A stretch of 64,000 nucleotides of DNA from Bacteroidales bacterium (GCA_028709785.1 JAQUTK010000021.1:610-64609); one strand, 5' to 3'. Numbered from the stretch's first letter, positions 1 through 64,000 are shown. Made by a program: numbers and translations. The notes: generated by a model from the sequence alone, not told the origin.

Positions 1-428
1 CTGATTTTGTTGTCAAGGTTATCGAACGTCATGTGGAGAAGTCAAAGAACAATCTGAAAGGTTCTCCTATTATTATTTCAGGAGGCTACGGCGTGGGCTC
101 AAAGGAAAACTTCCAGTTATTGTTTGACTTGGCAAAAGTGATCAATGCGGAAGTAGGAGCGAGTCGTGCGGCAGTAGATGCAGGATATGCAGATCATGAC
201 CGTCAGATAGGTCAGACAGGAGTAACAGTTCGCCCGAAACTCTACATCGCTTGCGGTATATCCGGACAGATTCAGCATATTGCCGGTATGCAGGAAAGCG
301 CCATCATTATCTCCATTAATAATGATCCGAATGCTCCCATCAACGCTATCGCTGATTATGTGATCAATGGTACGGTAGAGCAAGTGATTCCCAAAATGAT
401 CAAGTATTACAAACAAAACTCCAAGTAA
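1..428 (+). CDS. etfA: Electron transfer flavoprotein alpha subunit, C-terminal part (5-prime end lies outside the window)
   Basis: The frame is open from the window edge. It carries the ETF-alpha C-terminal FAD-binding signature SRAAVDAGYADHDRQIGQTGVTVRPKLYIACGISGQIQH. An acyl-CoA dehydrogenase gene follows 3 nt downstream. Confidence 0.85.
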   Translation, partial: DFVVKVIERHVEKSKNNLKGSPIIISGGYGVGSKENFQLLFDLAKVINAEVGASRAAVDAGYADHDRQIGQTGVTVRPKLYIACGISGQIQHIAGMQESAIIISINNDPNAPINAIADYVINGTVEQVIPKMIKYYKQNSK

Positions 429-431
429 GAA

Positions 432-2138
432 ATGGCAAACTTCTATTTAGATACACCTGAGCTCAGACATCATCTGAACCATCCTTTAATGAAAAGGATC
501 GTGGAGCTCAAAGAACGTGATTACGCTGACAAAGATACATATGACTATGCGCCACTTGATTTCGAAGATGCGATGGACAGCTACGACAAAGTGCTGGAGA
601 TCATCGGAGAGATCTGTGGCGATATTGTTGCACCCAATGCGGAAGGTGTGGATCATGATGGTCCCACGGTAGCCGATGGTCGTGTGACCTACGCTCCGGG
701 CACGAAGGAGAATCTGGATGCTTGTACCAAAGCCGGATTGATGGGTATAGCTATGCCAAGATGCTACGGGGGGCTCAACTTCCCGATGGTACCTTATATT
801 GTAGCTGCCGATTTAGTATCACGCAGTGATGCCGGATTTGGTAATCTCTGGGGATTGCAGGATTGCGCGGAAACACTTCAAGAATTTGCCAACGCCGATC
901 AGAAACAACGCTATATCACCCGTGTGTGTGCCGGCGATACCATGTCTATGGACTTGACCGAACCGGATGCCGGATCCGACCTCCAGGCTGTGATGCTCAA
1001 AGCAACTTACAGCGAGAAGGATCAGTGCTGGTACCTCAATGGTGTCAAACGTTTCATCACCAATGGTGACGCAGATGTTCATCTTGTGCTTGCCCGTTCG
1101 GAAGAGGGGACTCATGATGGCCGCGGTTTGTCTATGTTTATCTATGACAAACGCAACGGTGGTGTCAATGTGCGCCGTATTGAAAATAAGATGGGTATCA
1201 AAGGATCACCTACCTGCGAACTCGTTTACAAGAATGCAAAAGCTGAACTTTGCGGAGATCGCAAATTAGGTTTGATCAAATATGTCATGTCTCTGATGAA
1301 CGGTGCCCGTCTGGGTATTGCCGCTCAGAGTGTCGGACTTTCACAGGCTGCGTATCTCGAAGCACTTGCGTATGCCAAGGACCGTAAGCAGTTTGGAAAA
1401 GCGATTATCGAATTCCCGGCTGTCTATGAGATGCTCTCTTTGATGAAAGCGAAGCTCGATGCCTCACGTACTTTGCTGTATGAGACAGCCCGTTATGTAG
1501 ATGTGTATAAAGCCCTCGATGATATTGCAAAAGAGCGTAAACTCACGCCGGAAGAACGCGCTGAACAGAAGCTATTTGCCAAACTTGCTGATGCTTATAC
1601 GCCGCTTGCCAAAGGAATGGGTAGTGAATTTGCCAATCAGAATGCATACGACTGTATCCAGGTGCATGGTGGATCAGGCTTCATGAAAGATTACGCCTGC
1701 GAACGGATTTATCGGGATGCGCGTATCACCAGTATCTATGAAGGAACCACCCAGTTGCAGACAGTGGCTGCTATCCGCTATGTGACTAACGGATCTTACC
1801 TGGCTCGTATCAAAGAATATGAGGCAATGCCTGTCGCTCCTGAATTTGAAGGTTTAAAGAATAGACTGAAAGATATGGCTGAAAAATATGAGGCAGCTGT
1901 TAACTGGATCATGGAAGAGAAGGATCAGGAACTCCTGGACTTTGCTGCCCGCAAACTGGTTGAGATGGCTACGCTCATCATCATGGCCTATCTGATGCTT
2001 CACGATGCCAGCAAGAACAGTGCTTTATTTGGCTCTTCCGCTCAGGTCTTCCTGCGTTATGCGGAGACAGAAGTAGATAAGCATGCGCTTTTCATCGAAC
2101 GTCTGGACAAAGATGATCTGGGCTATTACCGCAAATGA
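432..2138 (+). CDS. Acyl-CoA dehydrogenase (long, about 570-aa type)
   Basis: 568-aa ORF with ACAD motifs (DLTEPDAGSD, MGIKGSPTCE, IYEGTTQLQ). It sits directly after etfA. Confidence 0.9.
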   Translation: MANFYLDTPELRHHLNHPLMKRIVELKERDYADKDTYDYAPLDFEDAMDSYDKVLEIIGEICGDIVAPNAEGVDHDGPTVADGRVTYAPGTKENLDACTKAGLMGIAMPRCYGGLNFPMVPYIVAADLVSRSDAGFGNLWGLQDCAETLQEFANADQKQRYITRVCAGDTMSMDLTEPDAGSDLQAVMLKATYSEKDQCWYLNGVKRFITNGDADVHLVLARSEEGTHDGRGLSMFIYDKRNGGVNVRRIENKMGIKGSPTCELVYKNAKAELCGDRKLGLIKYVMSLMNGARLGIAAQSVGLSQAAYLEALAYAKDRKQFGKAIIEFPAVYEMLSLMKAKLDASRTLLYETARYVDVYKALDDIAKERKLTPEERAEQKLFAKLADAYTPLAKGMGSEFANQNAYDCIQVHGGSGFMKDYACERIYRDARITSIYEGTTQLQTVAAIRYVTNGSYLARIKEYEAMPVAPEFEGLKNRLKDMAEKYEAAVNWIMEEKDQELLDFAARKLVEMATLIIMAYLMLHDASKNSALFGSSAQVFLRYAETEVDKHALFIERLDKDDLGYYRK

Positions 2139-2168
2139 CTTAATTTGATTCCATAATATAACACGTGC

Positions 2169-2206
2169 GAAGCGCCCGGATGTTCATTCATCCGGGCGCT
2201 TCTTTT
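2169..2206 (+). terminator. Rho-independent terminator after the acyl-CoA dehydrogenase gene
   Basis: 14-bp stem GAAGCGCCCGGATG / CATCCGGGCGCTTC with a 6-nt loop, followed by TTTT. Confidence 0.75.
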
Positions 2207-2221
2207 AGGTGTCTGTCGAAC

Positions 2222-2695
2222 TCACTTTACAAAATGCTTTTGATACTGTTCTTTGGATAGTTCGGACTTTACATCAAAGCACGGGCACTGTTTGACCCAT
2301 TCATCGGGCTCTACGATTCCGTTGCCGTCCAGATCCGGAGAAAGCTCCCGGTGGCCATATACCTGTGCACCCGGGTAATCCTGCAGGAGGCAGTGCACCA
2401 GCGAACGCAACGCATATTTCTGTTCGAAGGTACGGGTATCCGCAGGGATACCGTCCGGAGCCAGTCCGCCTTCGTAGCAGATACCGATAGAATTTGCATT
2501 GTGCCCCCGGCAGTGCGCACCGATCACTTCAGGCTTACGCATGCTTGAGATTATTCCACTCTTGCGGATATAATAGTGATACCCGCACTGATTAAACCCC
2601 CTCCGGATATGCGCCTCCTCCAGCTGTTTTTCCGTGAAGTCCCTGTCTGACCGGGTTGCCGAACAGTGAATAATGATTGTATTGATAGTTCTCAT
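2222..2695 (-). CDS. N-acetylmuramoyl-L-alanine amidase (amidase_2 / PGRP fold)
   Basis: Motifs IIIHCSAT, GYHYYI, IGAHCRGHNANSIGICYEGG. The start is taken at the internal Met (MRTINTIIIHC), not at the ORF-track start 2737. Confidence 0.85.
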   Translation of the reverse strand: MRTINTIIIHCSATRSDRDFTEKQLEEAHIRRGFNQCGYHYYIRKSGIISSMRKPEVIGAHCRGHNANSIGICYEGGLAPDGIPADTRTFEQKYALRSLVHCLLQDYPGAQVYGHRELSPDLDGNGIVEPDEWVKQCPCFDVKSELSKEQYQKHFVK

Positions 2696-2731
2696 ATAAC
2701 TTGATATTTCTGATAGTATACGTAATAAGGA

Positions 2732-2782
2732 AAACAAAAAAGGGAGCCTCCGATCTTCCCAAGGAGAAGAAAGGAGGCTCCC
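2732..2782 (-). terminator. Hairpin terminator downstream of the 91-aa gene
   Basis: 10-bp arms GGGAGCCTCC / GGAGGCTCCC. On the minus strand a TTTTTTGTTT run follows. Confidence 0.65.
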
Positions 2783-2792
2783 AATAAACAGC

Positions 2793-3068
2793 CTATTCGG
2801 CTTTTCTAACGGAGCAATCCGCCACTATGCATTTCTGTCCCGCGTTGCGGCTCATCTCTTCACGCAGTCCGCTGATCTCCGTATAGAGCAACTTGATGCG
2901 CTCACACAATTCGAAGTAATCTTTCTGAAACTTCTCGATCTGCTCCACCAGGTAGTCATACTGATCTGTCACCAGCTCCGTAAATTCCCTGGCCTTCGCC
3001 GGATCACGCTTAAATAGCGTCAGAATTGTCAGCAACCATTCGAAGATCATTCTGATTTTAGCACTCAT
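2793..3068 (-). CDS. Hypothetical 91-aa protein with an N-terminal hydrophobic helix and a coiled-coil
   Basis: Clean ORF between the HU-like and amidase genes on the same strand. No motif recognised. Confidence 0.5.
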   Translation of the reverse strand: MSAKIRMIFEWLLTILTLFKRDPAKAREFTELVTDQYDYLVEQIEKFQKDYFELCERIKLLYTEISGLREEMSRNAGQKCIVADCSVRKAE

Positions 3069-3084
3069 GATACCCTACGAATGA

Positions 3085-3501
3085 TTACGGTTCAGTTACT
3101 GCGGCCGGTTGGACGATGATCCCGGTTGATTTGAAGGAGATCGTCTTCATCATATCCTGCAGCAACTTGCCCGGTGTGAAGAGAATCTTCTTTCGGGTGA
3201 TCATCGATACAGCATACTCTTTCGAATCCTCCACGCCGGTGCCACCGATACTCATACGGAAATTGCCAAACTCACCCAGCTGGATGATCCTTCCCTCTGC
3301 CAATCCCTGCTTCATGGCGAAGATCAGTCCGTCGAGAGCCGCCTGGACATCTCCCTTGATGCAGGTGCCACGGTCGGAGATGGTGGTACACAATGTTTCA
3401 AACTCAGTTTTTCCGCTGTTTTTTACAGCGCCGTAATACTTTTTAGGCGCCAGTTTGTCCTTCGGGTTATGCCGAAGCACCAATTTGTAAGGAACACTCA
3501 T
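3085..3501 (-). CDS. HU-family DNA-binding protein, Bacteroides-specific long form
   Basis: MSVPYKLVxRxNP...GKTEFETLCTTISDRGTCIKGDVQAALDGL...GRIIQLGEFGNF pattern, typical of Bacteroidales HU-like proteins. The start is taken at the internal Met. Confidence 0.8.
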   Translation of the reverse strand: MSVPYKLVLRHNPKDKLAPKKYYGAVKNSGKTEFETLCTTISDRGTCIKGDVQAALDGLIFAMKQGLAEGRIIQLGEFGNFRMSIGGTGVEDSKEYAVSMITRKKILFTPGKLLQDMMKTISFKSTGIIVQPAAVTEP

Positions 3502-3718
3502 AATACAAAAAATTAAAGATAAATAATAGAAAATCGCTGTGTCGTGGATCCTTGCGACAACATTACAAAGATACAACAGCGGAATAGGAGCAAGGGAAGT
3601 ACGACGCAGTAGGTGGCAGTTCGTGGACGATAAAGTTGAACTTTCATTGAAAATGCGAAATAATCTGATTTTTGATGTTAATATCCTCTATAAAATGTAT
3701 GAGTCTTGAATTAATAGC

Positions 3719-3726
3719 TATATTTG
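3719..3726 (+). promoter_or_regulatory. Bacteroides-type -7 promoter box TATATTTG upstream of the LRR tandem array
   Basis: Matches TAnnTTTG about 47 nt upstream of the ATG at 3773. Confidence 0.5.
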
Positions 3727-3772
3727 CTCATCATAATTAGATTTTGTTTGTCGAATTATAAAACTGTTTACA

Positions 3773-4651
3773 ATGAAAAATCAACAATCACTTTCCTTTT
3801 TGCTGCTCACAGTATGTTTATTACTCAGCAGTAGCCTGATGGGTAAAGTTACTAAAACAGTCGATGTCGCAACAGCAGGTACCTTACCCACGCTGATTGC
3901 AGCGAGTGAGAAAGATCAGATAACCCATCTTACCCTGACCGGTAATCTGAATGGAACGGACATCCGTTTTATCCGTGAAATGGCAGGTCTAAATGTGAAA
4001 GATGAAATAACAGCCGGAAAGCTCTCTGTCCTGGATCTTTCGAAAGTAAATATTGTGGCAGGAGGAGACTACTATTTCAGAGATAACAGAGAAGGCCTGG
4101 TTATAACGAATAGTCGTGAACGTTATGCTTCTGACAATGTGATTGGAAAAGGCATGTTTAGTAAATTAAAAGGATTGACCCAGGTTATCCTTCCCAATAG
4201 CCTCACATCCATAGATGCTGGCGCATTTTTAGAATGTTCCGGTCTGACCTCTGTGATTATTTCCGATCATGTTAACTCAATAGGAAATGCTGCATTTGCA
4301 CTTTGTACCAGCTTGAATTCTATAATCCTTGGCAAAAATGTTACATCCATAGGTACAATAGCCTTTTATTTCTGCGACAGTTTGACCTCCATTAAAATCC
4401 CCAAGAGTGTCACTTCGATCGAAGAACATGCATTTTCCCAATCGTCTATAAAGAAGATTCATTGTGAAGCTTTGACACCTCCATCTTATCCCTCTAAAGA
4501 ATCAGCAAAACTTACTTCAGGTAACAAGCAAGCCAAGGAGGTATTCTACGCGTTTACAAAGAGTTGCAAGATTTATGTTCCCAAAGGGACAGCTGCTGCC
4601 TATAAAAATGCAGAGGGTTGGAAGAGTTTTAAGAATATCATTGAAGAATAA
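3773..4651 (+). CDS. BspA-type leucine-rich repeat (LRR_5) secreted protein, paralog 1
   Basis: Signal peptide MKNQQSLSFLLLTVCLLLSSS. Repeated ...LTSxxIPxxVTSIGxxAFxxC... units. Conserved C-terminal tail IHCEALTPPS...CKIYVPKG...AEGWKxFKNIIEE. Confidence 0.85.
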   Translation: MKNQQSLSFLLLTVCLLLSSSLMGKVTKTVDVATAGTLPTLIAASEKDQITHLTLTGNLNGTDIRFIREMAGLNVKDEITAGKLSVLDLSKVNIVAGGDYYFRDNREGLVITNSRERYASDNVIGKGMFSKLKGLTQVILPNSLTSIDAGAFLECSGLTSVIISDHVNSIGNAAFALCTSLNSIILGKNVTSIGTIAFYFCDSLTSIKIPKSVTSIEEHAFSQSSIKKIHCEALTPPSYPSKESAKLTSGNKQAKEVFYAFTKSCKIYVPKGTAAAYKNAEGWKSFKNIIEE

Positions 4652-4668
4652 ACTTAATACCAAAGACA

Positions 4669-5997
4669 ATGAAAAACCAACAATCACTTTCCTTTTTGCT
4701 GCTCACAGTATGCTTATTGCTCAGCAGTAGCCTGAAAGCACAGGTAAGTAAAACAGTGGATGTCGCAACGGCAGGCACCTTACCCACGCTGATTACAGCG
4801 AGTGAGAAGAATCAGATAACCCATCTCACCCTGAGCGGCAATCTGAATGGAACGGATATCCGTTTTATCCGTGAAATGGCAGGAAGGAACATGAATAAAA
4901 AAGAAATATCCGGAAAGCTTTCAGTTCTTGATCTCTCGCAAGCAAATATAGTATCAGGAGGAGGTTACTATTTCAAACATAACAGAGAAGGTGTTGCTTC
5001 AACTGATAGTAATGCTCGTTATACCTCTGATAATGTGATTGGTAAAGGCATGTTTAGTGGCTTTTCTGGATTGACCCAAGTCGTCCTTCCCAATAGCATC
5101 ACATCAATAGCTGATGGTGCATTTTTAGGATGTGAAGGTCTGACTTCTTTAATTATTCCGAATAAGGTTACGTCCATAAATTTCGCTGCATTTGCAGGTT
5201 GTTGCTCTCTGACTTCTTTGATCATTCCCGATAATGTCACATCAATAGGTGATGCTGCATTTGCAGTATGTACCGATCTGACTTCTTTGAAAATTAGCAA
5301 TCATCTTACATCAATAGGTGGTTCTACCTTTTTAAAATGTACCGGTTTGACTTCTTTGACCATTGGCAACAATGTCACTTCAATTGGAGTTTCTGCTTTT
5401 AAAAATTGTACAGGATTGACTTCTGTTCAAATACCCAACAGTGTCACTACAATTGATGATGAGGCGTTTCATTCGTGTTCGGGCTTAACTTCCGTGGCTA
5501 TAGGCAGTGGTGTCAAGTCAATTGGTAGCTCTGTTTTTCACAATTGTGAGAAATTAAAGAAAATAGGAGTGTCAGAAGAGAATAGTTTCTATTGCCAGGT
5601 AGATGGAGTACTATATAGTAAGGATATGATGACATTGATCAAATGTCCGAATGCAAGATCAGGAAAATACGAAATCCTCGAGGGTGTTGGTTCGATTGGA
5701 AATGATGCTTTCTCCGGCTGCAACAGATTGAAATCCATTACAATCCCCAAGAGTGTCACTTCAATCGAATCTCATGCATTTCTCCAATCGTCTATAAAGA
5801 AGATTCATTGTGAAGCTTTGACACCTCCATCATTAGGAAATTCACAACCACGTACTATCGACAGTAAGATAAGCGATCAACTCAACGCATACAACACATT
5901 TTTAAAGAAATGCAAGATATATGTTCCGAAAGGTAGTCTTTCAGCTTATACGACTGCTGAACAATGGAGAATGTTCTCAAAAATCATGGAAGAATAA
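4669..5997 (+). CDS. BspA-type LRR secreted protein, paralog 2 (expanded repeat number)
   Basis: Same signal peptide and tail as paralogs 1 and 3, with about 150 extra residues of LRR_5 units. Confidence 0.85.
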   Translation: MKNQQSLSFLLLTVCLLLSSSLKAQVSKTVDVATAGTLPTLITASEKNQITHLTLSGNLNGTDIRFIREMAGRNMNKKEISGKLSVLDLSQANIVSGGGYYFKHNREGVASTDSNARYTSDNVIGKGMFSGFSGLTQVVLPNSITSIADGAFLGCEGLTSLIIPNKVTSINFAAFAGCCSLTSLIIPDNVTSIGDAAFAVCTDLTSLKISNHLTSIGGSTFLKCTGLTSLTIGNNVTSIGVSAFKNCTGLTSVQIPNSVTTIDDEAFHSCSGLTSVAIGSGVKSIGSSVFHNCEKLKKIGVSEENSFYCQVDGVLYSKDMMTLIKCPNARSGKYEILEGVGSIGNDAFSGCNRLKSITIPKSVTSIESHAFLQSSIKKIHCEALTPPSLGNSQPRTIDSKISDQLNAYNTFLKKCKIYVPKGSLSAYTTAEQWRMFSKIMEE

Positions 5998-6015
5998 ACT
6001 TAATACAAAAAGACA

Positions 6016-6894
6016 ATGAAATATCAACGATCTCTTCCCTTTTTGCTGCTCACAGTCTGTTTATTACTCAGCAGTAGCCTGATGGCACAAGTAAGTAAAA
6101 CAGTGGATGTTGCGACGGCAGGCACCTTACCCACGCTGATTACAGCGAGTGAGAAAGATCAGATAACCCATCTCACCCTGAGCGGCAATCTGAATGGAAC
6201 GGATATCCGTTTTATCCGTGAAATGGCAGGTCTAAATGTGAAAGATGAAATAACAGCCGGAAAGCTATCTGTTCTGGATTTGTCGCAAGCAAATATAGTG
6301 GCAGGAGGAGACTACTATTTCAGAGATAACAGAGAAGGCATTGTTATAACTAATAGTCGTGAACGTTATACATCTGACAATGTGTTTAGTAAAAACATGT
6401 TTTATGGCTTCACAGGATTGACCCAAGTTGTCCTTCCCAATAGCATCATATCAATAGGCGATGGCGCATTTACAGGATGTACCGGTTTGACTTCTATGAT
6501 CATTCCCGATCAGGTTACGTCAATTGGATTCGTTGCATTTGCACTGTGTACCAGCTTAACATCTTTGACCATTGGCGATCATGTTACAACCATAGGTTCA
6601 TTAGCCTTTTCCAACTGTACCGGTTTGACCTCCATTACAATCCCCAAGAGTGTCACTTTGATCGAAACTTATGCATTTACCCAATCGTCTATAAAGAAGA
6701 TTCATTGTGAAGCTTTGACACCTCCATCTTATCCATCTTATAAACAACCAGCAAGAAATAATTCAAATAACAAGGAAATCAAGGAATTCAATGCATTTTA
6801 TAAGAAATGCAAGATTTATGTTCCCAAAGGGACAGCTGCTGCCTATAAAAACGCAGAGGGCTGGAAGAATTTTAAGAATATCATTGAAGAATAG
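6016..6894 (+). CDS. BspA-type LRR secreted protein, paralog 3
   Basis: 292 aa, about 90 percent nucleotide identity to paralog 1 over the first 400 nt by eye, with the same tail. Confidence 0.85.
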   Translation: MKYQRSLPFLLLTVCLLLSSSLMAQVSKTVDVATAGTLPTLITASEKDQITHLTLSGNLNGTDIRFIREMAGLNVKDEITAGKLSVLDLSQANIVAGGDYYFRDNREGIVITNSRERYTSDNVFSKNMFYGFTGLTQVVLPNSIISIGDGAFTGCTGLTSMIIPDQVTSIGFVAFALCTSLTSLTIGDHVTTIGSLAFSNCTGLTSITIPKSVTLIETYAFTQSSIKKIHCEALTPPSYPSYKQPARNNSNNKEIKEFNAFYKKCKIYVPKGTAAAYKNAEGWKNFKNIIEE

Positions 6895-6960
6895 ATTTGC
6901 AGTGCGAAATATGATAAATTACATCCTCATTAATTAGTACTATTCATTCGTTTGAAGTTC

Positions 6961-9296
6961 ATGAAGAGATTACTTATACTGCTTTTTCCCCTTTTCACTC
7001 TTCATTCCGTCTTTTCCCAAGTGGTGATAACAGGAACAGTAGAGCAATAGAAAACAACAAAGAGATTCCATTGGAATTTGCTTCAGTGAGAGTCTATAAT
7101 AAACTAGACACGACCAAAGTCGTTTCAGGTACTTATACCGCAAATAATGGTACGTTTACAATTAATGTGATGAAAGGAGAGTATCGGCTTCTGTTCACCT
7201 CATTAGGATATAAAGCAAAGTCTCTGGATCTGGATTTAACGTATTGGAACGAAGAAGTATATCCTGTTGACCCCCTCGTTTTAGAAGAAGATAAGCGCTT
7301 GTTAGCGGATATTTTTGTCGATGCCAGGCGAATGGAACAAAATATTGATAAGCTGGATATTACCTTTTCCGACGAACAAAAGGCATCTGCGAAAGAAGCT
7401 AGGGACCTGATGCTTTCTATTCCGCATTTGCTGATTGATAAGATCTCCAATACATTAGCCAGTTCAGACGGGAAGCCCGTTCTTATATTGATAAACGGCA
7501 TCCGTTCAAACGATAGTGAGTTGAAATTAATTCCCGCCAATAAAGTGAAAAGGGTAGAGTACTATGATATTCCACCCATCCGCTACGGTGTATCCGGAAG
7601 TGTAATCAATATCACCACAGAGAATTTGGATTCAGGGTGGGCCGGAGACTTTTATCTGACAGCAACCCAATTTTATTCAATGTTCACGCCTTATGTATCG
7701 TTCATCAACGGGAGGCACAAATTTACGCTCGGGTCAGATCTGCTGGTGAATCCCAAACGAAGCGTCAAAGATCATTACGAAGGAAAATATACCTACTCGC
7801 TTCGGGGTAAAGATCATGAGTATGGATATCAAAGGGAGGAGCAGAACTGGGGCAATAACGGGAATTTTTCTATGGCATATACCAACTACAAAGAGAATAA
7901 ATATGTTTTTCAGGCAAAAGCAGTGATAGGCTTTTTAGCCGATAATTACGATGAAACCAGAAATGTGACATATACCGTTGATACCATTCAGGATACCAAA
8001 AAGGGGGTGTTGACAAACAGGAATAAGTCGTTTTTCCCTTCCCTTGATTTATATTATTCGAGAAAATTCAGTGAAAGCCGGGAGTTGAATCTGAATCTCG
8101 TTTCGGCCATTTTTACCAACCAGCAGGATCTTTTTTCTGAAGAAAAAGGTTTATATCCCTTCAAGGATGCCATGAATAATGACAATCAGAAGAAAACGAC
8201 CATTGGAGAGATCAATTATGTGACAAACATCGGAAAAAACAATTTCTCGTTCGGCTATCGGACAAATATCTCCTCCGCTGATAATACGATAAGCAATATT
8301 TTAACCGGAGAAAAGGATTTAACGGATAAGATATACCTTCAGGAGCATTATCTCTATGGAGAAACGTCTGGCAACCTGAACAAAATCTCTTACCGTGTAA
8401 GTTTGGGAGGTAAACTAAACACAACGGAAACATCCGGCACTAGCTTCAATCAAAAGCAATTTACGCCGGTTCTCATCTTGGGCTATCCGCTCAATATGCG
8501 CAATTATATCCGTCTACACTATCAATCATCCACAGGAGTACCTCAGATTCAACAATTATCCGGCAATTCAATTATGGTGCTCAACAACATTGTACGAAAA
8601 GGTAACCCGGATTTAAAAAGTAGCCAGAGTCATGAAATCAAGTTGTATCATACCTATTCAGGGAAAATCATTAACACAAAGATTGCTTTGTATTTCGAGA
8701 AAGACAATAATTACATCTTTGACTATTACCAGCAAGAGGTGATCAACAATCAGAACTATATCACACTTTCCAACGTCAATGCCGTTAAAAACCAGCGTTA
8801 TGGCATCGAGTCAAACCTCTCCTTAAAACCAATAAAGGGACTCAGAGTGGGATGCAATTTCAAAGCATACAAACAGACGTTTCAGCCGACTGCAACTTCC
8901 GCGGAAATATCAAAATACTTTTATCCGGTTACCCTCTATGCATCCTATCAATATAAGAACCTCTCTTTTGACTATTATCAAAAGTTGAGCAGCAGCTTTC
9001 TTGATGGAATCAATGTTAGTGGGATTGAAAAGGTTTCCTACCTAAGTGCCGGATATTCCTACAAGGATTGGATTGTTCAGCTGACTTACTATTTCCCCTT
9101 TGTGAAGAACACTTTCCGAAGTTATACGATAGTTGATAGTATGGTCAGCAGCTATTACCAGGGATGGCTTAAAAGCAAAGAGAAAACCTTCGGGCTCTCT
9201 GTTTCCTGGAGATTCAGCACGTCAAGAAAGGAATATAATGCAGATAAAAATATCTCCAACGAAGTGGATGATAAAGGTACTTTTGATGTAAAATGA
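6961..9296 (+). pseudogene. Outer-membrane beta-barrel protein (CarboxypepD_reg N-terminus plus TonB-receptor-like barrel), disrupted by a frameshift near 7040-7050
   Basis: ATG 6961 encodes the signal peptide MKRLLILLFPLFTLHSVFSQVVITGTVEQ and then TAG at 7048. The 741-aa ORF continues in another frame (open from 6933) with ...IENNKEIPLEFASVRVYN, which is the expected continuation of a carboxypeptidase-regulatory-like domain. The ORF-track start is a TTG with no signal peptide. Confidence 0.6.
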
Positions 9297-9354
9297 TCGT
9301 TAGGTATGAATTAATCAAAAAAACGCGATTAATTCATACTTAACGATCATTTTC
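9295..9354 (+). terminator. Long hairpin terminator between convergent genes
   Basis: 22-nt arms GATCGTTAGGTATGAATTAATC / GATTAATTCATACTTAACGATC with 1 mismatch and an 11-nt loop, then ATTTT. It overlaps the TGA stop. Confidence 0.65.
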
Positions 9355-9383
9355 CGACGAGTAATCGACTTTTAGATTTTGCG

Positions 9384-9416
9384 AAGAAGCTCCCACCGGG
9401 AGGGTGGGAGCTTCTT
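9384..9416. terminator. Second GC-rich hairpin in the convergent intergenic region
   Basis: AAGAAGCTCCCACC / GGTGGGAGCTTCTT arms, located 12 nt beyond the esterase stop. Confidence 0.5.
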
Positions 9417-9427
9417 GTTTAGCGGTG

Positions 9428-10579
9428 TTACTTGAATAGCATGGGAGCAAATTCAGACAGATAGATACGCCAGTTTTTCCAGAGATGACCCTCTTCCGAC
9501 TCGTAATAGATATATTTATATCCCTTTTCGTCCAGCAGTTTGCGATACGCTTCGTTTCCTTTGTACAGGAAATCGGTTTTGCCGATTGCGATATAGTACA
9601 GTTTCGGGTTTTTCGCAAACTGAGTTTTCAGTTTGGCCTCAGAATCCTGATAAACCGGCGAATCATTTTCTCTTCCCGATAGGATAGCCGCAGAAAATAA
9701 CCCCACGTAATCAAATAGATCCGGATACTCTTTGGAGATGTGATAGGAGTGGAAGCCACCCATCGACAAGCCCGCGATGGCACGTCCCGATTTTGCCTTT
9801 ATGGTGCGGTAATTGCTGTCGATGAAATTGACGATATCCGGAAAACTCTTTTCCATCGAACCTTCCATCGTCTTGGGAAGTTGTGAGGTCGGCTTGTAAT
9901 AACCCAATGAAGACTCACCCGGAGCAGCTTCCTGCGCTACATTTCCGTTTGGCATGACCACAATCATCGGTTTGGCTTTGCCCTGAGCGATCAGGTTGTC
10001 CAGGATCTGAGCCGCGCGACCCAGTGTAATCCATCCTTCTTCATCATTACCCATTCCATGCAGCAGATACAGCACCGGATAACGCTTTTTGCTCGATTCA
10101 TATCCGGCAGGCGTATAGATCGTCATCCGACGGGCCATTTTCAGCGTCGGACTCTCATACCATCTACGGCTTACCGTGCCGTGAGCAACCTTATTTATTT
10201 TGTACAGATCCGCACGATCTCCGCCAATCAAAAACACGTTAAACACGTTTGCCACATCCCGAATCAAATAGACATTATTGGGATCATTCATTTTTAACCC
10301 ATCGACCAGAAAAGAGTAGTTGTACAGTTCCGGTTTCAACGGAGCCGGTGTCTTGAATTCCCAGATACCATCACTCCCTTTGGTCAAATCAGAAGGCCCC
10401 TGTGTCGTCAGAAAATCGCCGGTAATCTGAACCTTCGTGGCATTGGGCGCATTCAGCCGAAAAGTAACCGTATTGTCGGGATTGATCTCCGGCGAGATGA
10501 TCTCTTTTGCACGCCCTTGCTGAGCAAAAGAGAGAAGCGAAAGCTGTAAAAGAACAGCGAGAAGAAATAACTTTTTCAT
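9428..10579 (-). CDS. Secreted esterase (alpha/beta hydrolase of the putative-esterase family) with an N-terminal E-set/CBM48-like domain
   Basis: Signal peptide, N-terminal Ig-like segment (TVTFRLNAPNATKVQITGDF), YLLHG motif and GLSMGG nucleophile elbow. Confidence 0.8.
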   Translation of the reverse strand: MKKLFLLAVLLQLSLLSFAQQGRAKEIISPEINPDNTVTFRLNAPNATKVQITGDFLTTQGPSDLTKGSDGIWEFKTPAPLKPELYNYSFLVDGLKMNDPNNVYLIRDVANVFNVFLIGGDRADLYKINKVAHGTVSRRWYESPTLKMARRMTIYTPAGYESSKKRYPVLYLLHGMGNDEEGWITLGRAAQILDNLIAQGKAKPMIVVMPNGNVAQEAAPGESSLGYYKPTSQLPKTMEGSMEKSFPDIVNFIDSNYRTIKAKSGRAIAGLSMGGFHSYHISKEYPDLFDYVGLFSAAILSGRENDSPVYQDSEAKLKTQFAKNPKLYYIAIGKTDFLYKGNEAYRKLLDEKGYKYIYYESEEGHLWKNWRIYLSEFAPMLFK

Positions 10580-10647
10580 GATGTATGTAGATATGTTTAT
10601 TTTGCAGCCATGATACGAACGAAGAGGACGAGGAGGTCAACACTCAA

Positions 10648-10938
10648 TTATTCCCTGGCTTTCGCAGCTTTCAACTGAATGATCATAACAACTCCTGATA
10701 CAATAATACTGATCGTTGAAAGCCATATAAATGTCATTAAACCATCATTTAAATTAGTCTGTTTCCATCCGGGATAGCTTTTATACAAGTATACCCCCAG
10801 CATGATTTCTAATGAAATCATGCAGATTACGTGTACTCTCATGATCGGAATGGCTAGCTTATTCTTCAAGACCATAGATCCAAGAATCAATTGGCATAAA
10901 GCCGGTAGAAAAAATACGAAATAGAGGGGATTAAGCAT
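10648..10938 (-). CDS. Small 3-TM membrane protein (96 aa), paralog of 16623-16940
   Basis: Hydrophobic profile. Shares the LPxLxQxIxGxxxxKxK and NxDGL motifs with the 105-aa protein at 16623-16940. Confidence 0.5.
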   Translation of the reverse strand: MLNPLYFVFFLPALCQLILGSMVLKNKLAIPIMRVHVICMISLEIMLGVYLYKSYPGWKQTNLNDGLMTFIWLSTISIIVSGVVMIIQLKAAKARE

Positions 10939-11076
10939 GGCAAGTCTGTGTTTAGTTGGTTATCAATTGGGCAAAGATAATAGATTAATCAAGATAGAAG
11001 GAGTGATTATTCAATTTATTTTCAATTCATTCAATACCATACCCGCGACTCTTCTCATCCTTTGCACTCCTTCGCC

Positions 11077-11313
11077 TCACGGTTCGCCGAGATACTCCAC
11101 AATCAGTTGTACCTGTCGGGGCGAAAGTATCCGTGTGGAAGGTTTCATCCCGCTTTCAATCAGTGCCTTGTGGAGCGGTTTGCACCGCGTTATCCAGTTG
11201 TGCATCATTCTCCAGACATGCTCCTTTCTTCGGTTTGGAGTATAGAGAAGTGCCAGTTCGGTCTTGCTGTAGCATCTGATTCGAAAAGGTTCTATCGGTT
11301 CACTCTGTCTCAT
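11077..11313 (-). CDS. DUF4248 domain protein
   Basis: FRIRCYSKTELALLYTP...WI...L...G......SPRQVQLIVEYLGEP matches the Bacteroides DUF4248 pattern as I recall it. Confidence 0.7.
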   Translation of the reverse strand: MRQSEPIEPFRIRCYSKTELALLYTPNRRKEHVWRMMHNWITRCKPLHKALIESGMKPSTRILSPRQVQLIVEYLGEP

Positions 11314-11562
11314 GTTTCCGTTGTGTTTATTGCTATAAAGATACTAATAATCAACGAGATGAACAAGAAATGGGTGGCTTAATTATTCCACTTCGAAGAT
11401 CCCTTCCAACCCTTTCATCTTTTCAATCTCCAAAAAAATCAGGAGGAGTGAAACACTATTTTCAGGGTATTTTGAATTATTCCGAAGCTATATATATCTA
11501 TATAGCAAATACTTTTATTACTTTTGCCAAACGGGTTATACTTACACTCATATTCTTTCCAC

Positions 11563-14500
11563 ATGAAAAACGTATCCATCCTGATTCCTGAAACAATAGT
11601 CTGTCTCTTCATGCTGTTGATAGCTGCAGACAGCTACGCATATGATCCGACACGTATCAAACGACCTTACTCCATAGGAGTCTCCGACCGACTTCCAGAC
11701 GGATGGGGCTTTAAAGCCATCGGCAACACAAACTCTACCAACTGGTGCTACAAAGCATCCAACGGGCTCTTTTACATGAAAGTAGGAGGGGATATGATGA
11801 ACAACAATGGCGATGATTGTGCATTTATCTACTATGAAAATGATCAGGATGCGCAGATTGAAGCCCGTGTCATGGATGCGGAAATGGATAATAGTGCAAT
11901 GGCAAAAGGATTTGTGATGGTTCGCAAAGGAATGGCTATCAATGATCCGATGGGCTTTTTGGAAGCGAAAGCGCTCAACAACTCGGTCAGCTTTTGCTGG
12001 CGTGTAAAAAGTAGCACATCGGCTTCTTATGGTTCTTCAAACACAAAGAGTAGTACCAAAGGAAGTACCCACACACCTCCCGATTGCTTTCCCCGCTGGT
12101 TGAAACTGGTTCGCCAGGGCAAATACGTGGAAGCCTATCACAAGGATGATGTAGAAAATGCCGAATGGGTTAAAGTGGGTGGAATTGTGAATGTGGGTAT
12201 TGTCGGGAAGGCCTATATGGGCATTGGAGCCTCTTCTCTTTTCAAGAGTGCTGCCGAACCTAACTATACACAACCGGCAATATTCCTGTTTGATAACGTT
12301 GTCGTCAAAGATGTGGAGATCCCTTATGAGGTGCTGAATCCGCAATTGGTGGCAGAGCATTTTTATGAGTATCTCAAACCGGGCAGATCGCTCGATATCA
12401 ATGTCACCAAGCTCTTCGGTCATGCCTTGGGTGAGTATTTCACGGTGGAATGTCAGTCGATGGACCCAACCGTACTGGAAGCCTATTCATGGGAAAGGTT
12501 AAATGTACCGGATATTCAAGGCGAAAACTATACCAAGTATATCCGGGTCAAAGGACTTCGCGAGGGAGTGACCAGTTTGAAACTCTCTTGTACGATCAAG
12601 GGATTCACCATGCAGGCAGACTTCACCGTTGTTGTCTCCAACGGAAAATCCAAACCCATGACCCTTGATGCTGCCGAGCCATTCGGATGGAAACACATCA
12701 ATCTGGAGATACCGATCGATCCCAATCTGGTGTCTGGAGAGCCATTTGCCAACAAGAGACTCTTGATCAGTAAGAAGCTCCCCACTTTTCTTGGCAGCTG
12801 GGAGTATGATTGGGGAGGTAAAGATGTCGGCAACCATGCGATGACGCCCCGCAATAACCCTCCGACGGGAAATACAAGTTCCGATATGTATGTTTCCGGA
12901 GCCGTTACCTACGATTTTCGGGAGGAGTGGGTTCCGTATACCACTGCCGATAATTATGCGAAGGATACCATCCGCGCTGAGATCAACGGAGCCTACGGTT
13001 GCGATGTCGATTTGGCGTTCAAATCCTATACCTTCCCGAACAATAAATTTGATACCCGGATCTTTCTGGGATTCGTAGATACAACTGAGGCGAAGAATAT
13101 CGACTGGACAATATCCAGGGGACTCTTCTCCCGGCGTATCACCCAGGGAGGCTATGCGGAGACCGGTTTCCCGTATATCACCAACATCAAAGCAGGTGAC
13201 TGGGTGACCTACACCGTGTACGCTCCCCGTGAAGGATACTATCTGATCAGTCCCTTCACAGCCTTTCGCTCGTCCGACCGACGTTCGATCCGGATTGATG
13301 TAAATGGCATCATGCAGGTCAAAGAGCTCATCCTGACCAAAGGAAAAGGAGGGATAGACTGGGTGGAAGGAACGCGTACGCCGATCTTCCTGAAGAAAGG
13401 CGAAAACCAGCTGAAGATTATAGCCAATACACCGGACTTCAATTTCCTGGGTCTGAAGATGACCTTCCATACAGCCAAGCGAGTCACCTATTCCGGACTT
13501 TCCTACAACGCAACCACCAATTTCCGTCCGGAGATCAAGATAGACACGACCCTGATGTCGGAGGAAGAAATAGCAACGTATGATTCTATAACTGCGATTT
13601 ACGGTTCATCACCGATGATGCGCAAGTTCGTCATGGATTCCATCCTGCTCACCTATCCGAGAAAGACGATCTACGACACCCTTTCCATTTTGGACCGGTA
13701 CGCCTCGCGGCTCGACAGTATGCATGTGCCCTATGCCACCCATTCTGAAAAGCTCTCCGCGCTCGACACGATCGCCACGAAAATCGTTCATACCATCGAT
13801 TCGATCACCTTTTACACCAATCAGCGTACGGAGATGAAGCACATCGATCTGACCAGTTTTCTCTACAAGAGTGGATTTGATCCGCGCAAACCCATTGAGG
13901 TATCCATGAAGATCGATTCTGTCTCCAACTCAGGCATCGGTACCTATATGGGTATTATGGCGCGTGCGGTCAACAAAGGCGAACTGGCATCCAATTCTCC
14001 CTTCGTCTCGTTTGGTATCGGTGCGTACGAAGGAGGGCATTTTTCCTATCGATGGGCCTACGACTATGATTTGAAGAAGCTTGACAAGAAAGACATCGCA
14101 CAGGATGTCTATATCCGGCTTCGCTTCAATTTCTATGCGCAGGACTATGTCACCGCCTATTACTCCTATGATGGTCGCTTCTGGTCGGAATTTAATGAAG
14201 ACCCCCTGCAAGTTCAGTTTTTCAGTGGCGACAACATTGAGCACAATCTTGCCATCGGTATGTATCTCACAGGAGGCGATTTTACCGGCGATGTATGTAT
14301 GGCGATGGCCAAAGTCAGCAACTTCAGTGTGAAGCAGTACGACAGTATGAAAGAGTTTGAGCGGCAATACTCCTCGCAAGAGATGTACAATACCCCGTTT
14401 TCCATGAGTTCGACGACGCTACGCAGGGGGCAACCGGTTGATATCACCTACAATGTGATCAAGCCGGGAAGAGTATCCATCAAAGTATTCGATTCCTATG

Positions 14501-14664
14501 GCTCACTCAAAGAGGTACTAACCGATGAAGATAAGCCCTTCAGCAAAGAGGCCATAACAAAGAGCTATACGATCAGCGGACTATCCGAGTCCGGCATCTA
14601 TCTGCTTCAGTTTGAAGGCCCCGACAATGAGCAGTATCTGCGGTTCAGATACCTTGCCGAATAA
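11563..14664 (+). CDS. Large secreted protein with jelly-roll/LamG-like and CBM6-like domains and a T9SS C-terminal sorting domain
   Basis: The start is taken at MKNVSILIPETIVCLFMLLIAADSYA (signal peptide). CBM6-like block AGDWVTYTVYAPREGYYLI...LKKGENQLKI. C-terminal about 80 aa ending ...GIYLLQFEGPDNEQYLRFRYLAE resembles a Por/T9SS CTD. Confidence 0.75.
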   Translation: MKNVSILIPETIVCLFMLLIAADSYAYDPTRIKRPYSIGVSDRLPDGWGFKAIGNTNSTNWCYKASNGLFYMKVGGDMMNNNGDDCAFIYYENDQDAQIEARVMDAEMDNSAMAKGFVMVRKGMAINDPMGFLEAKALNNSVSFCWRVKSSTSASYGSSNTKSSTKGSTHTPPDCFPRWLKLVRQGKYVEAYHKDDVENAEWVKVGGIVNVGIVGKAYMGIGASSLFKSAAEPNYTQPAIFLFDNVVVKDVEIPYEVLNPQLVAEHFYEYLKPGRSLDINVTKLFGHALGEYFTVECQSMDPTVLEAYSWERLNVPDIQGENYTKYIRVKGLREGVTSLKLSCTIKGFTMQADFTVVVSNGKSKPMTLDAAEPFGWKHINLEIPIDPNLVSGEPFANKRLLISKKLPTFLGSWEYDWGGKDVGNHAMTPRNNPPTGNTSSDMYVSGAVTYDFREEWVPYTTADNYAKDTIRAEINGAYGCDVDLAFKSYTFPNNKFDTRIFLGFVDTTEAKNIDWTISRGLFSRRITQGGYAETGFPYITNIKAGDWVTYTVYAPREGYYLISPFTAFRSSDRRSIRIDVNGIMQVKELILTKGKGGIDWVEGTRTPIFLKKGENQLKIIANTPDFNFLGLKMTFHTAKRVTYSGLSYNATTNFRPEIKIDTTLMSEEEIATYDSITAIYGSSPMMRKFVMDSILLTYPRKTIYDTLSILDRYASRLDSMHVPYATHSEKLSALDTIATKIVHTIDSITFYTNQRTEMKHIDLTSFLYKSGFDPRKPIEVSMKIDSVSNSGIGTYMGIMARAVNKGELASNSPFVSFGIGAYEGGHFSYRWAYDYDLKKLDKKDIAQDVYIRLRFNFYAQDYVTAYYSYDGRFWSEFNEDPLQVQFFSGDNIEHNLAIGMYLTGGDFTGDVCMAMAKVSNFSVKQYDSMKEFERQYSSQEMYNTPFSMSSTTLRRGQPVDITYNVIKPGRVSIKVFDSYGSLKEVLTDEDKPFSKEAITKSYTISGLSESGIYLLQFEGPDNEQYLRFRYLAE

Positions 14665-14688
14665 GTTTACTGTCACAAAAGGAATAAC

Positions 14689-16560
14689 ATGAAACAGTTC
14701 TTTTTTCTTTTACTTTCATTCACTTTGCTTTGTGCTACTTCCAATGCATCTATCGCCTCTTTGGATAACCTTTCCATCAACGGTCGGAAAGCTGTTTTTG
14801 ACAAAGTAAGAAATGAGTATTCCTATATCCTGACCGAAGAGCAATTACATGAAGAGATAACAAAAACCATCGAATTTGCTTTTTCATCCGGGACACCCTC
14901 CGATGCCTATCTCACCATCAACGGACACGTCGTACAAAGTGGTGATGAGTTTTCATTTGGCGATGTAACAGGCGCCAAAAAGTTCAGGATTATGATCCTG
15001 AAAGGAGAAAATGAGTTGGGCGAAATGAATTTGTATTTTACAGCACACCCCATTGTTCAACTCTATGTTAATGAATCAAACGTTAAATCTCAAAATTACA
15101 CATTAGGTAAAATACGAGTCAACGGTCCTTCTTCCTCTACTCAGCTCGACACGTTGGATGCCAATATTCGATATCGCGGCGCATCAACACTGAAAAATCC
15201 GAAAAAATCCTTTGCGATCAAGCTGGTTCATCCGGTAACAAGCAACGAAACCGTGCAATATGAAAACCTGGATAAAAGTTTTCTTGGCATGCGTGAAGAT
15301 AACAGTTGGATTTTGGATGCCATGGTGATCGATCCTATCCGTCTGCGCAACAGGGTATCAACAGATCTGTGGAATGATTTTTCTGTAAAACCCTACTATT
15401 TTGCCAAAGAACCGAAAGCAATCAATGGTACCCGCGGAAAGTTTGTGGAGTTGTATATCAATGATACGTACAACGGCCTTTATTGTCTGACAGAGACTGT
15501 GAATCGGAAACAATTGAAGCTAAAGAAGTTCAAGGAAGGATCCTCCAGAGGTATCCCCGATACCATCAGAGGGCTTTTATATAAAGCAGTGAAATCTACT
15601 GCTCCTACACTGATGAGAGGTGTTAGTCTCAATTATGACAATGCCAGTGAGTCATGGGATGGATGGGAAAGCAAATATCCTGATGCCAGTGGTCTGGACA
15701 GTCTTGGCTACACGGACTGGAAACCGTTGTATGATGCCATTGTTTTCGTGGTATACTCCACGAATGCTTTCTTAGCAGAGAAAGTGGGGGAGCAGTTTGA
15801 TCTTCCTGTGTTCAGAGACTATTATCTCTTCATCGAATTGTTGAATGCAAAAGATAATTATGGAAAGAATACCTATTTATCCATCTATGACAAGACGCAA
15901 TCTAAAAAGATCTCCATTACTCCATGGGATCTTGATGGCGTGTTTGGCCGCTACTGGGATGGTTCAACATCAAGATGCAATCCCCGTCAGAATTATAATG
16001 CTTTTACAAAAGCAAATGAGAATGAACAGAATATGTTCTATAAGCGTCTGATGCAAAACAATGTCTGTGGTTTCAATGATTCCCTCAAATTGCGTTATGC
16101 TCAATTGCGCAAAGAATACTTTAAACCGGAAAATCTGATTGCCCGATTTGTACGCTACAACGACGAACTGGTTGCCGATGGTGCCGCCAACCGTGAAGTA
16201 CAGTACTGGCTTACCAGATCGGGTCGAGTGGAAGAATACCTGAGCGAGATGTCTTATCTCTCTACCTGGATCAATGCAAGGGTGGCCTATCTTGACACGC
16301 AGTATGGATATATAGATACTGATGAACCTCTTATGGTCACTGCGCTAAAGCTCCATGCGGTACCCAATCCGGTATCATCTCTTCTGATAGTCAGCAATCT
16401 CTTGCCCGGTGAAACAGTCACCCTTCATAATCAGCAAGGACAGCTTCTCCGCGAGCAACGCGCCGAATTCGAGTCAATGGCCATTGACTTCTCCGGCTAT
16501 TCCCCCGGACTTTACATCCTTAAGGCCGGCAACAGAACAGAGAAGATAATCAAACAATGA
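14689..16560 (+). CDS. CotH family protein with a T9SS C-terminal sorting domain
   Basis: CotH-like blocks (IRYRGASTLKNPKKSFAIKL, WILDAMVIDPIRLRNRVSTDLWN, VELYINDTYNGLYCLTE, NAKDNYGKNTYL, PWDLDGVFG). CTD: VPNPVSSLLIV...GLYILKAGNRTEKIIKQ. Confidence 0.8.
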   Translation: MKQFFFLLLSFTLLCATSNASIASLDNLSINGRKAVFDKVRNEYSYILTEEQLHEEITKTIEFAFSSGTPSDAYLTINGHVVQSGDEFSFGDVTGAKKFRIMILKGENELGEMNLYFTAHPIVQLYVNESNVKSQNYTLGKIRVNGPSSSTQLDTLDANIRYRGASTLKNPKKSFAIKLVHPVTSNETVQYENLDKSFLGMREDNSWILDAMVIDPIRLRNRVSTDLWNDFSVKPYYFAKEPKAINGTRGKFVELYINDTYNGLYCLTETVNRKQLKLKKFKEGSSRGIPDTIRGLLYKAVKSTAPTLMRGVSLNYDNASESWDGWESKYPDASGLDSLGYTDWKPLYDAIVFVVYSTNAFLAEKVGEQFDLPVFRDYYLFIELLNAKDNYGKNTYLSIYDKTQSKKISITPWDLDGVFGRYWDGSTSRCNPRQNYNAFTKANENEQNMFYKRLMQNNVCGFNDSLKLRYAQLRKEYFKPENLIARFVRYNDELVADGAANREVQYWLTRSGRVEEYLSEMSYLSTWINARVAYLDTQYGYIDTDEPLMVTALKLHAVPNPVSSLLIVSNLLPGETVTLHNQQGQLLREQRAEFESMAIDFSGYSPGLYILKAGNRTEKIIKQ

Positions 16561-16622
16561 TAGATTTGGCCGATGCTGGACTTTACTCTTACAGGGAGCT
16601 CTTTTTAGCCGCCAGGCAACAT

Positions 16623-16940
16623 CTATTCTTTTGCTTCAGTCGGCTTGTGAAACCTCTTTACAAGCCACTGAACCAGGAAGATGATCAGCGACAGGAGCAC
16701 CCCGAATCCCGTAAGCGCAAACAGTCCGACGACCCACAATCCATCGTGATTCTGGACCTGTTGTGCCCCGTAGTCTATGTATTTAAACACAAGAAACAAG
16801 ATGAGAAGCGTAGAAAGCAGGTTGATCAGACCCACCAGCCCTAACGACAGCTTCACCTTCTTCTTCACGGCCAAAGTTCCGACGATACATTGAAACAGTA
16901 TCGGTAGCATCAAAAACAGCAACACAAATTCTGTTTTCAT
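16623..16940 (-). CDS. Small 3-TM membrane protein (105 aa), paralog of 10648-10938
   Basis: Hydrophobic profile and shared motifs with 10648-10938. Preferred over the overlapping + strand ORF 16557-16844, which is low-complexity. Confidence 0.5.
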   Translation of the reverse strand: MKTEFVLLFLMLPILFQCIVGTLAVKKKVKLSLGLVGLINLLSTLLILFLVFKYIDYGAQQVQNHDGLWVVGLFALTGFGVLLSLIIFLVQWLVKRFHKPTEAKE

Positions 16941-17123
16941 ACTGAGATAGTTTAAGATTCGGACAAAGATAAATAATTCTTCTATTCAATAGCTGATTAC
17001 TACCGGAATCTGTTTATTTCACGCTCATCTGCTCAGACGGAAGCGTACGTTTCAATAATAATCGCTATATTTGATCTTTGTCCCGATTCGGAAAGAATGG
17101 AGGATGAATAAATAAATTATACT

Positions 17124-17996
17124 ATGCTGAGAATCGCTTTTGAATTTAGTGGTGACCCAATGCAATCTTTTCTCTTCCTGCTGCTCAGCATCGGAGTTAT
17201 GTATATGCTGTTGATAGGCATCATACGCCCTTCTGATGAAAAGAAAGAAGAGTCCGACGAGTTTGCTCAAACCAATCCGCTCGAGGATCCCTATGCAGAA
17301 GAGAACGATGATGAGGAGCCGGACGACACGGATGAGTCTGCCTACACCCCGCTCGACGAACCAATACCTGAGCGTTCCGGTCTTGCCGAGATTCTCCGTG
17401 TGCTGACACCCCGGAGAGGACACTTTGCCACGCCCATCCTCCTTGATCTCAATCTGCTCGTCTTCCTATGCATGGTTTTTGTGGGAGCAGGATTCTCTTC
17501 TTTCGAGACTGACGGACTGCTCAGCTGGGGTGCCAACTACCGTCCACTCGTTCTGGAAGGGGAGTGCGGACGATTGCTGACCTCTCTCTTTTTGCATGGC
17601 GGTTTGGAACATCTGATAGTCAATATGCTCGCTCTGCTCTTCATCGGCTTTTTCCTCGAACCGGTGATTGGTGCCTGGCGATTTGCACTCTCTTACCTTC
17701 TCACCGGACTGGCAGGCAGTCTGAGCAGCATCTGGTGGCATCCATTGTCGGTCAGTGTCGGAGCATCCGGTGCCATACTCGGCATGTATGGCGTAGCTAT
17801 CGCGCTGCTTCTTACCAACCTGCTTCCCGGGCAACTCAAACGAACCTCCTTACTCTGCTTCGTGGCTTATGTATGCTTCAGCCTTCTCAGCGGACTCACC
17901 GGCAACATTGACAATGCAGCACATATCGGCGGACTGCTTAGTGGGATCTTTGTCGGACTAGCGCTCTATCCGGGACTCAAAGCGAATGTTATATAG
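17124..17996 (+). CDS. Rhomboid family intramembrane serine protease
   Basis: LFLHGGLEHLIVNM, catalytic GASGAILG and AAHIGGLLSG motifs. Acidic N-terminal tail. Confidence 0.85.
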   Translation: MLRIAFEFSGDPMQSFLFLLLSIGVMYMLLIGIIRPSDEKKEESDEFAQTNPLEDPYAEENDDEEPDDTDESAYTPLDEPIPERSGLAEILRVLTPRRGHFATPILLDLNLLVFLCMVFVGAGFSSFETDGLLSWGANYRPLVLEGECGRLLTSLFLHGGLEHLIVNMLALLFIGFFLEPVIGAWRFALSYLLTGLAGSLSSIWWHPLSVSVGASGAILGMYGVAIALLLTNLLPGQLKRTSLLCFVAYVCFSLLSGLTGNIDNAAHIGGLLSGIFVGLALYPGLKANVI

Positions 17997-18113
17997 TTAT
18001 AAATGCAGGTTAAATAATGCAGATCTTCTTGTATTTCAGATATATCAAATTATTTTTGCAGCATAACAGTTCATAACGGTTAGAGAACAACTTAAATCAA
18101 ATAATACAGCTTT

Positions 18114-20192
18114 ATGAAATCTCCTTTATTTCTGGCAGCAATGCTACTAAACAGTCTGCTTTCCGTCCATTCAGAAAATGCTCAAAACATAGATTTACAA
18201 AAATTGACCGGCAAACAGACCCGGGTGGTTTGGGTGCGCGATTTTAGTGGCAAAAACCGCAATTCAAGTGAGAATGACAATAAATTAAAAATTGTGGGTT
18301 TCGATTCAAAAGAAGGAAAAGAACATGTCATCCTTGATCAATTAGATGGTTATACTAAGCCCTTGTTTACGCCTGATGGCGACAGAATCGTATTTACCAA
18401 TCTTCGCGACAAACAAATTTATACGATTGACTGGGATGGCAAAAATCTGCGCAAAATTGTGGAAGGCAACCTTGCGGATGTCTGGCAAGATCCGAAAAAC
18501 AAGAAGATCTGGGCCTATTATCAAACCGGATTCGACACAAAAGCACCACTTTACAGAACATCCCTTGACGGAGGCGGCAAACCGGAACTGGTATGGAATG
18601 CGACTCCATTGAATGTTGATAATTTTCAGTTTTCGAGAGATGGAAAGTATGCCAGTGGCTTGTTTCCATGGCCGAAGGGAGGAGTTGCCAATATGGAGAC
18701 CAAAGAGTGGCAACTGCTCGGCAATGGTTGCTGGACCAGTCTTGCGCCTGACAACTCCCGGATGTTCTGGATCTTTGACGGTGCGCACCGCAATGTCTTT
18801 ATCACAACTCAATCCGGCAAAAGATGGGTGGTTCCTGTCGGCGATGCCGAGGGTATCAACGGTTTTGAAGTCTATCATCCCCGTTGGAGCAATTCGCCCC
18901 GGTTTATAACCGTCACCGGCCCTTATATGGGCAAAGGCGGCGAACCGGGAGGAAACCGCATTGGCAACAGCTATACAGAGGTTGAAGTCTATGTCGGCCG
19001 CTTTAATGCCGACTATACCTCGATAGAGGCTTGGACGAAGATCACGAATAACAAAGTGGCCGACTACTTCCCCGATGTATGGGTCAAAGAGGGTGAAAAA
19101 GAGGACATTCCGGAAAAAATAGCAAAGGGTGGAGCCGTTGCGGCTGTTAAAACATTGGATAGCAAAACAATAAACCGGTTTAAGGAGTGGCCCGGAACCG
19201 ATGAAGGTCTGGTGTTTCTATGGGAAAACGCCACCAGTGCCAATCAGATACAGACGATCGATCATAAAAAATATTCCACACAACTGGAGCTCACCGGAAA
19301 AGCCGTTTACGGGTTTGACAACTGTCTGGATCTGGCACAAGGAGTCGCAAAAGTAGAAGGAGCCGATGATAATATACTTCGTGCCTGCCAAAAGAGCAAT
19401 CAGTTGACGATTGAAGCCGGCATTACCACCGATCGGATCGACCAGAAAGGTCCGGCACGTATCATCAGCTTCTCCGGAAATGCCTCTTCGCGCAATTTCA
19501 CCCTGGGGCAAACGGATAACCACCTGGTGCTGCGTCTGCGTACCCCTCTTTCAGGCGAAAACGGTTCGTCGCCGGAAATCGTACTCGGCGAGATCCAGCC
19601 GAACGTAGCCATGCACGTCATCGTCACCTATGCCTCCGGACAGCTCCACTGCTATTTCAATGGCAAGGCGGTGAACCTGACCGAAACCTATCAGGGTGAT
19701 TTTTCAAACTGGGCCTCCCAACATCTCCTCTTTGGGGATGAGTGGGGTGGTGGTAGAAACTGGGACGGCAAGCTCGAGGGAATCGCTCTTTTCAACCGTT
19801 TCTTCAGCGACAAAGAAGCAGCCAAGCACTACGCTCTCTGGCAAAAGAAAATCAAAGAGCGCAAGATGCCCGAGACCATCGTAGTAGAAGCTACACCCGA
19901 AAAAATAAGTGTGACCCCCGAACCTTCATCCATCGCACCCTATCGGCGCTGTCTGGCGGAATATGTCTATAAGGTCAACAAGGTTCAAAAAGGAACCCTG
20001 AAAGGGGAGAGGATCATTGTGACCCATTGGGTCATCCTGGACGGAAAGAAAAATCCCGTCGCAGTCAAAAAAGGGGAGAAGCAGACGCTGACGCTCCAGC
20101 GATTTGACGACCACAAAGAATTGCAGGGCGAACGGCTGGTCAGCGATTTTGACGAGTTTGACCTCGAGCGGTATGTCGATATGAAACGGTAA
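18114..20192 (+). CDS. Secreted protein with a TolB-like beta-propeller and a LamG/concanavalin-like domain
   Basis: Signal peptide. PDGDRIVFTN / FSRDGKYASG propeller-like repeats. LamG-like block NFTLGQTDNHLVLRLRT...HVIVTYASGQLHCYFNGK...WDGKLEGIALFNRFFS. Confidence 0.65.
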   Translation: MKSPLFLAAMLLNSLLSVHSENAQNIDLQKLTGKQTRVVWVRDFSGKNRNSSENDNKLKIVGFDSKEGKEHVILDQLDGYTKPLFTPDGDRIVFTNLRDKQIYTIDWDGKNLRKIVEGNLADVWQDPKNKKIWAYYQTGFDTKAPLYRTSLDGGGKPELVWNATPLNVDNFQFSRDGKYASGLFPWPKGGVANMETKEWQLLGNGCWTSLAPDNSRMFWIFDGAHRNVFITTQSGKRWVVPVGDAEGINGFEVYHPRWSNSPRFITVTGPYMGKGGEPGGNRIGNSYTEVEVYVGRFNADYTSIEAWTKITNNKVADYFPDVWVKEGEKEDIPEKIAKGGAVAAVKTLDSKTINRFKEWPGTDEGLVFLWENATSANQIQTIDHKKYSTQLELTGKAVYGFDNCLDLAQGVAKVEGADDNILRACQKSNQLTIEAGITTDRIDQKGPARIISFSGNASSRNFTLGQTDNHLVLRLRTPLSGENGSSPEIVLGEIQPNVAMHVIVTYASGQLHCYFNGKAVNLTETYQGDFSNWASQHLLFGDEWGGGRNWDGKLEGIALFNRFFSDKEAAKHYALWQKKIKERKMPETIVVEATPEKISVTPEPSSIAPYRRCLAEYVYKVNKVQKGTLKGERIIVTHWVILDGKKNPVAVKKGEKQTLTLQRFDDHKELQGERLVSDFDEFDLERYVDMKR

Positions 20193-20224
20193 TGAATTTG
20201 AATAATAGCGAGAAGCATTAAAAA

Positions 20225-20256
20225 AAGGCGCGGAGTTCTCAGGAACCCCGCGCCTT
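20225..20256. terminator. Bidirectional terminator hairpin between convergent genes
   Basis: AAGGCGCGG...CCGCGCCTT stem, preceded by an A-run and followed by a T-containing tail. Confidence 0.7.
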
Positions 20257-20267
20257 GTATATAAAGA

Positions 20268-21323
20268 TCAATCATCCCCTTTGAGTCTCTTGACCTCGTT
20301 GACCATTTTGGAAAAAGACTTATCCCTTTTGCGCTTCTCATGCTCCGAAGAAGAGAAATGAAAGGCTTCCCGCTTCAGCTTCTGAAAGCTCTCATACACC
20401 TTGATATCCAGCAGACCCTTTCTGACCGCCTCCAACACTGCGCAACCCGGCTCATTGGTATGCGTGCAATCCTTGAAGCGACACGCCTCCGCGTAGTTCG
20501 ATATCTCCAGCATCCCGGCCAGCGAATCAGGATTGTCAACCGCCAAACCAAACTCACGGACACCCGGCGTGTCGATTAAGACCCCCGAACCCTCCATCAG
20601 TACCATTTCCCGACGGGTCGACGTGTGTCGTCCTTTACCTGTCGAGTGACTGATATCCGATGTCAGCAACAGCGGTTTGTCGCACAGCGCATTCACCAGC
20701 GAACTCTTTCCCACACCCGACGAACCGATAAACACCACCGTTTCACCTTCCGCGATCGACTCCCGTAGCCGGTCAATCGTTTCAGGCAGAAGAATACTGG
20801 TATAAAACACCGGCATCGCGCGGGCAATGTGTCTGATCGCTTCCTCTGTGGCCTGTTTGTCAAACCCCAGATCCGCTTTGTTGAGTATCAGCACCGGATG
20901 GATACCCTCTTCCACGATCTGAACCATGAAACGCTCGACCCTGCGCATATTGAAGTTATCATCCAGACTTTGCACGATAAACGCCTTATCGATATACGAC
21001 GCAAAGACCTGTTTGTCGGCCACCGTTCCGCTTTTCTTGCGGTACAAGGTCCGTTCGCGGGGCAGCATATCCACGATAAGCCCCTTGCCGTCGTCGAAAG
21101 GCTGAAAGATCACCCAATCGCCCGTACACGGCAGTTCGAAGTCCTCCTTCCCATACATCATACTTCCCGTCAACTCGCAGACGAACAGCCCCTCTTCAGC
21201 AACCACTTCGTAGCAGGTGCGATGCACCACAGCCACCCGTCCGTGCGGCAACGCATGAAATTTCGATTCCTCTTTCAGCTGGCTCAACCGGTCGTTCCAG
21301 CCATACCTGTTCAACGAACTCAT
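20268..21323 (-). CDS. rsgA: Ribosome small subunit-dependent GTPase A
   Basis: Circularly permuted GTPase: NKADL (G4) precedes [14 protein letters not shown] (G1). C-terminal zinc motif [16 protein letters not shown]. Confidence 0.9.
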
Positions 21324-22099
21324 AGCTCTGCTTTTTTAGCTATGAAGAAGGTATATCCGTAGTACGCCTTATATTTGTGGTACAAAGCCTCCTCATGACG
21401 TTCCCAGGCAATAAACTCTTCAGCCGTTTTATTTCCCCTGTATTTCTTGAGAAACTTTTCCTGAACCACTTTCAAAGGCATATAGAAATGTTTTGTCCAG
21501 CACTCTTCGGGCAAGACGAAGCAAGCCACCAACGTATATCCGGCCGTCTGCAGTTGCGCTATTTTGTTGGCAATCGTATCAATTTCCGGATAAATGCCCA
21601 TCCAGAAATTATGGATCTCATCCGGACGTTCATCGGTAAACCAGCAGTTTTCAGAAACCACCAGGTAACCCCCTTTCTTCAGGTAGTTACGCCACAGATT
21701 GATTCCCAGCTGAAATCCGATATTATAAATGGCACCTTCCGACCAGATCAGATCCAGTTCCTTTTTATGAAAAGGAAGCGCATCCATCGAACCGACCACC
21801 CCATGCACCCGCTCCTGCAGATTCAGTTTCGCGGCGTTCGCGTTAAACAGGTCGATAAATCCCGGAAAAAGATCCAGACCCGTAATCCGTCCCGGCGCAT
21901 GTTGAGCCAGCACCATCGTCTGTCCACCCGTTCCGCACCCGATGTCGGCGATCAGCGATCGGTCGGTCAGGTTATCGACGAAACTCAACGCTTTCAACGT
22001 TGCCTCCGGACTACCCGGACCCTGTCGTTCCACACTGGAGAAATATGCACAGATTAAACTAAAATCGAATTCGTGAATTGATTTATTTTCGTTTTCCAT
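21320..22099 (-). CDS. Class I SAM-dependent methyltransferase
   Basis: SAM motif [17 protein letters not shown]. The start is taken at the internal Met (MENENKS). ATGA overlap with rsgA. Confidence 0.8.
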
Positions 22100-22366
22100 T
22101 GTTTGATAAGTTGTAGCATACACGCGAAAGCACATCCTGCAATCTTCGTTGTACGCAGTTTTAAAAAAATGAGATATATATAATAGAAACTATCCCCGGA
22201 CAGAACTACCCGGGAATAAAACGAAAGGACAATCTGTAAAGGAGCTACAGACTGTTTACGCCACCAAATCCGATTTTAACAGGATGTTTACCATGCCGCA
22301 AAGATAGATACTATTTTTAAGATAGAAAAGTTGTTGTAAATAAATGTACGGTGCAATTTAATGAGG

Positions 22367-22374
22367 TAACTTTG
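22367..22374 (+). promoter_or_regulatory. -7 promoter box TAACTTTG
   Basis: Matches TAnnTTTG 24 nt upstream of the ATG at 22398. Confidence 0.5.
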
Positions 22375-22397
22375 CACGAAACTAAATTGAATTGAAA

Positions 22398-23339
22398 ATG
22401 GGAAATAGAATAACATCACTTTTTGGAATAAAATATCCGATCATTTCGGGCGGTATGGTATGGTGCAGTGGCTGGGAGCTTGCATCGGCAGTTAGTAATG
22501 CAGGAGGTTTGGGACTTATTGGTGCCGGATCCATGACCCCGGAAGTGCTGCGCGAACATATTCAAAAGTGCAAAAAAGCGACCGATAAGCCCTTTGGAGT
22601 CAATATTCCGTTGATTTCTCATTATGCAGAAGACGCGATAAAAATCAGTATCGAAGAAAAAGTACCTGTTGTATTTACTTCTGCCGGTAATCCTAAAACA
22701 TGGACAAAGATCTTGCAAGAGAATGGGATTAAAGTGGCTCATGTGGTATCCAGCACGAAATTCGCCGTCAAATGTGAGGAAGCCGGAGTAGATGCTGTTG
22801 TTGCAGAAGGATTTGAAGCCGGTGGACATAACGGACGAGAGGAAACCACCACCATGGTATTGATTCCACAAGTACGAAAATCCATCTCAATCCCTCTGAT
22901 TGCCGCCGGCGGTATTGCCAGTGGAGAAGGAATGTTAGCCGCATTTGCATTGGGAGCAGAAGGAGTACAAATGGGTACCCGGTTTGCTTTGTCGCTGGAA
23001 AGTTCGGCAGATGAGTCTTTCAAACAGCTTTGTATCCGCTTAAACGAAGGCGATACCATGCTTTCGCTGAAAAAGATAGTCCCGACCCGATTGATCAAAA
23101 ATGATTTTTATAAAGAGATAGAAGAAGCAGAAACCCGGGGGGCACAAGCAGAAGAACTCAAGGAGATCTTAGGTCGTGGACGAGCAAAAAAAGGAATCTT
23201 TGAAGGCGATTTATCGAATGGGGAGCTGGAAATAGGTCAAATCAGTTCAATGATAAAAGATATCCCTACCGTCAAACAGATCATCGAGGAAATAGTAGCG
23301 TCGTACAACGAAAAAAGAGTTTCCATTCCTGTTCTGTAG
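22398..23339 (+). CDS. NAD(P)H-dependent flavin oxidoreductase (nitronate monooxygenase / FabK-like family)
   Basis: GIKYPIISGGMVWCSGWELASAVSNAGGLGLIGAG, EGFEAGGH and AAGGIASG motifs of the NMO/FabK TIM-barrel family. Confidence 0.85.
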   Translation: MGNRITSLFGIKYPIISGGMVWCSGWELASAVSNAGGLGLIGAGSMTPEVLREHIQKCKKATDKPFGVNIPLISHYAEDAIKISIEEKVPVVFTSAGNPKTWTKILQENGIKVAHVVSSTKFAVKCEEAGVDAVVAEGFEAGGHNGREETTTMVLIPQVRKSISIPLIAAGGIASGEGMLAAFALGAEGVQMGTRFALSLESSADESFKQLCIRLNEGDTMLSLKKIVPTRLIKNDFYKEIEEAETRGAQAEELKEILGRGRAKKGIFEGDLSNGELEIGQISSMIKDIPTVKQIIEEIVASYNEKRVSIPVL

Positions 23340-23448
23340 AAAGAAGAAACACTCCCTGTTTTGATATCAAATAGAAAAGTATTATCTATGCTTTCGGATA
23401 TAATAGTATCCGAATAAATCTGTTATCACATAAATCAAACACAATAGT

Positions 23449-23775
23449 ATGCCATTACTCTATAACTTTGACATTGAGACTCCCGACGAGTTGTTGACCG
23501 TTCTCGCACAAAACATGCAGAAACGCAGGCTTGAAAAAGGACTTTCCCGCGAGGCTCTCACCGAACTTAGCGGTGTTCCGACTCCGACGATTGCCAAGTT
23601 TGAGCAGAAGCATACCATTTCGCTGTCGTCATTTGTCGCATTGGCAAAAGCATTGGGCTATTCCAAAGCGATCAAAGAGCTTTTATCCGAACCACTATTC
23701 AGCACAATGGAAGAGCTGGAACTAATCAATAAGAACAAAAGCAGGAAGAAGGGACGCAATGTATTCAGTAAATAA
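23449..23775 (+). CDS. XRE-family helix-turn-helix protein (HipB-like antitoxin type)
   Basis: HTH segment GLSREALTELSGVPTPTIAKFEQKHTISLSSFVALAKALG with a basic C-terminal tail. Confidence 0.7.
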   Translation: MPLLYNFDIETPDELLTVLAQNMQKRRLEKGLSREALTELSGVPTPTIAKFEQKHTISLSSFVALAKALGYSKAIKELLSEPLFSTMEELELINKNKSRKKGRNVFSK

Positions 23776-23968
23776 ATTCTCCATCTTACCTTCTACCTTA
23801 CGCAAGATCCCAAAAAGGGCGACAGATGATCAGGAACATTGCAGAAGCATGCTCAGAGATAGCCTCGAAGGATTATATTGGGTCTTAAAAAAGAAGTCGA
23901 TATTGAATTAAGTTTTGAAAAGGGTATGATTATTCATTAATAAGGGCTACCTTTGTCCTATCAATGAA

Positions 23969-24011
23969 GTGTCCGGCATAGTTGGAGAACTGTTGCCGGG
24001 CACTTTTTTTT
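23969..24011 (+). terminator. Rho-independent terminator
   Basis: GTGTCCGGCA / TGCCGGGCAC stem (one G-U pair), 15-nt loop, T8 run. Confidence 0.7.
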
Positions 24012-24039
24012 ATTAATATCGAACAAAAAAAATGTAACC

Positions 24040-24732
24040 ATGAGAAAGATTACTGACGATGAATTTGAGTACTTATTCGGATTTATCGACAAGAAAGATT
24101 GGGAGTTACTTACTCCGGAACAACAGGTTAAGTGCAGGGAAAGTATTGAATTATACTTTGAGAAGAATACAAATATCTATGAGAAGTACTTTGAGCTTTA
24201 TGATTGTACCCTCCAGGATTTAGATACCTATTATGGATTTCGACACGATGCTTTCATTAAGTGTTTAGTCTCTTCAGCCATCAATAATAATGCGGTAGTA
24301 ATGCTGAATGATTCTAATCAGAATTATGAAGAAGTGAAAGAACGATCAAAAGAACGTTCAAGAAAACAATTGAAGAAGGATGTTCCACAAAAAGAGGAAT
24401 CAACCAGTGATCCTGTTCTTATATTCTCAGAGCAACAACGTATTGAACGTTTCTTCTTACTTACACCTCTTAAACCGAATGATTCGGATGCTGTGTATTT
24501 AAAAAGGACGGATGAAGAGTTGCGTAGTGGCGGCCTTTTTTTGAAGAATGCTGTGACGCACTTCTTCAGGAGTTTATTCAGAACAAAAGAAGCAACTGCC
24601 ATCAAAAATTTCAACATTTCAGATGAAAAGATAATGGATACCTTTAGTAAACTCCTCAAGGATGAGATAGGTACTTACATTCTTGTCTTGCAAGAGCCAG
24701 AAGGCATTCGAAAAAAAATCTATTTAATGTGA
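24040..24732 (+). CDS. Hypothetical protein (230 aa)
   Basis: Clean ORF with a terminator downstream. No motif recognised. Confidence 0.5.
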   Translation: MRKITDDEFEYLFGFIDKKDWELLTPEQQVKCRESIELYFEKNTNIYEKYFELYDCTLQDLDTYYGFRHDAFIKCLVSSAINNNAVVMLNDSNQNYEEVKERSKERSRKQLKKDVPQKEESTSDPVLIFSEQQRIERFFLLTPLKPNDSDAVYLKRTDEELRSGGLFLKNAVTHFFRSLFRTKEATAIKNFNISDEKIMDTFSKLLKDEIGTYILVLQEPEGIRKKIYLM

Positions 24733-24743
24733 TGAAGAGAAGA

Positions 24744-24780
24744 GGATAAGGCTGACAAACGCAGCCTTATTCCCTTTTTT
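24744..24780. terminator. Terminator hairpin between convergent genes
   Basis: GGATAAGGCTG / CAGCCTTATTCC stem followed by T6. Confidence 0.6.
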
Positions 24781-24791
24781 CACCAAAAGGC

Positions 24792-26627
24792 TCAAAACGG
24801 CACCTCTCTTTCCTCGTCTTCCTCAAAGGCGATCGCCTGCACTTTGGCGGTGGCATCTATCATGCCCTCTTTCTTTTTAAACCAGTTGCTGTTGTCAAAG
24901 AGCGAGGAGCGGAACTTGCCCAGATGATCCATCGTCTCCGTTTCGTAGGGCGTGTAGCGACCGTTGACCGTGTTGAAGATGAACTGCACCTTGCCTTTTT
25001 TGCCGAGGTTTTTCGTCTTTACCTTCAGGATGTGAATCGTCGTGAGGTCGTTATTCTCGTCCCTTGACACCGCCAGACCAAAGTCCGCTTTGTTGTAAAA
25101 GTGCGACGAACCGTAGATGTCGTACATCTTGAGCTGTTTCGACTTGGACTTCGAATCATCGTCCTGTTTGGTAGGGTGGGCGACCAGTATGATCAGTATC
25201 CGATGCTTCTCGGCATACTTGGTGAGCTTGTCGAGAAACTGATTGATGTAGCTCGTCTCCCTTTCAAACTTGCCCAGACGATGTTCTACGCAGTTGTACG
25301 GGTCGATGACCAGTGCCTTGATACCGTTTCGGCGGATCAGATCGGTCGCTTTGTTCAGGATCGACTCGATGGTAAAATCCTCTTTGGGGATGATGGTAAA
25401 GATATTCTCGTCCAGAAACCGGACCGACTCCTCGTACTCCTCCTCCGTGGTAATACCCTGTTCGAGCTTCTTGCCGATCATCTTCTCCGAGATCTTGCAG
25501 TACGCCTCTTCGATCGGCATGTTTTCCGGACTGAAATAGGCCGTTCTCCAGTCGTGATTCATATACATGTTCGTCACCAGCATATCCACAAACTCCGACT
25601 TACCCGCTGTCGGTTCGCCGGTCACCACGCACAGTTTGCCCAACACGAAACGGAGGTAATTATCCAGGTTCGCAAACCCGGTGGAGAGTCCCGTCGTCAC
25701 CCCTTTTTCATAGATCAGGCGGTAGTTGTCGATGACATCACAGACCGAAAAGACCCCTTCGAGCGGGAGCATCTGCGGCAACTTGAGATAGATACGCAGA
25801 CTCTCCGCGCCATATTTTACCAGATGATCATTGGCATCTTTGCAGCCCTCGCCAAACTTCACGATACGGCAGACGCTCCGTCCAAAACGGCGAACCAGTT
25901 CGTCGCACAAAATCATCCCTTTCCGGTCGTTGTCCACGGCGATGTAGATAATCTCTTTGTTTTCAAAATGCGACTCGACAAACGGATCCAGCCAGCTAAG
26001 ATTCGTGTTTGCCCCGTTGGGCACGCTGATCACCGACGGGAAACCCGCCGCGATGACACTCATTGCATCCGGTTCACCCTCAACGACATAGACATAGTTT
26101 GGCTCTTTTGCACTGTCAATGTTGTAAGGCACCTGTTCGGCACCCGCCTCCATGGCAAAATGTTTTTCCAGGTCGCGATACTTCGTGTTGACCAGTTCGC
26201 CGTCCACAAAATAGTTGAACCCGATGCACTTCACTTTTTTCTTGACGTCGGGCAGGTACCGCTCCACTTCGGTCACTTTCAGATCGATCAGCACCTTTTG
26301 CGGGATGCACCGTTTCTCCACAAAATATTTCACCAGTTCGTCGCTCAGTTTCGTCTTGTTGGTGTCAAACACCGGACGCCTGAAGTGGGAGGCAACCCCT
26401 TTCGATTCCCTCTTTTCCGACTTCTCCAGCTCTTCGCCCGGCGTGGTCAGATGCCCCCCTTCCGTGCAGTGATAGCAATACGCATACTTGCTTTTCTTGT
26501 TGACTTTCAGGGTTTTCAGATGTTGATGATCCGGTCTGCGTTGCGGTCCGCAGAGCGGACAAGCCATCAGTTCGGTATCTCTGGTCGTCTTTGTTTCCAG
26601 TACATGCCCTTTAAAATAGTAAATCAT
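24792..26627 (-). CDS. Bifunctional primase-helicase (zinc finger, Toprim and DnaB/RecA-like ATPase; T7 gp4-like architecture)
   Basis: CPLCGP...CYHC zinc ribbon. Toprim VVEGEPDAMS ... IAVDNDRKG. Walker A TGEPTAGKSEF and Walker B-like ILIILVAHPTKQ. Confidence 0.8.
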   Translation of the reverse strand: MIYYFKGHVLETKTTRDTELMACPLCGPQRRPDHQHLKTLKVNKKSKYAYCYHCTEGGHLTTPGEELEKSEKRESKGVASHFRRPVFDTNKTKLSDELVKYFVEKRCIPQKVLIDLKVTEVERYLPDVKKKVKCIGFNYFVDGELVNTKYRDLEKHFAMEAGAEQVPYNIDSAKEPNYVYVVEGEPDAMSVIAAGFPSVISVPNGANTNLSWLDPFVESHFENKEIIYIAVDNDRKGMILCDELVRRFGRSVCRIVKFGEGCKDANDHLVKYGAESLRIYLKLPQMLPLEGVFSVCDVIDNYRLIYEKGVTTGLSTGFANLDNYLRFVLGKLCVVTGEPTAGKSEFVDMLVTNMYMNHDWRTAYFSPENMPIEEAYCKISEKMIGKKLEQGITTEEEYEESVRFLDENIFTIIPKEDFTIESILNKATDLIRRNGIKALVIDPYNCVEHRLGKFERETSYINQFLDKLTKYAEKHRILIILVAHPTKQDDDSKSKSKQLKMYDIYGSSHFYNKADFGLAVSRDENNDLTTIHILKVKTKNLGKKGKVQFIFNTVNGRYTPYETETMDHLGKFRSSLFDNSNWFKKKEGMIDATAKVQAIAFEEDEEREVPF

Positions 26628-26643
26628 TTGTTCCTTTTTTAGG

Positions 26644-27672
26644 TTAGTTTTTCCACTTTTTTTGTTTCACATTCCACACCGCATTCGCATTCGGTCGGGG
26701 TGGTGCTTCATCCGGAATCGGAAAGCCGAAATAACTTCGTTTTCCTGTCGCGCTATCTACCTCTTCAAAGGGATTTTTGATTTCCATTAGCACCAACTCA
26801 TGAAGCCTGGCAGCAAACAGTTGATGCGTTTTCATGCCCGGTTGCATCATGTTAGCGAAGTAATTCTTGGCTTGCCTTTCGCTCCGTATCGTTGATTCAT
26901 TTCCCTGTGTTATGACGTGTTCTTTGAATAAACGTTTTACTATGAAGGGATTATCTCTGAATTCTTCACCCAGATGCGATCGCATGCCCACCAATTCGAA
27001 CCATTCCTGACTTTTGAACGCCTGTTCCACACATTTCTCCCAGTCCATCACCGGTTGCAGCGGCTCATAGCCCCACGGATCATTGATTTTTGAAAAATCA
27101 ACTACTACTGCTTCTCCTGCGGAGCAATCTTTTTTTTCCAGTTCAGGAGAGGAAGAAGATTTAGAAGAAGAAGTAGAAATTTCTTTATTTTCGTTTTCTA
27201 AATTCTTCTCTTCTTTCCTCTCCTCTGGTATGGTTTGCTCTGGTATGGTCTCCTCTGGTATGGTGTGTTTTTCGAAAACAGTTATTTCGTTGTTATCATG
27301 AATGTTATCATTTTCTTTTAACGTATTTGAACACGTTTTTCGAGCCTGCTTCTTCATTCTTTGAGCTCTCTTCTCTTCAATTTCCTCCACTCTTTTATTC
27401 AATCCTTTCGAATAAAACGTGTCACCTTCAATCACAAAGAGGTCAAAATCGGTCACCATCTTTAGGAGAAATGATTCAGGAATCTTAAGAGAACGGGCAA
27501 GCATTCGAAGCTGATCGAAAGTTCCCAAGTTATTTTCCAGCTCAAAAAGAAACTCAACGAGCAGCCAATACAGTCCGTACAATGTAGCCCCGTTTTTGTG
27601 GAGAAGTAACTTACTCAGTTTAGAATCTCTCATTGCATCCCCGTCATGTTTAAAATACAAATCGCTTTTCAT
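26644..27672 (-). CDS. DUF4373 (Lin1244/Lin1753-like N-terminal domain) protein, replisome-organizer-like
   Basis: N-terminus YFKHDGDAMRDSKLSKLLLHKNGATLYGLYWLLVEFL matches my recollection of DUF4373. Acidic/Ser-rich linker contains a 15-bp x3 tandem repeat. Confidence 0.65.
   Translation of the reverse strand: MKSDLYFKHDGDAMRDSKLSKLLLHKNGATLYGLYWLLVEFLFELENNLGTFDQLRMLARSLKIPESFLLKMVTDFDLFVIEGDTFYSKGLNKRVEEIEEKRAQRMKKQARKTCSNTLKENDNIHDNNEITVFEKHTIPEETIPEQTIPEERKEEKNLENENKEISTSSSKSSSSPELEKKDCSAGEAVVVDFSKINDPWGYEPLQPVMDWEKCVEQAFKSQEWFELVGMRSHLGEEFRDNPFIVKRLFKEHVITQGNESTIRSERQAKNYFANMMQPGMKTHQLFAARLHELVLMEIKNPFEEVDSATGKRSYFGFPIPDEAPPRPNANAVWNVKQKKWKN
27223..27267 (-). repeat. In-frame 15-bp tandem repeat x3 inside the DUF4373 gene
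   Basis: CTCTGGTATGGTTTG / CTCTGGTATGGTCTC / CTCTGGTATGGTGTG on the + strand encodes (H/E/Q)TIPE x3 on the - strand. Confidence 0.85.
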
Positions 27673-27697
27673 GTTTCAGTCTTATCTTTATTAGTAA

Positions 27698-28288
27698 CTA
27701 CAAAAAATAGAACACATTATTTCCAAGTCCGTGGCGGAAGATTTTCCCCTCTGAAACCCAACGGTTGAGATCTTTGATGGCAGCAGACTTATGCAATCCG
27801 GTGATTCGCTGATAATCCATCCGCGTCATAAACGGTGTCTTGTTGAGAAACGTCAGAGCCACTTGCAACCGCTGCTCATCCGTGAGCGACGGAGCTGTAC
27901 ACTCCTTACTCTTCACCAGACGCATCGTCGAAAGTTTTCTCTTCATGGATCGGCTGGCTCTGAACTTTACGCGGCTGAATTGGGTCATTAGTCCCTTCTG
28001 ATCCTTTTCCGGCTCACCCTTCTTGCGCTCCAGTCCCACGGAAAAGATGCCGAGCCCTTCCAGTTCGACCGATTCACCCTGGCTCAGATGCCGTGCCAAA
28101 CCCTCCGCGATTGTCGTCAACATACCCATCACATCCCCTTTGGTAAAAGAAGAAGCATCCGCAATCTCCTCCGCCAGTTTGTCAATAGGAATCATCCCCC
28201 CATGGACGATTCGCGCATACTCTTTCGGTACCTCTCCATTCTCCCTGTTAGCAACAGGAGATTTAAACAACTCATATTTTACACTCAT
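27698..28288 (-). CDS. HU-like DNA-binding protein with a C-terminal extension
   Basis: IDKLAEEIADASSFTKGDVMGMLTTIAEGLARHLSQGESVELEGLGIFSV resembles the HU/IHF fold signature of Bacteroidales HU-like proteins. Confidence 0.7.
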   Translation of the reverse strand: MSVKYELFKSPVANRENGEVPKEYARIVHGGMIPIDKLAEEIADASSFTKGDVMGMLTTIAEGLARHLSQGESVELEGLGIFSVGLERKKGEPEKDQKGLMTQFSRVKFRASRSMKRKLSTMRLVKSKECTAPSLTDEQRLQVALTFLNKTPFMTRMDYQRITGLHKSAAIKDLNRWVSEGKIFRHGLGNNVFYFL

Positions 28289-28551
28289 GTCTCTTTATCC
28301 GGAGTCCTTTTCTCCGTCATTACAGTTAGTATTTCTTCCTTTATTCCGCTCGTTTGCCCTTCGGTAACCTTCCGTTTGCCATTCACTGACTTCCCGTTTG
28401 CCGATGGGTCAACGCAAGCCACATCAGGGAGCGGATTCCCCTTTGTCCATTCGTTCGTCATCTCCTCCCCAAACATCATTTGAAGGATGTCACAGAGACG
28501 TTGCGGCTCTTTATAACTGTTTTTGCCGTATGTACTCTGTATATTATACAT
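28285..28551 (-). CDS. Hypothetical 88-aa protein
   Basis: ORF with a 4-nt ATGA overlap onto the HU-like gene. No motif recognised. Confidence 0.4.
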   Translation of the reverse strand: MYNIQSTYGKNSYKEPQRLCDILQMMFGEEMTNEWTKGNPLPDVACVDPSANGKSVNGKRKVTEGQTSGIKEEILTVMTEKRTPDKET

Positions 28552-28812
28552 GGATGACTATGTTACCGCTTTTCAAAAACGTCTTAAAATGAATTATTTG
28601 CGTCAGTTAGAATCCCGTTCAGCAAAGGTGATGAAAATGTATTGTTGTTCAATATCAGAGATGAAATTGATACATAAAAAAGGAAGATTAATTTTGTATC
28701 CGTCAACACAATCCTTTATAAGGGCATCAAAAGAAAGAATTTACTAACTTCTTAGTATTTAATATTATTAATAAAAATCAGCTGCATTTAATGTAGTTCA
28801 AAAAGATCTCGA

Positions 28813-29841
28813 ATGAAAGAAGAACAGAATCCTGTCGAAAGAGTCCAAACGACTAAAACAACACCAGAAAAAGAAAATGTAGCTCCACGCAAGAATACGA
28901 ACCCCGACACGAAAGCCAGTTTCAGTGAGCAATTTTGGGAAAATCATATTCACGTATTTATTTATCATTGGAATGAAATTGCCAAACTGACTGATCCGGA
29001 GTACAAAAAAAGTGAGATCAATTCGCTCTCCGGTTATTCACGGCTTGTCAATGGAAAGAATGTGACAACACAGGTCATAGTTGAAGGCATTCATGATCTG
29101 ATACTCCGTACTAATTGTTCCATGCATTTCGATGAATCCACACAGTTTGCCATGGATTGTATTGAAAATGGTCTGGAATTCGGACTTGTACAGATGAAAA
29201 ACGGAGCCGCAGTCGCGGGAGCAAAAATAATACCCTTTTTCACCCATAACAGGGGTTATAAAGCTCTCACTAGTTCAGAGAAAGAGAAGATAAAACGTTA
29301 CACTCCGCAGATAATATATAAGAAATGCCCGTTGGCGAACGAAGAAATTATTGTTGGAAAGTTTACATGTAATTGCAACCCCGGAGGTTTAACGCTTCAT
29401 CTGATCGGAACCACCCGCGAGATCAACGGTGAAATGATACTGCCTGACAGTTATCAATACGAGAATTGTCAATATCAGATTACTGCCATTGCAGGTCAAG
29501 CCTTTCAACAGACAAAGATAACCTCTGTCTTCCTATCCAAATATGTGGTTCATATCGGAACGAGGGCCTTTGCAAAATGCAGGAATCTTCAATCTGCAGT
29601 GATCACCAAGAAAGTATCGGAGATAGGGAAAGAAGCCTTTCTTCACTGCCCATTGAAGATGATTTACTCACTCAACCCAAAACCACCTAAGATGATTGGC
29701 AACACTTTTGGCAACCTGGATTATGACAATTGCATACTGGTCATACCCGAAAAATCCTTTGAAGCCTATGCAAGTGCAAAAGAGTGGGAGAAGTTTAAAA
29801 TAGTAAGGCCTCTCACAAAAAAGATCTCATTGAAGTTATGA
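28813..29841 (+). CDS. Protein with a C-terminal BspA-type LRR_5 module and no signal peptide
   Basis: C-terminal ...ITAIAGQAFQQTKITSVFLSKYVVHIGTRAFAKCRNLQSAVITKKVSEIGKEAFLHC... and tail FEAYASAKEWEKFKIV, like the other LRR genes. Confidence 0.6.
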   Translation: MKEEQNPVERVQTTKTTPEKENVAPRKNTNPDTKASFSEQFWENHIHVFIYHWNEIAKLTDPEYKKSEINSLSGYSRLVNGKNVTTQVIVEGIHDLILRTNCSMHFDESTQFAMDCIENGLEFGLVQMKNGAAVAGAKIIPFFTHNRGYKALTSSEKEKIKRYTPQIIYKKCPLANEEIIVGKFTCNCNPGGLTLHLIGTTREINGEMILPDSYQYENCQYQITAIAGQAFQQTKITSVFLSKYVVHIGTRAFAKCRNLQSAVITKKVSEIGKEAFLHCPLKMIYSLNPKPPKMIGNTFGNLDYDNCILVIPEKSFEAYASAKEWEKFKIVRPLTKKISLKL

Positions 29842-29947
29842 AATAGAAGTGTAGTTCGGCAATAAACCGGTAATTGATTCCGATACTCGGAAAAAAATAG
29901 TATCTTTGAAGAGTATAAAATTTGAAACTAGTTTTTCATGATTATGG

Positions 29948-29987
29948 AATGCGCCTGTCTGTGAGGATGGGCGCATTTTGCTTTTTT
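29948..29987 (+). terminator. Rho-independent terminator
   Basis: AATGCGCC / GGCGCATT stem, 13-nt loop, followed by TTGCTTTTTT. Confidence 0.7.
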
Positions 29988-30136
29988 ATGTGCCAATACC
30001 CATTGCTACTAAAGATTAAGAAAAAACATAGGCGTGGTTGAGAAATAAAACTAAAAAAAACAAATATCACAAATAAATAACTACTTTTACCTCGAGGAGA
30101 AGATCTGCTTTTCAATTAGAATTTACACAATAGATT

Positions 30137-32053
30137 ATGATTAAAAACGAAAAAGTAATACAAGGTTCACTTTTCGAAGAAGATTATCTTATTCGAACAT
30201 TAGGTAATATTGGAAGTTCACCAGAAACGGCCTTGACCGAAATTGTAGCAAATGCATGGGATGCAGGTGCTACCAATGTTGATATTTTTATTCCTGATGA
30301 AAAAGGGCAGAAACTAACAATCACCGATAATGGAATTGGCTTGACAAAAGAGGAGTTTTATTCAAGGTGGATGAAACTTGGATATAATAGATTAAAACAT
30401 CAAGGTAAAAAGGTTGAATTTCCCAAAGGGGTTGATTTACAAAGATTCGCATATGGTCGAAATGGGGTTGGGAGACATGGAATGCTTTGTTTTAATAATG
30501 AATATGAAGTTATTACAAATAAGGAAGGTGTGGAATCACGATTTACAATTTCAACAAAAAGTGAAAAAGAACCATTTCTAATAAAGAAGGAGACTTTTAT
30601 GAAATCTACGAAGTCTGGTACAAGATTAGAAGTAGTAGTAATAAAAAACTTACCAAGAGCAGATCTAATTCTTGAAATTATTTCCGCAAGGTTTTTACAT
30701 GACCCTAAATTTATTATTTCAATAAATAAGCGAACAATTCAATTAGAGCAACATAAAGGGCTTATCGATTCCTGCGAAATAAAAGAAGGGGATTTTATAT
30801 TGAATGTTCATCTTATTGATTCAAAAAAATCTCGGAAGTCGACCCTATATCAAGGAATTGCAATCTGGCAAGGTGGGAGATTAGTTGGTGAACCATCATG
30901 GATTATAGGTAAACATATGGTCTTAGATGGTCGCTCAAAACAAGCAAAAAGATATTCTGTCGTGGTTCAAACAGATGATTTTGCTGATTATATAACAGAA
31001 GACTGGACTGGTTTTAAAAAGAGAAGAGAACTTGATTCTGTTTTCGACAGAATCAATGAATGTGTTCAGGCAATGTTTTCAAAGGTAGCTCAAGATAATA
31101 TAGAAGAGACTACAGCTCAAATAAAAAAAGAATATAGTAAAGAATATGAGGAATTAAGTCCACTTGCAAAGTATGAGTTTAATGAAGCCATTCAAAAGAT
31201 CTCTATTTTTAATCCAACAGCTAGACAAGAATCAATATCATTAGCTATTGAAACAGTGATTCAACTCGAAAAAACACGAAGTGGAAGTCTATTACTACAA
31301 AAAATATCCGCGTTATCTCATGAAGATGTACAAGGATTAAACAAATTATTGGAGAATTGGACTGTAAAAGATGCATTGACCGTTCTTGATGAAATAGATA
31401 AACGAATTTCTGTAATTGAAGCAATTCGTAAATTATCAAATGATTCAAATGTTGATGAGTTGCATGTTTTACATCCTTTAGTTGCGAGCGCTCGTTGGAT
31501 TTTTGGACCTGAATTTGACTCACCCGAGTATTCTTCAAATAGTCAATTGCAGACAACTGTTGAAAAAGTATTTGGGAAAAAAATAATCAAAGGAGTCTTT
31601 AACAATAACAAAAAAAGACCTGATATTGTCGTAATGGGTAACTCTGTTTTTTCTGTTACTTCTACTATTGCATTTGATAGTGAGACAGGCTTATCTACGC
31701 TAAATAAGATTCTTATAATTGAATTGAAAAGAGGTGGTTTTAAACTTGGTCGTGAAGAGAGAAATCAAGCCGTTGGATATGTAGAGGATTTTATGAATTG
31801 TGGTACAATAATCGGCAATCCTTACATTAATGCTTTTATTGTTGGTGAGTCATTTAGTGAGAAAACTCAACCAATACAAATAATTGAAAATAAGAATAGA
31901 GTTGAAATGGGAAAAGTACAGATATGTTTGTTTTCACAACTAGTTGATTCTTCTGAGCGGCGATTATTTAATTTACGAAGTAGATTAAATGATCGATATG
32001 CAGATGTTCCTGGAATTGAATTATTCGAGAAAAACAGGAAATTAGCAATGTAA
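30137..32053 (+). CDS. GHKL (Bergerat-fold, MORC/HATPase_c_3-like) ATPase fused to a C-terminal PD-(D/E)xK nuclease-like domain
   Basis: N box EIVANAWDAGA, G1 box ITDNGIGL, G2 box GRNGVGRHG. C-terminus: RPDIVV ... ILIIELKRG ... NQAVGY (D, ExK and QxxxY motifs). Confidence 0.75.
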   Translation: MIKNEKVIQGSLFEEDYLIRTLGNIGSSPETALTEIVANAWDAGATNVDIFIPDEKGQKLTITDNGIGLTKEEFYSRWMKLGYNRLKHQGKKVEFPKGVDLQRFAYGRNGVGRHGMLCFNNEYEVITNKEGVESRFTISTKSEKEPFLIKKETFMKSTKSGTRLEVVVIKNLPRADLILEIISARFLHDPKFIISINKRTIQLEQHKGLIDSCEIKEGDFILNVHLIDSKKSRKSTLYQGIAIWQGGRLVGEPSWIIGKHMVLDGRSKQAKRYSVVVQTDDFADYITEDWTGFKKRRELDSVFDRINECVQAMFSKVAQDNIEETTAQIKKEYSKEYEELSPLAKYEFNEAIQKISIFNPTARQESISLAIETVIQLEKTRSGSLLLQKISALSHEDVQGLNKLLENWTVKDALTVLDEIDKRISVIEAIRKLSNDSNVDELHVLHPLVASARWIFGPEFDSPEYSSNSQLQTTVEKVFGKKIIKGVFNNNKKRPDIVVMGNSVFSVTSTIAFDSETGLSTLNKILIIELKRGGFKLGREERNQAVGYVEDFMNCGTIIGNPYINAFIVGESFSEKTQPIQIIENKNRVEMGKVQICLFSQLVDSSERRLFNLRSRLNDRYADVPGIELFEKNRKLAM

Positions 32054-32115
32054 AAGTACTAACGATTAACAATCGATATCGCAAATACAGGCTTCAGAGG
32101 TTTGCAAAGATTTTT

Positions 32116-32502
32116 ATGAGTTTCAGAATTTCTCTCAACTTGATAATGAATCACTCGCAATCCCTTTCAGACAAGACCTCCAAACTTATAAGAATTCCCT
32201 CAATAACCGAGAACTTGAACATGATGAGCATTATTAAAAAACTTTTTGGCTGTTCGGAGAAAGCAGACAATGACTCAGGAAAGAAAAGGACTGAAATTGA
32301 TCAGCTGATTAACTCTGAGAATCTAAATAACAGCATAATCGAATTAGACAACTATATCTCTGCACTTTGTGAATATGGTCATTCCATTGAACGATTAAGT
32401 GTGCCACAAAAGAATTTCTATTTCAATCAGAATTAAGAAAAAGAGTTTAAGAATGGTGGTTATATTCAGTTCTATTATAAACAAAATATTTTAAAGCTAT
32501 GA
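32116..32502 (+). pseudogene. DUF4375 (DMP19 C-terminal)-like ORF interrupted by an in-frame TAA and truncated at its 3-prime end
   Basis: ...SVPQKNFYFNQN-TAA-EKEFKNGGYIQFYYKQN resembles the DUF4375 core ...FYxxxxLExEVNNGGFxQFFxNS as I recall it. Reading through the TAA at 32434-32436, the frame ends in an ATGA overlap with the next gene (32499-32502). Confidence 0.4.
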
Positions 32503-34379
32503 TTAATCTTCCTCTTCAGATTTCAGTGCCTCAAATCTGGCAAGGTACTTTTGATAAGAACCAATGGAATTCAATAAATTTTATTGTTGGAGCCAACGGT
32601 ACTGGAAAGTCATTATTCTCGAATAGTCTTAAAGATCAATTGCAAAACAAAGGACTAACTGTTCGACTACTTACTGCTGAAAGGCTAGCTGGTTTTGAAA
32701 AATCGAGTTATAGCTCTTTTTCATCTAGCTATTTTGATAGAGGGTTAGATATTTCAAATTTTAAATCATGCAAACAACTTGGTGAGCAATTTGGTTTGTC
32801 AACTTCTGCATTTATAATTTTGCAAGAAAGATTAGATTTAAGGATAAAAATAGAATCCTTGCTCTCCGATTTATTTAAAAAAACAATCAGATTAGTTGAA
32901 GAAGGTGGATATTTGAAACCCAAAATGCAAAGCCTTACAGGAGGAGACGAATATGGGCTAAAAGAACAGGAATGTCATGGCTTGAAAGAGATTATTTCTC
33001 TACTTACCTTTTTGTATGACGAAAAAAACAACTGTATTATCTTCGATGAACCGGAATTACATTTACACCCTCAGTTTCAATCATTTTTTCTGGATGAGAT
33101 AAGAAAATTAGCTGGTAATCCATTTGATGATCCGTCGAAGAAAATGTTCTTTATAATAACTCACTCACCATATTTCTTGGATTTCAGGAGTATTGATGAT
33201 TTGAAAAATGTGATTGTTTGTCATAATAACGAAAAACCGACTTTTATTGAAGAGGGAAGTATAGATGCTCAGGATGAGTATATATTAAGAAAGTTTTTGC
33301 CAAGATTCAACACTCACCATAAGCAATTCTTTTTTTCTCCAAACCCTGTGTTTGTTGAAGGTTATACAGACCAACAAATCATTACTTTATTATTTGAAAA
33401 ATATGAAATGAAGATTTCCGCTTCCGGATCTTCTGTCATTGATGTTGGTGGAAAAGACGAACTTGCCGTATTTTATAGATTGTGCAAAAAACTAAAAATT
33501 GAAGCCCGGTTAGTAGCAGATTACGATGCTCTGTTTAGAGGGAAGTTGCGAGAGGTTTTTACTTCAGAAGAGAAAGTAGCCGATTATTTTACAACAAATG
33601 GTTATGGAGCTAATATTTCGAATACAATTGGCGAAATTGAAAGAAAACTTCTAAGTATCGCTGATAATCTGAATACTAAGAAATCTTCCGACTCAAATGT
33701 TCAGAAATTGATAGATTATTTAAAACCTTTGTATGTAAATAAACAGGACAACCTCGATAAAATTAGGGATGCTGTTTATTTAGCAGTTTATAGATTTAAG
33801 GTACAGATAAAAGATTGTGTTGATGGATGTTTGAATTCAGATGTTGAATATATTGTTAGCGGGTCTTTTGCATTAACAGAGGCTATAAAGCGAGCAAATA
33901 TCTTTATTATTCCTCAAGGCGAATTAGAACATTTTTTCATTAAGAGCACTATTGATTATCTCAATATAACTAACAAGGACAAATTGTTTCATGATGAGAA
34001 AGATTTTATATTATCGCTAGACAATAAGCAAGAAATTGAAAATAATTATTCGGACTTAATAAGGATTCTTAAAGAATCAGTTCCTCATATTGTCGTTAAT
34101 ACAAAAAAACATTTAAAGTATACACTTGTTGAGTGGATACAAAAGGTTCAAAATGCGATTTCAAGAAAAGAAGTAAAGACGTTGGATCAACTTAAAACGA
34201 ATGCAAGAATACAATACTCTATTTATAGCCAGATTCTTGAATGCGCTGATGATGGTCTTGTTGTCAATGAGAATGATACTTTTAGTTGCACAGTGAAAAT
34301 TAAATTAACACTAATCGGAGAAGAAAAGATTGTACATTTTGATCATACAACTACTCCACAGAACTTTATATTTGAATAA
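32499..34379 (+). CDS. OLD-family-like protein: ABC/AAA_21-type ATPase fused to a Toprim nuclease domain
   Basis: Walker A GANGTGKS, Walker B IIFDEPELHLHP, H-loop ITHSPYF. Toprim Glu in VFVEGYTDQ, GGKDE, and DxD in VADYDALF. Confidence 0.8.
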   Translation: MINLPLQISVPQIWQGTFDKNQWNSINFIVGANGTGKSLFSNSLKDQLQNKGLTVRLLTAERLAGFEKSSYSSFSSSYFDRGLDISNFKSCKQLGEQFGLSTSAFIILQERLDLRIKIESLLSDLFKKTIRLVEEGGYLKPKMQSLTGGDEYGLKEQECHGLKEIISLLTFLYDEKNNCIIFDEPELHLHPQFQSFFLDEIRKLAGNPFDDPSKKMFFIITHSPYFLDFRSIDDLKNVIVCHNNEKPTFIEEGSIDAQDEYILRKFLPRFNTHHKQFFFSPNPVFVEGYTDQQIITLLFEKYEMKISASGSSVIDVGGKDELAVFYRLCKKLKIEARLVADYDALFRGKLREVFTSEEKVADYFTTNGYGANISNTIGEIERKLLSIADNLNTKKSSDSNVQKLIDYLKPLYVNKQDNLDKIRDAVYLAVYRFKVQIKDCVDGCLNSDVEYIVSGSFALTEAIKRANIFIIPQGELEHFFIKSTIDYLNITNKDKLFHDEKDFILSLDNKQEIENNYSDLIRILKESVPHIVVNTKKHLKYTLVEWIQKVQNAISRKEVKTLDQLKTNARIQYSIYSQILECADDGLVVNENDTFSCTVKIKLTLIGEEKIVHFDHTTTPQNFIFE

Positions 34380-34714
34380 TGTCATTTAGCGAACTCAATT
34401 CCGTCGAATATTATATGTTTCATGGGTATGATTATTCGTTGTTCCTGACCGGTACGGATCTTCAAAGAGCGAAAGCTATCACCGGTGCCACGAACTTTAT
34501 TTCTGCGGTGAACAAAGAGGAGCAGAAGCAGAGTTTTATCAAAGAGGCATACTTGTTGCACCAGTCGCTGACGCTTTGCAGTAGTTTGCTGGACACCAAT
34601 CAGCGGTACGAAGCGGCTTTCTTTGAGGCTGTTCGCACGCTTGTGGTTCGCGTGACGGGTACCGGTGCTTTTGATAGAAATGTAAAGGTTCAATCTAAGC
34701 ATGCATCGGAGTAA
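34379..34714 (+). pseudogene. hsdR: Relic of a type I restriction enzyme R subunit C-terminus (DUF3387-like)
   Basis: ...KEAYLLHQSLTLCSSLL...RYEAAFFEAVRTLVVRV resembles the HsdR C-terminal domain. Only 111 codons remain. GC rises abruptly at its 5-prime edge. Confidence 0.5.
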
Positions 34715-34740
34715 CCTCTGAACAGTAAAACAGCAAACTG

Positions 34741-34776
34741 TTTGACCATTTTCGTGACTTCACGAAAATGGTCAAA
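34741..34776. repeat. Perfect 17-bp-arm inverted repeat
   Basis: TTTGACCATTTTCGTGA ct TCACGAAAATGGTCAAA. Confidence 0.9.
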
Positions 34777-35157
34777 TCGGATAGTAGAAGTTTTATGTAG
34801 AAACTAAATAAGAAACAACAGTTTGATCGCGAAATCGATTTCGTTATCAAATGCTGTGGATTGATGTATAAAACGAAATATAAAAAAACAAGGCTCTGAT
34901 TTATATCTAGATAAATCGAGCCTCGAGACTCCTTCTAATTATAGATGAGCGTTACAAAGGTAGAATATTTTTTTTGCTTTCAGCCTTAAAAAGAAACTAG
35001 TTCTTATGCATTAATCTATTTCTTATTTATAAGGATCAGCAAACGATGAGATTTTAAACCCCTCGAATTCGATAGGTTTAAAAAATGAAGCCGGATTGAA
35101 TCCCTTTACACTCTCGCCTCAAAAAATGGATTGATGTAACAAGATTAATAGAGAATG

Positions 35158-35184
35158 CAGTTGTTCGGAAATTCCGAACAACTG
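35158..35184. repeat. Perfect 12-bp-arm inverted repeat
   Basis: CAGTTGTTCGGA aat TCCGAACAACTG. Confidence 0.9.
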
Positions 35185-35278
35185 AAACTGACGGTAAAGA
35201 TTAAAATGCAATCTATTATAACCTCTCAGAAAATGTATATATTTGCTGTCGTAAATACGAACGTAAACAGATGACATC

Positions 35279-36298
35279 ATGAAAAATAACCCGAAGTATT
35301 ACTTGCTACTATTGCTTGTCACTTTATTTTCCTGCAAAACAGTCTATTATCCACAGCGTTCCTGGGAGGTAGATCGTCGCGGTGCGCAGGACAGTATGCT
35401 GATTGCTTTGGCCAATGATATTCAGGGAGACGGATGTATTGTCAAGCAAGGCAAGATCCTGCTTTCGTGGGGAAAGATCGATCGTCCCCGGGACTGGGCC
35501 TCTGCTTCTAAGCCTATTCTAAGCACGTTGCTCTTTTTTGCCATCGACGAAGGTGGGGTGAAAAGTGTGAATGACCGGCTGACAGAGTATGGCATTCCTC
35601 TCTCTGAAAAAGATTCCGATCTCTCTTTTCTTCATCTGGGTGCGATGACCAGTGGATATACGTTGAACGAGTTGGCCGGAGAGGCCTTTGCGTATAATGA
35701 TTATGGCATTCAGCTCTATCAGAAGGCTCTTTTTGATTATGTGTACAAAAAGGATCCTACGATGGTGACCACTTCGCATTTTGATGCTATTTCGCCGGAG
35801 GATGGCTTTTTGTACTATAAAAGAAGAGTCTCACTTTCTGTCAGAGACTATGCGCGTATCGTGTGGCTCTGGCGCAATGAGGGAAAGTGGAACGATAAAC
35901 AGGTTATTTCCCGTAAACTGTTTGCACGCTATATGCGGCCTCAGGTACCGTATGATCTGCCTCATGCTTCTCCGTGTGAGCGTATCGATGATTACTTAGG
36001 GATTGGTTCGTATGGGGGTGGCGCGGATCATTTTACGCAATACGGACCGGGTGTTTATGGTTTTAACTGGTGGTTTAATAAACCGACGCTCCTGCACAAG
36101 GGGGAACGTCTGTTTCCCTCTTTACCGGATGATCTGATCATGGCGGTGGGTGTGCGGGGACATCTGGCTCTCTTTTCTCCGAAAAGGGACTATATCCTGG
36201 TCAGCTCTTTTGGCAACTGGGGGGCTATGGGTGAAGACTGGAGTAAAGCGGAGACGTTGATCAAACGCTTTCTGGAGTGTATGAAAAACTATGAATGA
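35279..36298 (+). CDS. Secreted serine hydrolase (beta-lactamase-like family), tentative
   Basis: Signal peptide/lipobox LFSC. SxxK motif in DWASASKPILSTLLF. Confidence 0.55.
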   Translation: MKNNPKYYLLLLLVTLFSCKTVYYPQRSWEVDRRGAQDSMLIALANDIQGDGCIVKQGKILLSWGKIDRPRDWASASKPILSTLLFFAIDEGGVKSVNDRLTEYGIPLSEKDSDLSFLHLGAMTSGYTLNELAGEAFAYNDYGIQLYQKALFDYVYKKDPTMVTTSHFDAISPEDGFLYYKRRVSLSVRDYARIVWLWRNEGKWNDKQVISRKLFARYMRPQVPYDLPHASPCERIDDYLGIGSYGGGADHFTQYGPGVYGFNWWFNKPTLLHKGERLFPSLPDDLIMAVGVRGHLALFSPKRDYILVSSFGNWGAMGEDWSKAETLIKRFLECMKNYE

Positions 36299-36317
36299 CA
36301 AACTAATACTACTTACT

Positions 36318-37235
36318 ATGAAAAAGAGGATTGCTTGTGTACTTTTATGTGTGTTGTTTACAAACGTGCTTTTTGCTCAAAAACCTCTGTGGCAAGGGAA
36401 AGGTCGTATCGTGATCAGTTCGGACGGGAATGTGCATGATGAGGATGACTGGGCTGCTTCGCCTGTGATGCTGGCTCTGCTGGCTGCAAAAGGCATGCAG
36501 GATAAACTGGCTCTTTATACGTATTGTGATCATATCTGGGAGGGGCGTTCTGATCGCGCCGGATTTAATGGATATGATGAAATGCAGGAGAGTGTGCTGA
36601 AGGGGAAGGAGCTGTTTCAGTTTTCAAAGACCCGCTTCGTCTGTGCTGTGGATAACCCGGAGAAGGCTTATGATGCGATGTGTGCCGAAATAAATAAGTC
36701 TTCAAAAAAGAATCCGCTGGTTATTATTGCGGCTGGTCCGATGCAGGTAATCGGAGAGGGGATTAGTCGTGCTAAAAAAGAAAAGCGGCAATATGTCACG
36801 CTTATCACACACGGGGTATGGAATAATGTGCATAGTGGCAAAGATAGTGAGAAGTATAAAAACCCGCACGAAGGGTGGTCATACGAGGATATAATGAAAG
36901 CTTTTTCTTCTGATGAAGGGGGACGCCTGACTTGTATCCATATTTCTGATCAGAATGGAAGAGAGAGGGATGCGAATGGGAAACAGCGGTTTGAGGGTCT
37001 GTATGTGAATAAATCACGCTTTAGCTGGCTGTTAACCTCAGAGGCTCGCAATCAGCCTCCCTATACAAAGGGTAGCTGGGAGTGGCTGCATTCCCGATTG
37101 GAACGATGTGATAAGGATCAACACAGAAACTTTGATGCTTCTGATGCCGGCATGCTTCTGTATGTGCTGACGGGGAGTGATAAGACCAGTCCGGATATGA
37201 TCAGGGAAATAATGGAGCATCCTTCCAAAAAATAG
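36318..37235 (+). CDS. Secreted hypothetical protein, possibly with a nucleoside-hydrolase-like fold
   Basis: Signal peptide MKKRIACVLLCVLFTNVLFAQ. Asp-rich N-terminal motif RIVISSDGNVHDEDDWA. The assignment is tentative. Confidence 0.5.
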   Translation: MKKRIACVLLCVLFTNVLFAQKPLWQGKGRIVISSDGNVHDEDDWAASPVMLALLAAKGMQDKLALYTYCDHIWEGRSDRAGFNGYDEMQESVLKGKELFQFSKTRFVCAVDNPEKAYDAMCAEINKSSKKNPLVIIAAGPMQVIGEGISRAKKEKRQYVTLITHGVWNNVHSGKDSEKYKNPHEGWSYEDIMKAFSSDEGGRLTCIHISDQNGRERDANGKQRFEGLYVNKSRFSWLLTSEARNQPPYTKGSWEWLHSRLERCDKDQHRNFDASDAGMLLYVLTGSDKTSPDMIREIMEHPSKK

Positions 37236-37305
37236 GAAGGGTATCAAACATAATAAATACAAATAAATTGCGTTATTTCTTTATAAACTAACATGATTGA
37301 GCTCC

Positions 37306-38457
37306 ATGAAGAAGCACGCACTCCTTTTCCTTGGTTTACTACTTGCTTTCGCTGTTCAGGCGATCGACTTTAAGGTGGATCAGTTGAAGTACACCACGAA
37401 TGCCGACGGACTTACGGCATCTGTTGACAGTCAGGAATGTAATCTTTCCGGAGCGATCGTCATTCCGGCAAAAGTGATGTATAACGGCCAAAGCTATGCT
37501 GTTACATCGATTGGCGACGGTGCTTTTCGGGGATGTAACGAAATGACTTCCATAGAGATCTCTGAAGGGGTGCGATATGTTGGTATGGGGGCTTTTATTC
37601 ATTGTGCTTCGCTTGCTTCGGTGAAGATTCCGATGAGTGTGGATTCGATAGGAGCGGGGGCGTTCTGTTTCTGCTCGTCACTGGCTCATTTTGATGTGGA
37701 TAAGGATCATCCGTTCTTTACTGTGTCTGATGGTATCTTACTTTCCAAAAACAAAAGGACTATCATCGCCTATCCGGCGGCACAAGCAAAGAACCACTAC
37801 CTGATTCCTGTAGGGATTGCTACGATCGAAGAGAACGCTTTTGCGGGTTGTTCGACGCTTCACTATCTGACTATTCCACCGGGTGTCATAGCGATCAATA
37901 AGTGTGCTTTCCTGGGTTGCAGCGGTTTGGATTCCATTTCCATCTCTGCCAGTGTGGATTCGATTGGTGAGAGGGCTTTCTGGGGTTGCAAAAATCTGAC
38001 TTCACTCCTCATTCCGGAAGGTGTGCATACCATTGGACGATCTGCTTTTGAAGGGTGTGAGAATCTGGTTTCTGTTTTCATTCCGGGAAGTGTGATTTCT
38101 ATTGGAGGGAAGGCTTTTGGACGCTGTCAAAAGCTGAAGGAGATACATATCGATGCTTCGACACCGCCTGCCGGCGACGGCGATCCGTTTGATTCAATCA
38201 ACAAAACAACTTGCACCCTCTATGTGCCTGCTTTCTCAAAGGGTGACTATGCTGCGTCTGAATACTGGAAAGAGTTTCTGATTGTGGAGGAAGAGGTGCC
38301 GTTTATGACTGTGGTATGGGTGCTGGGTGTGATCGCCTTGCTCCTGGGAATGATCTTTGTGCTTTCGCGCCGGTTTAAGATCGGTGTGTTGCGCAGCAGT
38401 CCGTGCAAGTGCGGTAAGATGAAGGATGAAGAGAGTACGAATTGCATAAACCATTAA
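37306..38457 (+). CDS. BspA-type LRR_5 protein with a signal peptide and a C-terminal transmembrane anchor
   Basis: MKKHALLFLGLLLAFAVQA. Repeated IPxxVxSIGxxAFxxCxxL units. C-terminal TM VVWVLGVIALLLGMIFVL. Confidence 0.85.
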   Translation: MKKHALLFLGLLLAFAVQAIDFKVDQLKYTTNADGLTASVDSQECNLSGAIVIPAKVMYNGQSYAVTSIGDGAFRGCNEMTSIEISEGVRYVGMGAFIHCASLASVKIPMSVDSIGAGAFCFCSSLAHFDVDKDHPFFTVSDGILLSKNKRTIIAYPAAQAKNHYLIPVGIATIEENAFAGCSTLHYLTIPPGVIAINKCAFLGCSGLDSISISASVDSIGERAFWGCKNLTSLLIPEGVHTIGRSAFEGCENLVSVFIPGSVISIGGKAFGRCQKLKEIHIDASTPPAGDGDPFDSINKTTCTLYVPAFSKGDYAASEYWKEFLIVEEEVPFMTVVWVLGVIALLLGMIFVLSRRFKIGVLRSSPCKCGKMKDEESTNCINH

Positions 38458-39302
38458 AAAAGATGAGAGATACTACGAAAAGCTATCCAACCATTGCGCA
38501 AGGCTTTGGACTTGTTGGATTATTGACCCTGTTAATGATTACACAATTACCCATATTGACATTATCGGGTAAGGTGCTCAATGATCAGCTTGCCAAGCTG
38601 ATTTATTACGTGATAATAACAGCTACTAGTCTTTTTATTGCCTGTGTATATAAGAAAGTAACTGAAGGTAAGAGCCCTTCTTTTAACCTGCATATCAGCA
38701 ATTGGCAGATACTTCCTTTTGCCATCATTGGAGTACTGGCGATCACAAACGGTATTTCTATGCCTATCATGGACCAGATTCCTATGCCGGAACTTATAAA
38801 AAAGCTGGTTTCTAAAATGAGTATGAATGTGAATGTATTTACTTTCTTTACGATTGTTATTGCGGCTCCTCTTTTGGAAGAGGCTTTATTCAGAGGTGTC
38901 ATACTGGATGGGTTCTTGAAAAAATATTCTCCTCAACGATCCATCGTGATTTCGAGTGTGCTATTTGGTATCGTTCATCTGAATCCGTGGCAGTTTATAA
39001 ACGCTTTTTTGCTCGGACTTTTTATGGGATGGGTTTATTACAAAACCCGGAGTCTGTTGCCTACCATCCTGATGCATGCGGCTAATAATTTGTTTGGATT
39101 CATCGGCATGAAAATGTCAGATTCTTCTGACTATAATAAAACATTATATGACTACTATGGAGGTTGGGCAAATTATATAATTGCAACAGTAGGGGCAATT
39201 CTTATTTTGTATCTATGCATTATCTTTTTGAAGAATATCTTTGCGAAAGAAGAAATGAAAATGAAGACAGCTCTTGATGATCATTCAGACCCGGAAGTTT
39301 GA
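38442..39302 (+). CDS. CPBP family intramembrane glutamic endopeptidase (CAAX protease-like)
   Basis: EEALFRG, FGIVHLN and HAANN motifs. The start could instead be the Met at 38463. Confidence 0.85.
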   Translation: MHKPLKKMRDTTKSYPTIAQGFGLVGLLTLLMITQLPILTLSGKVLNDQLAKLIYYVIITATSLFIACVYKKVTEGKSPSFNLHISNWQILPFAIIGVLAITNGISMPIMDQIPMPELIKKLVSKMSMNVNVFTFFTIVIAAPLLEEALFRGVILDGFLKKYSPQRSIVISSVLFGIVHLNPWQFINAFLLGLFMGWVYYKTRSLLPTILMHAANNLFGFIGMKMSDSSDYNKTLYDYYGGWANYIIATVGAILILYLCIIFLKNIFAKEEMKMKTALDDHSDPEV

Positions 39303-39493
39303 TCTGCTCATCAATACCACAGCCGGCTTCAAAGTTTAACTCTTCAATTGATGCCGGTTCAACTCCCTTTGATTTTTCTCTACCCTCATCTTATCGACTG
39401 GTTCCGATTGCTCCGGATTATCCAGAGGAGTGATCATACTGCTACAGGGGGTGAAAATAGTATACTTTCTTTTTAGAAAAGGAGTGTTTATGT

Positions 39494-39524
39494 GAACATA
39501 TGTTCGAAATAATACATATCTTTG
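39494..39524 (+). promoter_or_regulatory. Operator-promoter cassette A: palindrome GAACATATGTTC, GAAATAA, and -7 box TATCTTTG
   Basis: Perfect 12-bp palindrome at 39494-39505. TAnnTTTG box at 39517-39524. Lies 31 nt upstream of the DUF89 ATG. Confidence 0.75.
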
Positions 39525-39554
39525 TGCGCTTCTATACTCATTAAACCTGTTATT

Positions 39555-40409
39555 ATGATATCTGATTATCGTTGTTTTTACTGCTTTGTAAAGGCATTTG
39601 AGAAGGTCCTTGAAAGAGAGAACTTCGGAACAAAGTTGAAGCTTGAGTTTACAAAAAATCTAGCTAATCTTTATGTAACACAGAATGATCCTTTTTCAGC
39701 ACCTGCCTTTTCGAGATCTTTGCATAACTTGTTAAAGCAATACACAAATGATCGGGATTCCTATACTTCCGTAAAAAAAGAGAGTAATGACATCGCTTTA
39801 AAATTGTATCCAGAGATGAAAGAGCGAATAGTGCAGGCAGAAAATCCTTTTGATGTAGCTATAAGATTGGCTATTGCAGGAAACATTATGGATGCTGCGA
39901 TCTATGATCGTTTTGATGTAAAAAGTACCATAGATAAAACGTTGAGTTCTGCTTTTGCTATTGACCATTCCGATTACTTAAATAAGGATCTTTTGAAAGC
40001 GAAAAAAGTGCTTTATATAGGCGATAATGCCGGTGAAATCGTATTTGACAAACTCTTTATCGAAACGATAAGGCACCCTGATATAAAGTTTTCTGTTCGT
40101 GGAAAACCGGTAATTAACGACGCGACAATGGAAGATGCGGAATATATAGGGATGAGGAATGTTGCTGATGTCATTTCTAATGGTAGTGATGCTCCGTCGA
40201 CTATTCTTGATCATTGTTCAGATGAGTTTTGTGCAGTTTTTGATGAAGCGGATCTCATTATATCCAAAGGTCAAGGAAATCTTGAAGGCCTTATAAATAA
40301 TAAGAATAAAAACATCTACTTTTTGTTGATGGTCAAGTGTGATGTGATTGCCGATGCTTTAAATGTAAAAAAAGGCGATTTTGTTGTTATGAATAATCGG
40401 ATGATTTAA
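39555..40409 (+). CDS. DUF89 (ARMT1-like damage-control phosphatase) family protein
   Basis: CFYCF N-terminus, YIGDNAGEIVFDKLFIE and SKGQGNLEGL motifs typical of DUF89. Confidence 0.75.
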   Translation: MISDYRCFYCFVKAFEKVLERENFGTKLKLEFTKNLANLYVTQNDPFSAPAFSRSLHNLLKQYTNDRDSYTSVKKESNDIALKLYPEMKERIVQAENPFDVAIRLAIAGNIMDAAIYDRFDVKSTIDKTLSSAFAIDHSDYLNKDLLKAKKVLYIGDNAGEIVFDKLFIETIRHPDIKFSVRGKPVINDATMEDAEYIGMRNVADVISNGSDAPSTILDHCSDEFCAVFDEADLIISKGQGNLEGLINNKNKNIYFLLMVKCDVIADALNVKKGDFVVMNNRMI

Positions 40410-40440
40410 ATCTGTTTCTTATTTTAATAGTTGATATGTT

Positions 40441-41376
40441 ATGATTAGTTTTGGACCCGTTCCTTCAAGAAGATTAGGGAAAAGCCTTGGTATCAATAAT
40501 ATCCCTTCCGGGAAAGTGTGTTCTTATTCATGTGTGTATTGCCAGGTAGGGCTAACAAAAGATTACAGAACAAAACAGACCGAACTTTACAAACCAAACG
40601 AAATCTTTGTTGCTGTAAAAAAACATTTGAGTTTACTCAAAGAGAAAGATATGCCAGATTATCTGACATTCGTATCAAATGGTGAACCTACATTAGATCT
40701 TTATCTTGGTGATACTATTGAGAAATTGAAAGTATTGGGCATACCTATTGCAGTAATAACCAATGCTTCTTTATTATTTAATTCAAACGTACAAGATGCA
40801 CTTTGTCTGGCTGATTGGGTTTCGGTAAAAGTAGATTCAAACGATGCTACAATTTGGGAATTAATAAACAGACCGGATAAAAGTCTCGATTTTGAACGAT
40901 ATCGTGAGTCTGTCATTGATTTCTCGGCGAAATATACAGGTAAGCTGATGACAGAAACAATGTTGGTGAGTGGGATAAATGATTCACGGAATGTTGTTCA
41001 ACAGACAGCTGAATTACTTTACCAGATACAGCCAGATACAGCTTATTTGTCCATCCCGATACGGCCGCCTGCTCTCTCTACTATTAAGATTCCTTCGGAA
41101 ACTGCCATGATAGAAGCTCATCAGATCTTATCAGAGAAGAATCTTCAGGTTGAATTTTTACTTGGTTTTGAAGGAACGAATACGGGCTATACAGGTAGTA
41201 TTCTTGATGATATTGTTGATATATGCACAGTTCACCCTCTGCGAGAAGATACGATGATGGAGCTTTTAAAAAAAGACAATGCTACACCAGAGATATTAAC
41301 TTCATTGATAGAACAAAAGTACATAAAAGCTGTAAGTTATAACTCCAATACATATTACATAAGATGCTTCTTTTGA
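40441..41376 (+). CDS. Radical SAM protein
   Basis: CxxxCxxC motif CSYSCVYCQ near the N-terminus; about 310 aa. Confidence 0.8.
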   Translation: MISFGPVPSRRLGKSLGINNIPSGKVCSYSCVYCQVGLTKDYRTKQTELYKPNEIFVAVKKHLSLLKEKDMPDYLTFVSNGEPTLDLYLGDTIEKLKVLGIPIAVITNASLLFNSNVQDALCLADWVSVKVDSNDATIWELINRPDKSLDFERYRESVIDFSAKYTGKLMTETMLVSGINDSRNVVQQTAELLYQIQPDTAYLSIPIRPPALSTIKIPSETAMIEAHQILSEKNLQVEFLLGFEGTNTGYTGSILDDIVDICTVHPLREDTMMELLKKDNATPEILTSLIEQKYIKAVSYNSNTYYIRCFF

Positions 41377-41421
41377 GAAATAAGATAATCAAAGAATTTT
41401 GTGTAATAATAAGGCGAAAAT

Positions 41422-41453
41422 GAACTTATGTTTGAAATAAAAAGATATCTTTG
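41422..41453 (+). promoter_or_regulatory. Operator-promoter cassette B: GAACTTATGTTT, GAAATAA, and TATCTTTG
   Basis: Palindrome variant at 41422-41433. -7 box at 41446-41453. Confidence 0.7.
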
Positions 41454-41604
41454 TGGATGAAGTGGTTTCTGCCAATTAATTATTTCGGATGTTTTATTTA
41501 AGATAGGAGGTTTAATTATGGGATGTGACACAGGGCTTAAGCCCAGAAAAGCTGTAGTGATAACTGAAAATGTAACTAACAATCAAAAACAGGAGGAAGT
41601 AAGT

Positions 41605-42219
41605 ATGAGTTCAACAATGGTAAGACGCGAAATGCCTAAATTTTCAATGGATGCTTTTGATGCAAAGAGTGGTCATTTTACCAAAGTGTCAAGTGATGAT
41701 TATAAAGGAAAGTGGACGGTAATCTGCTTTTATCCGGCAGACTTTACATTTGTATGCCCTACTGAAATAGCTGCTATGAATGCTAAGTATGATGAGTTTC
41801 AGAGATTAGGAGTGGAAATACTGGCTGTTTCAGTTGATTCTAAATTTTCTCACAAGCGATTTGCTGAAACAGAACCAATTCTGAAAGGTTTGAAGTTGAT
41901 GATGGGTGCCGATTCTAATCAGGAAGTGAGTCGTGCCTTTGGTGTGCTTGTTGAGGAAGAAGGCGTTGCTCTGAGAGGACGGTTTCTGTTTAACCCGGAT
42001 GGCCTTTGTGTGGCTCAGGAAGTACAGGCAGATTCAGTAGGAAGAAATGTGAATGAATTCTTGAGACAAATTGAAGCATGGCAGCATGCTACAAAAACAG
42101 GTGAAGTGTGTCCGGCTGGATGGAGACCCGGAAAGAAAACATTGCCGGTTCATACGGATGCGGAAAAAATGGCCGGTCATGTAGGCGATTATATTACGCT
42201 GGAAGAGATCCTGAGTTGA
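41605..42219 (+). CDS. Peroxiredoxin (AhpC/Prx1, typical 2-Cys)
   Basis: Peroxidatic Cys in DFTFVCPTEI and resolving Cys in GEVCPAGW. The start is taken at MSSTMV after AGGAGG. Confidence 0.85.
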   Translation: MSSTMVRREMPKFSMDAFDAKSGHFTKVSSDDYKGKWTVICFYPADFTFVCPTEIAAMNAKYDEFQRLGVEILAVSVDSKFSHKRFAETEPILKGLKLMMGADSNQEVSRAFGVLVEEEGVALRGRFLFNPDGLCVAQEVQADSVGRNVNEFLRQIEAWQHATKTGEVCPAGWRPGKKTLPVHTDAEKMAGHVGDYITLEEILS

Positions 42220-42311
42220 TGCCAAACAGCAGGATGTTGAAAACAAGGATTGTCTTTTAGTATGTTTTCTTATTAACACGGATTATTTACTGTTTAAAAA
42301 TGGAGGTTATT

Positions 42312-42545
42312 ATGCCTAGATTTAATGGACAAGGTCCTCGCGGAGAGGGCTCAATGACTGGTAGAAAGATGGGGCGTTGCAATTCTGCCGTCCGTCAAAA
42401 CTCGGATGAGAAATCAAATAACAATGATGTAGCATCTTTACCTCAAAATGGAGTTACGATTTCTAATCAGGGTAGAGGATTAGGATTAGGATTAGGAATG
42501 AGAATGGGTGGCCGTGGCCGAGGTCGTGGTGGATTGAATCATTGA
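42312..42545 (+). CDS. DUF5320-like Gly/Arg-rich small protein
   Basis: MPRFNGQGPRGEGSMTGRKMGRC N-terminus and GRGRGRGG tail. Same N-terminal pattern as 47525-47713. Confidence 0.65.
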   Translation: MPRFNGQGPRGEGSMTGRKMGRCNSAVRQNSDEKSNNNDVASLPQNGVTISNQGRGLGLGLGMRMGGRGRGRGGLNH

Positions 42546-42567
42546 AGATTCGCCCAATACATAAATG

Positions 42568-42607
42568 GATACCATGCTAATCTTAATGGCATGGTATCTG
42601 TTATTTT
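42568..42607 (+). terminator. Rho-independent terminator after the DUF5320-like gene
   Basis: GATACCATGC / GCATGGTATC stem, followed by TGTTATTTT. Confidence 0.6.
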
Positions 42608-42635
42608 CTATTACTTATATATTAATGCTTGAATA

Positions 42636-43376
42636 ATGGATAATGGGATTATACTAGTTTTAATTGCTCTTTTTGCAGGTAGTGTGGGTAGTGTTTTACT
42701 TGCCGGATTATTATTGCTCCTGAATGATAAGAGACTTCAGCAAATATCAACCTATCTGGCTTATCTTGCCGGAGGTACTTTGTTGGGTGCAACTTTTTTG
42801 GGTATGATACCTAAAGCAACTTCAATGCTCAGTTCGGATATCGTTCTTGAAATAACTCTTGCAGGCATTTTGTTCTTCTTTATTTTGGAAAAAATTATTC
42901 TTTGGCGTACTTGCCGTAATAAAGAGTGCGAACGTCATCTGCAGACTGCTATACCTATGATATTAATAGGTGATGCTTTTCACAATGCGATTGATGGAAT
43001 CGTTATCGCAGCTTCTTTTCTTACATCTACTGAGATGGGCGTTTTTGTAACTCTTTCTGTCATCTTTCATGAGATACCTCAGGAACTTGGTGATTTTGGG
43101 ATTTTACTTAAAGGTGGTATGTTACGTAGTAAAGCTTTGCTTTATAATGCTCTGTCCGGGAGCACCGCTATTATTATGGGCGTTATTGCCTATTATTATT
43201 TGAATACCGCACAATCGATAATTCCTTATGCGCTTGCTTTTTCTGCGTCCAGCTTTCTTTATATTGCTTTGGCTGACTTAATTCCTGAGATGCATAAGAA
43301 AACAAAATTTAAAGAATCAGCTATTCAGATTCTCATTGTTTCTCTCGGAATTCTTCTTGTTTATCTTATCAATTAA
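42636..43376 (+). CDS. ZIP family divalent metal transporter (ZupT-like)
   Basis: HNAIDG and HEIPQELGDFGIL motifs; multi-TM profile. Confidence 0.85.
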   Translation: MDNGIILVLIALFAGSVGSVLLAGLLLLLNDKRLQQISTYLAYLAGGTLLGATFLGMIPKATSMLSSDIVLEITLAGILFFFILEKIILWRTCRNKECERHLQTAIPMILIGDAFHNAIDGIVIAASFLTSTEMGVFVTLSVIFHEIPQELGDFGILLKGGMLRSKALLYNALSGSTAIIMGVIAYYYLNTAQSIIPYALAFSASSFLYIALADLIPEMHKKTKFKESAIQILIVSLGILLVYLIN

Positions 43377-43446
43377 ATTTGATATTTATAGAATTTAATA
43401 CACATCCACAAATAGATATAGGAAATATTCAAAAAAAACATTAGTC

Positions 43447-43477
43447 GAACATATGTTCAGAATAATCGTTATCTTTG
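43447..43477 (+). promoter_or_regulatory. Operator-promoter cassette C: GAACATATGTTC, AGAATAA, and TATCTTTG
   Basis: Perfect palindrome at 43447-43458. -7 box at 43470-43477. Confidence 0.75.
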
Positions 43478-43505
43478 TGACTTGAATTATTCATTTCAGA
43501 TTAGG

Positions 43506-44336
43506 ATGAAAATAGTTGTATTATCAGATAATAGACGTATAGATGACTCTCTGGAGATAGAGCATGGCTTGTGTATTTATCTGGAGAATGACCATGCAAA
43601 ATGCCTCCTTGATACCGGAGCATCGGATCTGTTTGTTAGAAATGCGGCAAAACTGAACGTTGATCTGGCAGCTGTCGATTATGTTTTTTTGTCGCATGGA
43701 CATGCAGATCATACAGGCGGTTTACCGGCATTCTTAAACGTCAATCAGAAAGCAAAAATTTTTCTTTCAAGAAATGTGGTTACTCAAGAGTTTTTTTCTA
43801 CCCGAAACAAGATTCATCAGATCAGTACAGACTTTGATCTGACTCCTTATTCCGAGAGAGTCATTTTTGTTGATGAACCTATGAGAATTAAGGATGATAT
43901 TCTTGTCTTCTCTGCCCTGAAAAGCGATTATCAGAAGCCAAAAGGGAATAGTACTTTGTATAAGGATGCGGGGCATGGAATGGTTCCGGATGATTTTAAT
44001 CACGAGATAGTTGTCTGTTTTGGTGTAGATAAATTACTTGTTTATACGGGCTGTGCTCACAAGGGTCTGTTAAATATCCTGGATTCGATTGTTTTAAAAC
44101 CTTCACAGCAAATAGAGACTGTGATTGGAGGTTTTCATCTGCTGGATAGTGTTCCTTTGCAGCCATTTGAAACAAAGGAAGATATTGATTTTATTGCACA
44201 GGAATTGAAGAAGAACTATTCGCACACTCGTTTTATAACAGGCCATTGTACAGGTGATAACGTGTTTCGACAATTAAAAGTAGAGCTGGGTGATCAATTG
44301 AGTAATTTCCATGCCGGTTATACATCATTATTTTAG
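43506..44336 (+). CDS. MBL-fold metallo-hydrolase
   Basis: HGHADHTGG motif. The start is taken at MKIVVLSDN. Confidence 0.8.
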   Translation: MKIVVLSDNRRIDDSLEIEHGLCIYLENDHAKCLLDTGASDLFVRNAAKLNVDLAAVDYVFLSHGHADHTGGLPAFLNVNQKAKIFLSRNVVTQEFFSTRNKIHQISTDFDLTPYSERVIFVDEPMRIKDDILVFSALKSDYQKPKGNSTLYKDAGHGMVPDDFNHEIVVCFGVDKLLVYTGCAHKGLLNILDSIVLKPSQQIETVIGGFHLLDSVPLQPFETKEDIDFIAQELKKNYSHTRFITGHCTGDNVFRQLKVELGDQLSNFHAGYTSLF

Positions 44337-44385
44337 TTGTTGATTAATGGAAAGCAAATCAATGTAATCATATTGTAGCATTCAT

Positions 44386-44829
44386 ATGGAGAAAATTAAA
44401 TTGGGTATTATTATTTGCGACAGGTATCGTACTTGTGCTGGAGGAAAATGTCTCAGAGCTTTAAAAAACAGGGAAGGAGCTTTTGCTGTTTATAAAGATC
44501 AGGAGGTAGAATTAGCCGCATATACAACGTGTGGTGGATGTCCTGGTGGGAATATAGAATATGCACCGGAAGAAATGGTTAAAAATGGTGTTACCCACGT
44601 TCATTTTGCTACCGGATTTTTAGTGGGTTATCCACCGTGTCCGTATATGGATTATTTTGAGAAGTTTATTACGGAAAAATATGGGCTGAAAGTCATCTTT
44701 GGCACTCATCCTATTCCTCAGAAATATTATCTCCAACATGTAGCTTTAAAAACATGGAACTCTAAGTTCTTGATAAAAGCGACTGAGAACACTATTTGTA
44801 ATGAAAATATACGTTTAAATTATGATTGA
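44386..44829 (+). CDS. CGGC domain protein
   Basis: TTCGGCPG motif plus additional conserved Cys (CDRYRTCAGGKC). Confidence 0.7.
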   Translation: MEKIKLGIIICDRYRTCAGGKCLRALKNREGAFAVYKDQEVELAAYTTCGGCPGGNIEYAPEEMVKNGVTHVHFATGFLVGYPPCPYMDYFEKFITEKYGLKVIFGTHPIPQKYYLQHVALKTWNSKFLIKATENTICNENIRLNYD

Positions 44830-45235
44830 ATACAATTATCAGTTCAGAGTATTATATCCCGATACCGATCGTATGGGAACGATGCATCATGCCAATTATG
44901 CAAAATATTATGAGGCAGCACGTTGGGAATTGCTGCGAAGTATTGGTGTGCCTTATAGCTCAATCGAAAAGGAGGGAGTAATGTGCCCGGTGATCCAAAT
45001 GAAGTTTAAGTTTGTCAAGACAACCGGTTATGATCAATTGCTGACTGTAAAAACGACCTTGAAAGAGATTAAAGGAGTTCGTATGTGGTTTACGTATGAT
45101 TTATATAATGAGCAACATGAATTAATCAATACCGCTGAAACTGAGTTGGCTTTTGTCGGATTAAATACATGGAAGCCTTGTAAAGCTCCGGAGGCTTTGC
45201 TAAAAGCGATTGAAAAATATGCTGTGACGAAGTAA
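44822..45235 (+). CDS. Acyl-CoA thioesterase (4HBT/YbgC hotdog family)
   Basis: YPDTDRMGTMHHANYAKYYE motif; about 137 aa. Confidence 0.8.
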   Translation: MIEYNYQFRVLYPDTDRMGTMHHANYAKYYEAARWELLRSIGVPYSSIEKEGVMCPVIQMKFKFVKTTGYDQLLTVKTTLKEIKGVRMWFTYDLYNEQHELINTAETELAFVGLNTWKPCKAPEALLKAIEKYAVTK

Positions 45236-45311
45236 GCTGTCGTGTTCTTTCTGCCTGTTTGAACAAATAGTAAGAGGGATAAGAAAAATAATTTAGAAAC
45301 ATGATTATAAT

Positions 45312-45333
45312 GAACAAATGTTCATTATATTTG
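45312..45333 (+). promoter_or_regulatory. Operator-promoter cassette D: GAACAAATGTTC directly abutting TATATTTG
   Basis: Palindrome variant at 45312-45323. -7 box at 45326-45333. A half-site, TGAACAAAT, also occurs at 45260-45268. Confidence 0.6.
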
Positions 45334-45367
45334 CATCGGATTAGATGAATCGTGTAAATTTTGAGCG

Positions 45368-46492
45368 ATGGAATTATTTAATGTGTATCCACTGTTTGAG
45401 GTAAATATTGTCAAAGGGAAAGGTTGTCGAGTGTGGGATGATAAAGGAACTGAGTATCTTGATCTGTATGGTGGTCATGCTGTCATTTCAATTGGACATT
45501 CGCATCCTCATTATGTAGAGATGCTAACCAGACAGCTTCATAAGCTTGGATTTTATTCTAATTCGGTTATCAATAAAATGCAACAAGAGTTTGCAGATAA
45601 ACTGGGAGCTATTTCAGATTACGATGATTATAATCTATTTCTGGTTAATTCGGGAGCTGAAGCCAATGAGAATGCATTAAAACTAGCCTCGTTTTATAAT
45701 AACCGCAAAAGAGTGATTGCTTTTTCAAAGTCATTTCATGGACGTACTTCTGCTGCTGCGCGCGTTACCGACAATCCGATGTATACTGCTCCGTTTAGTG
45801 AAGGCTTAGACGTTACCTTTCTTACACTAAATGATGTTGATGCTGTACATGCCGAACTTTCAAAAGGGGATGTCTGCGCGGTAATCATTGAGGGCATTCA
45901 GGGTGTAGGTGGCATTCAACTGCCAACTATAGAATTCTTTCGGCAATTACGTAATGCTTGTAACCAAAATGATACGGTTCTTATTCTCGATGAAGTGCAA
46001 TCGGGTTATGGACGAAGTGGTCGATTCTTTGCTCACCAATATTCAGGAATACGTCCTGACATCATTACGATGGCGAAAGGAATCGGTAATGGATTTCCAA
46101 TGAGTGGTCTGTTGATAAATTCGATGTTTGAAGCTGTACACGGTCAATTGGGCACCACTTTTGGTGGTAATCATTTGGCTTGCGCAGCAGCCATTGCTGT
46201 ATTGGATGTAATAAAAGAAGAAGCATTGATGGAAAATGCAGCGCAAGTAGGTGCTTATCTGAAGGCTGAAATTGCCGCAATTCCTAAAATTAAAGAAGTG
46301 CGTGGACGTGGGATGATGATCGGCATTGAACTGGATCAACCGGTAAAGGAGATCCGGACAAAGCTTTTATATAAGGAGAAGGTATTTACCGGAGTGAGTG
46401 GTACTCATGTAATCCGCTTGTTGCCACCACTTTGTTTGTCAATGGACGAAGCTGATATATTTCTGGATCGTTTCAAGAGAGTATTTAATTAA
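45368..46492 (+). CDS. Class III pyridoxal-phosphate aminotransferase (acetylornithine/ArgD-like)
   Basis: GGHAVISIGHSHP, DEVQSGYGRSGRFFA, and the PLP-lysine context MAKGIGNGFP. Confidence 0.85.
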   Translation: MELFNVYPLFEVNIVKGKGCRVWDDKGTEYLDLYGGHAVISIGHSHPHYVEMLTRQLHKLGFYSNSVINKMQQEFADKLGAISDYDDYNLFLVNSGAEANENALKLASFYNNRKRVIAFSKSFHGRTSAAARVTDNPMYTAPFSEGLDVTFLTLNDVDAVHAELSKGDVCAVIIEGIQGVGGIQLPTIEFFRQLRNACNQNDTVLILDEVQSGYGRSGRFFAHQYSGIRPDIITMAKGIGNGFPMSGLLINSMFEAVHGQLGTTFGGNHLACAAAIAVLDVIKEEALMENAAQVGAYLKAEIAAIPKIKEVRGRGMMIGIELDQPVKEIRTKLLYKEKVFTGVSGTHVIRLLPPLCLSMDEADIFLDRFKRVFN

Positions 46493-46503
46493 ATAGTTGC
46501 TAC

Positions 46504-47169
46504 ATGAAAATAACAATTCATCCTGCCGGAAGATACATTCTGATTTTAGGACTCTTCCTATATATACTTGTCTGTTCTACTATTGTTTTCGCATTTAATT
46601 ACTCAGACATTTATCTACTTGTAATGGGCGGGATTGGTTTCATCTACTTTTCTTTTTTGATCTATTTCTTCCGTAATCCGCAGAGAGAAGTGGATTTAAA
46701 CAATAATATTATTTATGCTCCGGCAGATGGTAAAATTGTGGTTCTGGAAGAGGCATACGAACCGGAATTTCTGAAAGAAAAATGCATAAAAGTTTCCATT
46801 TTTATGTCCATGCTTAACGTGCATGTGAATCGATATCCTGTAAGTGGAGTTGTGAAGTATACAAAATACCATGCAGGACGCTATTATATAGCTTATTATC
46901 CAAAAGCATCAGTGTTTAATGAGCATCAATCTACTGCTATTGAAACGTGTGAAGGTACATTGATCTTAGTCAAGCAAATTGCTGGAATAGTTGCCAGAAG
47001 AATTGTGTGTTATGCTAATCCGGGCAATGAGGCAGTACAGGGTGAAGATCTCGGATTTATAAAATTTGGGTCGAGGGTTGACCTTTATTTGCCATTGGGT
47101 ACTATTGTTATGGTGAAAAATGGCGATAAAGTGAAAGGTAATAGTACAATTATTGGTTATATCAATTGA
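46504..47169 (+). CDS. psd: Phosphatidylserine decarboxylase family protein (short membrane-anchored type)
   Basis: Two N-terminal TM helices. APADGKIV, NVHVNRYPVSG, and the FGSRVD self-cleavage-type motif. Confidence 0.75.
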   Translation: MKITIHPAGRYILILGLFLYILVCSTIVFAFNYSDIYLLVMGGIGFIYFSFLIYFFRNPQREVDLNNNIIYAPADGKIVVLEEAYEPEFLKEKCIKVSIFMSMLNVHVNRYPVSGVVKYTKYHAGRYYIAYYPKASVFNEHQSTAIETCEGTLILVKQIAGIVARRIVCYANPGNEAVQGEDLGFIKFGSRVDLYLPLGTIVMVKNGDKVKGNSTIIGYIN

Positions 47170-47202
47170 GTGATAATAAATGTTGAAAATAAATAAGTGG
47201 TT

Positions 47203-47520
47203 ATGAAAATTGCAATTACGAGTACGGGAAATAGTTTGGATAGCATGTTGGATAAACGGTTTGGACGTTGTTCATATTTTGCTATTCTTGACACAGAGAC
47301 GAAAGATGTTGAGTTTATTGCAAATCCAAACAAAGAGATTGATGAAGGAGCTGGACCTGCTTCTGTTCAATTAATCGCTTCTGCTCAGGCAGAAACAATT
47401 GTGTCCGCAGAGTTTGGTTATAAAATTAAGTCTTTGTTGAATGAACTGAAAATTCAAATGATTATCGCAAAGGATCCGGAGTTATCAGTTAGAGATATTG
47501 TTAAACAATTAAATCAGTAA
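47203..47520 (+). CDS. NifX/NifB-C-terminal-like (dinitrogenase FeMo-cofactor-binding fold) small protein 1
   Basis: MKIAITS...RFGRCSYFAILD...GAGPASVQLI pattern. Confidence 0.75.
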   Translation: MKIAITSTGNSLDSMLDKRFGRCSYFAILDTETKDVEFIANPNKEIDEGAGPASVQLIASAQAETIVSAEFGYKIKSLLNELKIQMIIAKDPELSVRDIVKQLNQ

Positions 47521-47524
47521 AGTT

Positions 47525-47713
47525 ATGCCACGTATGGATGGTACCGGACCTGATGGGAAAGGTTCTCAGTCAGGACGTAAATTAGGCTTTTGTGTACAAT
47601 TATCAAAAGAGGAACTTTTGAAAAAGTTAGGACAAGGGCAGGGAAAACGGAGAAAAGCTTGTGACAGCGAAGGTGAAGCACCGGGTAGGCGATTAAAAAG
47701 TAATATTAAATAA
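47525..47713 (+). CDS. DUF5320-like small protein
   Basis: MPRMDGTGPDGKGSQSGRKLGFC N-terminus. Confidence 0.65.
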   Translation: MPRMDGTGPDGKGSQSGRKLGFCVQLSKEELLKKLGQGQGKRRKACDSEGEAPGRRLKSNIK

Positions 47714-47731
47714 CGTGTAAAAAGAATTGAA

Positions 47732-48073
47732 ATGATCAGACGTATTGCGATTCCGGTAGAGAATGGACGCTTGTGTTCTCATTTTGGACACTGTAAGTTC
47801 TTTTATGTAGCTTTGGTGAATGAGAAATCTGTGTTAAGTGAAGAAATTGTAAAACCTCCAAAACATGAACCCGGTCTTTATCCAGCTTGGGTAGCGGAAA
47901 AGGGAGCGACAATTGTAATTGCAGGTGGTATGGGCGAAAAAGCACAGGAGCTGTTTCGAAAAGAGAATATTGAGTTATATATTGGCGCTGAATTAAAAGA
48001 TCCGAAAGATCTTGTGATTGATTTTTTGAATGATAAATTGAAGACCGGAACTAATTCTTGTAACCATTCATGA
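47732..48073 (+). CDS. NifX/NifB-C-terminal-like small protein 2
   Basis: IAIPVENGRLCSHFGHCKFFYV ... IVIAGGMGEKAQELF. Confidence 0.75.
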   Translation: MIRRIAIPVENGRLCSHFGHCKFFYVALVNEKSVLSEEIVKPPKHEPGLYPAWVAEKGATIVIAGGMGEKAQELFRKENIELYIGAELKDPKDLVIDFLNDKLKTGTNSCNHS

Positions 48074-48945
48074 AGATCGCTGTAGCAAGTGGTAAAGGAG
48101 GAACAGGAAAAACTTTTGTTTCTACTAATTTGTTTTGCACTTTTAGACATAGAGGCTTATTTACTAGTCTTACAGATTGTGACGCAGAGACTCCCAATTC
48201 ACTTATTTTCTTCCGTGCAAAAAGAGTCAATCAAACGGTAGTTTCTGAATACCGACCTGTTATTGATGCCTCAAAATGCTTGTTTTGTGGTCAATGTTAT
48301 GAGTATTGTACATATAACGCGATTTTTTATTTGCCAGCATTGCAGAAGATTAAACTGTTGAACGACTTATGCCATGGATGTGGCGCTTGTTCAGTAGCTT
48401 GTCAATATGATGCTATTACAGATTCACAAACATCAGTGGGAGAAGTCTCATCTTATGAGTTTGCTGATGAAGAGGATGGTTGTTTGATTGAAGCAAAAAT
48501 GAATGTTGGTGTATATTCGCCGGTTCCTGTTATTAAATCAGCCATTAAGATAGCACTTCAGCAGAATGCTGAGGTGATGATCTTTGATGCTCCTCCCGGC
48601 ACTTCCTGCTCTTTTATTCAAACGGTATATCCTGTGGATTATGTCATTTTGGTTACAGAACCAACACCTTTTGGATTAAGTGATTTGAAACAAGCGGTTG
48701 AGACTCTCAGAGAGTTGAATAAAGAGTTTGGTGTTGTTATTAACCGGGCTGGAATAGGAAACAAGGATGTATATCACTATTTAAATGAAGAGTCGATTAC
48801 CTTAATAGGAGAAATACCTTTTGATAAATCAATTGCTTCATGTTATTCAAAGGGAGAGATCGTAATCGACCAACTCTCTTCTGTGCGAACGATCTTTGAA
48901 AATATTGCAGATAAACTTATTCAGTATGGAAATCGCGATAATTAG
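48070..48945 (+). CDS. MinD/ParA-type P-loop ATPase with an inserted 2x[4Fe-4S] ferredoxin module
   Basis: Deviant Walker A ASGKGGTGKT. CLFCGQCYEYC and CHGCGACSVAC motifs. ATGA overlap with the upstream gene. Confidence 0.8.
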   Translation: MKIAVASGKGGTGKTFVSTNLFCTFRHRGLFTSLTDCDAETPNSLIFFRAKRVNQTVVSEYRPVIDASKCLFCGQCYEYCTYNAIFYLPALQKIKLLNDLCHGCGACSVACQYDAITDSQTSVGEVSSYEFADEEDGCLIEAKMNVGVYSPVPVIKSAIKIALQQNAEVMIFDAPPGTSCSFIQTVYPVDYVILVTEPTPFGLSDLKQAVETLRELNKEFGVVINRAGIGNKDVYHYLNEESITLIGEIPFDKSIASCYSKGEIVIDQLSSVRTIFENIADKLIQYGNRDN

Positions 48946-49789
48946 TGGCAAGGGTGGAACGGGAAAGTCAACGGTTTGTGCTGCTTTTGTTTCTGTAGCT
49001 CAATCTACGATTGCTGTTGATTGTGATGTGGATGCATCCAATCTTTATTTGATTTTCTCACCTTCATGCGACGAAGAATATGTTTTTGTGTCAGGAAATC
49101 ATGCAGTCATTGATTCTGATCTGTGTATGAATTGTGGGTTGTGCATGAGCTATTGTCGTTTTGATGCGATTTCTTCTGATAATGGTCTGATTCGTGTTTC
49201 TGAGGTTGCATGTGATGGATGTTTTTTATGTTCACGCATATGTCCGGTAAAGGCAATAAAAATGATTCCGGCAACTAAGAGCCGCATGTTTGCAGGGACC
49301 TTTCGATATGGGAAAATGGTCTATGGCCGACTGGCTCCGGGAGAAGAAAATTCCGGCAAGTTGGTTAATGTATTGCGTAATAAGGCGACTGAATATGCAA
49401 AGAACTTTGGATATAAAACAGTGATTCTGGATGGACCTCCGGGAATTGGTTGTCCGGTTATTTCAACTATTACAGGGGTTGATAAGGTTGTAATTGTTAC
49501 AGAGCCCACCATTTCCGGTTTATTGGATATGGAACGTTCTTATGAGTGTAGCAGTAAATCTTCCGGTCAGATTTATGTGATCGTAAACAAATATGATTTG
49601 AATATGGAAATAACCCATGTGATAGAGAATTGGTGCGAGGAACAAGGTGTACCGGTTGTAGCGTTATTGCCCTACGACGAACACGTAGTTGATGCAATGG
49701 TAGAAGGAATGACATTGGTAGAGTATAATGAGGAGAGTAATATCACAAAGTTGCTGCGAAATGCTTATAACTTCATCATGCAAAATTAG
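48926..49789 (+). CDS. Second MinD/ParA-type P-loop ATPase with a ferredoxin-like Cys module
   Basis: ISGKGGTGKST. CMNCGLCMSYC and CDGCFLCSRIC. The start is taken at MEIAIISG. Confidence 0.8.
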   Translation: MEIAIISGKGGTGKSTVCAAFVSVAQSTIAVDCDVDASNLYLIFSPSCDEEYVFVSGNHAVIDSDLCMNCGLCMSYCRFDAISSDNGLIRVSEVACDGCFLCSRICPVKAIKMIPATKSRMFAGTFRYGKMVYGRLAPGEENSGKLVNVLRNKATEYAKNFGYKTVILDGPPGIGCPVISTITGVDKVVIVTEPTISGLLDMERSYECSSKSSGQIYVIVNKYDLNMEITHVIENWCEEQGVPVVALLPYDEHVVDAMVEGMTLVEYNEESNITKLLRNAYNFIMQN

Positions 49790-49802
49790 TTTATAGAAAG
49801 AT

Positions 49803-50204
49803 ATGTTTGGAAGAAGAATTCGTTTAAGAGCCTTTTTTCGGAAAGGTCGTAATCATGGTTCTGAAATTATGTGTGTGTGCCCTTCATGTGGATTTACAAT
49901 GCAGCACGAAAAAGGCGTTGCATGTTTTTCTTTACTATGTCCGAAGTGTAAAACCCGCATGATAAGAAAGGATGTATTGGAAAAAGCATCTAAGAACCAG
50001 AGACAACAAATTAGCAAAGCATTAGAAAATAAGAATACTTATCCGAAAGTGAATCCGGATTTATGTATTGCTTGTGGTAAGTGTATTGTGATTTGTCCTT
50101 TTAAAGCAATAAGTATAAAGAATGGTGTAGCATATATTGACGAGCAGCTTTGTAAGAAATGTAGAAAATGCATTCATGACTGCCCTGTAGATGCTATACA
50201 ATAA
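49803..50204 (+). CDS. Zinc-ribbon protein fused to a 2x[4Fe-4S] ferredoxin
   Basis: CPSCG...CPKCK ribbon, then CIACGKCIVICP and CKKCRKCIHDCP. Confidence 0.7.
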   Translation: MFGRRIRLRAFFRKGRNHGSEIMCVCPSCGFTMQHEKGVACFSLLCPKCKTRMIRKDVLEKASKNQRQQISKALENKNTYPKVNPDLCIACGKCIVICPFKAISIKNGVAYIDEQLCKKCRKCIHDCPVDAIQ

Positions 50205-50233
50205 ATGAAAACGAGTTTAATAGAATTGTGATA

Positions 50234-51046
50234 ATGAGTAATGTGATTGAGAAAATCCCGATGATGGGTGTTAAGAATGTGATTGGGATTGCTTCCGGAA
50301 AAGGTGGTGTCGGTAAATCAACTGTCGCTGCTAACCTTGCAGTAACTCTTGCGCGGAAAGGTTATAAGACCGCATTGGTTGATGCAGATATTTATGGTCC
50401 TTCTATCCCAAAAATCTTTAATATCGAAGCTGCAAAGCCTTGTCTGGTTCCGCATGATGGAAAAGAGATGATGGAACCTATTGAAAAATATGGAGTGAAG
50501 ATCAATTCAATTGGTTTTTTTATTGATAAGGAAAAATCAATTATTTGGCGTGGTCCAATGGTTTCAAATGCTATTACCCAATTGTTTACTGAAACATACT
50601 GGGGAGAGATTGATTATATGATTATTGATTTTCCTCCGGGTACCGGAGATATTCTGATCACTTCTGTTCAGAAGTTGGATATTGATGGGGTTGTTATTGT
50701 TACAACTCCACAGGTTTTATCGATAAATGATGCCCGTAAAGGGACTGAGATGTTTGTCAATCCGAAGATTAATGTCCCTTTGATCGGTGTAGTAGAGAAT
50801 ATGTCCTGGTTTACTCCTCTACCTCATCCGGATGAAAAATATTTTATTTTTGGCAAAGGTGGGGGAGAGATTCTGGCAAAAGAATTTGACACTCGTTTAT
50901 TGTGTCAGATACCCGTTTTTAAAGAAGTAAATGAAGCTGTAGAACTTGGAGAGAATTATTTGGATTTAAAGAATGAAGAACTTCAGTTGCTATTTGAACA
51001 GTTAACAGAGGATATCATTAAAATAGAAAGGAAAAGACGGTGTTAA
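50234..51046 (+). CDS. Mrp/NBP35/ApbC family Fe-S cluster carrier ATPase
   Basis: ASGKGGVGKSTVAANLA, DADIYGPS, and the WRGPM motif. Confidence 0.85.
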   Translation: MSNVIEKIPMMGVKNVIGIASGKGGVGKSTVAANLAVTLARKGYKTALVDADIYGPSIPKIFNIEAAKPCLVPHDGKEMMEPIEKYGVKINSIGFFIDKEKSIIWRGPMVSNAITQLFTETYWGEIDYMIIDFPPGTGDILITSVQKLDIDGVVIVTTPQVLSINDARKGTEMFVNPKINVPLIGVVENMSWFTPLPHPDEKYFIFGKGGGEILAKEFDTRLLCQIPVFKEVNEAVELGENYLDLKNEELQLLFEQLTEDIIKIERKRRC

Positions 51047-51223
51047 CGTGTGCGAATACGGTCGATTAGTAGGAGAGTCGTTGAGACTCATAATGCTATA
51101 GCTTTCAGCTTAATATATTGTTATTTATCTCTCATGTTTATCAGGCTGAAAGTGTTTTTTTAATGGTAAAGAGGGCGTGCCATAAAGTATGGCGCGCCCT
51201 CAAAGTACCTGAACGATCGTTTT

Positions 51224-51715
51224 TTAACGATATAAAATTTTAATACTTAATCCTTTTTGTACTGACCATCCTTCTTTGTCTGTTAAACTGATAAAAAAAT
51301 GATAGTCACCTTCATCAAAAGCTCCTACACTATTGCCAGAAGGAATTGTGATCGGAAGATTCGTTTCATACTTTCGTAAACCATTAGGGATGCTATAATC
51401 CTGAATGAATACAAAGGGATTAACAGGACTTTTAATGGGATCAAGATTCGGCTCTGTCACCTCGGTACTGTGTGAATGGTGATCAAAATTATTATGAATA
51501 TCAATGCTATATGAACCTAACTGAACATTATCCGTGAATAATGTTTTCATATAAAATGTTTCTCCAAAGTATAGCGTATCGCAATTATCGGGAAACGCAT
51601 CTTGAATGTACAAATCAATTGCCGGTTTTTGACTATCGATATCTTCATTTTTCTCGCATGAATTCAAAGCGATTAAGAGAAAGATCGAAAGTATACTTAT
51701 TTCTGCTTTTTTCAT
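51224..51715 (-). CDS. Lipoprotein, DUF4625-like (His-rich)
   Basis: Lipobox LNSC after the internal Met start. HNNFDHHSHS cluster. Lies downstream of the TonB-dependent receptor. Confidence 0.55.
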   Translation of the reverse strand: MKKAEISILSIFLLIALNSCEKNEDIDSQKPAIDLYIQDAFPDNCDTLYFGETFYMKTLFTDNVQLGSYSIDIHNNFDHHSHSTEVTEPNLDPIKSPVNPFVFIQDYSIPNGLRKYETNLPITIPSGNSVGAFDEGDYHFFISLTDKEGWSVQKGLSIKILYR

Positions 51716-51777
51716 TTGAATAATATTTAACAGCAGGTTAATAAACAACCTGCTGTACTGTTTTTTAAATATGAGAA

Positions 51778-52584
51778 TTAGTTTATTACTATCGGATAGT
51801 GACCTGAAAAAGCCCAATTTCCTCCAAAAGAGTCTTTGCTTTTTACCACGATGTAATAATCTCCAGAAGTCCATGTTGCTGTTTTGGGTGTAATATTATT
51901 ATCCAGAGCAGTACCTACAACTATATTTGCCGAAAAGCTATATGAAGTTGGATTTGTGAAGTCATGATTATGAAGTAAAGTAATGCTATTTCCATCATTA
52001 ACCTCAGCATCCGTTAGACCTTGGTCAACACGAACCAGACCAATATAGATTCCACCCAATGCTATATCATCACTTACAGAACCGGAAATACGAATAGTTT
52101 GCCCTGAAGCAAAAGATTGATTATTCGTAGGGGTTGATGTAATCGTGATTGTTGGGGCAACAGCATCAGAAGGAGTCTGAATGGTTAGGTCTTCGATTTC
52201 AATAGACGATTGCTGACCACTTTCATCGGTAACAATAAAATGGAAACAGTATGTTTCGTCAGCAACAGTAAGCGGGATGTCGATGTGTTTGTGAAATGTG
52301 GTGTTTTTCAACCCTCTGAATTCGGTATAAATACGATCGAAAGTCCACGCATTGTCGTTATCTTCCTGGTGGATTAAAACTTCAATTTTATTTATTTTTG
52401 CTTTCGCAGTTACTTCAGCTTCAACATGCAAATCGCTGCCAATAATACCGATATGGCTATTGCTTGTTCCTAATTCAACTCCGTTAATAACTGGTTTGGA
52501 TATTACTTCCTCATCTTTATCGCAAGATGAAAAAAGAACCATACAAGATGCCGCAAGAACGACAGCTATTGTTTTTGTGTTCAT
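51778..52584 (-). CDS. Lipoprotein with two Ig-like (DUF4625-like) repeats
   Basis: Lipobox FSSC. Internal duplication visible (ITLLHNHDF / FHKHIDIP blocks). Confidence 0.55.
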   Translation of the reverse strand: MNTKTIAVVLAASCMVLFSSCDKDEEVISKPVINGVELGTSNSHIGIIGSDLHVEAEVTAKAKINKIEVLIHQEDNDNAWTFDRIYTEFRGLKNTTFHKHIDIPLTVADETYCFHFIVTDESGQQSSIEIEDLTIQTPSDAVAPTITITSTPTNNQSFASGQTIRISGSVSDDIALGGIYIGLVRVDQGLTDAEVNDGNSITLLHNHDFTNPTSYSFSANIVVGTALDNNITPKTATWTSGDYYIVVKSKDSFGGNWAFSGHYPIVIN

Positions 52585-52619
52585 ACTTTTTTAAATTGTT
52601 ATTTTGAACATTACTACTC

Positions 52620-55034
52620 TTATTTGATTTTTCCTGAAAAAGGAATTGAAATATTCATTATGAGATTTCGTCCAGGCTCAGGAACGTTAATCAGCCTATA
52701 ATAGCTGGTGTGATTAAAATACTTCGTATTTAGCAGGTTTTGAACCTGCATGGATATACTTATTTTTTGATTCAAGAGTTTTACATCGCCTCCCAAACTA
52801 ATATTGATAATCTGATAGCCATCTGTGCTCTCTTCAGGAGGTACAATATTATTTTGAGGTGCTGTTATCCTATAATCTATTGACAAATACAGGTTCTCCG
52901 CAGACTTTATCTTCCGTTTGTCGTATTTGACATTAAGAATCATAGAAGCAGGGGGTGAGAATGGAAGAGTAAATCCCTTCTTTTCACCTGAAAGTTGTTT
53001 GGAATAAACAAATTCGCCCATTACACCCACTCGCAGAGACTCTATTACTTGATAATGGGCATGCATTTCCCCACCATATCGAAAGACCTCACTTTGTGTG
53101 TAATTGTAAATCTGATTTCCGTTGCCGTAAAGTCTGTCATGCTCAGATGTAGGGTTCAAATAAATGTAATTTGAAAAATAATTCAGAAATGGAGTTACCC
53201 CCATGGCAATCGCATTTGAATTGTATTCTACTCCTGCATCCAATTGATATGAAACTTCTGGTGACAAATCCGGTTTTCCCGCTTCATAACTAAAATGATG
53301 GTAATTTACTCCGTTAGCTGCTAACTCTTTAGCAATGGGCACACGAAAACTTTTACCCACATTTGTTTTGAAAGATAGCGTTGGAAGGTTGTAATTATAA
53401 CCGACAGACCATGACGTATTAGAAAAATGACGGCTTATCGCGTCAGCTCTGGTCAGATACTGTAAAGTAATATCATTATCGAGGCTGATTACAGGCGAAG
53501 AAAACCAATCATTATAACGCAATGTCTTGATATGCGTGTAATCATATCGTACACCCATCTGAATAGAACTCTTTGCCGATAACGCATACTTTGCCAGTAA
53601 AAACCCACCCACACTTAACTGTTTAAAAGCCGGAATAATAAAACCACGTCCATCAATCCGATTATCTTGATACTCGCTGTTTAAACCTACTAATAATTGA
53701 AAGAAATCATTCTTATAGTATGTAAACTTTAGATTGCTTGAATAAACATACTTCTCAAATTGACGCTCCAAATCAGCATCAAATCCCTGAGAACCGGGAA
53801 AAACAGCGGGCATGTAGCCGTGACTGACGTATTGACTCCATTCTTGTCTGAAATTACGTTGAAAGCCTAAGTCGGATTCAAATTTTAGATTCCCCCATGT
53901 ATATTCGCTTTTGTTGATAGTCTTGAAATGGTTCACTTTCTGATACGGGAAATGAATGTCATTGCTTGATTTATCATGTAAGCCTGCATCTACATTGCGG
54001 GGCTCCAAACCATGAGCATTGGCAAAAAAACCACTTTTCGTGTTTACATCACTGACAAAAAATCTGCTTAGAAATTTACGCTGAATGATCCCGAAAGAGA
54101 GATTCAGATTCTGTTCTTTTCCTGCTGTGTTTCGCAAATGATTTTTATACAATGCTGCGCGGTATGAGTAAATGTCCACACTATCGGTTGGCACCTTATA
54201 ATCTCCATAGTCCAGTATCGTTGCACGCAAATCAGCAAAGAACCATTTCTTTCTGCCGTACATTGAAATGGATGACCCTACGAGATTATTATTTGTCTTA
54301 CCTGACAGGTCAACCGTGCCTCCGATGGAATTATCAGCCGGTAAATTTCTATTTTTCAGATCAATCACTCCCCCGATGGCATCCGATCCATACATAAGTG
54401 AGGCAGGGCCTTTTATTATTTCGAGGTTGTCAACAGCATACTGATCAATTTCAAGCCCGTGGTCTTCGCCCCATTCCTGTCCTTCGTGCTTAACACCGTT
54501 TTCGACAACAACAACACGATTAAAGCCTAATCCTCTGATTACCGGTTTTGACTGTCCGGAACCAATATCAATTGTAGTAATTCCCGGCAACCTTTCCAGT
54601 GTTTTCATTAGACTACCACCCATGTTTTGTTTCAGATATTTCTCATTTACGATCTCAACATTGAGCGCCTCTTCTTTTTTTCGTGTCTTAGCATAATCAT
54701 AGGCTACAACAACCTCGTGCAAGTTAATTGAAGCTTCAACAAGTCGGGCATTATATGTTTTACTTCCGTTTATGAGTATTGTGTCAACAACAGACTTAAA
54801 ACCTATAAATGAGACTGTCACAGTATACGTACCTTTTGTAAGGCCGGATATTGTATACTTTCCCCGAGCATCGACAATCGCACCTTTTTCAATAGGAAGT
54901 AGTGTAACAGCCGCACCTGTCAAAGGCTCGCTGTTTTTGTCAACTACTGTACCCGAAAGCGAATAATTGTTTTGCCCAAAAGAAATGGCACATAAAAAAA
55001 TCATACACACTATTAGCGCATAAAACTTGCTCAT
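52620..55034 (-). CDS. TonB-dependent receptor with an N-terminal carboxypeptidase-regulatory-like domain
   Basis: Signal peptide, then YSLSGTVVDKNSEPLTGAAVTL. Plug motifs (IEIIKGPASLMYGSDAIGGVI) and a long beta-barrel. Confidence 0.85.
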   Translation of the reverse strand: MSKFYALIVCMIFLCAISFGQNNYSLSGTVVDKNSEPLTGAAVTLLPIEKGAIVDARGKYTISGLTKGTYTVTVSFIGFKSVVDTILINGSKTYNARLVEASINLHEVVVAYDYAKTRKKEEALNVEIVNEKYLKQNMGGSLMKTLERLPGITTIDIGSGQSKPVIRGLGFNRVVVVENGVKHEGQEWGEDHGLEIDQYAVDNLEIIKGPASLMYGSDAIGGVIDLKNRNLPADNSIGGTVDLSGKTNNNLVGSSISMYGRKKWFFADLRATILDYGDYKVPTDSVDIYSYRAALYKNHLRNTAGKEQNLNLSFGIIQRKFLSRFFVSDVNTKSGFFANAHGLEPRNVDAGLHDKSSNDIHFPYQKVNHFKTINKSEYTWGNLKFESDLGFQRNFRQEWSQYVSHGYMPAVFPGSQGFDADLERQFEKYVYSSNLKFTYYKNDFFQLLVGLNSEYQDNRIDGRGFIIPAFKQLSVGGFLLAKYALSAKSSIQMGVRYDYTHIKTLRYNDWFSSPVISLDNDITLQYLTRADAISRHFSNTSWSVGYNYNLPTLSFKTNVGKSFRVPIAKELAANGVNYHHFSYEAGKPDLSPEVSYQLDAGVEYNSNAIAMGVTPFLNYFSNYIYLNPTSEHDRLYGNGNQIYNYTQSEVFRYGGEMHAHYQVIESLRVGVMGEFVYSKQLSGEKKGFTLPFSPPASMILNVKYDKRKIKSAENLYLSIDYRITAPQNNIVPPEESTDGYQIINISLGGDVKLLNQKISISMQVQNLLNTKYFNHTSYYRLINVPEPGRNLIMNISIPFSGKIK

Positions 55035-55080
55035 ACTATATTCATTGAGTGAGAGAATCCGAAAAATACAAAGTAAAAGA

Positions 55081-55446
55081 TTATAATTGTACCAGATAAG
55101 GTGGTGCACGCGCAGGATTTATGGTTATGATCTGGTTATGAGGTTGAGCAATTGTACTCAGATTTAGTCTTCGGTTGATTAATACAATGAAAATAGAGAA
55201 AATCAAAAACTCCGGTAATTTGTTTATAGCAAATTTATAATTACAAATTGGACATTGATCAACTGTTGAACCTCCTATAATGACAACATCTTTCGTCTTT
55301 CCTGAAGAAAGACGAGAGATGTTGTCATCCTGAAAGCTATAAGAATGATGCCAAACAATATGAACTGATTGGAAAATTATTGGGAAAAAAAAGATTCCCA
55401 ATAAGATTAGCGCAATATGTTTTTTAATTCTGATCAATGATTGCAA
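55081..55446 (-). CDS. Small membrane protein with a His cluster, paralog of 61815-62210
   Basis: TM helix, then HIVWHHSYSF. C-terminal RAPPYL, compared with RGPPAL in the paralog. Confidence 0.5.
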   Translation of the reverse strand: MQSLIRIKKHIALILLGIFFFPIIFQSVHIVWHHSYSFQDDNISRLSSGKTKDVVIIGGSTVDQCPICNYKFAINKLPEFLIFSIFIVLINRRLNLSTIAQPHNQIITINPARAPPYLVQL

Positions 55447-55850
55447 TATTTCTTTTTACAAGTTGGACACGTACCTTTAATCAAAATGTCTATTTCATCT
55501 TCTGCATATCCATCAGGTAACTGAATTTCTTGCATCGGTACAGAATCAAGGCATTTCACAATATGACAATGATTGCAAAAGAAATGCGCATGCCCTTTTT
55601 TATCTGTTATTGATTTATCTATTGCATATTTAATTATCTGGTTATCAATGATAATCTTGTGGATGATCTTATGTTCTTCCAATGTTTTAAATGAACGATA
55701 AAATGTGGTTCGGTCAAAATTATAGGATAACTGATTTCTGATATCATTTTCAGACAAGGCCTGATTTGTAGATAACATAATATCAATAATTCCTTCTCGA
55801 CAACTGGTTCGTTTGAGATTGTGAATATTTAAAACGTCAATAGCTTTCAT
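55434..55850 (-). CDS. Fur family transcriptional regulator
   Basis: Winged-helix N-terminus (TSCREGIIDIM...TFYRSFKTLEEHKIIH). HAHFFCNHC and CPTCKK metal sites. Confidence 0.8.
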   Translation of the reverse strand: MKAIDVLNIHNLKRTSCREGIIDIMLSTNQALSENDIRNQLSYNFDRTTFYRSFKTLEEHKIIHKIIIDNQIIKYAIDKSITDKKGHAHFFCNHCHIVKCLDSVPMQEIQLPDGYAEDEIDILIKGTCPTCKKKYCNH

Positions 55851-55883
55851 TTCTGCAAAACTGATTCAAATGCAACAATGATG

Positions 55884-55899
55884 CAAACTTAGATAAAAA
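55884..55899 (-). promoter_or_regulatory. Promoter 16-mer TTTTTATCTAAGTTTG (contains -7 box TAAGTTTG), identical to 61273-61288
   Basis: Exact 16-nt match between the two Fur-family gene promoters. Confidence 0.6.
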
Positions 55900-56001
55900 G
55901 TTATTTCAAACAAATTTCTTTGTCTGCTTTTTTTATTAAATATCTCAATGGCTTCAAATGAATAAAATCACATTATTTCTTTGTAGAATAATATGGTTTA
56001 C

Positions 56002-56080
56002 CTCCATGATGAAGCACGCACTCTTTTTTTCTGATGTTGAAAGTCAGGAATGCACTCTTTCCGGGGCGATCGTCATTCTG
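56002..56080 (+). pseudogene. Relic of the 5-prime end of a BspA-type LRR gene
   Basis: CTCCATGATGAAGCACGCACTC... and ...AGTCAGGAATGCACTCTTTCCGGGGCGATCGTCATTC match 37302-37323 and about 37428-37466 of the intact LRR gene, with an internal deletion of about 100 nt and no downstream ORF. Confidence 0.65.
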
Positions 56081-56112
56081 CTCTGTTTTTTTGTTAAACC
56101 TTTTGGCTAATC

Positions 56113-56143
56113 GAACGTATGTTTGAAATAACGCTTATATTTG
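56113..56143 (+). promoter_or_regulatory. Operator-promoter cassette E: GAACGTATGTTT, GAAATAA, and TATATTTG
   Basis: Palindrome variant at 56113-56124. -7 box at 56136-56143. Lies upstream of the DUF134 gene. Confidence 0.7.
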
Positions 56144-56180
56144 CAGCTTGTATTGTTATTAATTAATTGAAGCTATTCAG

Positions 56181-56603
56181 ATGGCAAGAACCAAACAAGA
56201 TAGAAAAATAGAAGCACCTCCGATTATGGAAGGCTTTAAGCCCTTTGGTATTCCCCGTCGGGCTTTAGATTCTGTTGTTTTAAGTCTGGATGAATACGAG
56301 TCTATAAGGCTACTGGATTACGAAGGATTGATGCAGGAGCAGGCTGCTGATCGCATGAACGTGTCGCGCCCCACATTGACGCGTATCTACGAAAATGCAC
56401 GAAAAGTGATTGCTCAGGCTTTTGTGGAGGGTAAGATGATCATAATTGATGGAGGAAATGTTGAATTTGACAGACAGTGGTTCAGATGTAAGCGATGCCA
56501 TAAGTTGATTGGGGGAATTGAAAATCATATCAAATGTAATAATTGTCCGACTTTTAATAACGATGAACTGACTCCCATCAATCATCCGGAGCAAACAGAA
56601 TGA
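56181..56603 (+). CDS. DUF134 (UPF0251) HTH protein with a C-terminal CxxC-x12-CxxC extension
   Basis: FKPFGIP, LSLDEYESIRLLDYEGLMQEQAADRMNVSRPTLTRIYENARKKV-type sigma70-region-4-like HTH. C-terminus: CKRC...CNNC. Confidence 0.8.
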   Translation: MARTKQDRKIEAPPIMEGFKPFGIPRRALDSVVLSLDEYESIRLLDYEGLMQEQAADRMNVSRPTLTRIYENARKVIAQAFVEGKMIIIDGGNVEFDRQWFRCKRCHKLIGGIENHIKCNNCPTFNNDELTPINHPEQTE

Positions 56604-57229
56604 AAGAAGAAAACAAGATAAAGGATACGTTTGTATCCAAAGCTGCCGAGTGGGATAGTCCCGATAAAGTGGCCATGACGAATAAGTTTGTCAACGAACT
56701 GTTGTCGCATATCCATCCGCTTCCCTCGTGGAAAGCACTGGAAATAGGTACGGGAACGGGTTTGGTTGGGTTACAGATTGAGCCGTTGGTGGGTATGCTG
56801 GTGATGGAAGATACATCGGAATCGATGCTCAATGTGTTGAGGCAGAAACTCAACAGCGAGAGTAAAGTGGAAATAGTGCACGGTGAAGTGTTTGACTACC
56901 AAGAGAGAGATATCGACTTTGTCTTCTCGGCGATGGCTTTTCATCATCTCCCGGACGTTAAGAAAACGATTCACCATTTGGCCACGATCACTAAAACCGA
57001 TGCGTATGTGGCTATCGGCGATCTGGTTACGGAGGATGGCTCGTTTCATCGCTTCGAACCGATTCCTCACTGTGGCTTTGATACCGTGCTCTTGTCGCAA
57101 CAGTTTGAGCAGGCCGGTTTTAAGGTGATACGGGTGAAAGTTTATAATACTCTCTCCCGATTGATGGATGGAGAGATGAGAAGTTATGATCAGTTTATGC
57201 TGATCGCTCAACGAAAAGAGAATGAATAA
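56600..57229 (+). CDS. Class I SAM-dependent methyltransferase
   Basis: ALEIGTGTGLVG motif I. ATGA overlap with the DUF134 gene. Confidence 0.8.
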   Translation: MKEENKIKDTFVSKAAEWDSPDKVAMTNKFVNELLSHIHPLPSWKALEIGTGTGLVGLQIEPLVGMLVMEDTSESMLNVLRQKLNSESKVEIVHGEVFDYQERDIDFVFSAMAFHHLPDVKKTIHHLATITKTDAYVAIGDLVTEDGSFHRFEPIPHCGFDTVLLSQQFEQAGFKVIRVKVYNTLSRLMDGEMRSYDQFMLIAQRKENE

Positions 57230-57250
57230 TATCTACAAATACAAAAGACA

Positions 57251-57625
57251 ATGAAGATTGCAGTTCCAACAAAAGAAAATAGCCAGATTGATAATCATTT
57301 TGGACATTGTGAGTTTTATACCCTTTTTACCATATCAGATAATAAGGAAGTAGTGGATGTGACAACCCTTGAGTCACCTCAGGGTTGTGGCTGTAAATCA
57401 AACATAGCTTCTACACTGGCTGCTATGGATGTGAAAGTGATGCTTGCCGGTGGAATCGGCGACGGAGCCATCAGCAAACTGGCGTCGAGTAATATTCAGG
57501 TTATACGCAACTGTCAGGGTGATGTGCGGGATTTGGTGATGAATTATCTGGCTGGATCTCTGAAAGATGGAGGAGCAAGTTGTGCGGCTCATAGTCACGA
57601 AGAGGGTCACGAATGTAACCGTTGA
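57251..57625 (+). CDS. NifX/NifB-C-terminal-like small protein 3
   Basis: MKIAVPT...HFGHCEFYTLF...VMLAGGIGDGAISKL, with a Cys/His-rich tail CAAHSHEEGHEC. Confidence 0.8.
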   Translation: MKIAVPTKENSQIDNHFGHCEFYTLFTISDNKEVVDVTTLESPQGCGCKSNIASTLAAMDVKVMLAGGIGDGAISKLASSNIQVIRNCQGDVRDLVMNYLAGSLKDGGASCAAHSHEEGHECNR

Positions 57626-58098
57626 GAAAAATGGATCAAACGGAAATAGAACAAAGGATACAAAAAGCCATAAGCTACTTTGAGAGTGGGTATAACTGTT
57701 CGCAGTCGGTCTTTATGGCCTATAGCGATCTCTATGGCATAGAACAGGAGACGGCTGCTAAAATAGCGACTTCTTTTGGGGGTGGCATGGGACGATTGCG
57801 CGAAGTGTGTGGCACGGTGAGCGGTATGTTTCTGATTTTGGGACTGCATTATCCCTTTACGGTGCCCACAGATAAGGAGGCCAAGAATACCAATTATAGG
57901 GCGGTGCAGCGTACGGCCAACTTGTTTAAAGCGGAGATGGGATCGTATATTTGTGCTGATCTGCTGAAGATCGGACGTGAACCGCAAGCTCCCGTGTCAT
58001 CGGAGCGGACAAAGGAGTATTACAGGATGCGTCCGTGTACGCGTTGTGTGGCGCTGGCTGCGGAGATCGTGGGTAAAGAGATTGCGGGCATCGGATAA
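57622..58098 (+). CDS. C_GCAxxG_C_C family redox-active protein
   Basis: YNCSQSV, GGGMGRLREVCGTVSG, CADLL, and the CTRCV motif arrangement. Confidence 0.8.
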   Translation: MRKMDQTEIEQRIQKAISYFESGYNCSQSVFMAYSDLYGIEQETAAKIATSFGGGMGRLREVCGTVSGMFLILGLHYPFTVPTDKEAKNTNYRAVQRTANLFKAEMGSYICADLLKIGREPQAPVSSERTKEYYRMRPCTRCVALAAEIVGKEIAGIG

Positions 58099-58118
58099 TT
58101 TGCCGAATAGATAAAACA

Positions 58119-58159
58119 GTTCAGCCGGGATCGCTTCGTAGGAAGTATCCCGGCTGAAC
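58119..58159. terminator. Bidirectional terminator hairpin between convergent genes
   Basis: GTTCAGCCGGGA / TCCCGGCTGAAC 12-bp stem. Confidence 0.7.
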
Positions 58160-58174
58160 GTTGTTTATTGTGGA

Positions 58175-59368
58175 TCAGCAAGCCATTTCTCCGGCGTTCT
58201 TTTTGGCGGAGAGCAGGTTGTATGCTCCTTTCGTTACGACTTGTAGCTTTTGCGCATCCACTCCTTCGGGCAGGATGACTTCGGTATATCCGGCATCGGT
58301 AAGTCCCACCTGCACCTCGATCATACGATACTCCGTAAACGGTTTGCCGTCTTCTTCTTTGTTCTTATCAAACGTAAAGATGTAGTTCTTGTCGTCAAAC
58401 TGGACAATGGCTTCGGAGGGTAGGGCCTTGGACATTGCGGCGGAAGTTTCGATAATCGCATTGACATACATGCCCGGTAATACGTTTTTGCAGGTGCCGG
58501 TCACATTGGCATAGACTTTATAGCTCTTGTTCGCATCCACCGATTTTGCGGTCTGATAGACCACTGCTTCATGTTGCTCGGACTCATTATTGATGAAAAA
58601 CGCAATCTTTTGTCCGGTCACTACTTTGTCCGCGTCTTTCTCAAACAAGGTCAGTTCGAGGAGCAACTTGTCGCTGTTGACGACTTCAAACAGCACATCT
58701 GTCGGGGAGACGAACCTACCGATATTCACATTAATCTTCGTGACTGCTCCGGCGATCGGCGACTTCAAATCGAAGGAACTTTTGATCGTATTCTCATTCA
58801 ACTGAGTCGGATCAATGCCGATGATCGTGAGCTTCTGTGCAAGAGCGGATACCTCTGCTTTCAGGTTCTTATACTCGGTAGTCACCTGCTGCATACTTTT
58901 CTGCGAATAAACATCCTCTTTGTACAACTCGGAATGGCGTTTATATTCCTCCTCCGCTAAAGCATAATTGTTTTTCGCCTTGAGGTAGCTTTGCTGCAGT
59001 TCGATAAACTCCTGATTTTCGATCACAGCCAGCGTCTGACCTTTGGCTACTGTGCTGCCTGCAATCAGAGTGGTGCTTTTAATAAAGCCACCCATGGGTG
59101 CACATACGGTTGCAAAATGCTGAGGAGCAACCGACACGATGCCGCTCACCTTCAAACGACCACTGAGCGTGCGTGCCTCTATTTTACCCAGTTGGATATT
59201 GGCCATCTTGATTTGGTCGGCACGCATTTCCACAATATCTTCCGGAATGACCTCCACTGCTTCACTCTCTTCTCCTGTCGTGGAACTGCCATTGCAGGCA
59301 GTCAAAGCTAGTACGAGAGCAAAAGAACATGCTCTTGTAATGAATTTAATATATGACATAGTACTCAT
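58175..59368 (-). CDS. Efflux RND periplasmic adaptor subunit (CusB/CzcB/HlyD-like)
   Basis: Lipobox LTAC after the internal Met, coiled-coil hairpin region, and beta-barrel motifs. Lies directly downstream of the TolC-like fragment. Confidence 0.85.
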   Translation of the reverse strand: MSTMSYIKFITRACSFALVLALTACNGSSTTGEESEAVEVIPEDIVEMRADQIKMANIQLGKIEARTLSGRLKVSGIVSVAPQHFATVCAPMGGFIKSTTLIAGSTVAKGQTLAVIENQEFIELQQSYLKAKNNYALAEEEYKRHSELYKEDVYSQKSMQQVTTEYKNLKAEVSALAQKLTIIGIDPTQLNENTIKSSFDLKSPIAGAVTKINVNIGRFVSPTDVLFEVVNSDKLLLELTLFEKDADKVVTGQKIAFFINNESEQHEAVVYQTAKSVDANKSYKVYANVTGTCKNVLPGMYVNAIIETSAAMSKALPSEAIVQFDDKNYIFTFDKNKEEDGKPFTEYRMIEVQVGLTDAGYTEVILPEGVDAQKLQVVTKGAYNLLSAKKNAGEMAC

Positions 59369-59369
59369 T

Positions 59370-59810
59370 TTAAAACGTTTTACCTGTAAGAAATTCAATA
59401 TCAATGATCGTCTGATTATAGCTGTTGAGCGCATCCAGATAATTCTGTCTGATCTCCAACGCCCTGTCCAGACTTAAAATATAGTCCAGATACTCCATGG
59501 CCCCCGCCTTGTATTCGCGGGTTGATTGGGCAATGATCAGATCAGCTTCCGGCACTGCCTGCTGTTCGTAATACGTTACACTGCCTGCCTGTTTTCCATA
59601 CTCATCCAGCAGTGTCCGGTAACTTTGCGAGAGTTCCTTTGTATAGTATTCCGCATCGGTACGAGCCTTGTTTACATTGATCTTCGCCGCTTTGTTGCGG
59701 GAGGTGTGACCGGTAAACAAAACCGGCACGGAGATACCTACCTGAATAGCGTTAAAGCGATTCATCAATATACGTCTATCTGGTGCCATTTCGTCTATCC
59801 CGAAGTACAT
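59370..59810 (-). pseudogene. C-terminal fragment (about 140 aa) of a TolC/CzcC-type outer membrane efflux protein
   Basis: The sequence ...FNAIQVGISVPVLF...KARTDAEYY...AEADLIIAQ...YKAGAMEYLDYILSLDRALEIRQNYLDALNSYNQTIIDIEFLTGK is the last repeat of a TolC family protein. The N-terminal two thirds are absent, and the IS110-like element begins just upstream. Confidence 0.65.
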
Positions 59811-59829
59811 GTCTTCCTATCTGTCTTTA

Positions 59830-61260
59830 TTTTGAGAGACAGAGTATCCCTGATAAAAATAAGAATTTTCCTCTTCAAGTTATTAACTTAGGCTCACTTC
59901 CTTGACGAATACCAGCCTTGTGCCAGTTTGCAAAATCGGGGTCTTACCACCACAAATTTAAGGGCTTGCACTAGTATTCGCATAGATACACGTCGGGGCT
60001 GTTTTCTAAACTCCCTAGGCTTTATAGGGTTCTCTTTTTGTGAGAACATTCCATATAATGACCAATAGTTTTCTTGCAATAGCTACCAATGCTTTTTGTG
60101 AAGACATCCGTTTTCTGAGTTCGTCAAACTTCATCCCCAACCGGGATAATTTATTGCGACTCGCTCCCCATGCGCATTGCACGAGTATGACACGCAGAAA
60201 CTTGTTTCCATGCATGATTTTACGAGATTTGATTCTTCCCGCACTTTCTTCATTTCGTGGTCTGAGACCTGCCCAGCCAGCTAAGGAGGAGGATGTTCTG
60301 AAAGAGGACAAGATATAGCCTAACTCGGATAAGATGGTCATTGCACTCTTCTGTTTGATACCCGGAATGGTCACGAGCAGTTCGATAGCATCCATGTAGC
60401 TTTCATCGCAGATACGAGCCATATTGTTCAGACAATCCTTTTGAAGTCTTTCATACATCTCGAGTTCTTCCAGATGGAGCTTGAGCATATCTATATCGAC
60501 CTGCCCGAAGATTCCATTCAGAGATTCACGTATGATATCCTTTCCATATTTGTTTTTGGTGCGGGTATGTGCGCATTCCACCAACTCCTCCGCAGTTGTC
60601 TTTCCCAGATAATGGATCTGAGCACCTTACGCATGCCTTGAGAGCCAATGTCTGAGATGTAGTTGCTGAATCGAATGTTGCAACGTTGCAGCTGCATGTT
60701 AATCGTTTGTTCACAGATGACGATTTTCTTGTTCAATCGGGAATAGCAACGTTCATACTGACGAAGTTCCTGAATGCCCTGCTCTGGCACATCCCTGCCA
60801 CACACCAATCCCTTCATCAGGACGGTGGCAATCCATAAGACATCCTTGACATCCGTTTTACGTACGGGAAGCTGTTTGATGAACAAGGGGTTAACCAACT
60901 TCATGTCAAAATGATTGACTAGGATCCGCCAGATGGGAATCCAATAAATACTTGTACTTTCCATGGCAACATAACGGACGTGAGAATCCAGAAGGGATTC
61001 TTTCAATAAAACCAAGTCCGATGTTAAAGTACTAAATTTGTGCTCTTTTTTAAAGCCAGATTCATCAATTATACACATAAAGACACTATCTTTGTGTACA
61101 TCAAGACCGCAGTATCGTTTCGTAGGCGTCGAATAAGATGTTTCCTATAAAGGTACAATAATAGATTGAACTTCGAGTTCGTAGGTACCCATTTTGAAGA
61201 TACGCGGTCTTGATCTTGCAGTCTTTTGATAACTAAAGCTCTTTTTTTATCAGGCACGCT
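59830..61260 (-). mobile_element. IS110-family insertion sequence (decayed); boundaries approximate
   Basis: Contains an IS110-type DEDD transposase reading frame (see 60015-61123). Flanked by a truncated TolC-like gene on one side and a promoter on the other. No terminal inverted repeats are expected for IS110. Confidence 0.6.
60015..61123 (-). pseudogene. IS110-family transposase with a mutated start codon and one frameshift
   Basis: The N-terminus reads (ACG)KRYCGLDVHKDSVFMCIIDESG with a TAG 7 codons upstream and no ATG. The frame breaks near 60585-60600 (..RSII / GKTTAEELVECAH..). The C-terminal Transposase_20-like part is GIKQKSAMTILSELG. Confidence 0.7.
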
Positions 61261-61272
61261 TATAAATCGCTA

Positions 61273-61288
61273 TTTTTATCTAAGTTTG
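61273..61288 (+). promoter_or_regulatory. Promoter 16-mer TTTTTATCTAAGTTTG, identical to 55884-55899 (minus strand)
   Basis: Exact match. Lies 47 nt upstream of the second Fur-family gene. Confidence 0.6.
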
Positions 61289-61334
61289 TTTTCAAATACA
61301 GTCTATAAACTGGCGTAACATTATACTATTATCC

Positions 61335-61745
61335 ATGAAAGATACAGACGACAAACTAACAAGTAGAAATATAAAACCAACTGCTATACGGGAGTTGGTT
61401 TTGGATATTTTAACGGAACAGAAAATGGCAATTAGCTTATCTGACTTAGAACAAAAGTTTCATAAATCAGATAGAGTCACATTATACCGCACTCTCAAAA
61501 CATTTGAGAAAAATAAGCTGATTCATAGCATAGACGATGGAACTGGTGCAGTTAAATACGCTCTATGTAAAGAATCATGTCAATGTCACCCGGAAGATTT
61601 ACATGTTCACTTTTTTTGCCTAAAATGTCAACATACATTTTGTCTGAGTGACATTCCAATTCCGTCTATCAATCTACCAGTTAATTTTAGTATGGAAAAC
61701 ATAAATATGGTTGTAAAAGGAGTTTGTTCGAACTGCAACAGTTAG
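61335..61745 (+). CDS. Fur family transcriptional regulator (second copy)
   Basis: TAIRELVLDIL...TLYRTLKTFEKNKLIH. HVHFFCLKC and CSNC. Confidence 0.8.
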   Translation: MKDTDDKLTSRNIKPTAIRELVLDILTEQKMAISLSDLEQKFHKSDRVTLYRTLKTFEKNKLIHSIDDGTGAVKYALCKESCQCHPEDLHVHFFCLKCQHTFCLSDIPIPSINLPVNFSMENINMVVKGVCSNCNS

Positions 61746-61814
61746 TTTGCAACTCAGTTGCATAAACTTTTTACTTATCTTTGCGGTTGTTCTAACAGTT
61801 GTAATCAAATTTCT

Positions 61815-62210
61815 ATGAACAGAATGGTGAAAAATAGTAAGTTTATTCTAATGTTACTGGCTGGTCTGGTAATATTACTTCATTCTACCATCCCTCATCA
61901 TCACCATTTCGATTGCTACAGTGACCATAATAATAGTAATTCTTGCCAATCAGAAAAAAGAGGTGAGTCTTCCTCTGAAGCCAATAAGCATTGTCATGCT
62001 CTAAACAGTATTGTTTTTACAAAAGCTAATGCAATAACTTTTAATGCGAATACTGCATCAACTGCTTTGTTGTTCGTTTTCGCGGCATTTGATCTGGTAA
62101 AACTCTACGACAGAGTTTTATTAACTACTTTTCCAATTAAAGATATTGTTATCTTAAAACAATATCTTTCCACACACCTATCCAATAGAGGTCCTCCTGC
62201 TTTAGTTTAA
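61815..62210 (+). CDS. Small membrane protein with a His cluster, paralog of 55081-55446
   Basis: The start is taken at MNRMVKN, downstream of the TATCTTTG box at 61776-61783. TM helix, then HSTIPHHHHF. C-terminal RGPPAL. Confidence 0.5.
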   Translation: MNRMVKNSKFILMLLAGLVILLHSTIPHHHHFDCYSDHNNSNSCQSEKRGESSSEANKHCHALNSIVFTKANAITFNANTASTALLFVFAAFDLVKLYDRVLLTTFPIKDIVILKQYLSTHLSNRGPPALV

Positions 62211-62285
62211 TTTCTTCTTACTAGTATTTTTATTTTTCTGATAGAAATATCAGGACTTTGTTATTGTACTTTAAATTCAGTTCAA

Positions 62286-62753
62286 ATGAATAAAAAGAAA
62301 CTGACAAAAAGAGAATTACGGGAAAGGCAGGTTTTCGAAGATAAAAAATTTAATCGGACCTTGCTGATTTGTTTTAGCTCACTTTTCATTTTTATAATTT
62401 TTTATTTAGTGTTTCATACCTTCTGGCATGATACAAAATACACCTACCGTCAATATGCATTATATGGCAAGCAAGTTCCGGCAGAACTTGTATGTATGAA
62501 TGGTGACAAACTTCTCAAGCATGAAAGCATAAAACTTAGTTACAAAGGGAAAAAATATTCCTTCTGCAATCAGGACTGCTATGATCATTTTGTCGACCAC
62601 TTTACGGAAGATGCATTTATCTCGGATCCGCTTTCAGGTGACACTATTTGCAAAGCAGCTGCTTTGTTGGGATTAAAAAATCGAGGGAATCCAGACATTG
62701 TTTATTTCCAAAACATAAAAACATTCAATCAGTATTATAAATCAAGAAAATAA
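62286..62753 (+). CDS. Membrane-anchored YHS/TRASH-domain metal-binding protein
   Basis: N-terminal TM helix, then YKGKKYSFCNQDCYDHF. Confidence 0.65.
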   Translation: MNKKKLTKRELRERQVFEDKKFNRTLLICFSSLFIFIIFYLVFHTFWHDTKYTYRQYALYGKQVPAELVCMNGDKLLKHESIKLSYKGKKYSFCNQDCYDHFVDHFTEDAFISDPLSGDTICKAAALLGLKNRGNPDIVYFQNIKTFNQYYKSRK

Positions 62754-62760
62754 ATGACTT

Positions 62761-62886
62761 GTGAAGAAACATAAAATTCAGCTAAAACAAGTAATAAAAT
62801 GGATTTTCATTACTATGGTCTGTTTGATTCTCATTATTGGAATCATTGCCAGAATTCAACACTTCTTCACAGTACATTTAAAATAA
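62761..62886 (+). CDS. Possible 41-aa single-TM peptide (GTG start)
   Basis: VKKHKIQLKQVIKWIFITMVCLILIIGIIARIQHFFTVHLK. It fills the gap just upstream of the RND pump gene. Not in the ORF track because of its size. Confidence 0.3.
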   Translation: MKKHKIQLKQVIKWIFITMVCLILIIGIIARIQHFFTVHLK

Positions 62887-62901
62887 ATCAACAATTAAAT
62901 T

Positions 62902-64000
62902 ATGATAGAGCGTATTATTAAATTTTCAATAAAGAATAAGTTTATTATAGGCTTATTTGTAGTTGCATTAATTGGCTGGGGGGCGTACTCGCTCACTCAG
63001 TTGCCTATTGATGCAACCCCTGACATAACCAACAACCAGGTGCAGGTTATTTCGCTTGCCCCATCGTTGGCGGTTCAGGAAGTCGAGAGTTCAATTACAG
63101 CACCTATTGAGGTAGCTGTTGCCAATATCCCAAACATTATTGAGCTTCGCTCCATCTCACGGTTGGGCTTGTCGGTAACTACAATTGTGTTTAAAGACAA
63201 TGTAGATATCTACTGGGCACGGCAACAAGTAGGAGAACGTCTAAAAGAAGCCGAGGATATTATCCCGGCGGGTCTCGCAAAAATTGAGATGGCTCCTATT
63301 TCTACGGGCTTGGGTGAAATATACCAATATCGTCTTGCTGTAGAAAAGGGATATGAAACCAAATATACTCCAATGGAGTTAAGGACATTACAGGATTGGA
63401 CGGTTCGCCGCGAGATGTTGGGAACAACAGGTGTAGCTGATATTAACAGCTATGGCGGATTTGTAAAGCAATATGAAGTAGCCATAAATCCCGAGAGACT
63501 TAGAAGCATGAACCTCACACTCACCGATATTTTCGATGCACTCGAAAGAAACAACGAGAATACAGGTAGTGCCTATATTGATAAAAAGCCAACTGCTTAT
63601 TTTATCCGTGGAATTGGGTTGGTAAAATCATTAGAAGATATTGAAAAGATTGTTGTAAAGAGCAATTCATCGGGTATCCCTGTTTTAATTAGAGACATTG
63701 CCAGCGTTCAATATGGAAATTCCACACGATATGGTGCCATGGTTATTGATACTACAGAGGCTGTTGGTGGCGTGGTGATGATGCTCAAAGGAGCAAACGC
63801 CAATGAAGTTACAAAAAATGTCGAAACCCGCATTGAAACCATTCAGAAATCATTACCTAAAGGGGTGTTGATTGAACCGTTTCTTAATCGTTCTGATTTA
63901 GTGGGACGTGCTATTAGTACGGTTGCCAGAAACCTGATTGAAGGGGCATTAATTGTTATCTTCATTTTGATATTGTTTTTAGGAAATATGCGGGCAGGGC
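62902..64000 (+). CDS. Heavy-metal efflux RND permease (CusA/CzcA family), N-terminal 366 codons; 3-prime end lies outside the window
   Basis: Open frame from ATG 62902 to the window edge. MIERIIKFSIKNKF...LPIDATPDITNNQVQVIS...GLGEIYQY...AYIRG-type porter-domain motifs characteristic of HME-RND pumps. Confidence 0.9.
   Translation, partial: MIERIIKFSIKNKFIIGLFVVALIGWGAYSLTQLPIDATPDITNNQVQVISLAPSLAVQEVESSITAPIEVAVANIPNIIELRSISRLGLSVTTIVFKDNVDIYWARQQVGERLKEAEDIIPAGLAKIEMAPISTGLGEIYQYRLAVEKGYETKYTPMELRTLQDWTVRREMLGTTGVADINSYGGFVKQYEVAINPERLRSMNLTLTDIFDALERNNENTGSAYIDKKPTAYFIRGIGLVKSLEDIEKIVVKSNSSGIPVLIRDIASVQYGNSTRYGAMVIDTTEAVGGVVMMLKGANANEVTKNVETRIETIQKSLPKGVLIEPFLNRSDLVGRAISTVARNLIEGALIVIFILILFLGNMRAG

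Follow-up and report, generated by a model that had tools for sequence, protein, structure and literature searches.

Between positions 39555 and 58098 of the window, the 64-kb stretch that was analysed here from the genome of an uncultured member of the Bacteroidales, lie genes for NifX-like proteins, ferredoxin-bearing MinD-like ATPases and a variety of redox and metal proteins. The locus raises the question of whether these genes form one system and, if so, what controls it and what it handles.

Transcription units, operators and genomic setting

Five co-directional transcription units were found, not one operon. Ahead of each lies a GAACATATGTTC-type palindrome that sits on a promoter box of the Bacteroidota type, TAnnTTTG:

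39494..39524, + strand: operator O1 (GAACATATGTTC, 39494-39505) and Bacteroidota -7 box (TATCTTTG, 39517-39524), upstream of DUF89; unit 1, DUF89-radical SAM
41422..41453, + strand: operator O2 (GAACTTATGTTT) and -7 box (TATCTTTG), upstream of peroxiredoxin; unit 2, peroxiredoxin-DUF5320
43447..43477, + strand: operator O3 (GAACATATGTTC) and -7 box (TATCTTTG), upstream of MBL; unit 3, MBL-CGGC-thioesterase
45311..45333, + strand: operator O4 (TGAACAAATGTTCA) abutting the -7 box (TATATTTG); unit 4, aminotransferase-PSD-NifX1-DUF5320-NifX2-MinD/ferredoxin A-MinD/ferredoxin B-Cys-module ferredoxin-Mrp
56113..56143, + strand: operator O5 (GAACGTATGTTT) and -7 box (TATATTTG), upstream of DUF134; unit 5, DUF134-methyltransferase-NifX3-C_GCAxxG_C_C

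Defined as the 12-mer with at most two mismatches plus TAnnTTTG within 24 nt, the composite site occurs five times, compared to a mean of 0.075 and a maximum of 2 in 200 shuffles; every one of the five is intergenic, belongs to this region and reads on the + strand. Enrichment depends on the promoter box: the 12-mer by itself gave 8 matches in the window against 3.9 expected, which is not significant. O4 is of the canonical orange-protein (ORP) operon promoter architecture, the peroxiredoxin promoter of locus L087 has an operator as well, and the spacing of O5 recurs in L086 and L087. The -7 or -10 box is either directly adjoined or partly covered by the palindrome, and at several loci two operators sandwich the box. 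A search for a sigma54 -24/-12 site found none. As the initial annotation had suggested, control of the repressor type rather than by sigma54 is supported by the five palindromic operators on core promoters; from the position of O5 ahead of the DUF134 gene, we propose autoregulation. For the ZIP gene, which follows a terminator-like hairpin (42564-42602) 3' of DUF5320 (42300-42545), no separate operator was detected. Further hairpins lie 3' of Mrp (51171-51201) and of the C_GCAxxG_C_C gene (58119-58159).

The region is divided in two by one divergent unit, in which no operator of the O1-O5 type was found:

51224..55850, - strand: intervening unit of 4.6 kb, outside the regulon
within 51224..55850, - strand: two DUF4625 lipoproteins
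52620..55004, - strand: TonB-dependent receptor
55081..55446, - strand: doubtful small ORF
55434..55850, - strand: Fur-family regulator

This unit is missing from 79-80 of 80 other loci, its conservation being limited to L001-L003; it constitutes a metal-uptake operon in its own right. Near the region are also a defence island (30-34.7 kb) and, at 60-61 kb, an IS110 element, and a CusB-like efflux adaptor lies directly downstream on the opposite strand.

The window is mosaic in its composition. For the genes at 39.4-51.1 kb, the GC content is 0.378 and GC3 is 0.31, compared to 0.456 and 0.51 in the first 29 kb; the low GC noticed in the initial annotation is real in direction, its size having been slightly overstated. 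Such composition, together with the nearby defence island and IS110 element and with an aminotransferase, a PSD and a TonB-receptor unit that are not recurrent partners, could mean that unrelated operons lie together by chance or that the region is an island of recent acquisition. However, the units have one operator in common and their synteny is recurrent (see below). One relative with 76% protein identity has the same gene order and equally low GC, and the close homologues are from Bacteroidales in every case. The low-GC3 block (38463-55850) also differs in its borders from the regulon, and the DUF134-methyltransferase-NifX3-C_GCAxxG unit has a GC content of 0.42-0.50. We consider a chance assembly or a recent island quite unlikely; horizontal transfer, at which the low GC had hinted in the initial annotation, may or may not have taken place.

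The orange-protein core and its partners

Unit 4 contains the following genes:

45368..46492, + strand: ArgD-like class-III aminotransferase (Pfam, NCBIfam)
46504..47169, + strand: phosphatidylserine decarboxylase, PSD (Pfam, NCBIfam)
47203..47520, + strand: NifX1, orange-protein (Orp8)-type NifX-like protein (PF02579, 53 bits)
47525..47713, + strand: DUF5320 small protein, MPRMDGTGP... (Pfam)
47732..48073, + strand: NifX2, with HFGHC motif (NCBIfam MrpORP positions 265-365, 115 bits)
48070..48945, + strand: MinD-like P-loop ATPase A with inserted 2x[4Fe-4S] ferredoxin domain, Orp3/Orp4 type (CbiA/ParA)
48926..49789, + strand: MinD-like P-loop ATPase B with inserted 2x[4Fe-4S] ferredoxin domain (CbiA/ParA)
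49803..50204, + strand: 133-aa protein, conserved N-terminal Cys6-His module (CVCPSCGFTMQHEKGVACFSLLCPKC) fused to a 2x[4Fe-4S] ferredoxin
50234..51046, + strand: Mrp/NBP35-family ATPase (Mrp/NUBPL ParA, 282 bits)

NifX1 matches the D. gigas orange protein (PDB 2WFB, E 5e-9), as well as MTH1175 and TM1290. NifX2, whose structure matches are PDB PH0822 and TM1816, corresponds by its model coverage to the C-terminal Di-Nase domain of MrpORP/Orp9, here as a protein of its own; Mrp covers positions 3-253 of the same model (244 bits). The ATPase genes overlap by 20 nt, and two CxxCxxCxxxC motifs are present in 158 of 160 relatives of the pair. Besides its ferredoxin insert, ATPase A, which has more than 8000 homologues, possesses conserved DCD and PPGxxC cysteines. 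As the initial annotation had recognised, the core from NifX1 to Mrp has the same genes as the ORP loci of Desulfovibrio, and homology shows unit 4 to be the Bacteroidota version of the anaerobe-wide ORP complex.

The aminotransferase and PSD genes sit between O4 and NifX1, are apparently cotranscribed with it and are restricted to the window lineage (L001-L003). Both are housekeeping-looking genes inside the core operon; Smithella ORP clusters contain a PSD-like gene.

The accessory genes are as follows:

39555..40409, + strand: DUF89/ARMT1-like protein of the damage-control phosphatase family (PF01937, 217 bits)
40441..41376, + strand: radical SAM protein, CSYSCVYC motif (CxxxCxxC), not NifB-like (Pfam 35.2 bits, cut-off 29.5)
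41518..42219, + strand: typical 2-Cys peroxiredoxin, FVCPTE and EVCPAGW (AhpC-TSA 124.6 bits, plus 1-cysPrx_C)
42300/42312..42545, + strand: DUF5320 small Gly/Arg-rich protein, MPRFNGQGP... (Pfam)
42636..43376, + strand: ZIP-family divalent metal transporter (Pfam Zip, 124.5 bits)
43506..44336, + strand: MBL-fold metallo-hydrolase, HGHADH motif (Pfam)
44386..44829, + strand: CGGC-domain protein (PF08821, 99 bits)
44822..45235, + strand: YbgC/FadM-type 4HBT acyl-CoA thioesterase (Pfam, NCBIfam)
56600..57229, + strand: class-I SAM methyltransferase (domain search)
57631..58098, + strand: C_GCAxxG_C_C family putative redox protein (Pfam, NCBIfam)

The peroxiredoxin is PrxU/AhpC-like according to NCBIfam, in which no family reached its cut-off for the radical SAM protein. 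Pfam and NCBIfam bore out every domain call of the initial annotation, including three NifX-like proteins and two MinD-ferredoxin ATPases; its gene list missed the thioesterase, aminotransferase, PSD and methyltransferase. Among its ATGA overlaps, those at 48070 and 56600 are present, but the junction at 57622 reads TTGA and the next ATG is at 57631.

The ORP core recurs in 80 genomes of many bacterial and archaeal phyla, and is therefore not specific to anaerobic Bacteroidales, as had been suggested. Accessory genes recur in synteny with the core. NifX1-type genes are present in 70 of the 80 loci; DUF134 accompanies the core in 48, Mrp in 31, DUF5320 in 26 and MBL in 23. DUF89 orthologues adjoin the MinD-ferredoxin pair in 20, radical SAM genes recur in 20, and CGGC genes are found within ORP operons in 7. 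Thioesterase genes count 10 in the synteny of the 80 genomes; of 41 Bacteroidota loci, 10 have one beside an ORP or DUF134 module, as have L004, L086 and L087. DUF134, DUF89, radical SAM, MBL, CGGC and thioesterase genes are the frequent neighbours, and the neighbourhood of DUF134, NifX, DUF5320, DUF89, MinD-ferredoxin pair, radical SAM, Mrp, MBL and CGGC is found in Desulfobacterota, Planctomycetota, Campylobacterota, Cloacimonadota, Bathyarchaeia, Halobacteriota and others. Window-type DUF134 has MBL as a conserved companion in operons of the order DUF134-MBL-NifX3-4HBT. Peroxiredoxin, ZIP, C_GCAxxG and methyltransferase genes are rare (1-4 of 80 loci each); the methyltransferase recurs in 3, plus L124, the C_GCAxxG_C_C gene also adjoins the core in L004, L024 and L152, and ZIP is included in the operator-controlled ORP operons of L092, L101, L116 and L158. 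A common operator and recurrence beside the core elsewhere support a functional link for most accessory genes. The larger redox/metal set proposed in the initial annotation holds for these; the TonB-receptor/Fur unit and the aminotransferase are not recurrent partners (0-1 of 80 loci).

DUF134 and NifX3 as candidate repressor and sensor

Two products of unit 5 are candidates for control:

56181..56603, + strand: DUF134/UPF0251 protein (Pfam), proposed repressor
57251..57625, + strand: NifX3, TM1816-type NifX-like protein with HFGHC, GCGC and a Cys/His-rich tail (Nitro_FeMo-Co), proposed sensor

DUF134 contains a sigma-70 region-4-like HTH and an invariant C-terminal C103-C106-H116-C119-C122 module. 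The HTH core was modelled at pLDDT 79-89, the Cys module at low confidence. The HTH model superposes at 0.5-0.9 Å on the operator-bound DeoR DNA-binding domain and on ECF sigma region 4, with weak Foldseek E-values of about 0.1. In other genomes, 20 of 52 DUF134 genes carry a GAACnnnnGTTC-type palindrome at -250 to +10, compared to about one expected; the remaining genes have different palindromes at an unchanged promoter position. Half-sites co-vary with the recognition helix of DUF134:

SR(P/A)TFARIYE: half-site TGAGAATATTCTCA, 11 loci
SRPT(F/L)TR(I/L)Y: half-site TGAACAnnTGTTCA, at least 12 loci
SRSTFxRLIERAR: half-site TGCACATATGTGCA
SRQTFGRII: half-site TG(G/A)GCATATGC(C/T)TA

In a blind reverse test, the sole query against a metagenome collection was the 23-mer of the O4 type, operator plus box. 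At least 103 of 116 promoters lead, by their first downstream ORF, to DUF134/ORP-set genes: DUF134 (40), a DUF134+Nitro_FeMo-Co fusion (27), DUF5320 (20), NifX1 (7) and other genes of the window set.

The palindrome could instead be the site of another regulator, such as LexA, the Fur-family protein encoded nearby or some global redox regulator, with DUF134 as a bystander. Its consensus, GAAC-N4-GTTC, is identical to the LexA box of Firmicutes, the Gram-positive Cheo box (CGAACATATGTTCG), and the Fur-family gene is divergent to DUF134 at a distance of 330 bp. However, the operator accompanies DUF134 across phyla without an adjacent Fur gene and is missing from the Fur/TonB-receptor unit, and the half-site follows the recognition helix. 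SOS genes (recA, lexA, uvr, din) were absent from the 116 scanned promoters, and DUF134, alone or fused, is the first gene at 67. Another regulator is accordingly very unlikely, and comparative genomics leads us to infer that DUF134, a so far uncharacterised putative DNA-binding protein, recognises the operator shared by the five units. A NifX-like gene follows DUF134 in 34 of 44 genome loci and fusions of DUF134 to a NifX3-type protein occur at 27 operator-bearing promoters; from these fusions, NifX3 is probably the cluster-sensing partner of DUF134.

Proposed working and comparison with known systems

Taken together, these observations make it probable that the stretch is a regulon rather than a single operon, in which DUF134, presumably with NifX3 as cluster sensor, would be the autoregulated repressor of Fe-S/metal-sulfur handling. 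DUF134 would occlude the core promoters and in this way repress itself together with the remaining units, the NifX3-type cluster-binding protein would sense for it, and expression would depend on whether an Fe-S (or metal-sulfur) cluster is bound or on the redox state of that cluster. By analogy with Desulfovibrio biochemistry (PMC6345978), the ORP set would most likely serve the ATP-dependent assembly, carriage or repair of such clusters. The cluster work would fall to the two ferredoxin-bearing MinD-like ATPases and the holding of clusters to the NifX-like proteins, with the Mrp-like ATPase as a third P-loop component; DUF89, radical SAM, MBL, CGGC, thioesterase, ZIP and peroxiredoxin may have accessory or protective functions.

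For the Desulfovibrio ORP system, both a cell-division phenotype and a Mo-Cu cluster are reported (PMC8359166, PMC6345978). The morphological defect and polar localisation reported there (PMC8359166, PMC6345978), together with the MinD/ParA family of the ATPases, would suit a chiefly spatial or cell-division device of the kind proposed for the Desulfovibrio complex, in which the ATPases position something instead of handling clusters. Yet both ATPases carry two ferredoxin motifs and further conserved cysteines in their cores, the conserved partners are all cluster-binding or redox proteins, the regulator can be fused to a NifX-like cluster-binding domain, and MinC, MinE and FtsZ-related genes are not in the neighbourhoods; we regard a spatial role as unlikely. 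The system may also handle Mo/W/Cu thiometalates rather than Fe-S, in which case it might protect against thiomolybdate or Cu toxicity where the habitat is sulfidic: NifX1 is a homologue of the [S2MoS2CuS2MoS2]-binding orange protein (PMC6345978), and the CusB-like adaptor is close by. But no molybdate/tungstate transporter, Moco gene or Moco riboswitch lies within or beside the region, the transporter of the set is ZIP, and the Desulfovibrio partners were shown to carry Fe-S clusters (PMC6345978, PMC8359166), which leaves thiometalate handling rather improbable.

Fe-S/metal-sulfur handling, our preferred reading, can be set against two known systems. Like the Desulfovibrio ORP complex, the window contains NifX1, DUF5320, NifX2, two MinD/ferredoxin ATPases, the Cys-module ferredoxin and Mrp (PMC6345978, PMC8359166). 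Different from Desulfovibrio MrpORP, which is a single protein, NifX2 and Mrp are encoded by two genes. MrpORP uses a CxxC to carry and transfer its cluster, whereas the window Mrp has no CxxC cluster ligands (ENMSWFTPLPHPDE), like 19 of 19 ORP-linked Mrp proteins of Bacteroidota; the Desulfovibrio cluster-transfer step is therefore not transferable unchanged. In its control, the feedback logic proposed for DUF134 and NifX3 would be similar to that of IscR.

Gene content, composition and flanking genes

The ORF listing and profile searches confirmed all domain names of the initial annotation. They also revealed the thioesterase, the aminotransferase, the phosphatidylserine decarboxylase (PSD), the methyltransferase and the entire minus-strand unit, which were missing from its gene list; at 57622, where it had placed an ATGA overlap, the sequence is TTGA.

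Table. Genes of the region (window coordinates, strand, product)
39555, +, DUF89/ARMT1 protein
40441, +, radical SAM protein (CSYSCVYC; Pfam, 35.2 bits against a threshold of 29.5)
41518, +, typical 2-Cys peroxiredoxin (Prx; peroxidatic Cys in FVCPTE, resolving Cys in VCPAGW near the C-terminus; AhpC-TSA and 1-cysPrx_C)
42300, +, DUF5320 protein, first copy (DUF5320a)
42636, +, ZIP protein
43506, +, MBL hydrolase
44386, +, CGGC protein
44822, +, YbgC-type thioesterase
45368, +, ArgD-like aminotransferase (together with PSD, 45368–47169)
46504, +, PSD
47203, +, NifX-like protein 1 (NifX1; PF02579, 53 bits)
47525, +, DUF5320 protein, second copy
47732, +, NifX-like protein 2 (NifX2)
48070 and 48926, +, MinD-like ATPases A and B with inserted 2x[4Fe-4S] domains (48070–49789; CbiA/ParA and Fer4 matches)
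49803–50204, +, Cys-module/2x[4Fe-4S] ferredoxin
50234–51046, +, Mrp (PF10609, 282 bits; GKGGVGKS)
51224–55850, −, unit of two DUF4625 proteins, a TonB-dependent receptor and a Fur-family regulator
56181–56603, +, DUF134 protein (PF02001, 83.7 bits, cut-off 27)
56600, +, methyltransferase
57251–57625, +, NifX-like protein 3 (NifX3)
57631, +, C_GCAxxG_C_C protein

Terminator-like hairpins follow DUF5320a (42564–42602), Mrp (51171–51201) and the C_GCAxxG_C_C gene (58119–58159); an Rfam scan of 38.5–58.5 kb, with E up to 0.1, found no riboswitch or other RNA. The radical SAM protein matched no specific subfamily at the NCBIfam cut-off; its best matches, viperin-like and TYW1-like, are all far below, and a NifB-like role is unsupported by them. 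A MinD-ferredoxin protein identical to that of the window has been recorded for a metagenome-assembled genome of Bacteroidales.

The low GC content of the region, earlier read as a hint of horizontal acquisition, is borne out (GC3 0.31 versus 0.51). Along the window, stretches of low and high GC alternate five times or more, and the low-GC block (38463–55850) takes in the unrelated TonB-receptor unit and leaves out the DUF134 unit. Both the composition and the gene order are common to a relative of 76% identity, and the close homologues are of Bacteroidales in every case. All that can be concluded from 64 kb of a metagenome-assembled genome is that this was not a recent cross-phylum transfer.

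On the 5′ side of the regulon, the window encodes two BspA-type leucine-rich-repeat (LRR) proteins and a CAAX/Rce1-like protease (28813–29841, 37306–38457 and 38463–39302). L001, an independent Logan contig of the window lineage, begins within the second LRR gene and runs to just past the Fur gene. The block at 30137–34714 (GC3 0.20–0.26), which encodes a HATPase_c_3 protein, an OLD-family nuclease (AAA_15 and TOPRIM) and a type I restriction subunit fragment, is probably a mobile defence island. On the other side, a gene for a CusB/HlyD-type efflux adaptor (58175–59434, minus strand) precedes one for an outer-membrane efflux protein (59370–59810), which is truncated and appears to be interrupted by an IS110-family transposase that is itself split into two ORFs (60015–60488 and 60518–61078). 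In the minus-strand unit (51224–55850), which is divergent, the Fur-family regulator and the TonB-dependent receptor are accompanied by a possible small membrane ORF, and the two DUF4625 proteins are His-rich lipoproteins. At 61335–62210 there is another Fur-family gene with DUF6769 behind it; the two units look like paralogous metal-uptake operons, possibly of Zur/Fur type.

The operator sites and their candidate regulator

In five intergenic regions, a Bacteroidota-type −7 box (TAnnTTTG) is preceded at short distance by the palindrome GAACATATGTTC or by a near match to it.

Table. Operator sites (window position, strand, location)
39494, +, O1, upstream of DUF89
41422, +, O2, upstream of the peroxiredoxin
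43447, +, O3, upstream of MBL
45311, +, O4, upstream of the aminotransferase
56113, +, O5, upstream of DUF134

The window has five copies of the composite motif of palindrome and box, all of them on the plus strand and inside the regulon region; in 200 dinucleotide-preserving shuffles, the mean was 0.075 and the maximum 2. The 12-mer palindrome by itself (8 in the window, 3.9 expected) is not significantly enriched. Possession of a common operator would make the region a regulon; the minus-strand unit at 51224–55850 is devoid of it. Since the gap between PSD and NifX1 is only 33 nt and contains no promoter signal, the orange protein (ORP) core appears to be transcribed from O4, the canonical ORP promoter/operator, on one transcript with the aminotransferase and PSD. 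No sigma54 −24/−12 match was found within the region, and the operators are palindromes on Bacteroidota promoters, which supports the earlier proposal of repressor-type rather than sigma54 control. Among the ORFs scanned (28.8–62.2 kb of the window), none encodes an enhancer-binding protein. The sigma-70 promoter scan was uninformative (55 matches, 66 expected); Bacteroidota promoters are outside its coverage.

Using a MinD-ferredoxin profile, we fetched 80 loci from one-genome-per-species contigs and assigned their ORFs to the 26 proteins of the window by phmmer. DUF134 heads the cluster in most of these loci, with a NifX-like gene next in 34 of 44. A GAACnnnnGTTC-type palindrome is present within −250 to +10 of 20 of the 52 DUF134 genes (about 1 expected; background, 0.073 per kb). 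The DUF134 loci without it have other palindromes, exactly matching in promoter position, and the operator half-site and the recognition helix of the DUF134 at the locus vary together.

Table. DUF134 recognition helix and operator half-site
SR(P/A)TFARIYE, half-site TGAGAATATTCTCA, 11 loci
SRPT(F/L)TR(I/L)Y, half-site TGAACAnnTGTTCA, at least 12 loci plus the window
SRSTFxRLIERAR, half-site TGCACATATGTGCA
SRQTFGRII, half-site TG(G/A)GCATATGC(C/T)TA

In Campylobacterota the palindrome is immediately 5′ of the TATAAT box; in several Bacteroidota the −7 box is flanked by palindromes on both sides, an arrangement with the predicted geometry of a repressor.

For a blind reverse test, the metagenome collection was scanned with the 23-mer TGAACANNTGTTCATTATNTTTG alone. 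The matches listed cover at least 120 stretches and, among them, 116 promoters that have an ORF no more than 300 nt away.

Table. First gene at the 116 promoters among the matches listed
DUF134, 40 of 116
DUF134 + Nitro_FeMo-Co fusion protein, 27 of 116
DUF5320, 20 of 116
NifX1, 7 of 116
Cys module, 4 of 116
TonB receptor, 3 of 116 (L156, L165 and L173)
DUF89, 2 of 116
methyltransferase, Mrp and ZIP, 1 of 116 each

At least 103 of the 116 first genes at the listed promoters belong to the gene set of the window. The palindrome of O1–O5 is nearly identical to the Gram-positive LexA 'Cheo box' CGAACATATGTTCG, and motif-based SOS-regulon scans in Bacteroidota could misassign sites of this type. 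LexA is nevertheless excluded, because the first genes at the listed promoters are those of the window set and none is an SOS gene; lexA, recA, uvrA and other repair genes are never first behind the 116. Different from the Cheo box, the operator is followed by DUF134 and ORP genes, and its half-site changes with DUF134. These observations argue that the operator belongs to DUF134 rather than to LexA. The shared operator defines which further genes belong to the ORP system, and the pairing, one protein of 140 residues with five DNA sites of 30 bp, is open to direct test.

DUF134/UPF0251 (PF02001) has 1721 homologues; its Pfam matches to Sigma70_r4 and HTH_31 are weak. In the AlphaFold (AF2) model, the pLDDT is 79–89 for the HTH core and 63 on average, and the Cys module is unreliable. 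Superposition of the HTH on region 4 of ECF sigma factors and on the DNA-binding domain of operator-bound DeoR gives 0.5–0.9 Å, with E-values that are weak because the domain is short. A PDB sequence search identified no solved DUF134 relative, only a weak DeoR HTH match. The model supports an HTH DNA-binding fold for DUF134, a putative repressor. The window subtype is tightly conserved (70–76% identity in many Bacteroidia), with one invariant C-terminal W-x-R-C-x2-C...H...C-x2-C module; other ORP-linked DUF134 proteins mostly have one or two CxxC...CxxC modules. The window subtype forms a conserved small operon, DUF134-MBL-NifX3-thioesterase; in one case the peroxiredoxin lies just 5′ of it, with its own operator.

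At 27 independent operator-bearing promoters among the matches listed, DUF134 is fused to a NifX3-type domain (HFGHC, GCGC and a Cys/His-rich tail), and gut and sediment metagenomes commonly contain proteins fused in this way. The fusions are Rosetta-stone evidence of joint action, on which account we propose NifX3 as the cluster-binding sensor of the repressor; they suggest the signal of the regulator and, by extension, the product or repair target of the pathway. With NifX3 as putative sensor, expression would follow cluster occupancy or redox state. In an IscR-like feedback, loss of the cluster would derepress the regulon, which would explain the co-regulation of the peroxiredoxin. The putative response would be opposite in direction to that of the OrpR circuit in Desulfovibrio, where activity is limited to low potential.

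We put it at slightly below an even chance that DUF134/UPF0251 is a new class of metallocluster-sensing repressor, with a NifX-like sensor fused or alongside, which controls an anaerobe-wide ORP regulon via TGnnCAnnTGnnCA-type palindromes. If true, it would be the first function for PF02001 and the first regulatory role for the NifX fold, and it would provide a defined regulon to attack orange-protein function (ORP core, DUF89, radical SAM, MBL, CGGC, thioesterase, peroxiredoxin and ZIP). The chief new element would be the DUF134 operator/regulator assignment and the link to a NifX-like sensor domain. Neither was found in the literature searched, which contained nothing relevant on DUF134, UPF0251, COG1342 or DUF5320; an earlier description elsewhere is possible.

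The autoregulated DUF134+NifX fusions are 270–282 residues in size, and a DUF4405 (cytochrome-b-like) membrane protein is often encoded next (L096, L103, L105, L106, L110, L111, L130, L140, L161 and others, several from human gut). The contiguous downstream gene run of these fusions contains no MinD-ferredoxin pair.

Distribution and modules of the gene set

The system had been suggested to be specific to anaerobic Bacteroidales, but the gene neighbourhoods in the 80 genome loci show that it is pan-anaerobe; few conserved gene clusters are as widespread in strict anaerobes as the orange-protein set. Many contigs being short, the counts are lower bounds.

Table. Occurrence among the 80 loci (lower bounds)
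NifX1, 70 of 80
NifX2, 49 of 80
DUF134, 48 of 80
Mrp, 31 of 80
DUF5320, 26 of 80
MBL, 23 of 80
Cys module/ferredoxin, 21 of 80
DUF89, 20 of 80
radical SAM, 20 of 80
NifX3, 11 of 80
thioesterase, 10 of 80, all Bacteroidota
CGGC, 7 of 80
Prx, 4 of 80
ZIP, 4 of 80
methyltransferase, 3 of 80
PSD, 2 of 80 (Smithella)
C_GCAxxG_C_C, 1 of 80
aminotransferase, 0 of 80
Fur, TonB receptor, DUF4625, 0–1 of 80

With median scores of 220 and 203 bits, respectively, the DUF89 and radical SAM proteins of these loci are true orthologues. The operator-controlled runs of the listed metagenome loci also include genes for ZIP, CGGC, Prx, MBL, thioesterase and radical SAM proteins. The relative of 76% identity has exactly the gene order of the window, and one of 61% identity has DUF134-NifX1-DUF5320-NifX2-MinD-MinD-ferredoxin-Mrp-thioesterase-C_GCAxxG-Prx. 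Judged from recurrence and synteny, the window thus places two modules, both of them conserved, behind a common operator. One is the ORP core plus DUF89, radical SAM and CGGC; the other is DUF134-MBL-NifX3-thioesterase plus Prx. The features specific to Bacteroidota are an Mrp that lacks CxxC, a MrpORP (Orp9) split in two, the thioesterase association and the fusion of a Cys6-His module to ferredoxin. In two Smithella loci (L038 and L046), a PSD-like gene (170–179 bits) is located between the two MinD-ferredoxin genes.

The Cys6-His module (C-x-C-P-x-C-G-x5-H-x2-G-x-P-C-x4-5-C-P-x-C) is present in 30 loci (including L010, L012, L016, L026–L029, L063, L057, L070 and L085) and corresponds to residues 24–49 of the 49803–50204 protein in the window. 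It is located at the C-terminus of small DUF5320-like Gly/Arg-rich proteins, at the C-terminus of long DUF134 regulators and, in the window lineage, at the N-terminus of the 2x[4Fe-4S] ferredoxin. A Pfam search of the module gave generic sub-threshold zinc-ribbon matches only and no specific family; it is not the C-terminal half of DUF5320, as full-length DUF5320 ends in a coiled coil. The module may represent an Orp5-type small Fe-S protein. Orp5-like candidates in the window are the two DUF5320 proteins and the ferredoxin-fused module.

Comparison with the Desulfovibrio ORP complex and other systems

The claimed homology of the core to the Desulfovibrio ORP gene set is supported by the match of NifX1 to the D. 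gigas orange protein structure 2WFB (E 5e-9) and by coverage of the MrpORP model. NifX1 also matches MTH1175 and TM1290; NifX2 and NifX3 fall in the PH0822/TM1816 branch. In the NCBI MrpORP model (365 positions), the window Mrp covers positions 3–253 (244 bits) and NifX2 covers positions 265–365 (115 bits), the family cut-off of 450 being unreached by the separate genes. As they cover separate parts of the model, the two-domain Orp9 is encoded by two genes here.

The Desulfovibrio complex contains Orp3 and Orp4, which are MinD-like with two ferredoxin motifs each, the small [2Fe-2S]-type protein Orp5, the orange protein Orp8 and the MrpORP Orp9, the cluster of which passes to Orp3-4-8 in vitro (PMC6345978, PMC8359166). 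Expression of orp needs sigma54, OrpR and IHF and is off at rising redox potential; the physiological role of the complex is described as still unclear (PMC6345978, PMC8359166). Like the ORP system of D. vulgaris Hildenborough (DVU2103–DVU2109), the window has an Orp3/Orp4-type pair of adjacent MinD-like ATPases, each bearing two [4Fe-4S] ferredoxin motifs, an orange-protein homologue (NifX1), both MrpORP/Orp9 domains and small Gly/Arg- and Cys-rich proteins, and its occurrence is confined to anaerobes. By analogy with the Desulfovibrio homologues, the MinD-ferredoxin pair, the NifX-like proteins and the small Cys proteins would be Fe-S proteins that form a complex.

Different from Desulfovibrio, which has two divergent operons, the window has one co-directional operon. 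Its regulon adds DUF89, radical SAM, MBL, CGGC, thioesterase and peroxiredoxin, together with a third NifX-like protein and C_GCAxxG_C_C. The system is of ORP type, with different regulation and altered components: a Bacteroidota variant in which MrpORP is split into Mrp and NifX2, Mrp is without its CxxC ligands, and a putative DUF134 repressor with palindromic operators replaces the sigma54 promoter and OrpR.

Like other Mrp/NBP35/ApbC carriers, the window Mrp has a full-length ParA/NUBPL domain (282 bits) and the deviant Walker A GKGGVGKS, and its best NCBIfam matches are ApbC and MrpORP. Different from them, it has neither the cluster-ligand CxxC nor the N-terminal DUF59 domain; ENMSWFTPLPHPDE is found where Mrp/NBP35 proteins show ENMSxFxCPxCG. 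CxxC is present in none of the 19 ORP-linked Mrp copies from Bacteroidota, whereas all 14 copies from other phyla have it. In its place, W-F-[TS]-P-x-x-H-P-[DE]-E is conserved in all Bacteroidota copies examined. Several of the non-Bacteroidota copies are 430–470-residue fusions of the MrpORP type.

In the MinD-ferredoxin ATPases, the ligands C70/73/76/80 and C101/104/107/111 are invariant. The DCD cysteine and the switch-II PPGxxC cysteine are found across phyla, in 81/81 and 72/81 of subunit A, respectively, and in 63/79 each of subunit B. They may hold an extra cluster at the dimer interface, which recalls ATP-driven electron transfer of the NifH type. A PDB sequence search gave archaeal MinD and polyferredoxins only and no solved MinD-ferredoxin ATPase. 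Like nitrogenase maturation (NifB/NifX/NafY/NifH), the window combines within one gene set a radical SAM enzyme, a SIMIBI-class ATPase that has Fe-S centres and the cluster-carrier fold of NifX-like proteins (PF02579). However, NifDK and NifEN are absent from the window, its radical SAM protein is not NifB-like, and for the MinD-ferredoxin proteins the NifH family of Pfam is a weak match (E 1e-4 to 1e-6).

IscR is a Rrf2-family [2Fe-2S] repressor with feedback control of the isc operon. The logic proposed for DUF134 would be similar: a cluster-dependent DNA-binding repressor autoregulates cluster-handling genes and is relieved when the cluster is lost by oxidation or demand. Different from IscR, DUF134 is of an unrelated family, with a sigma-70 region-4-like HTH and a Cys4-His module, and its putative NifX-like sensor domain is either separate from it or fused to it.
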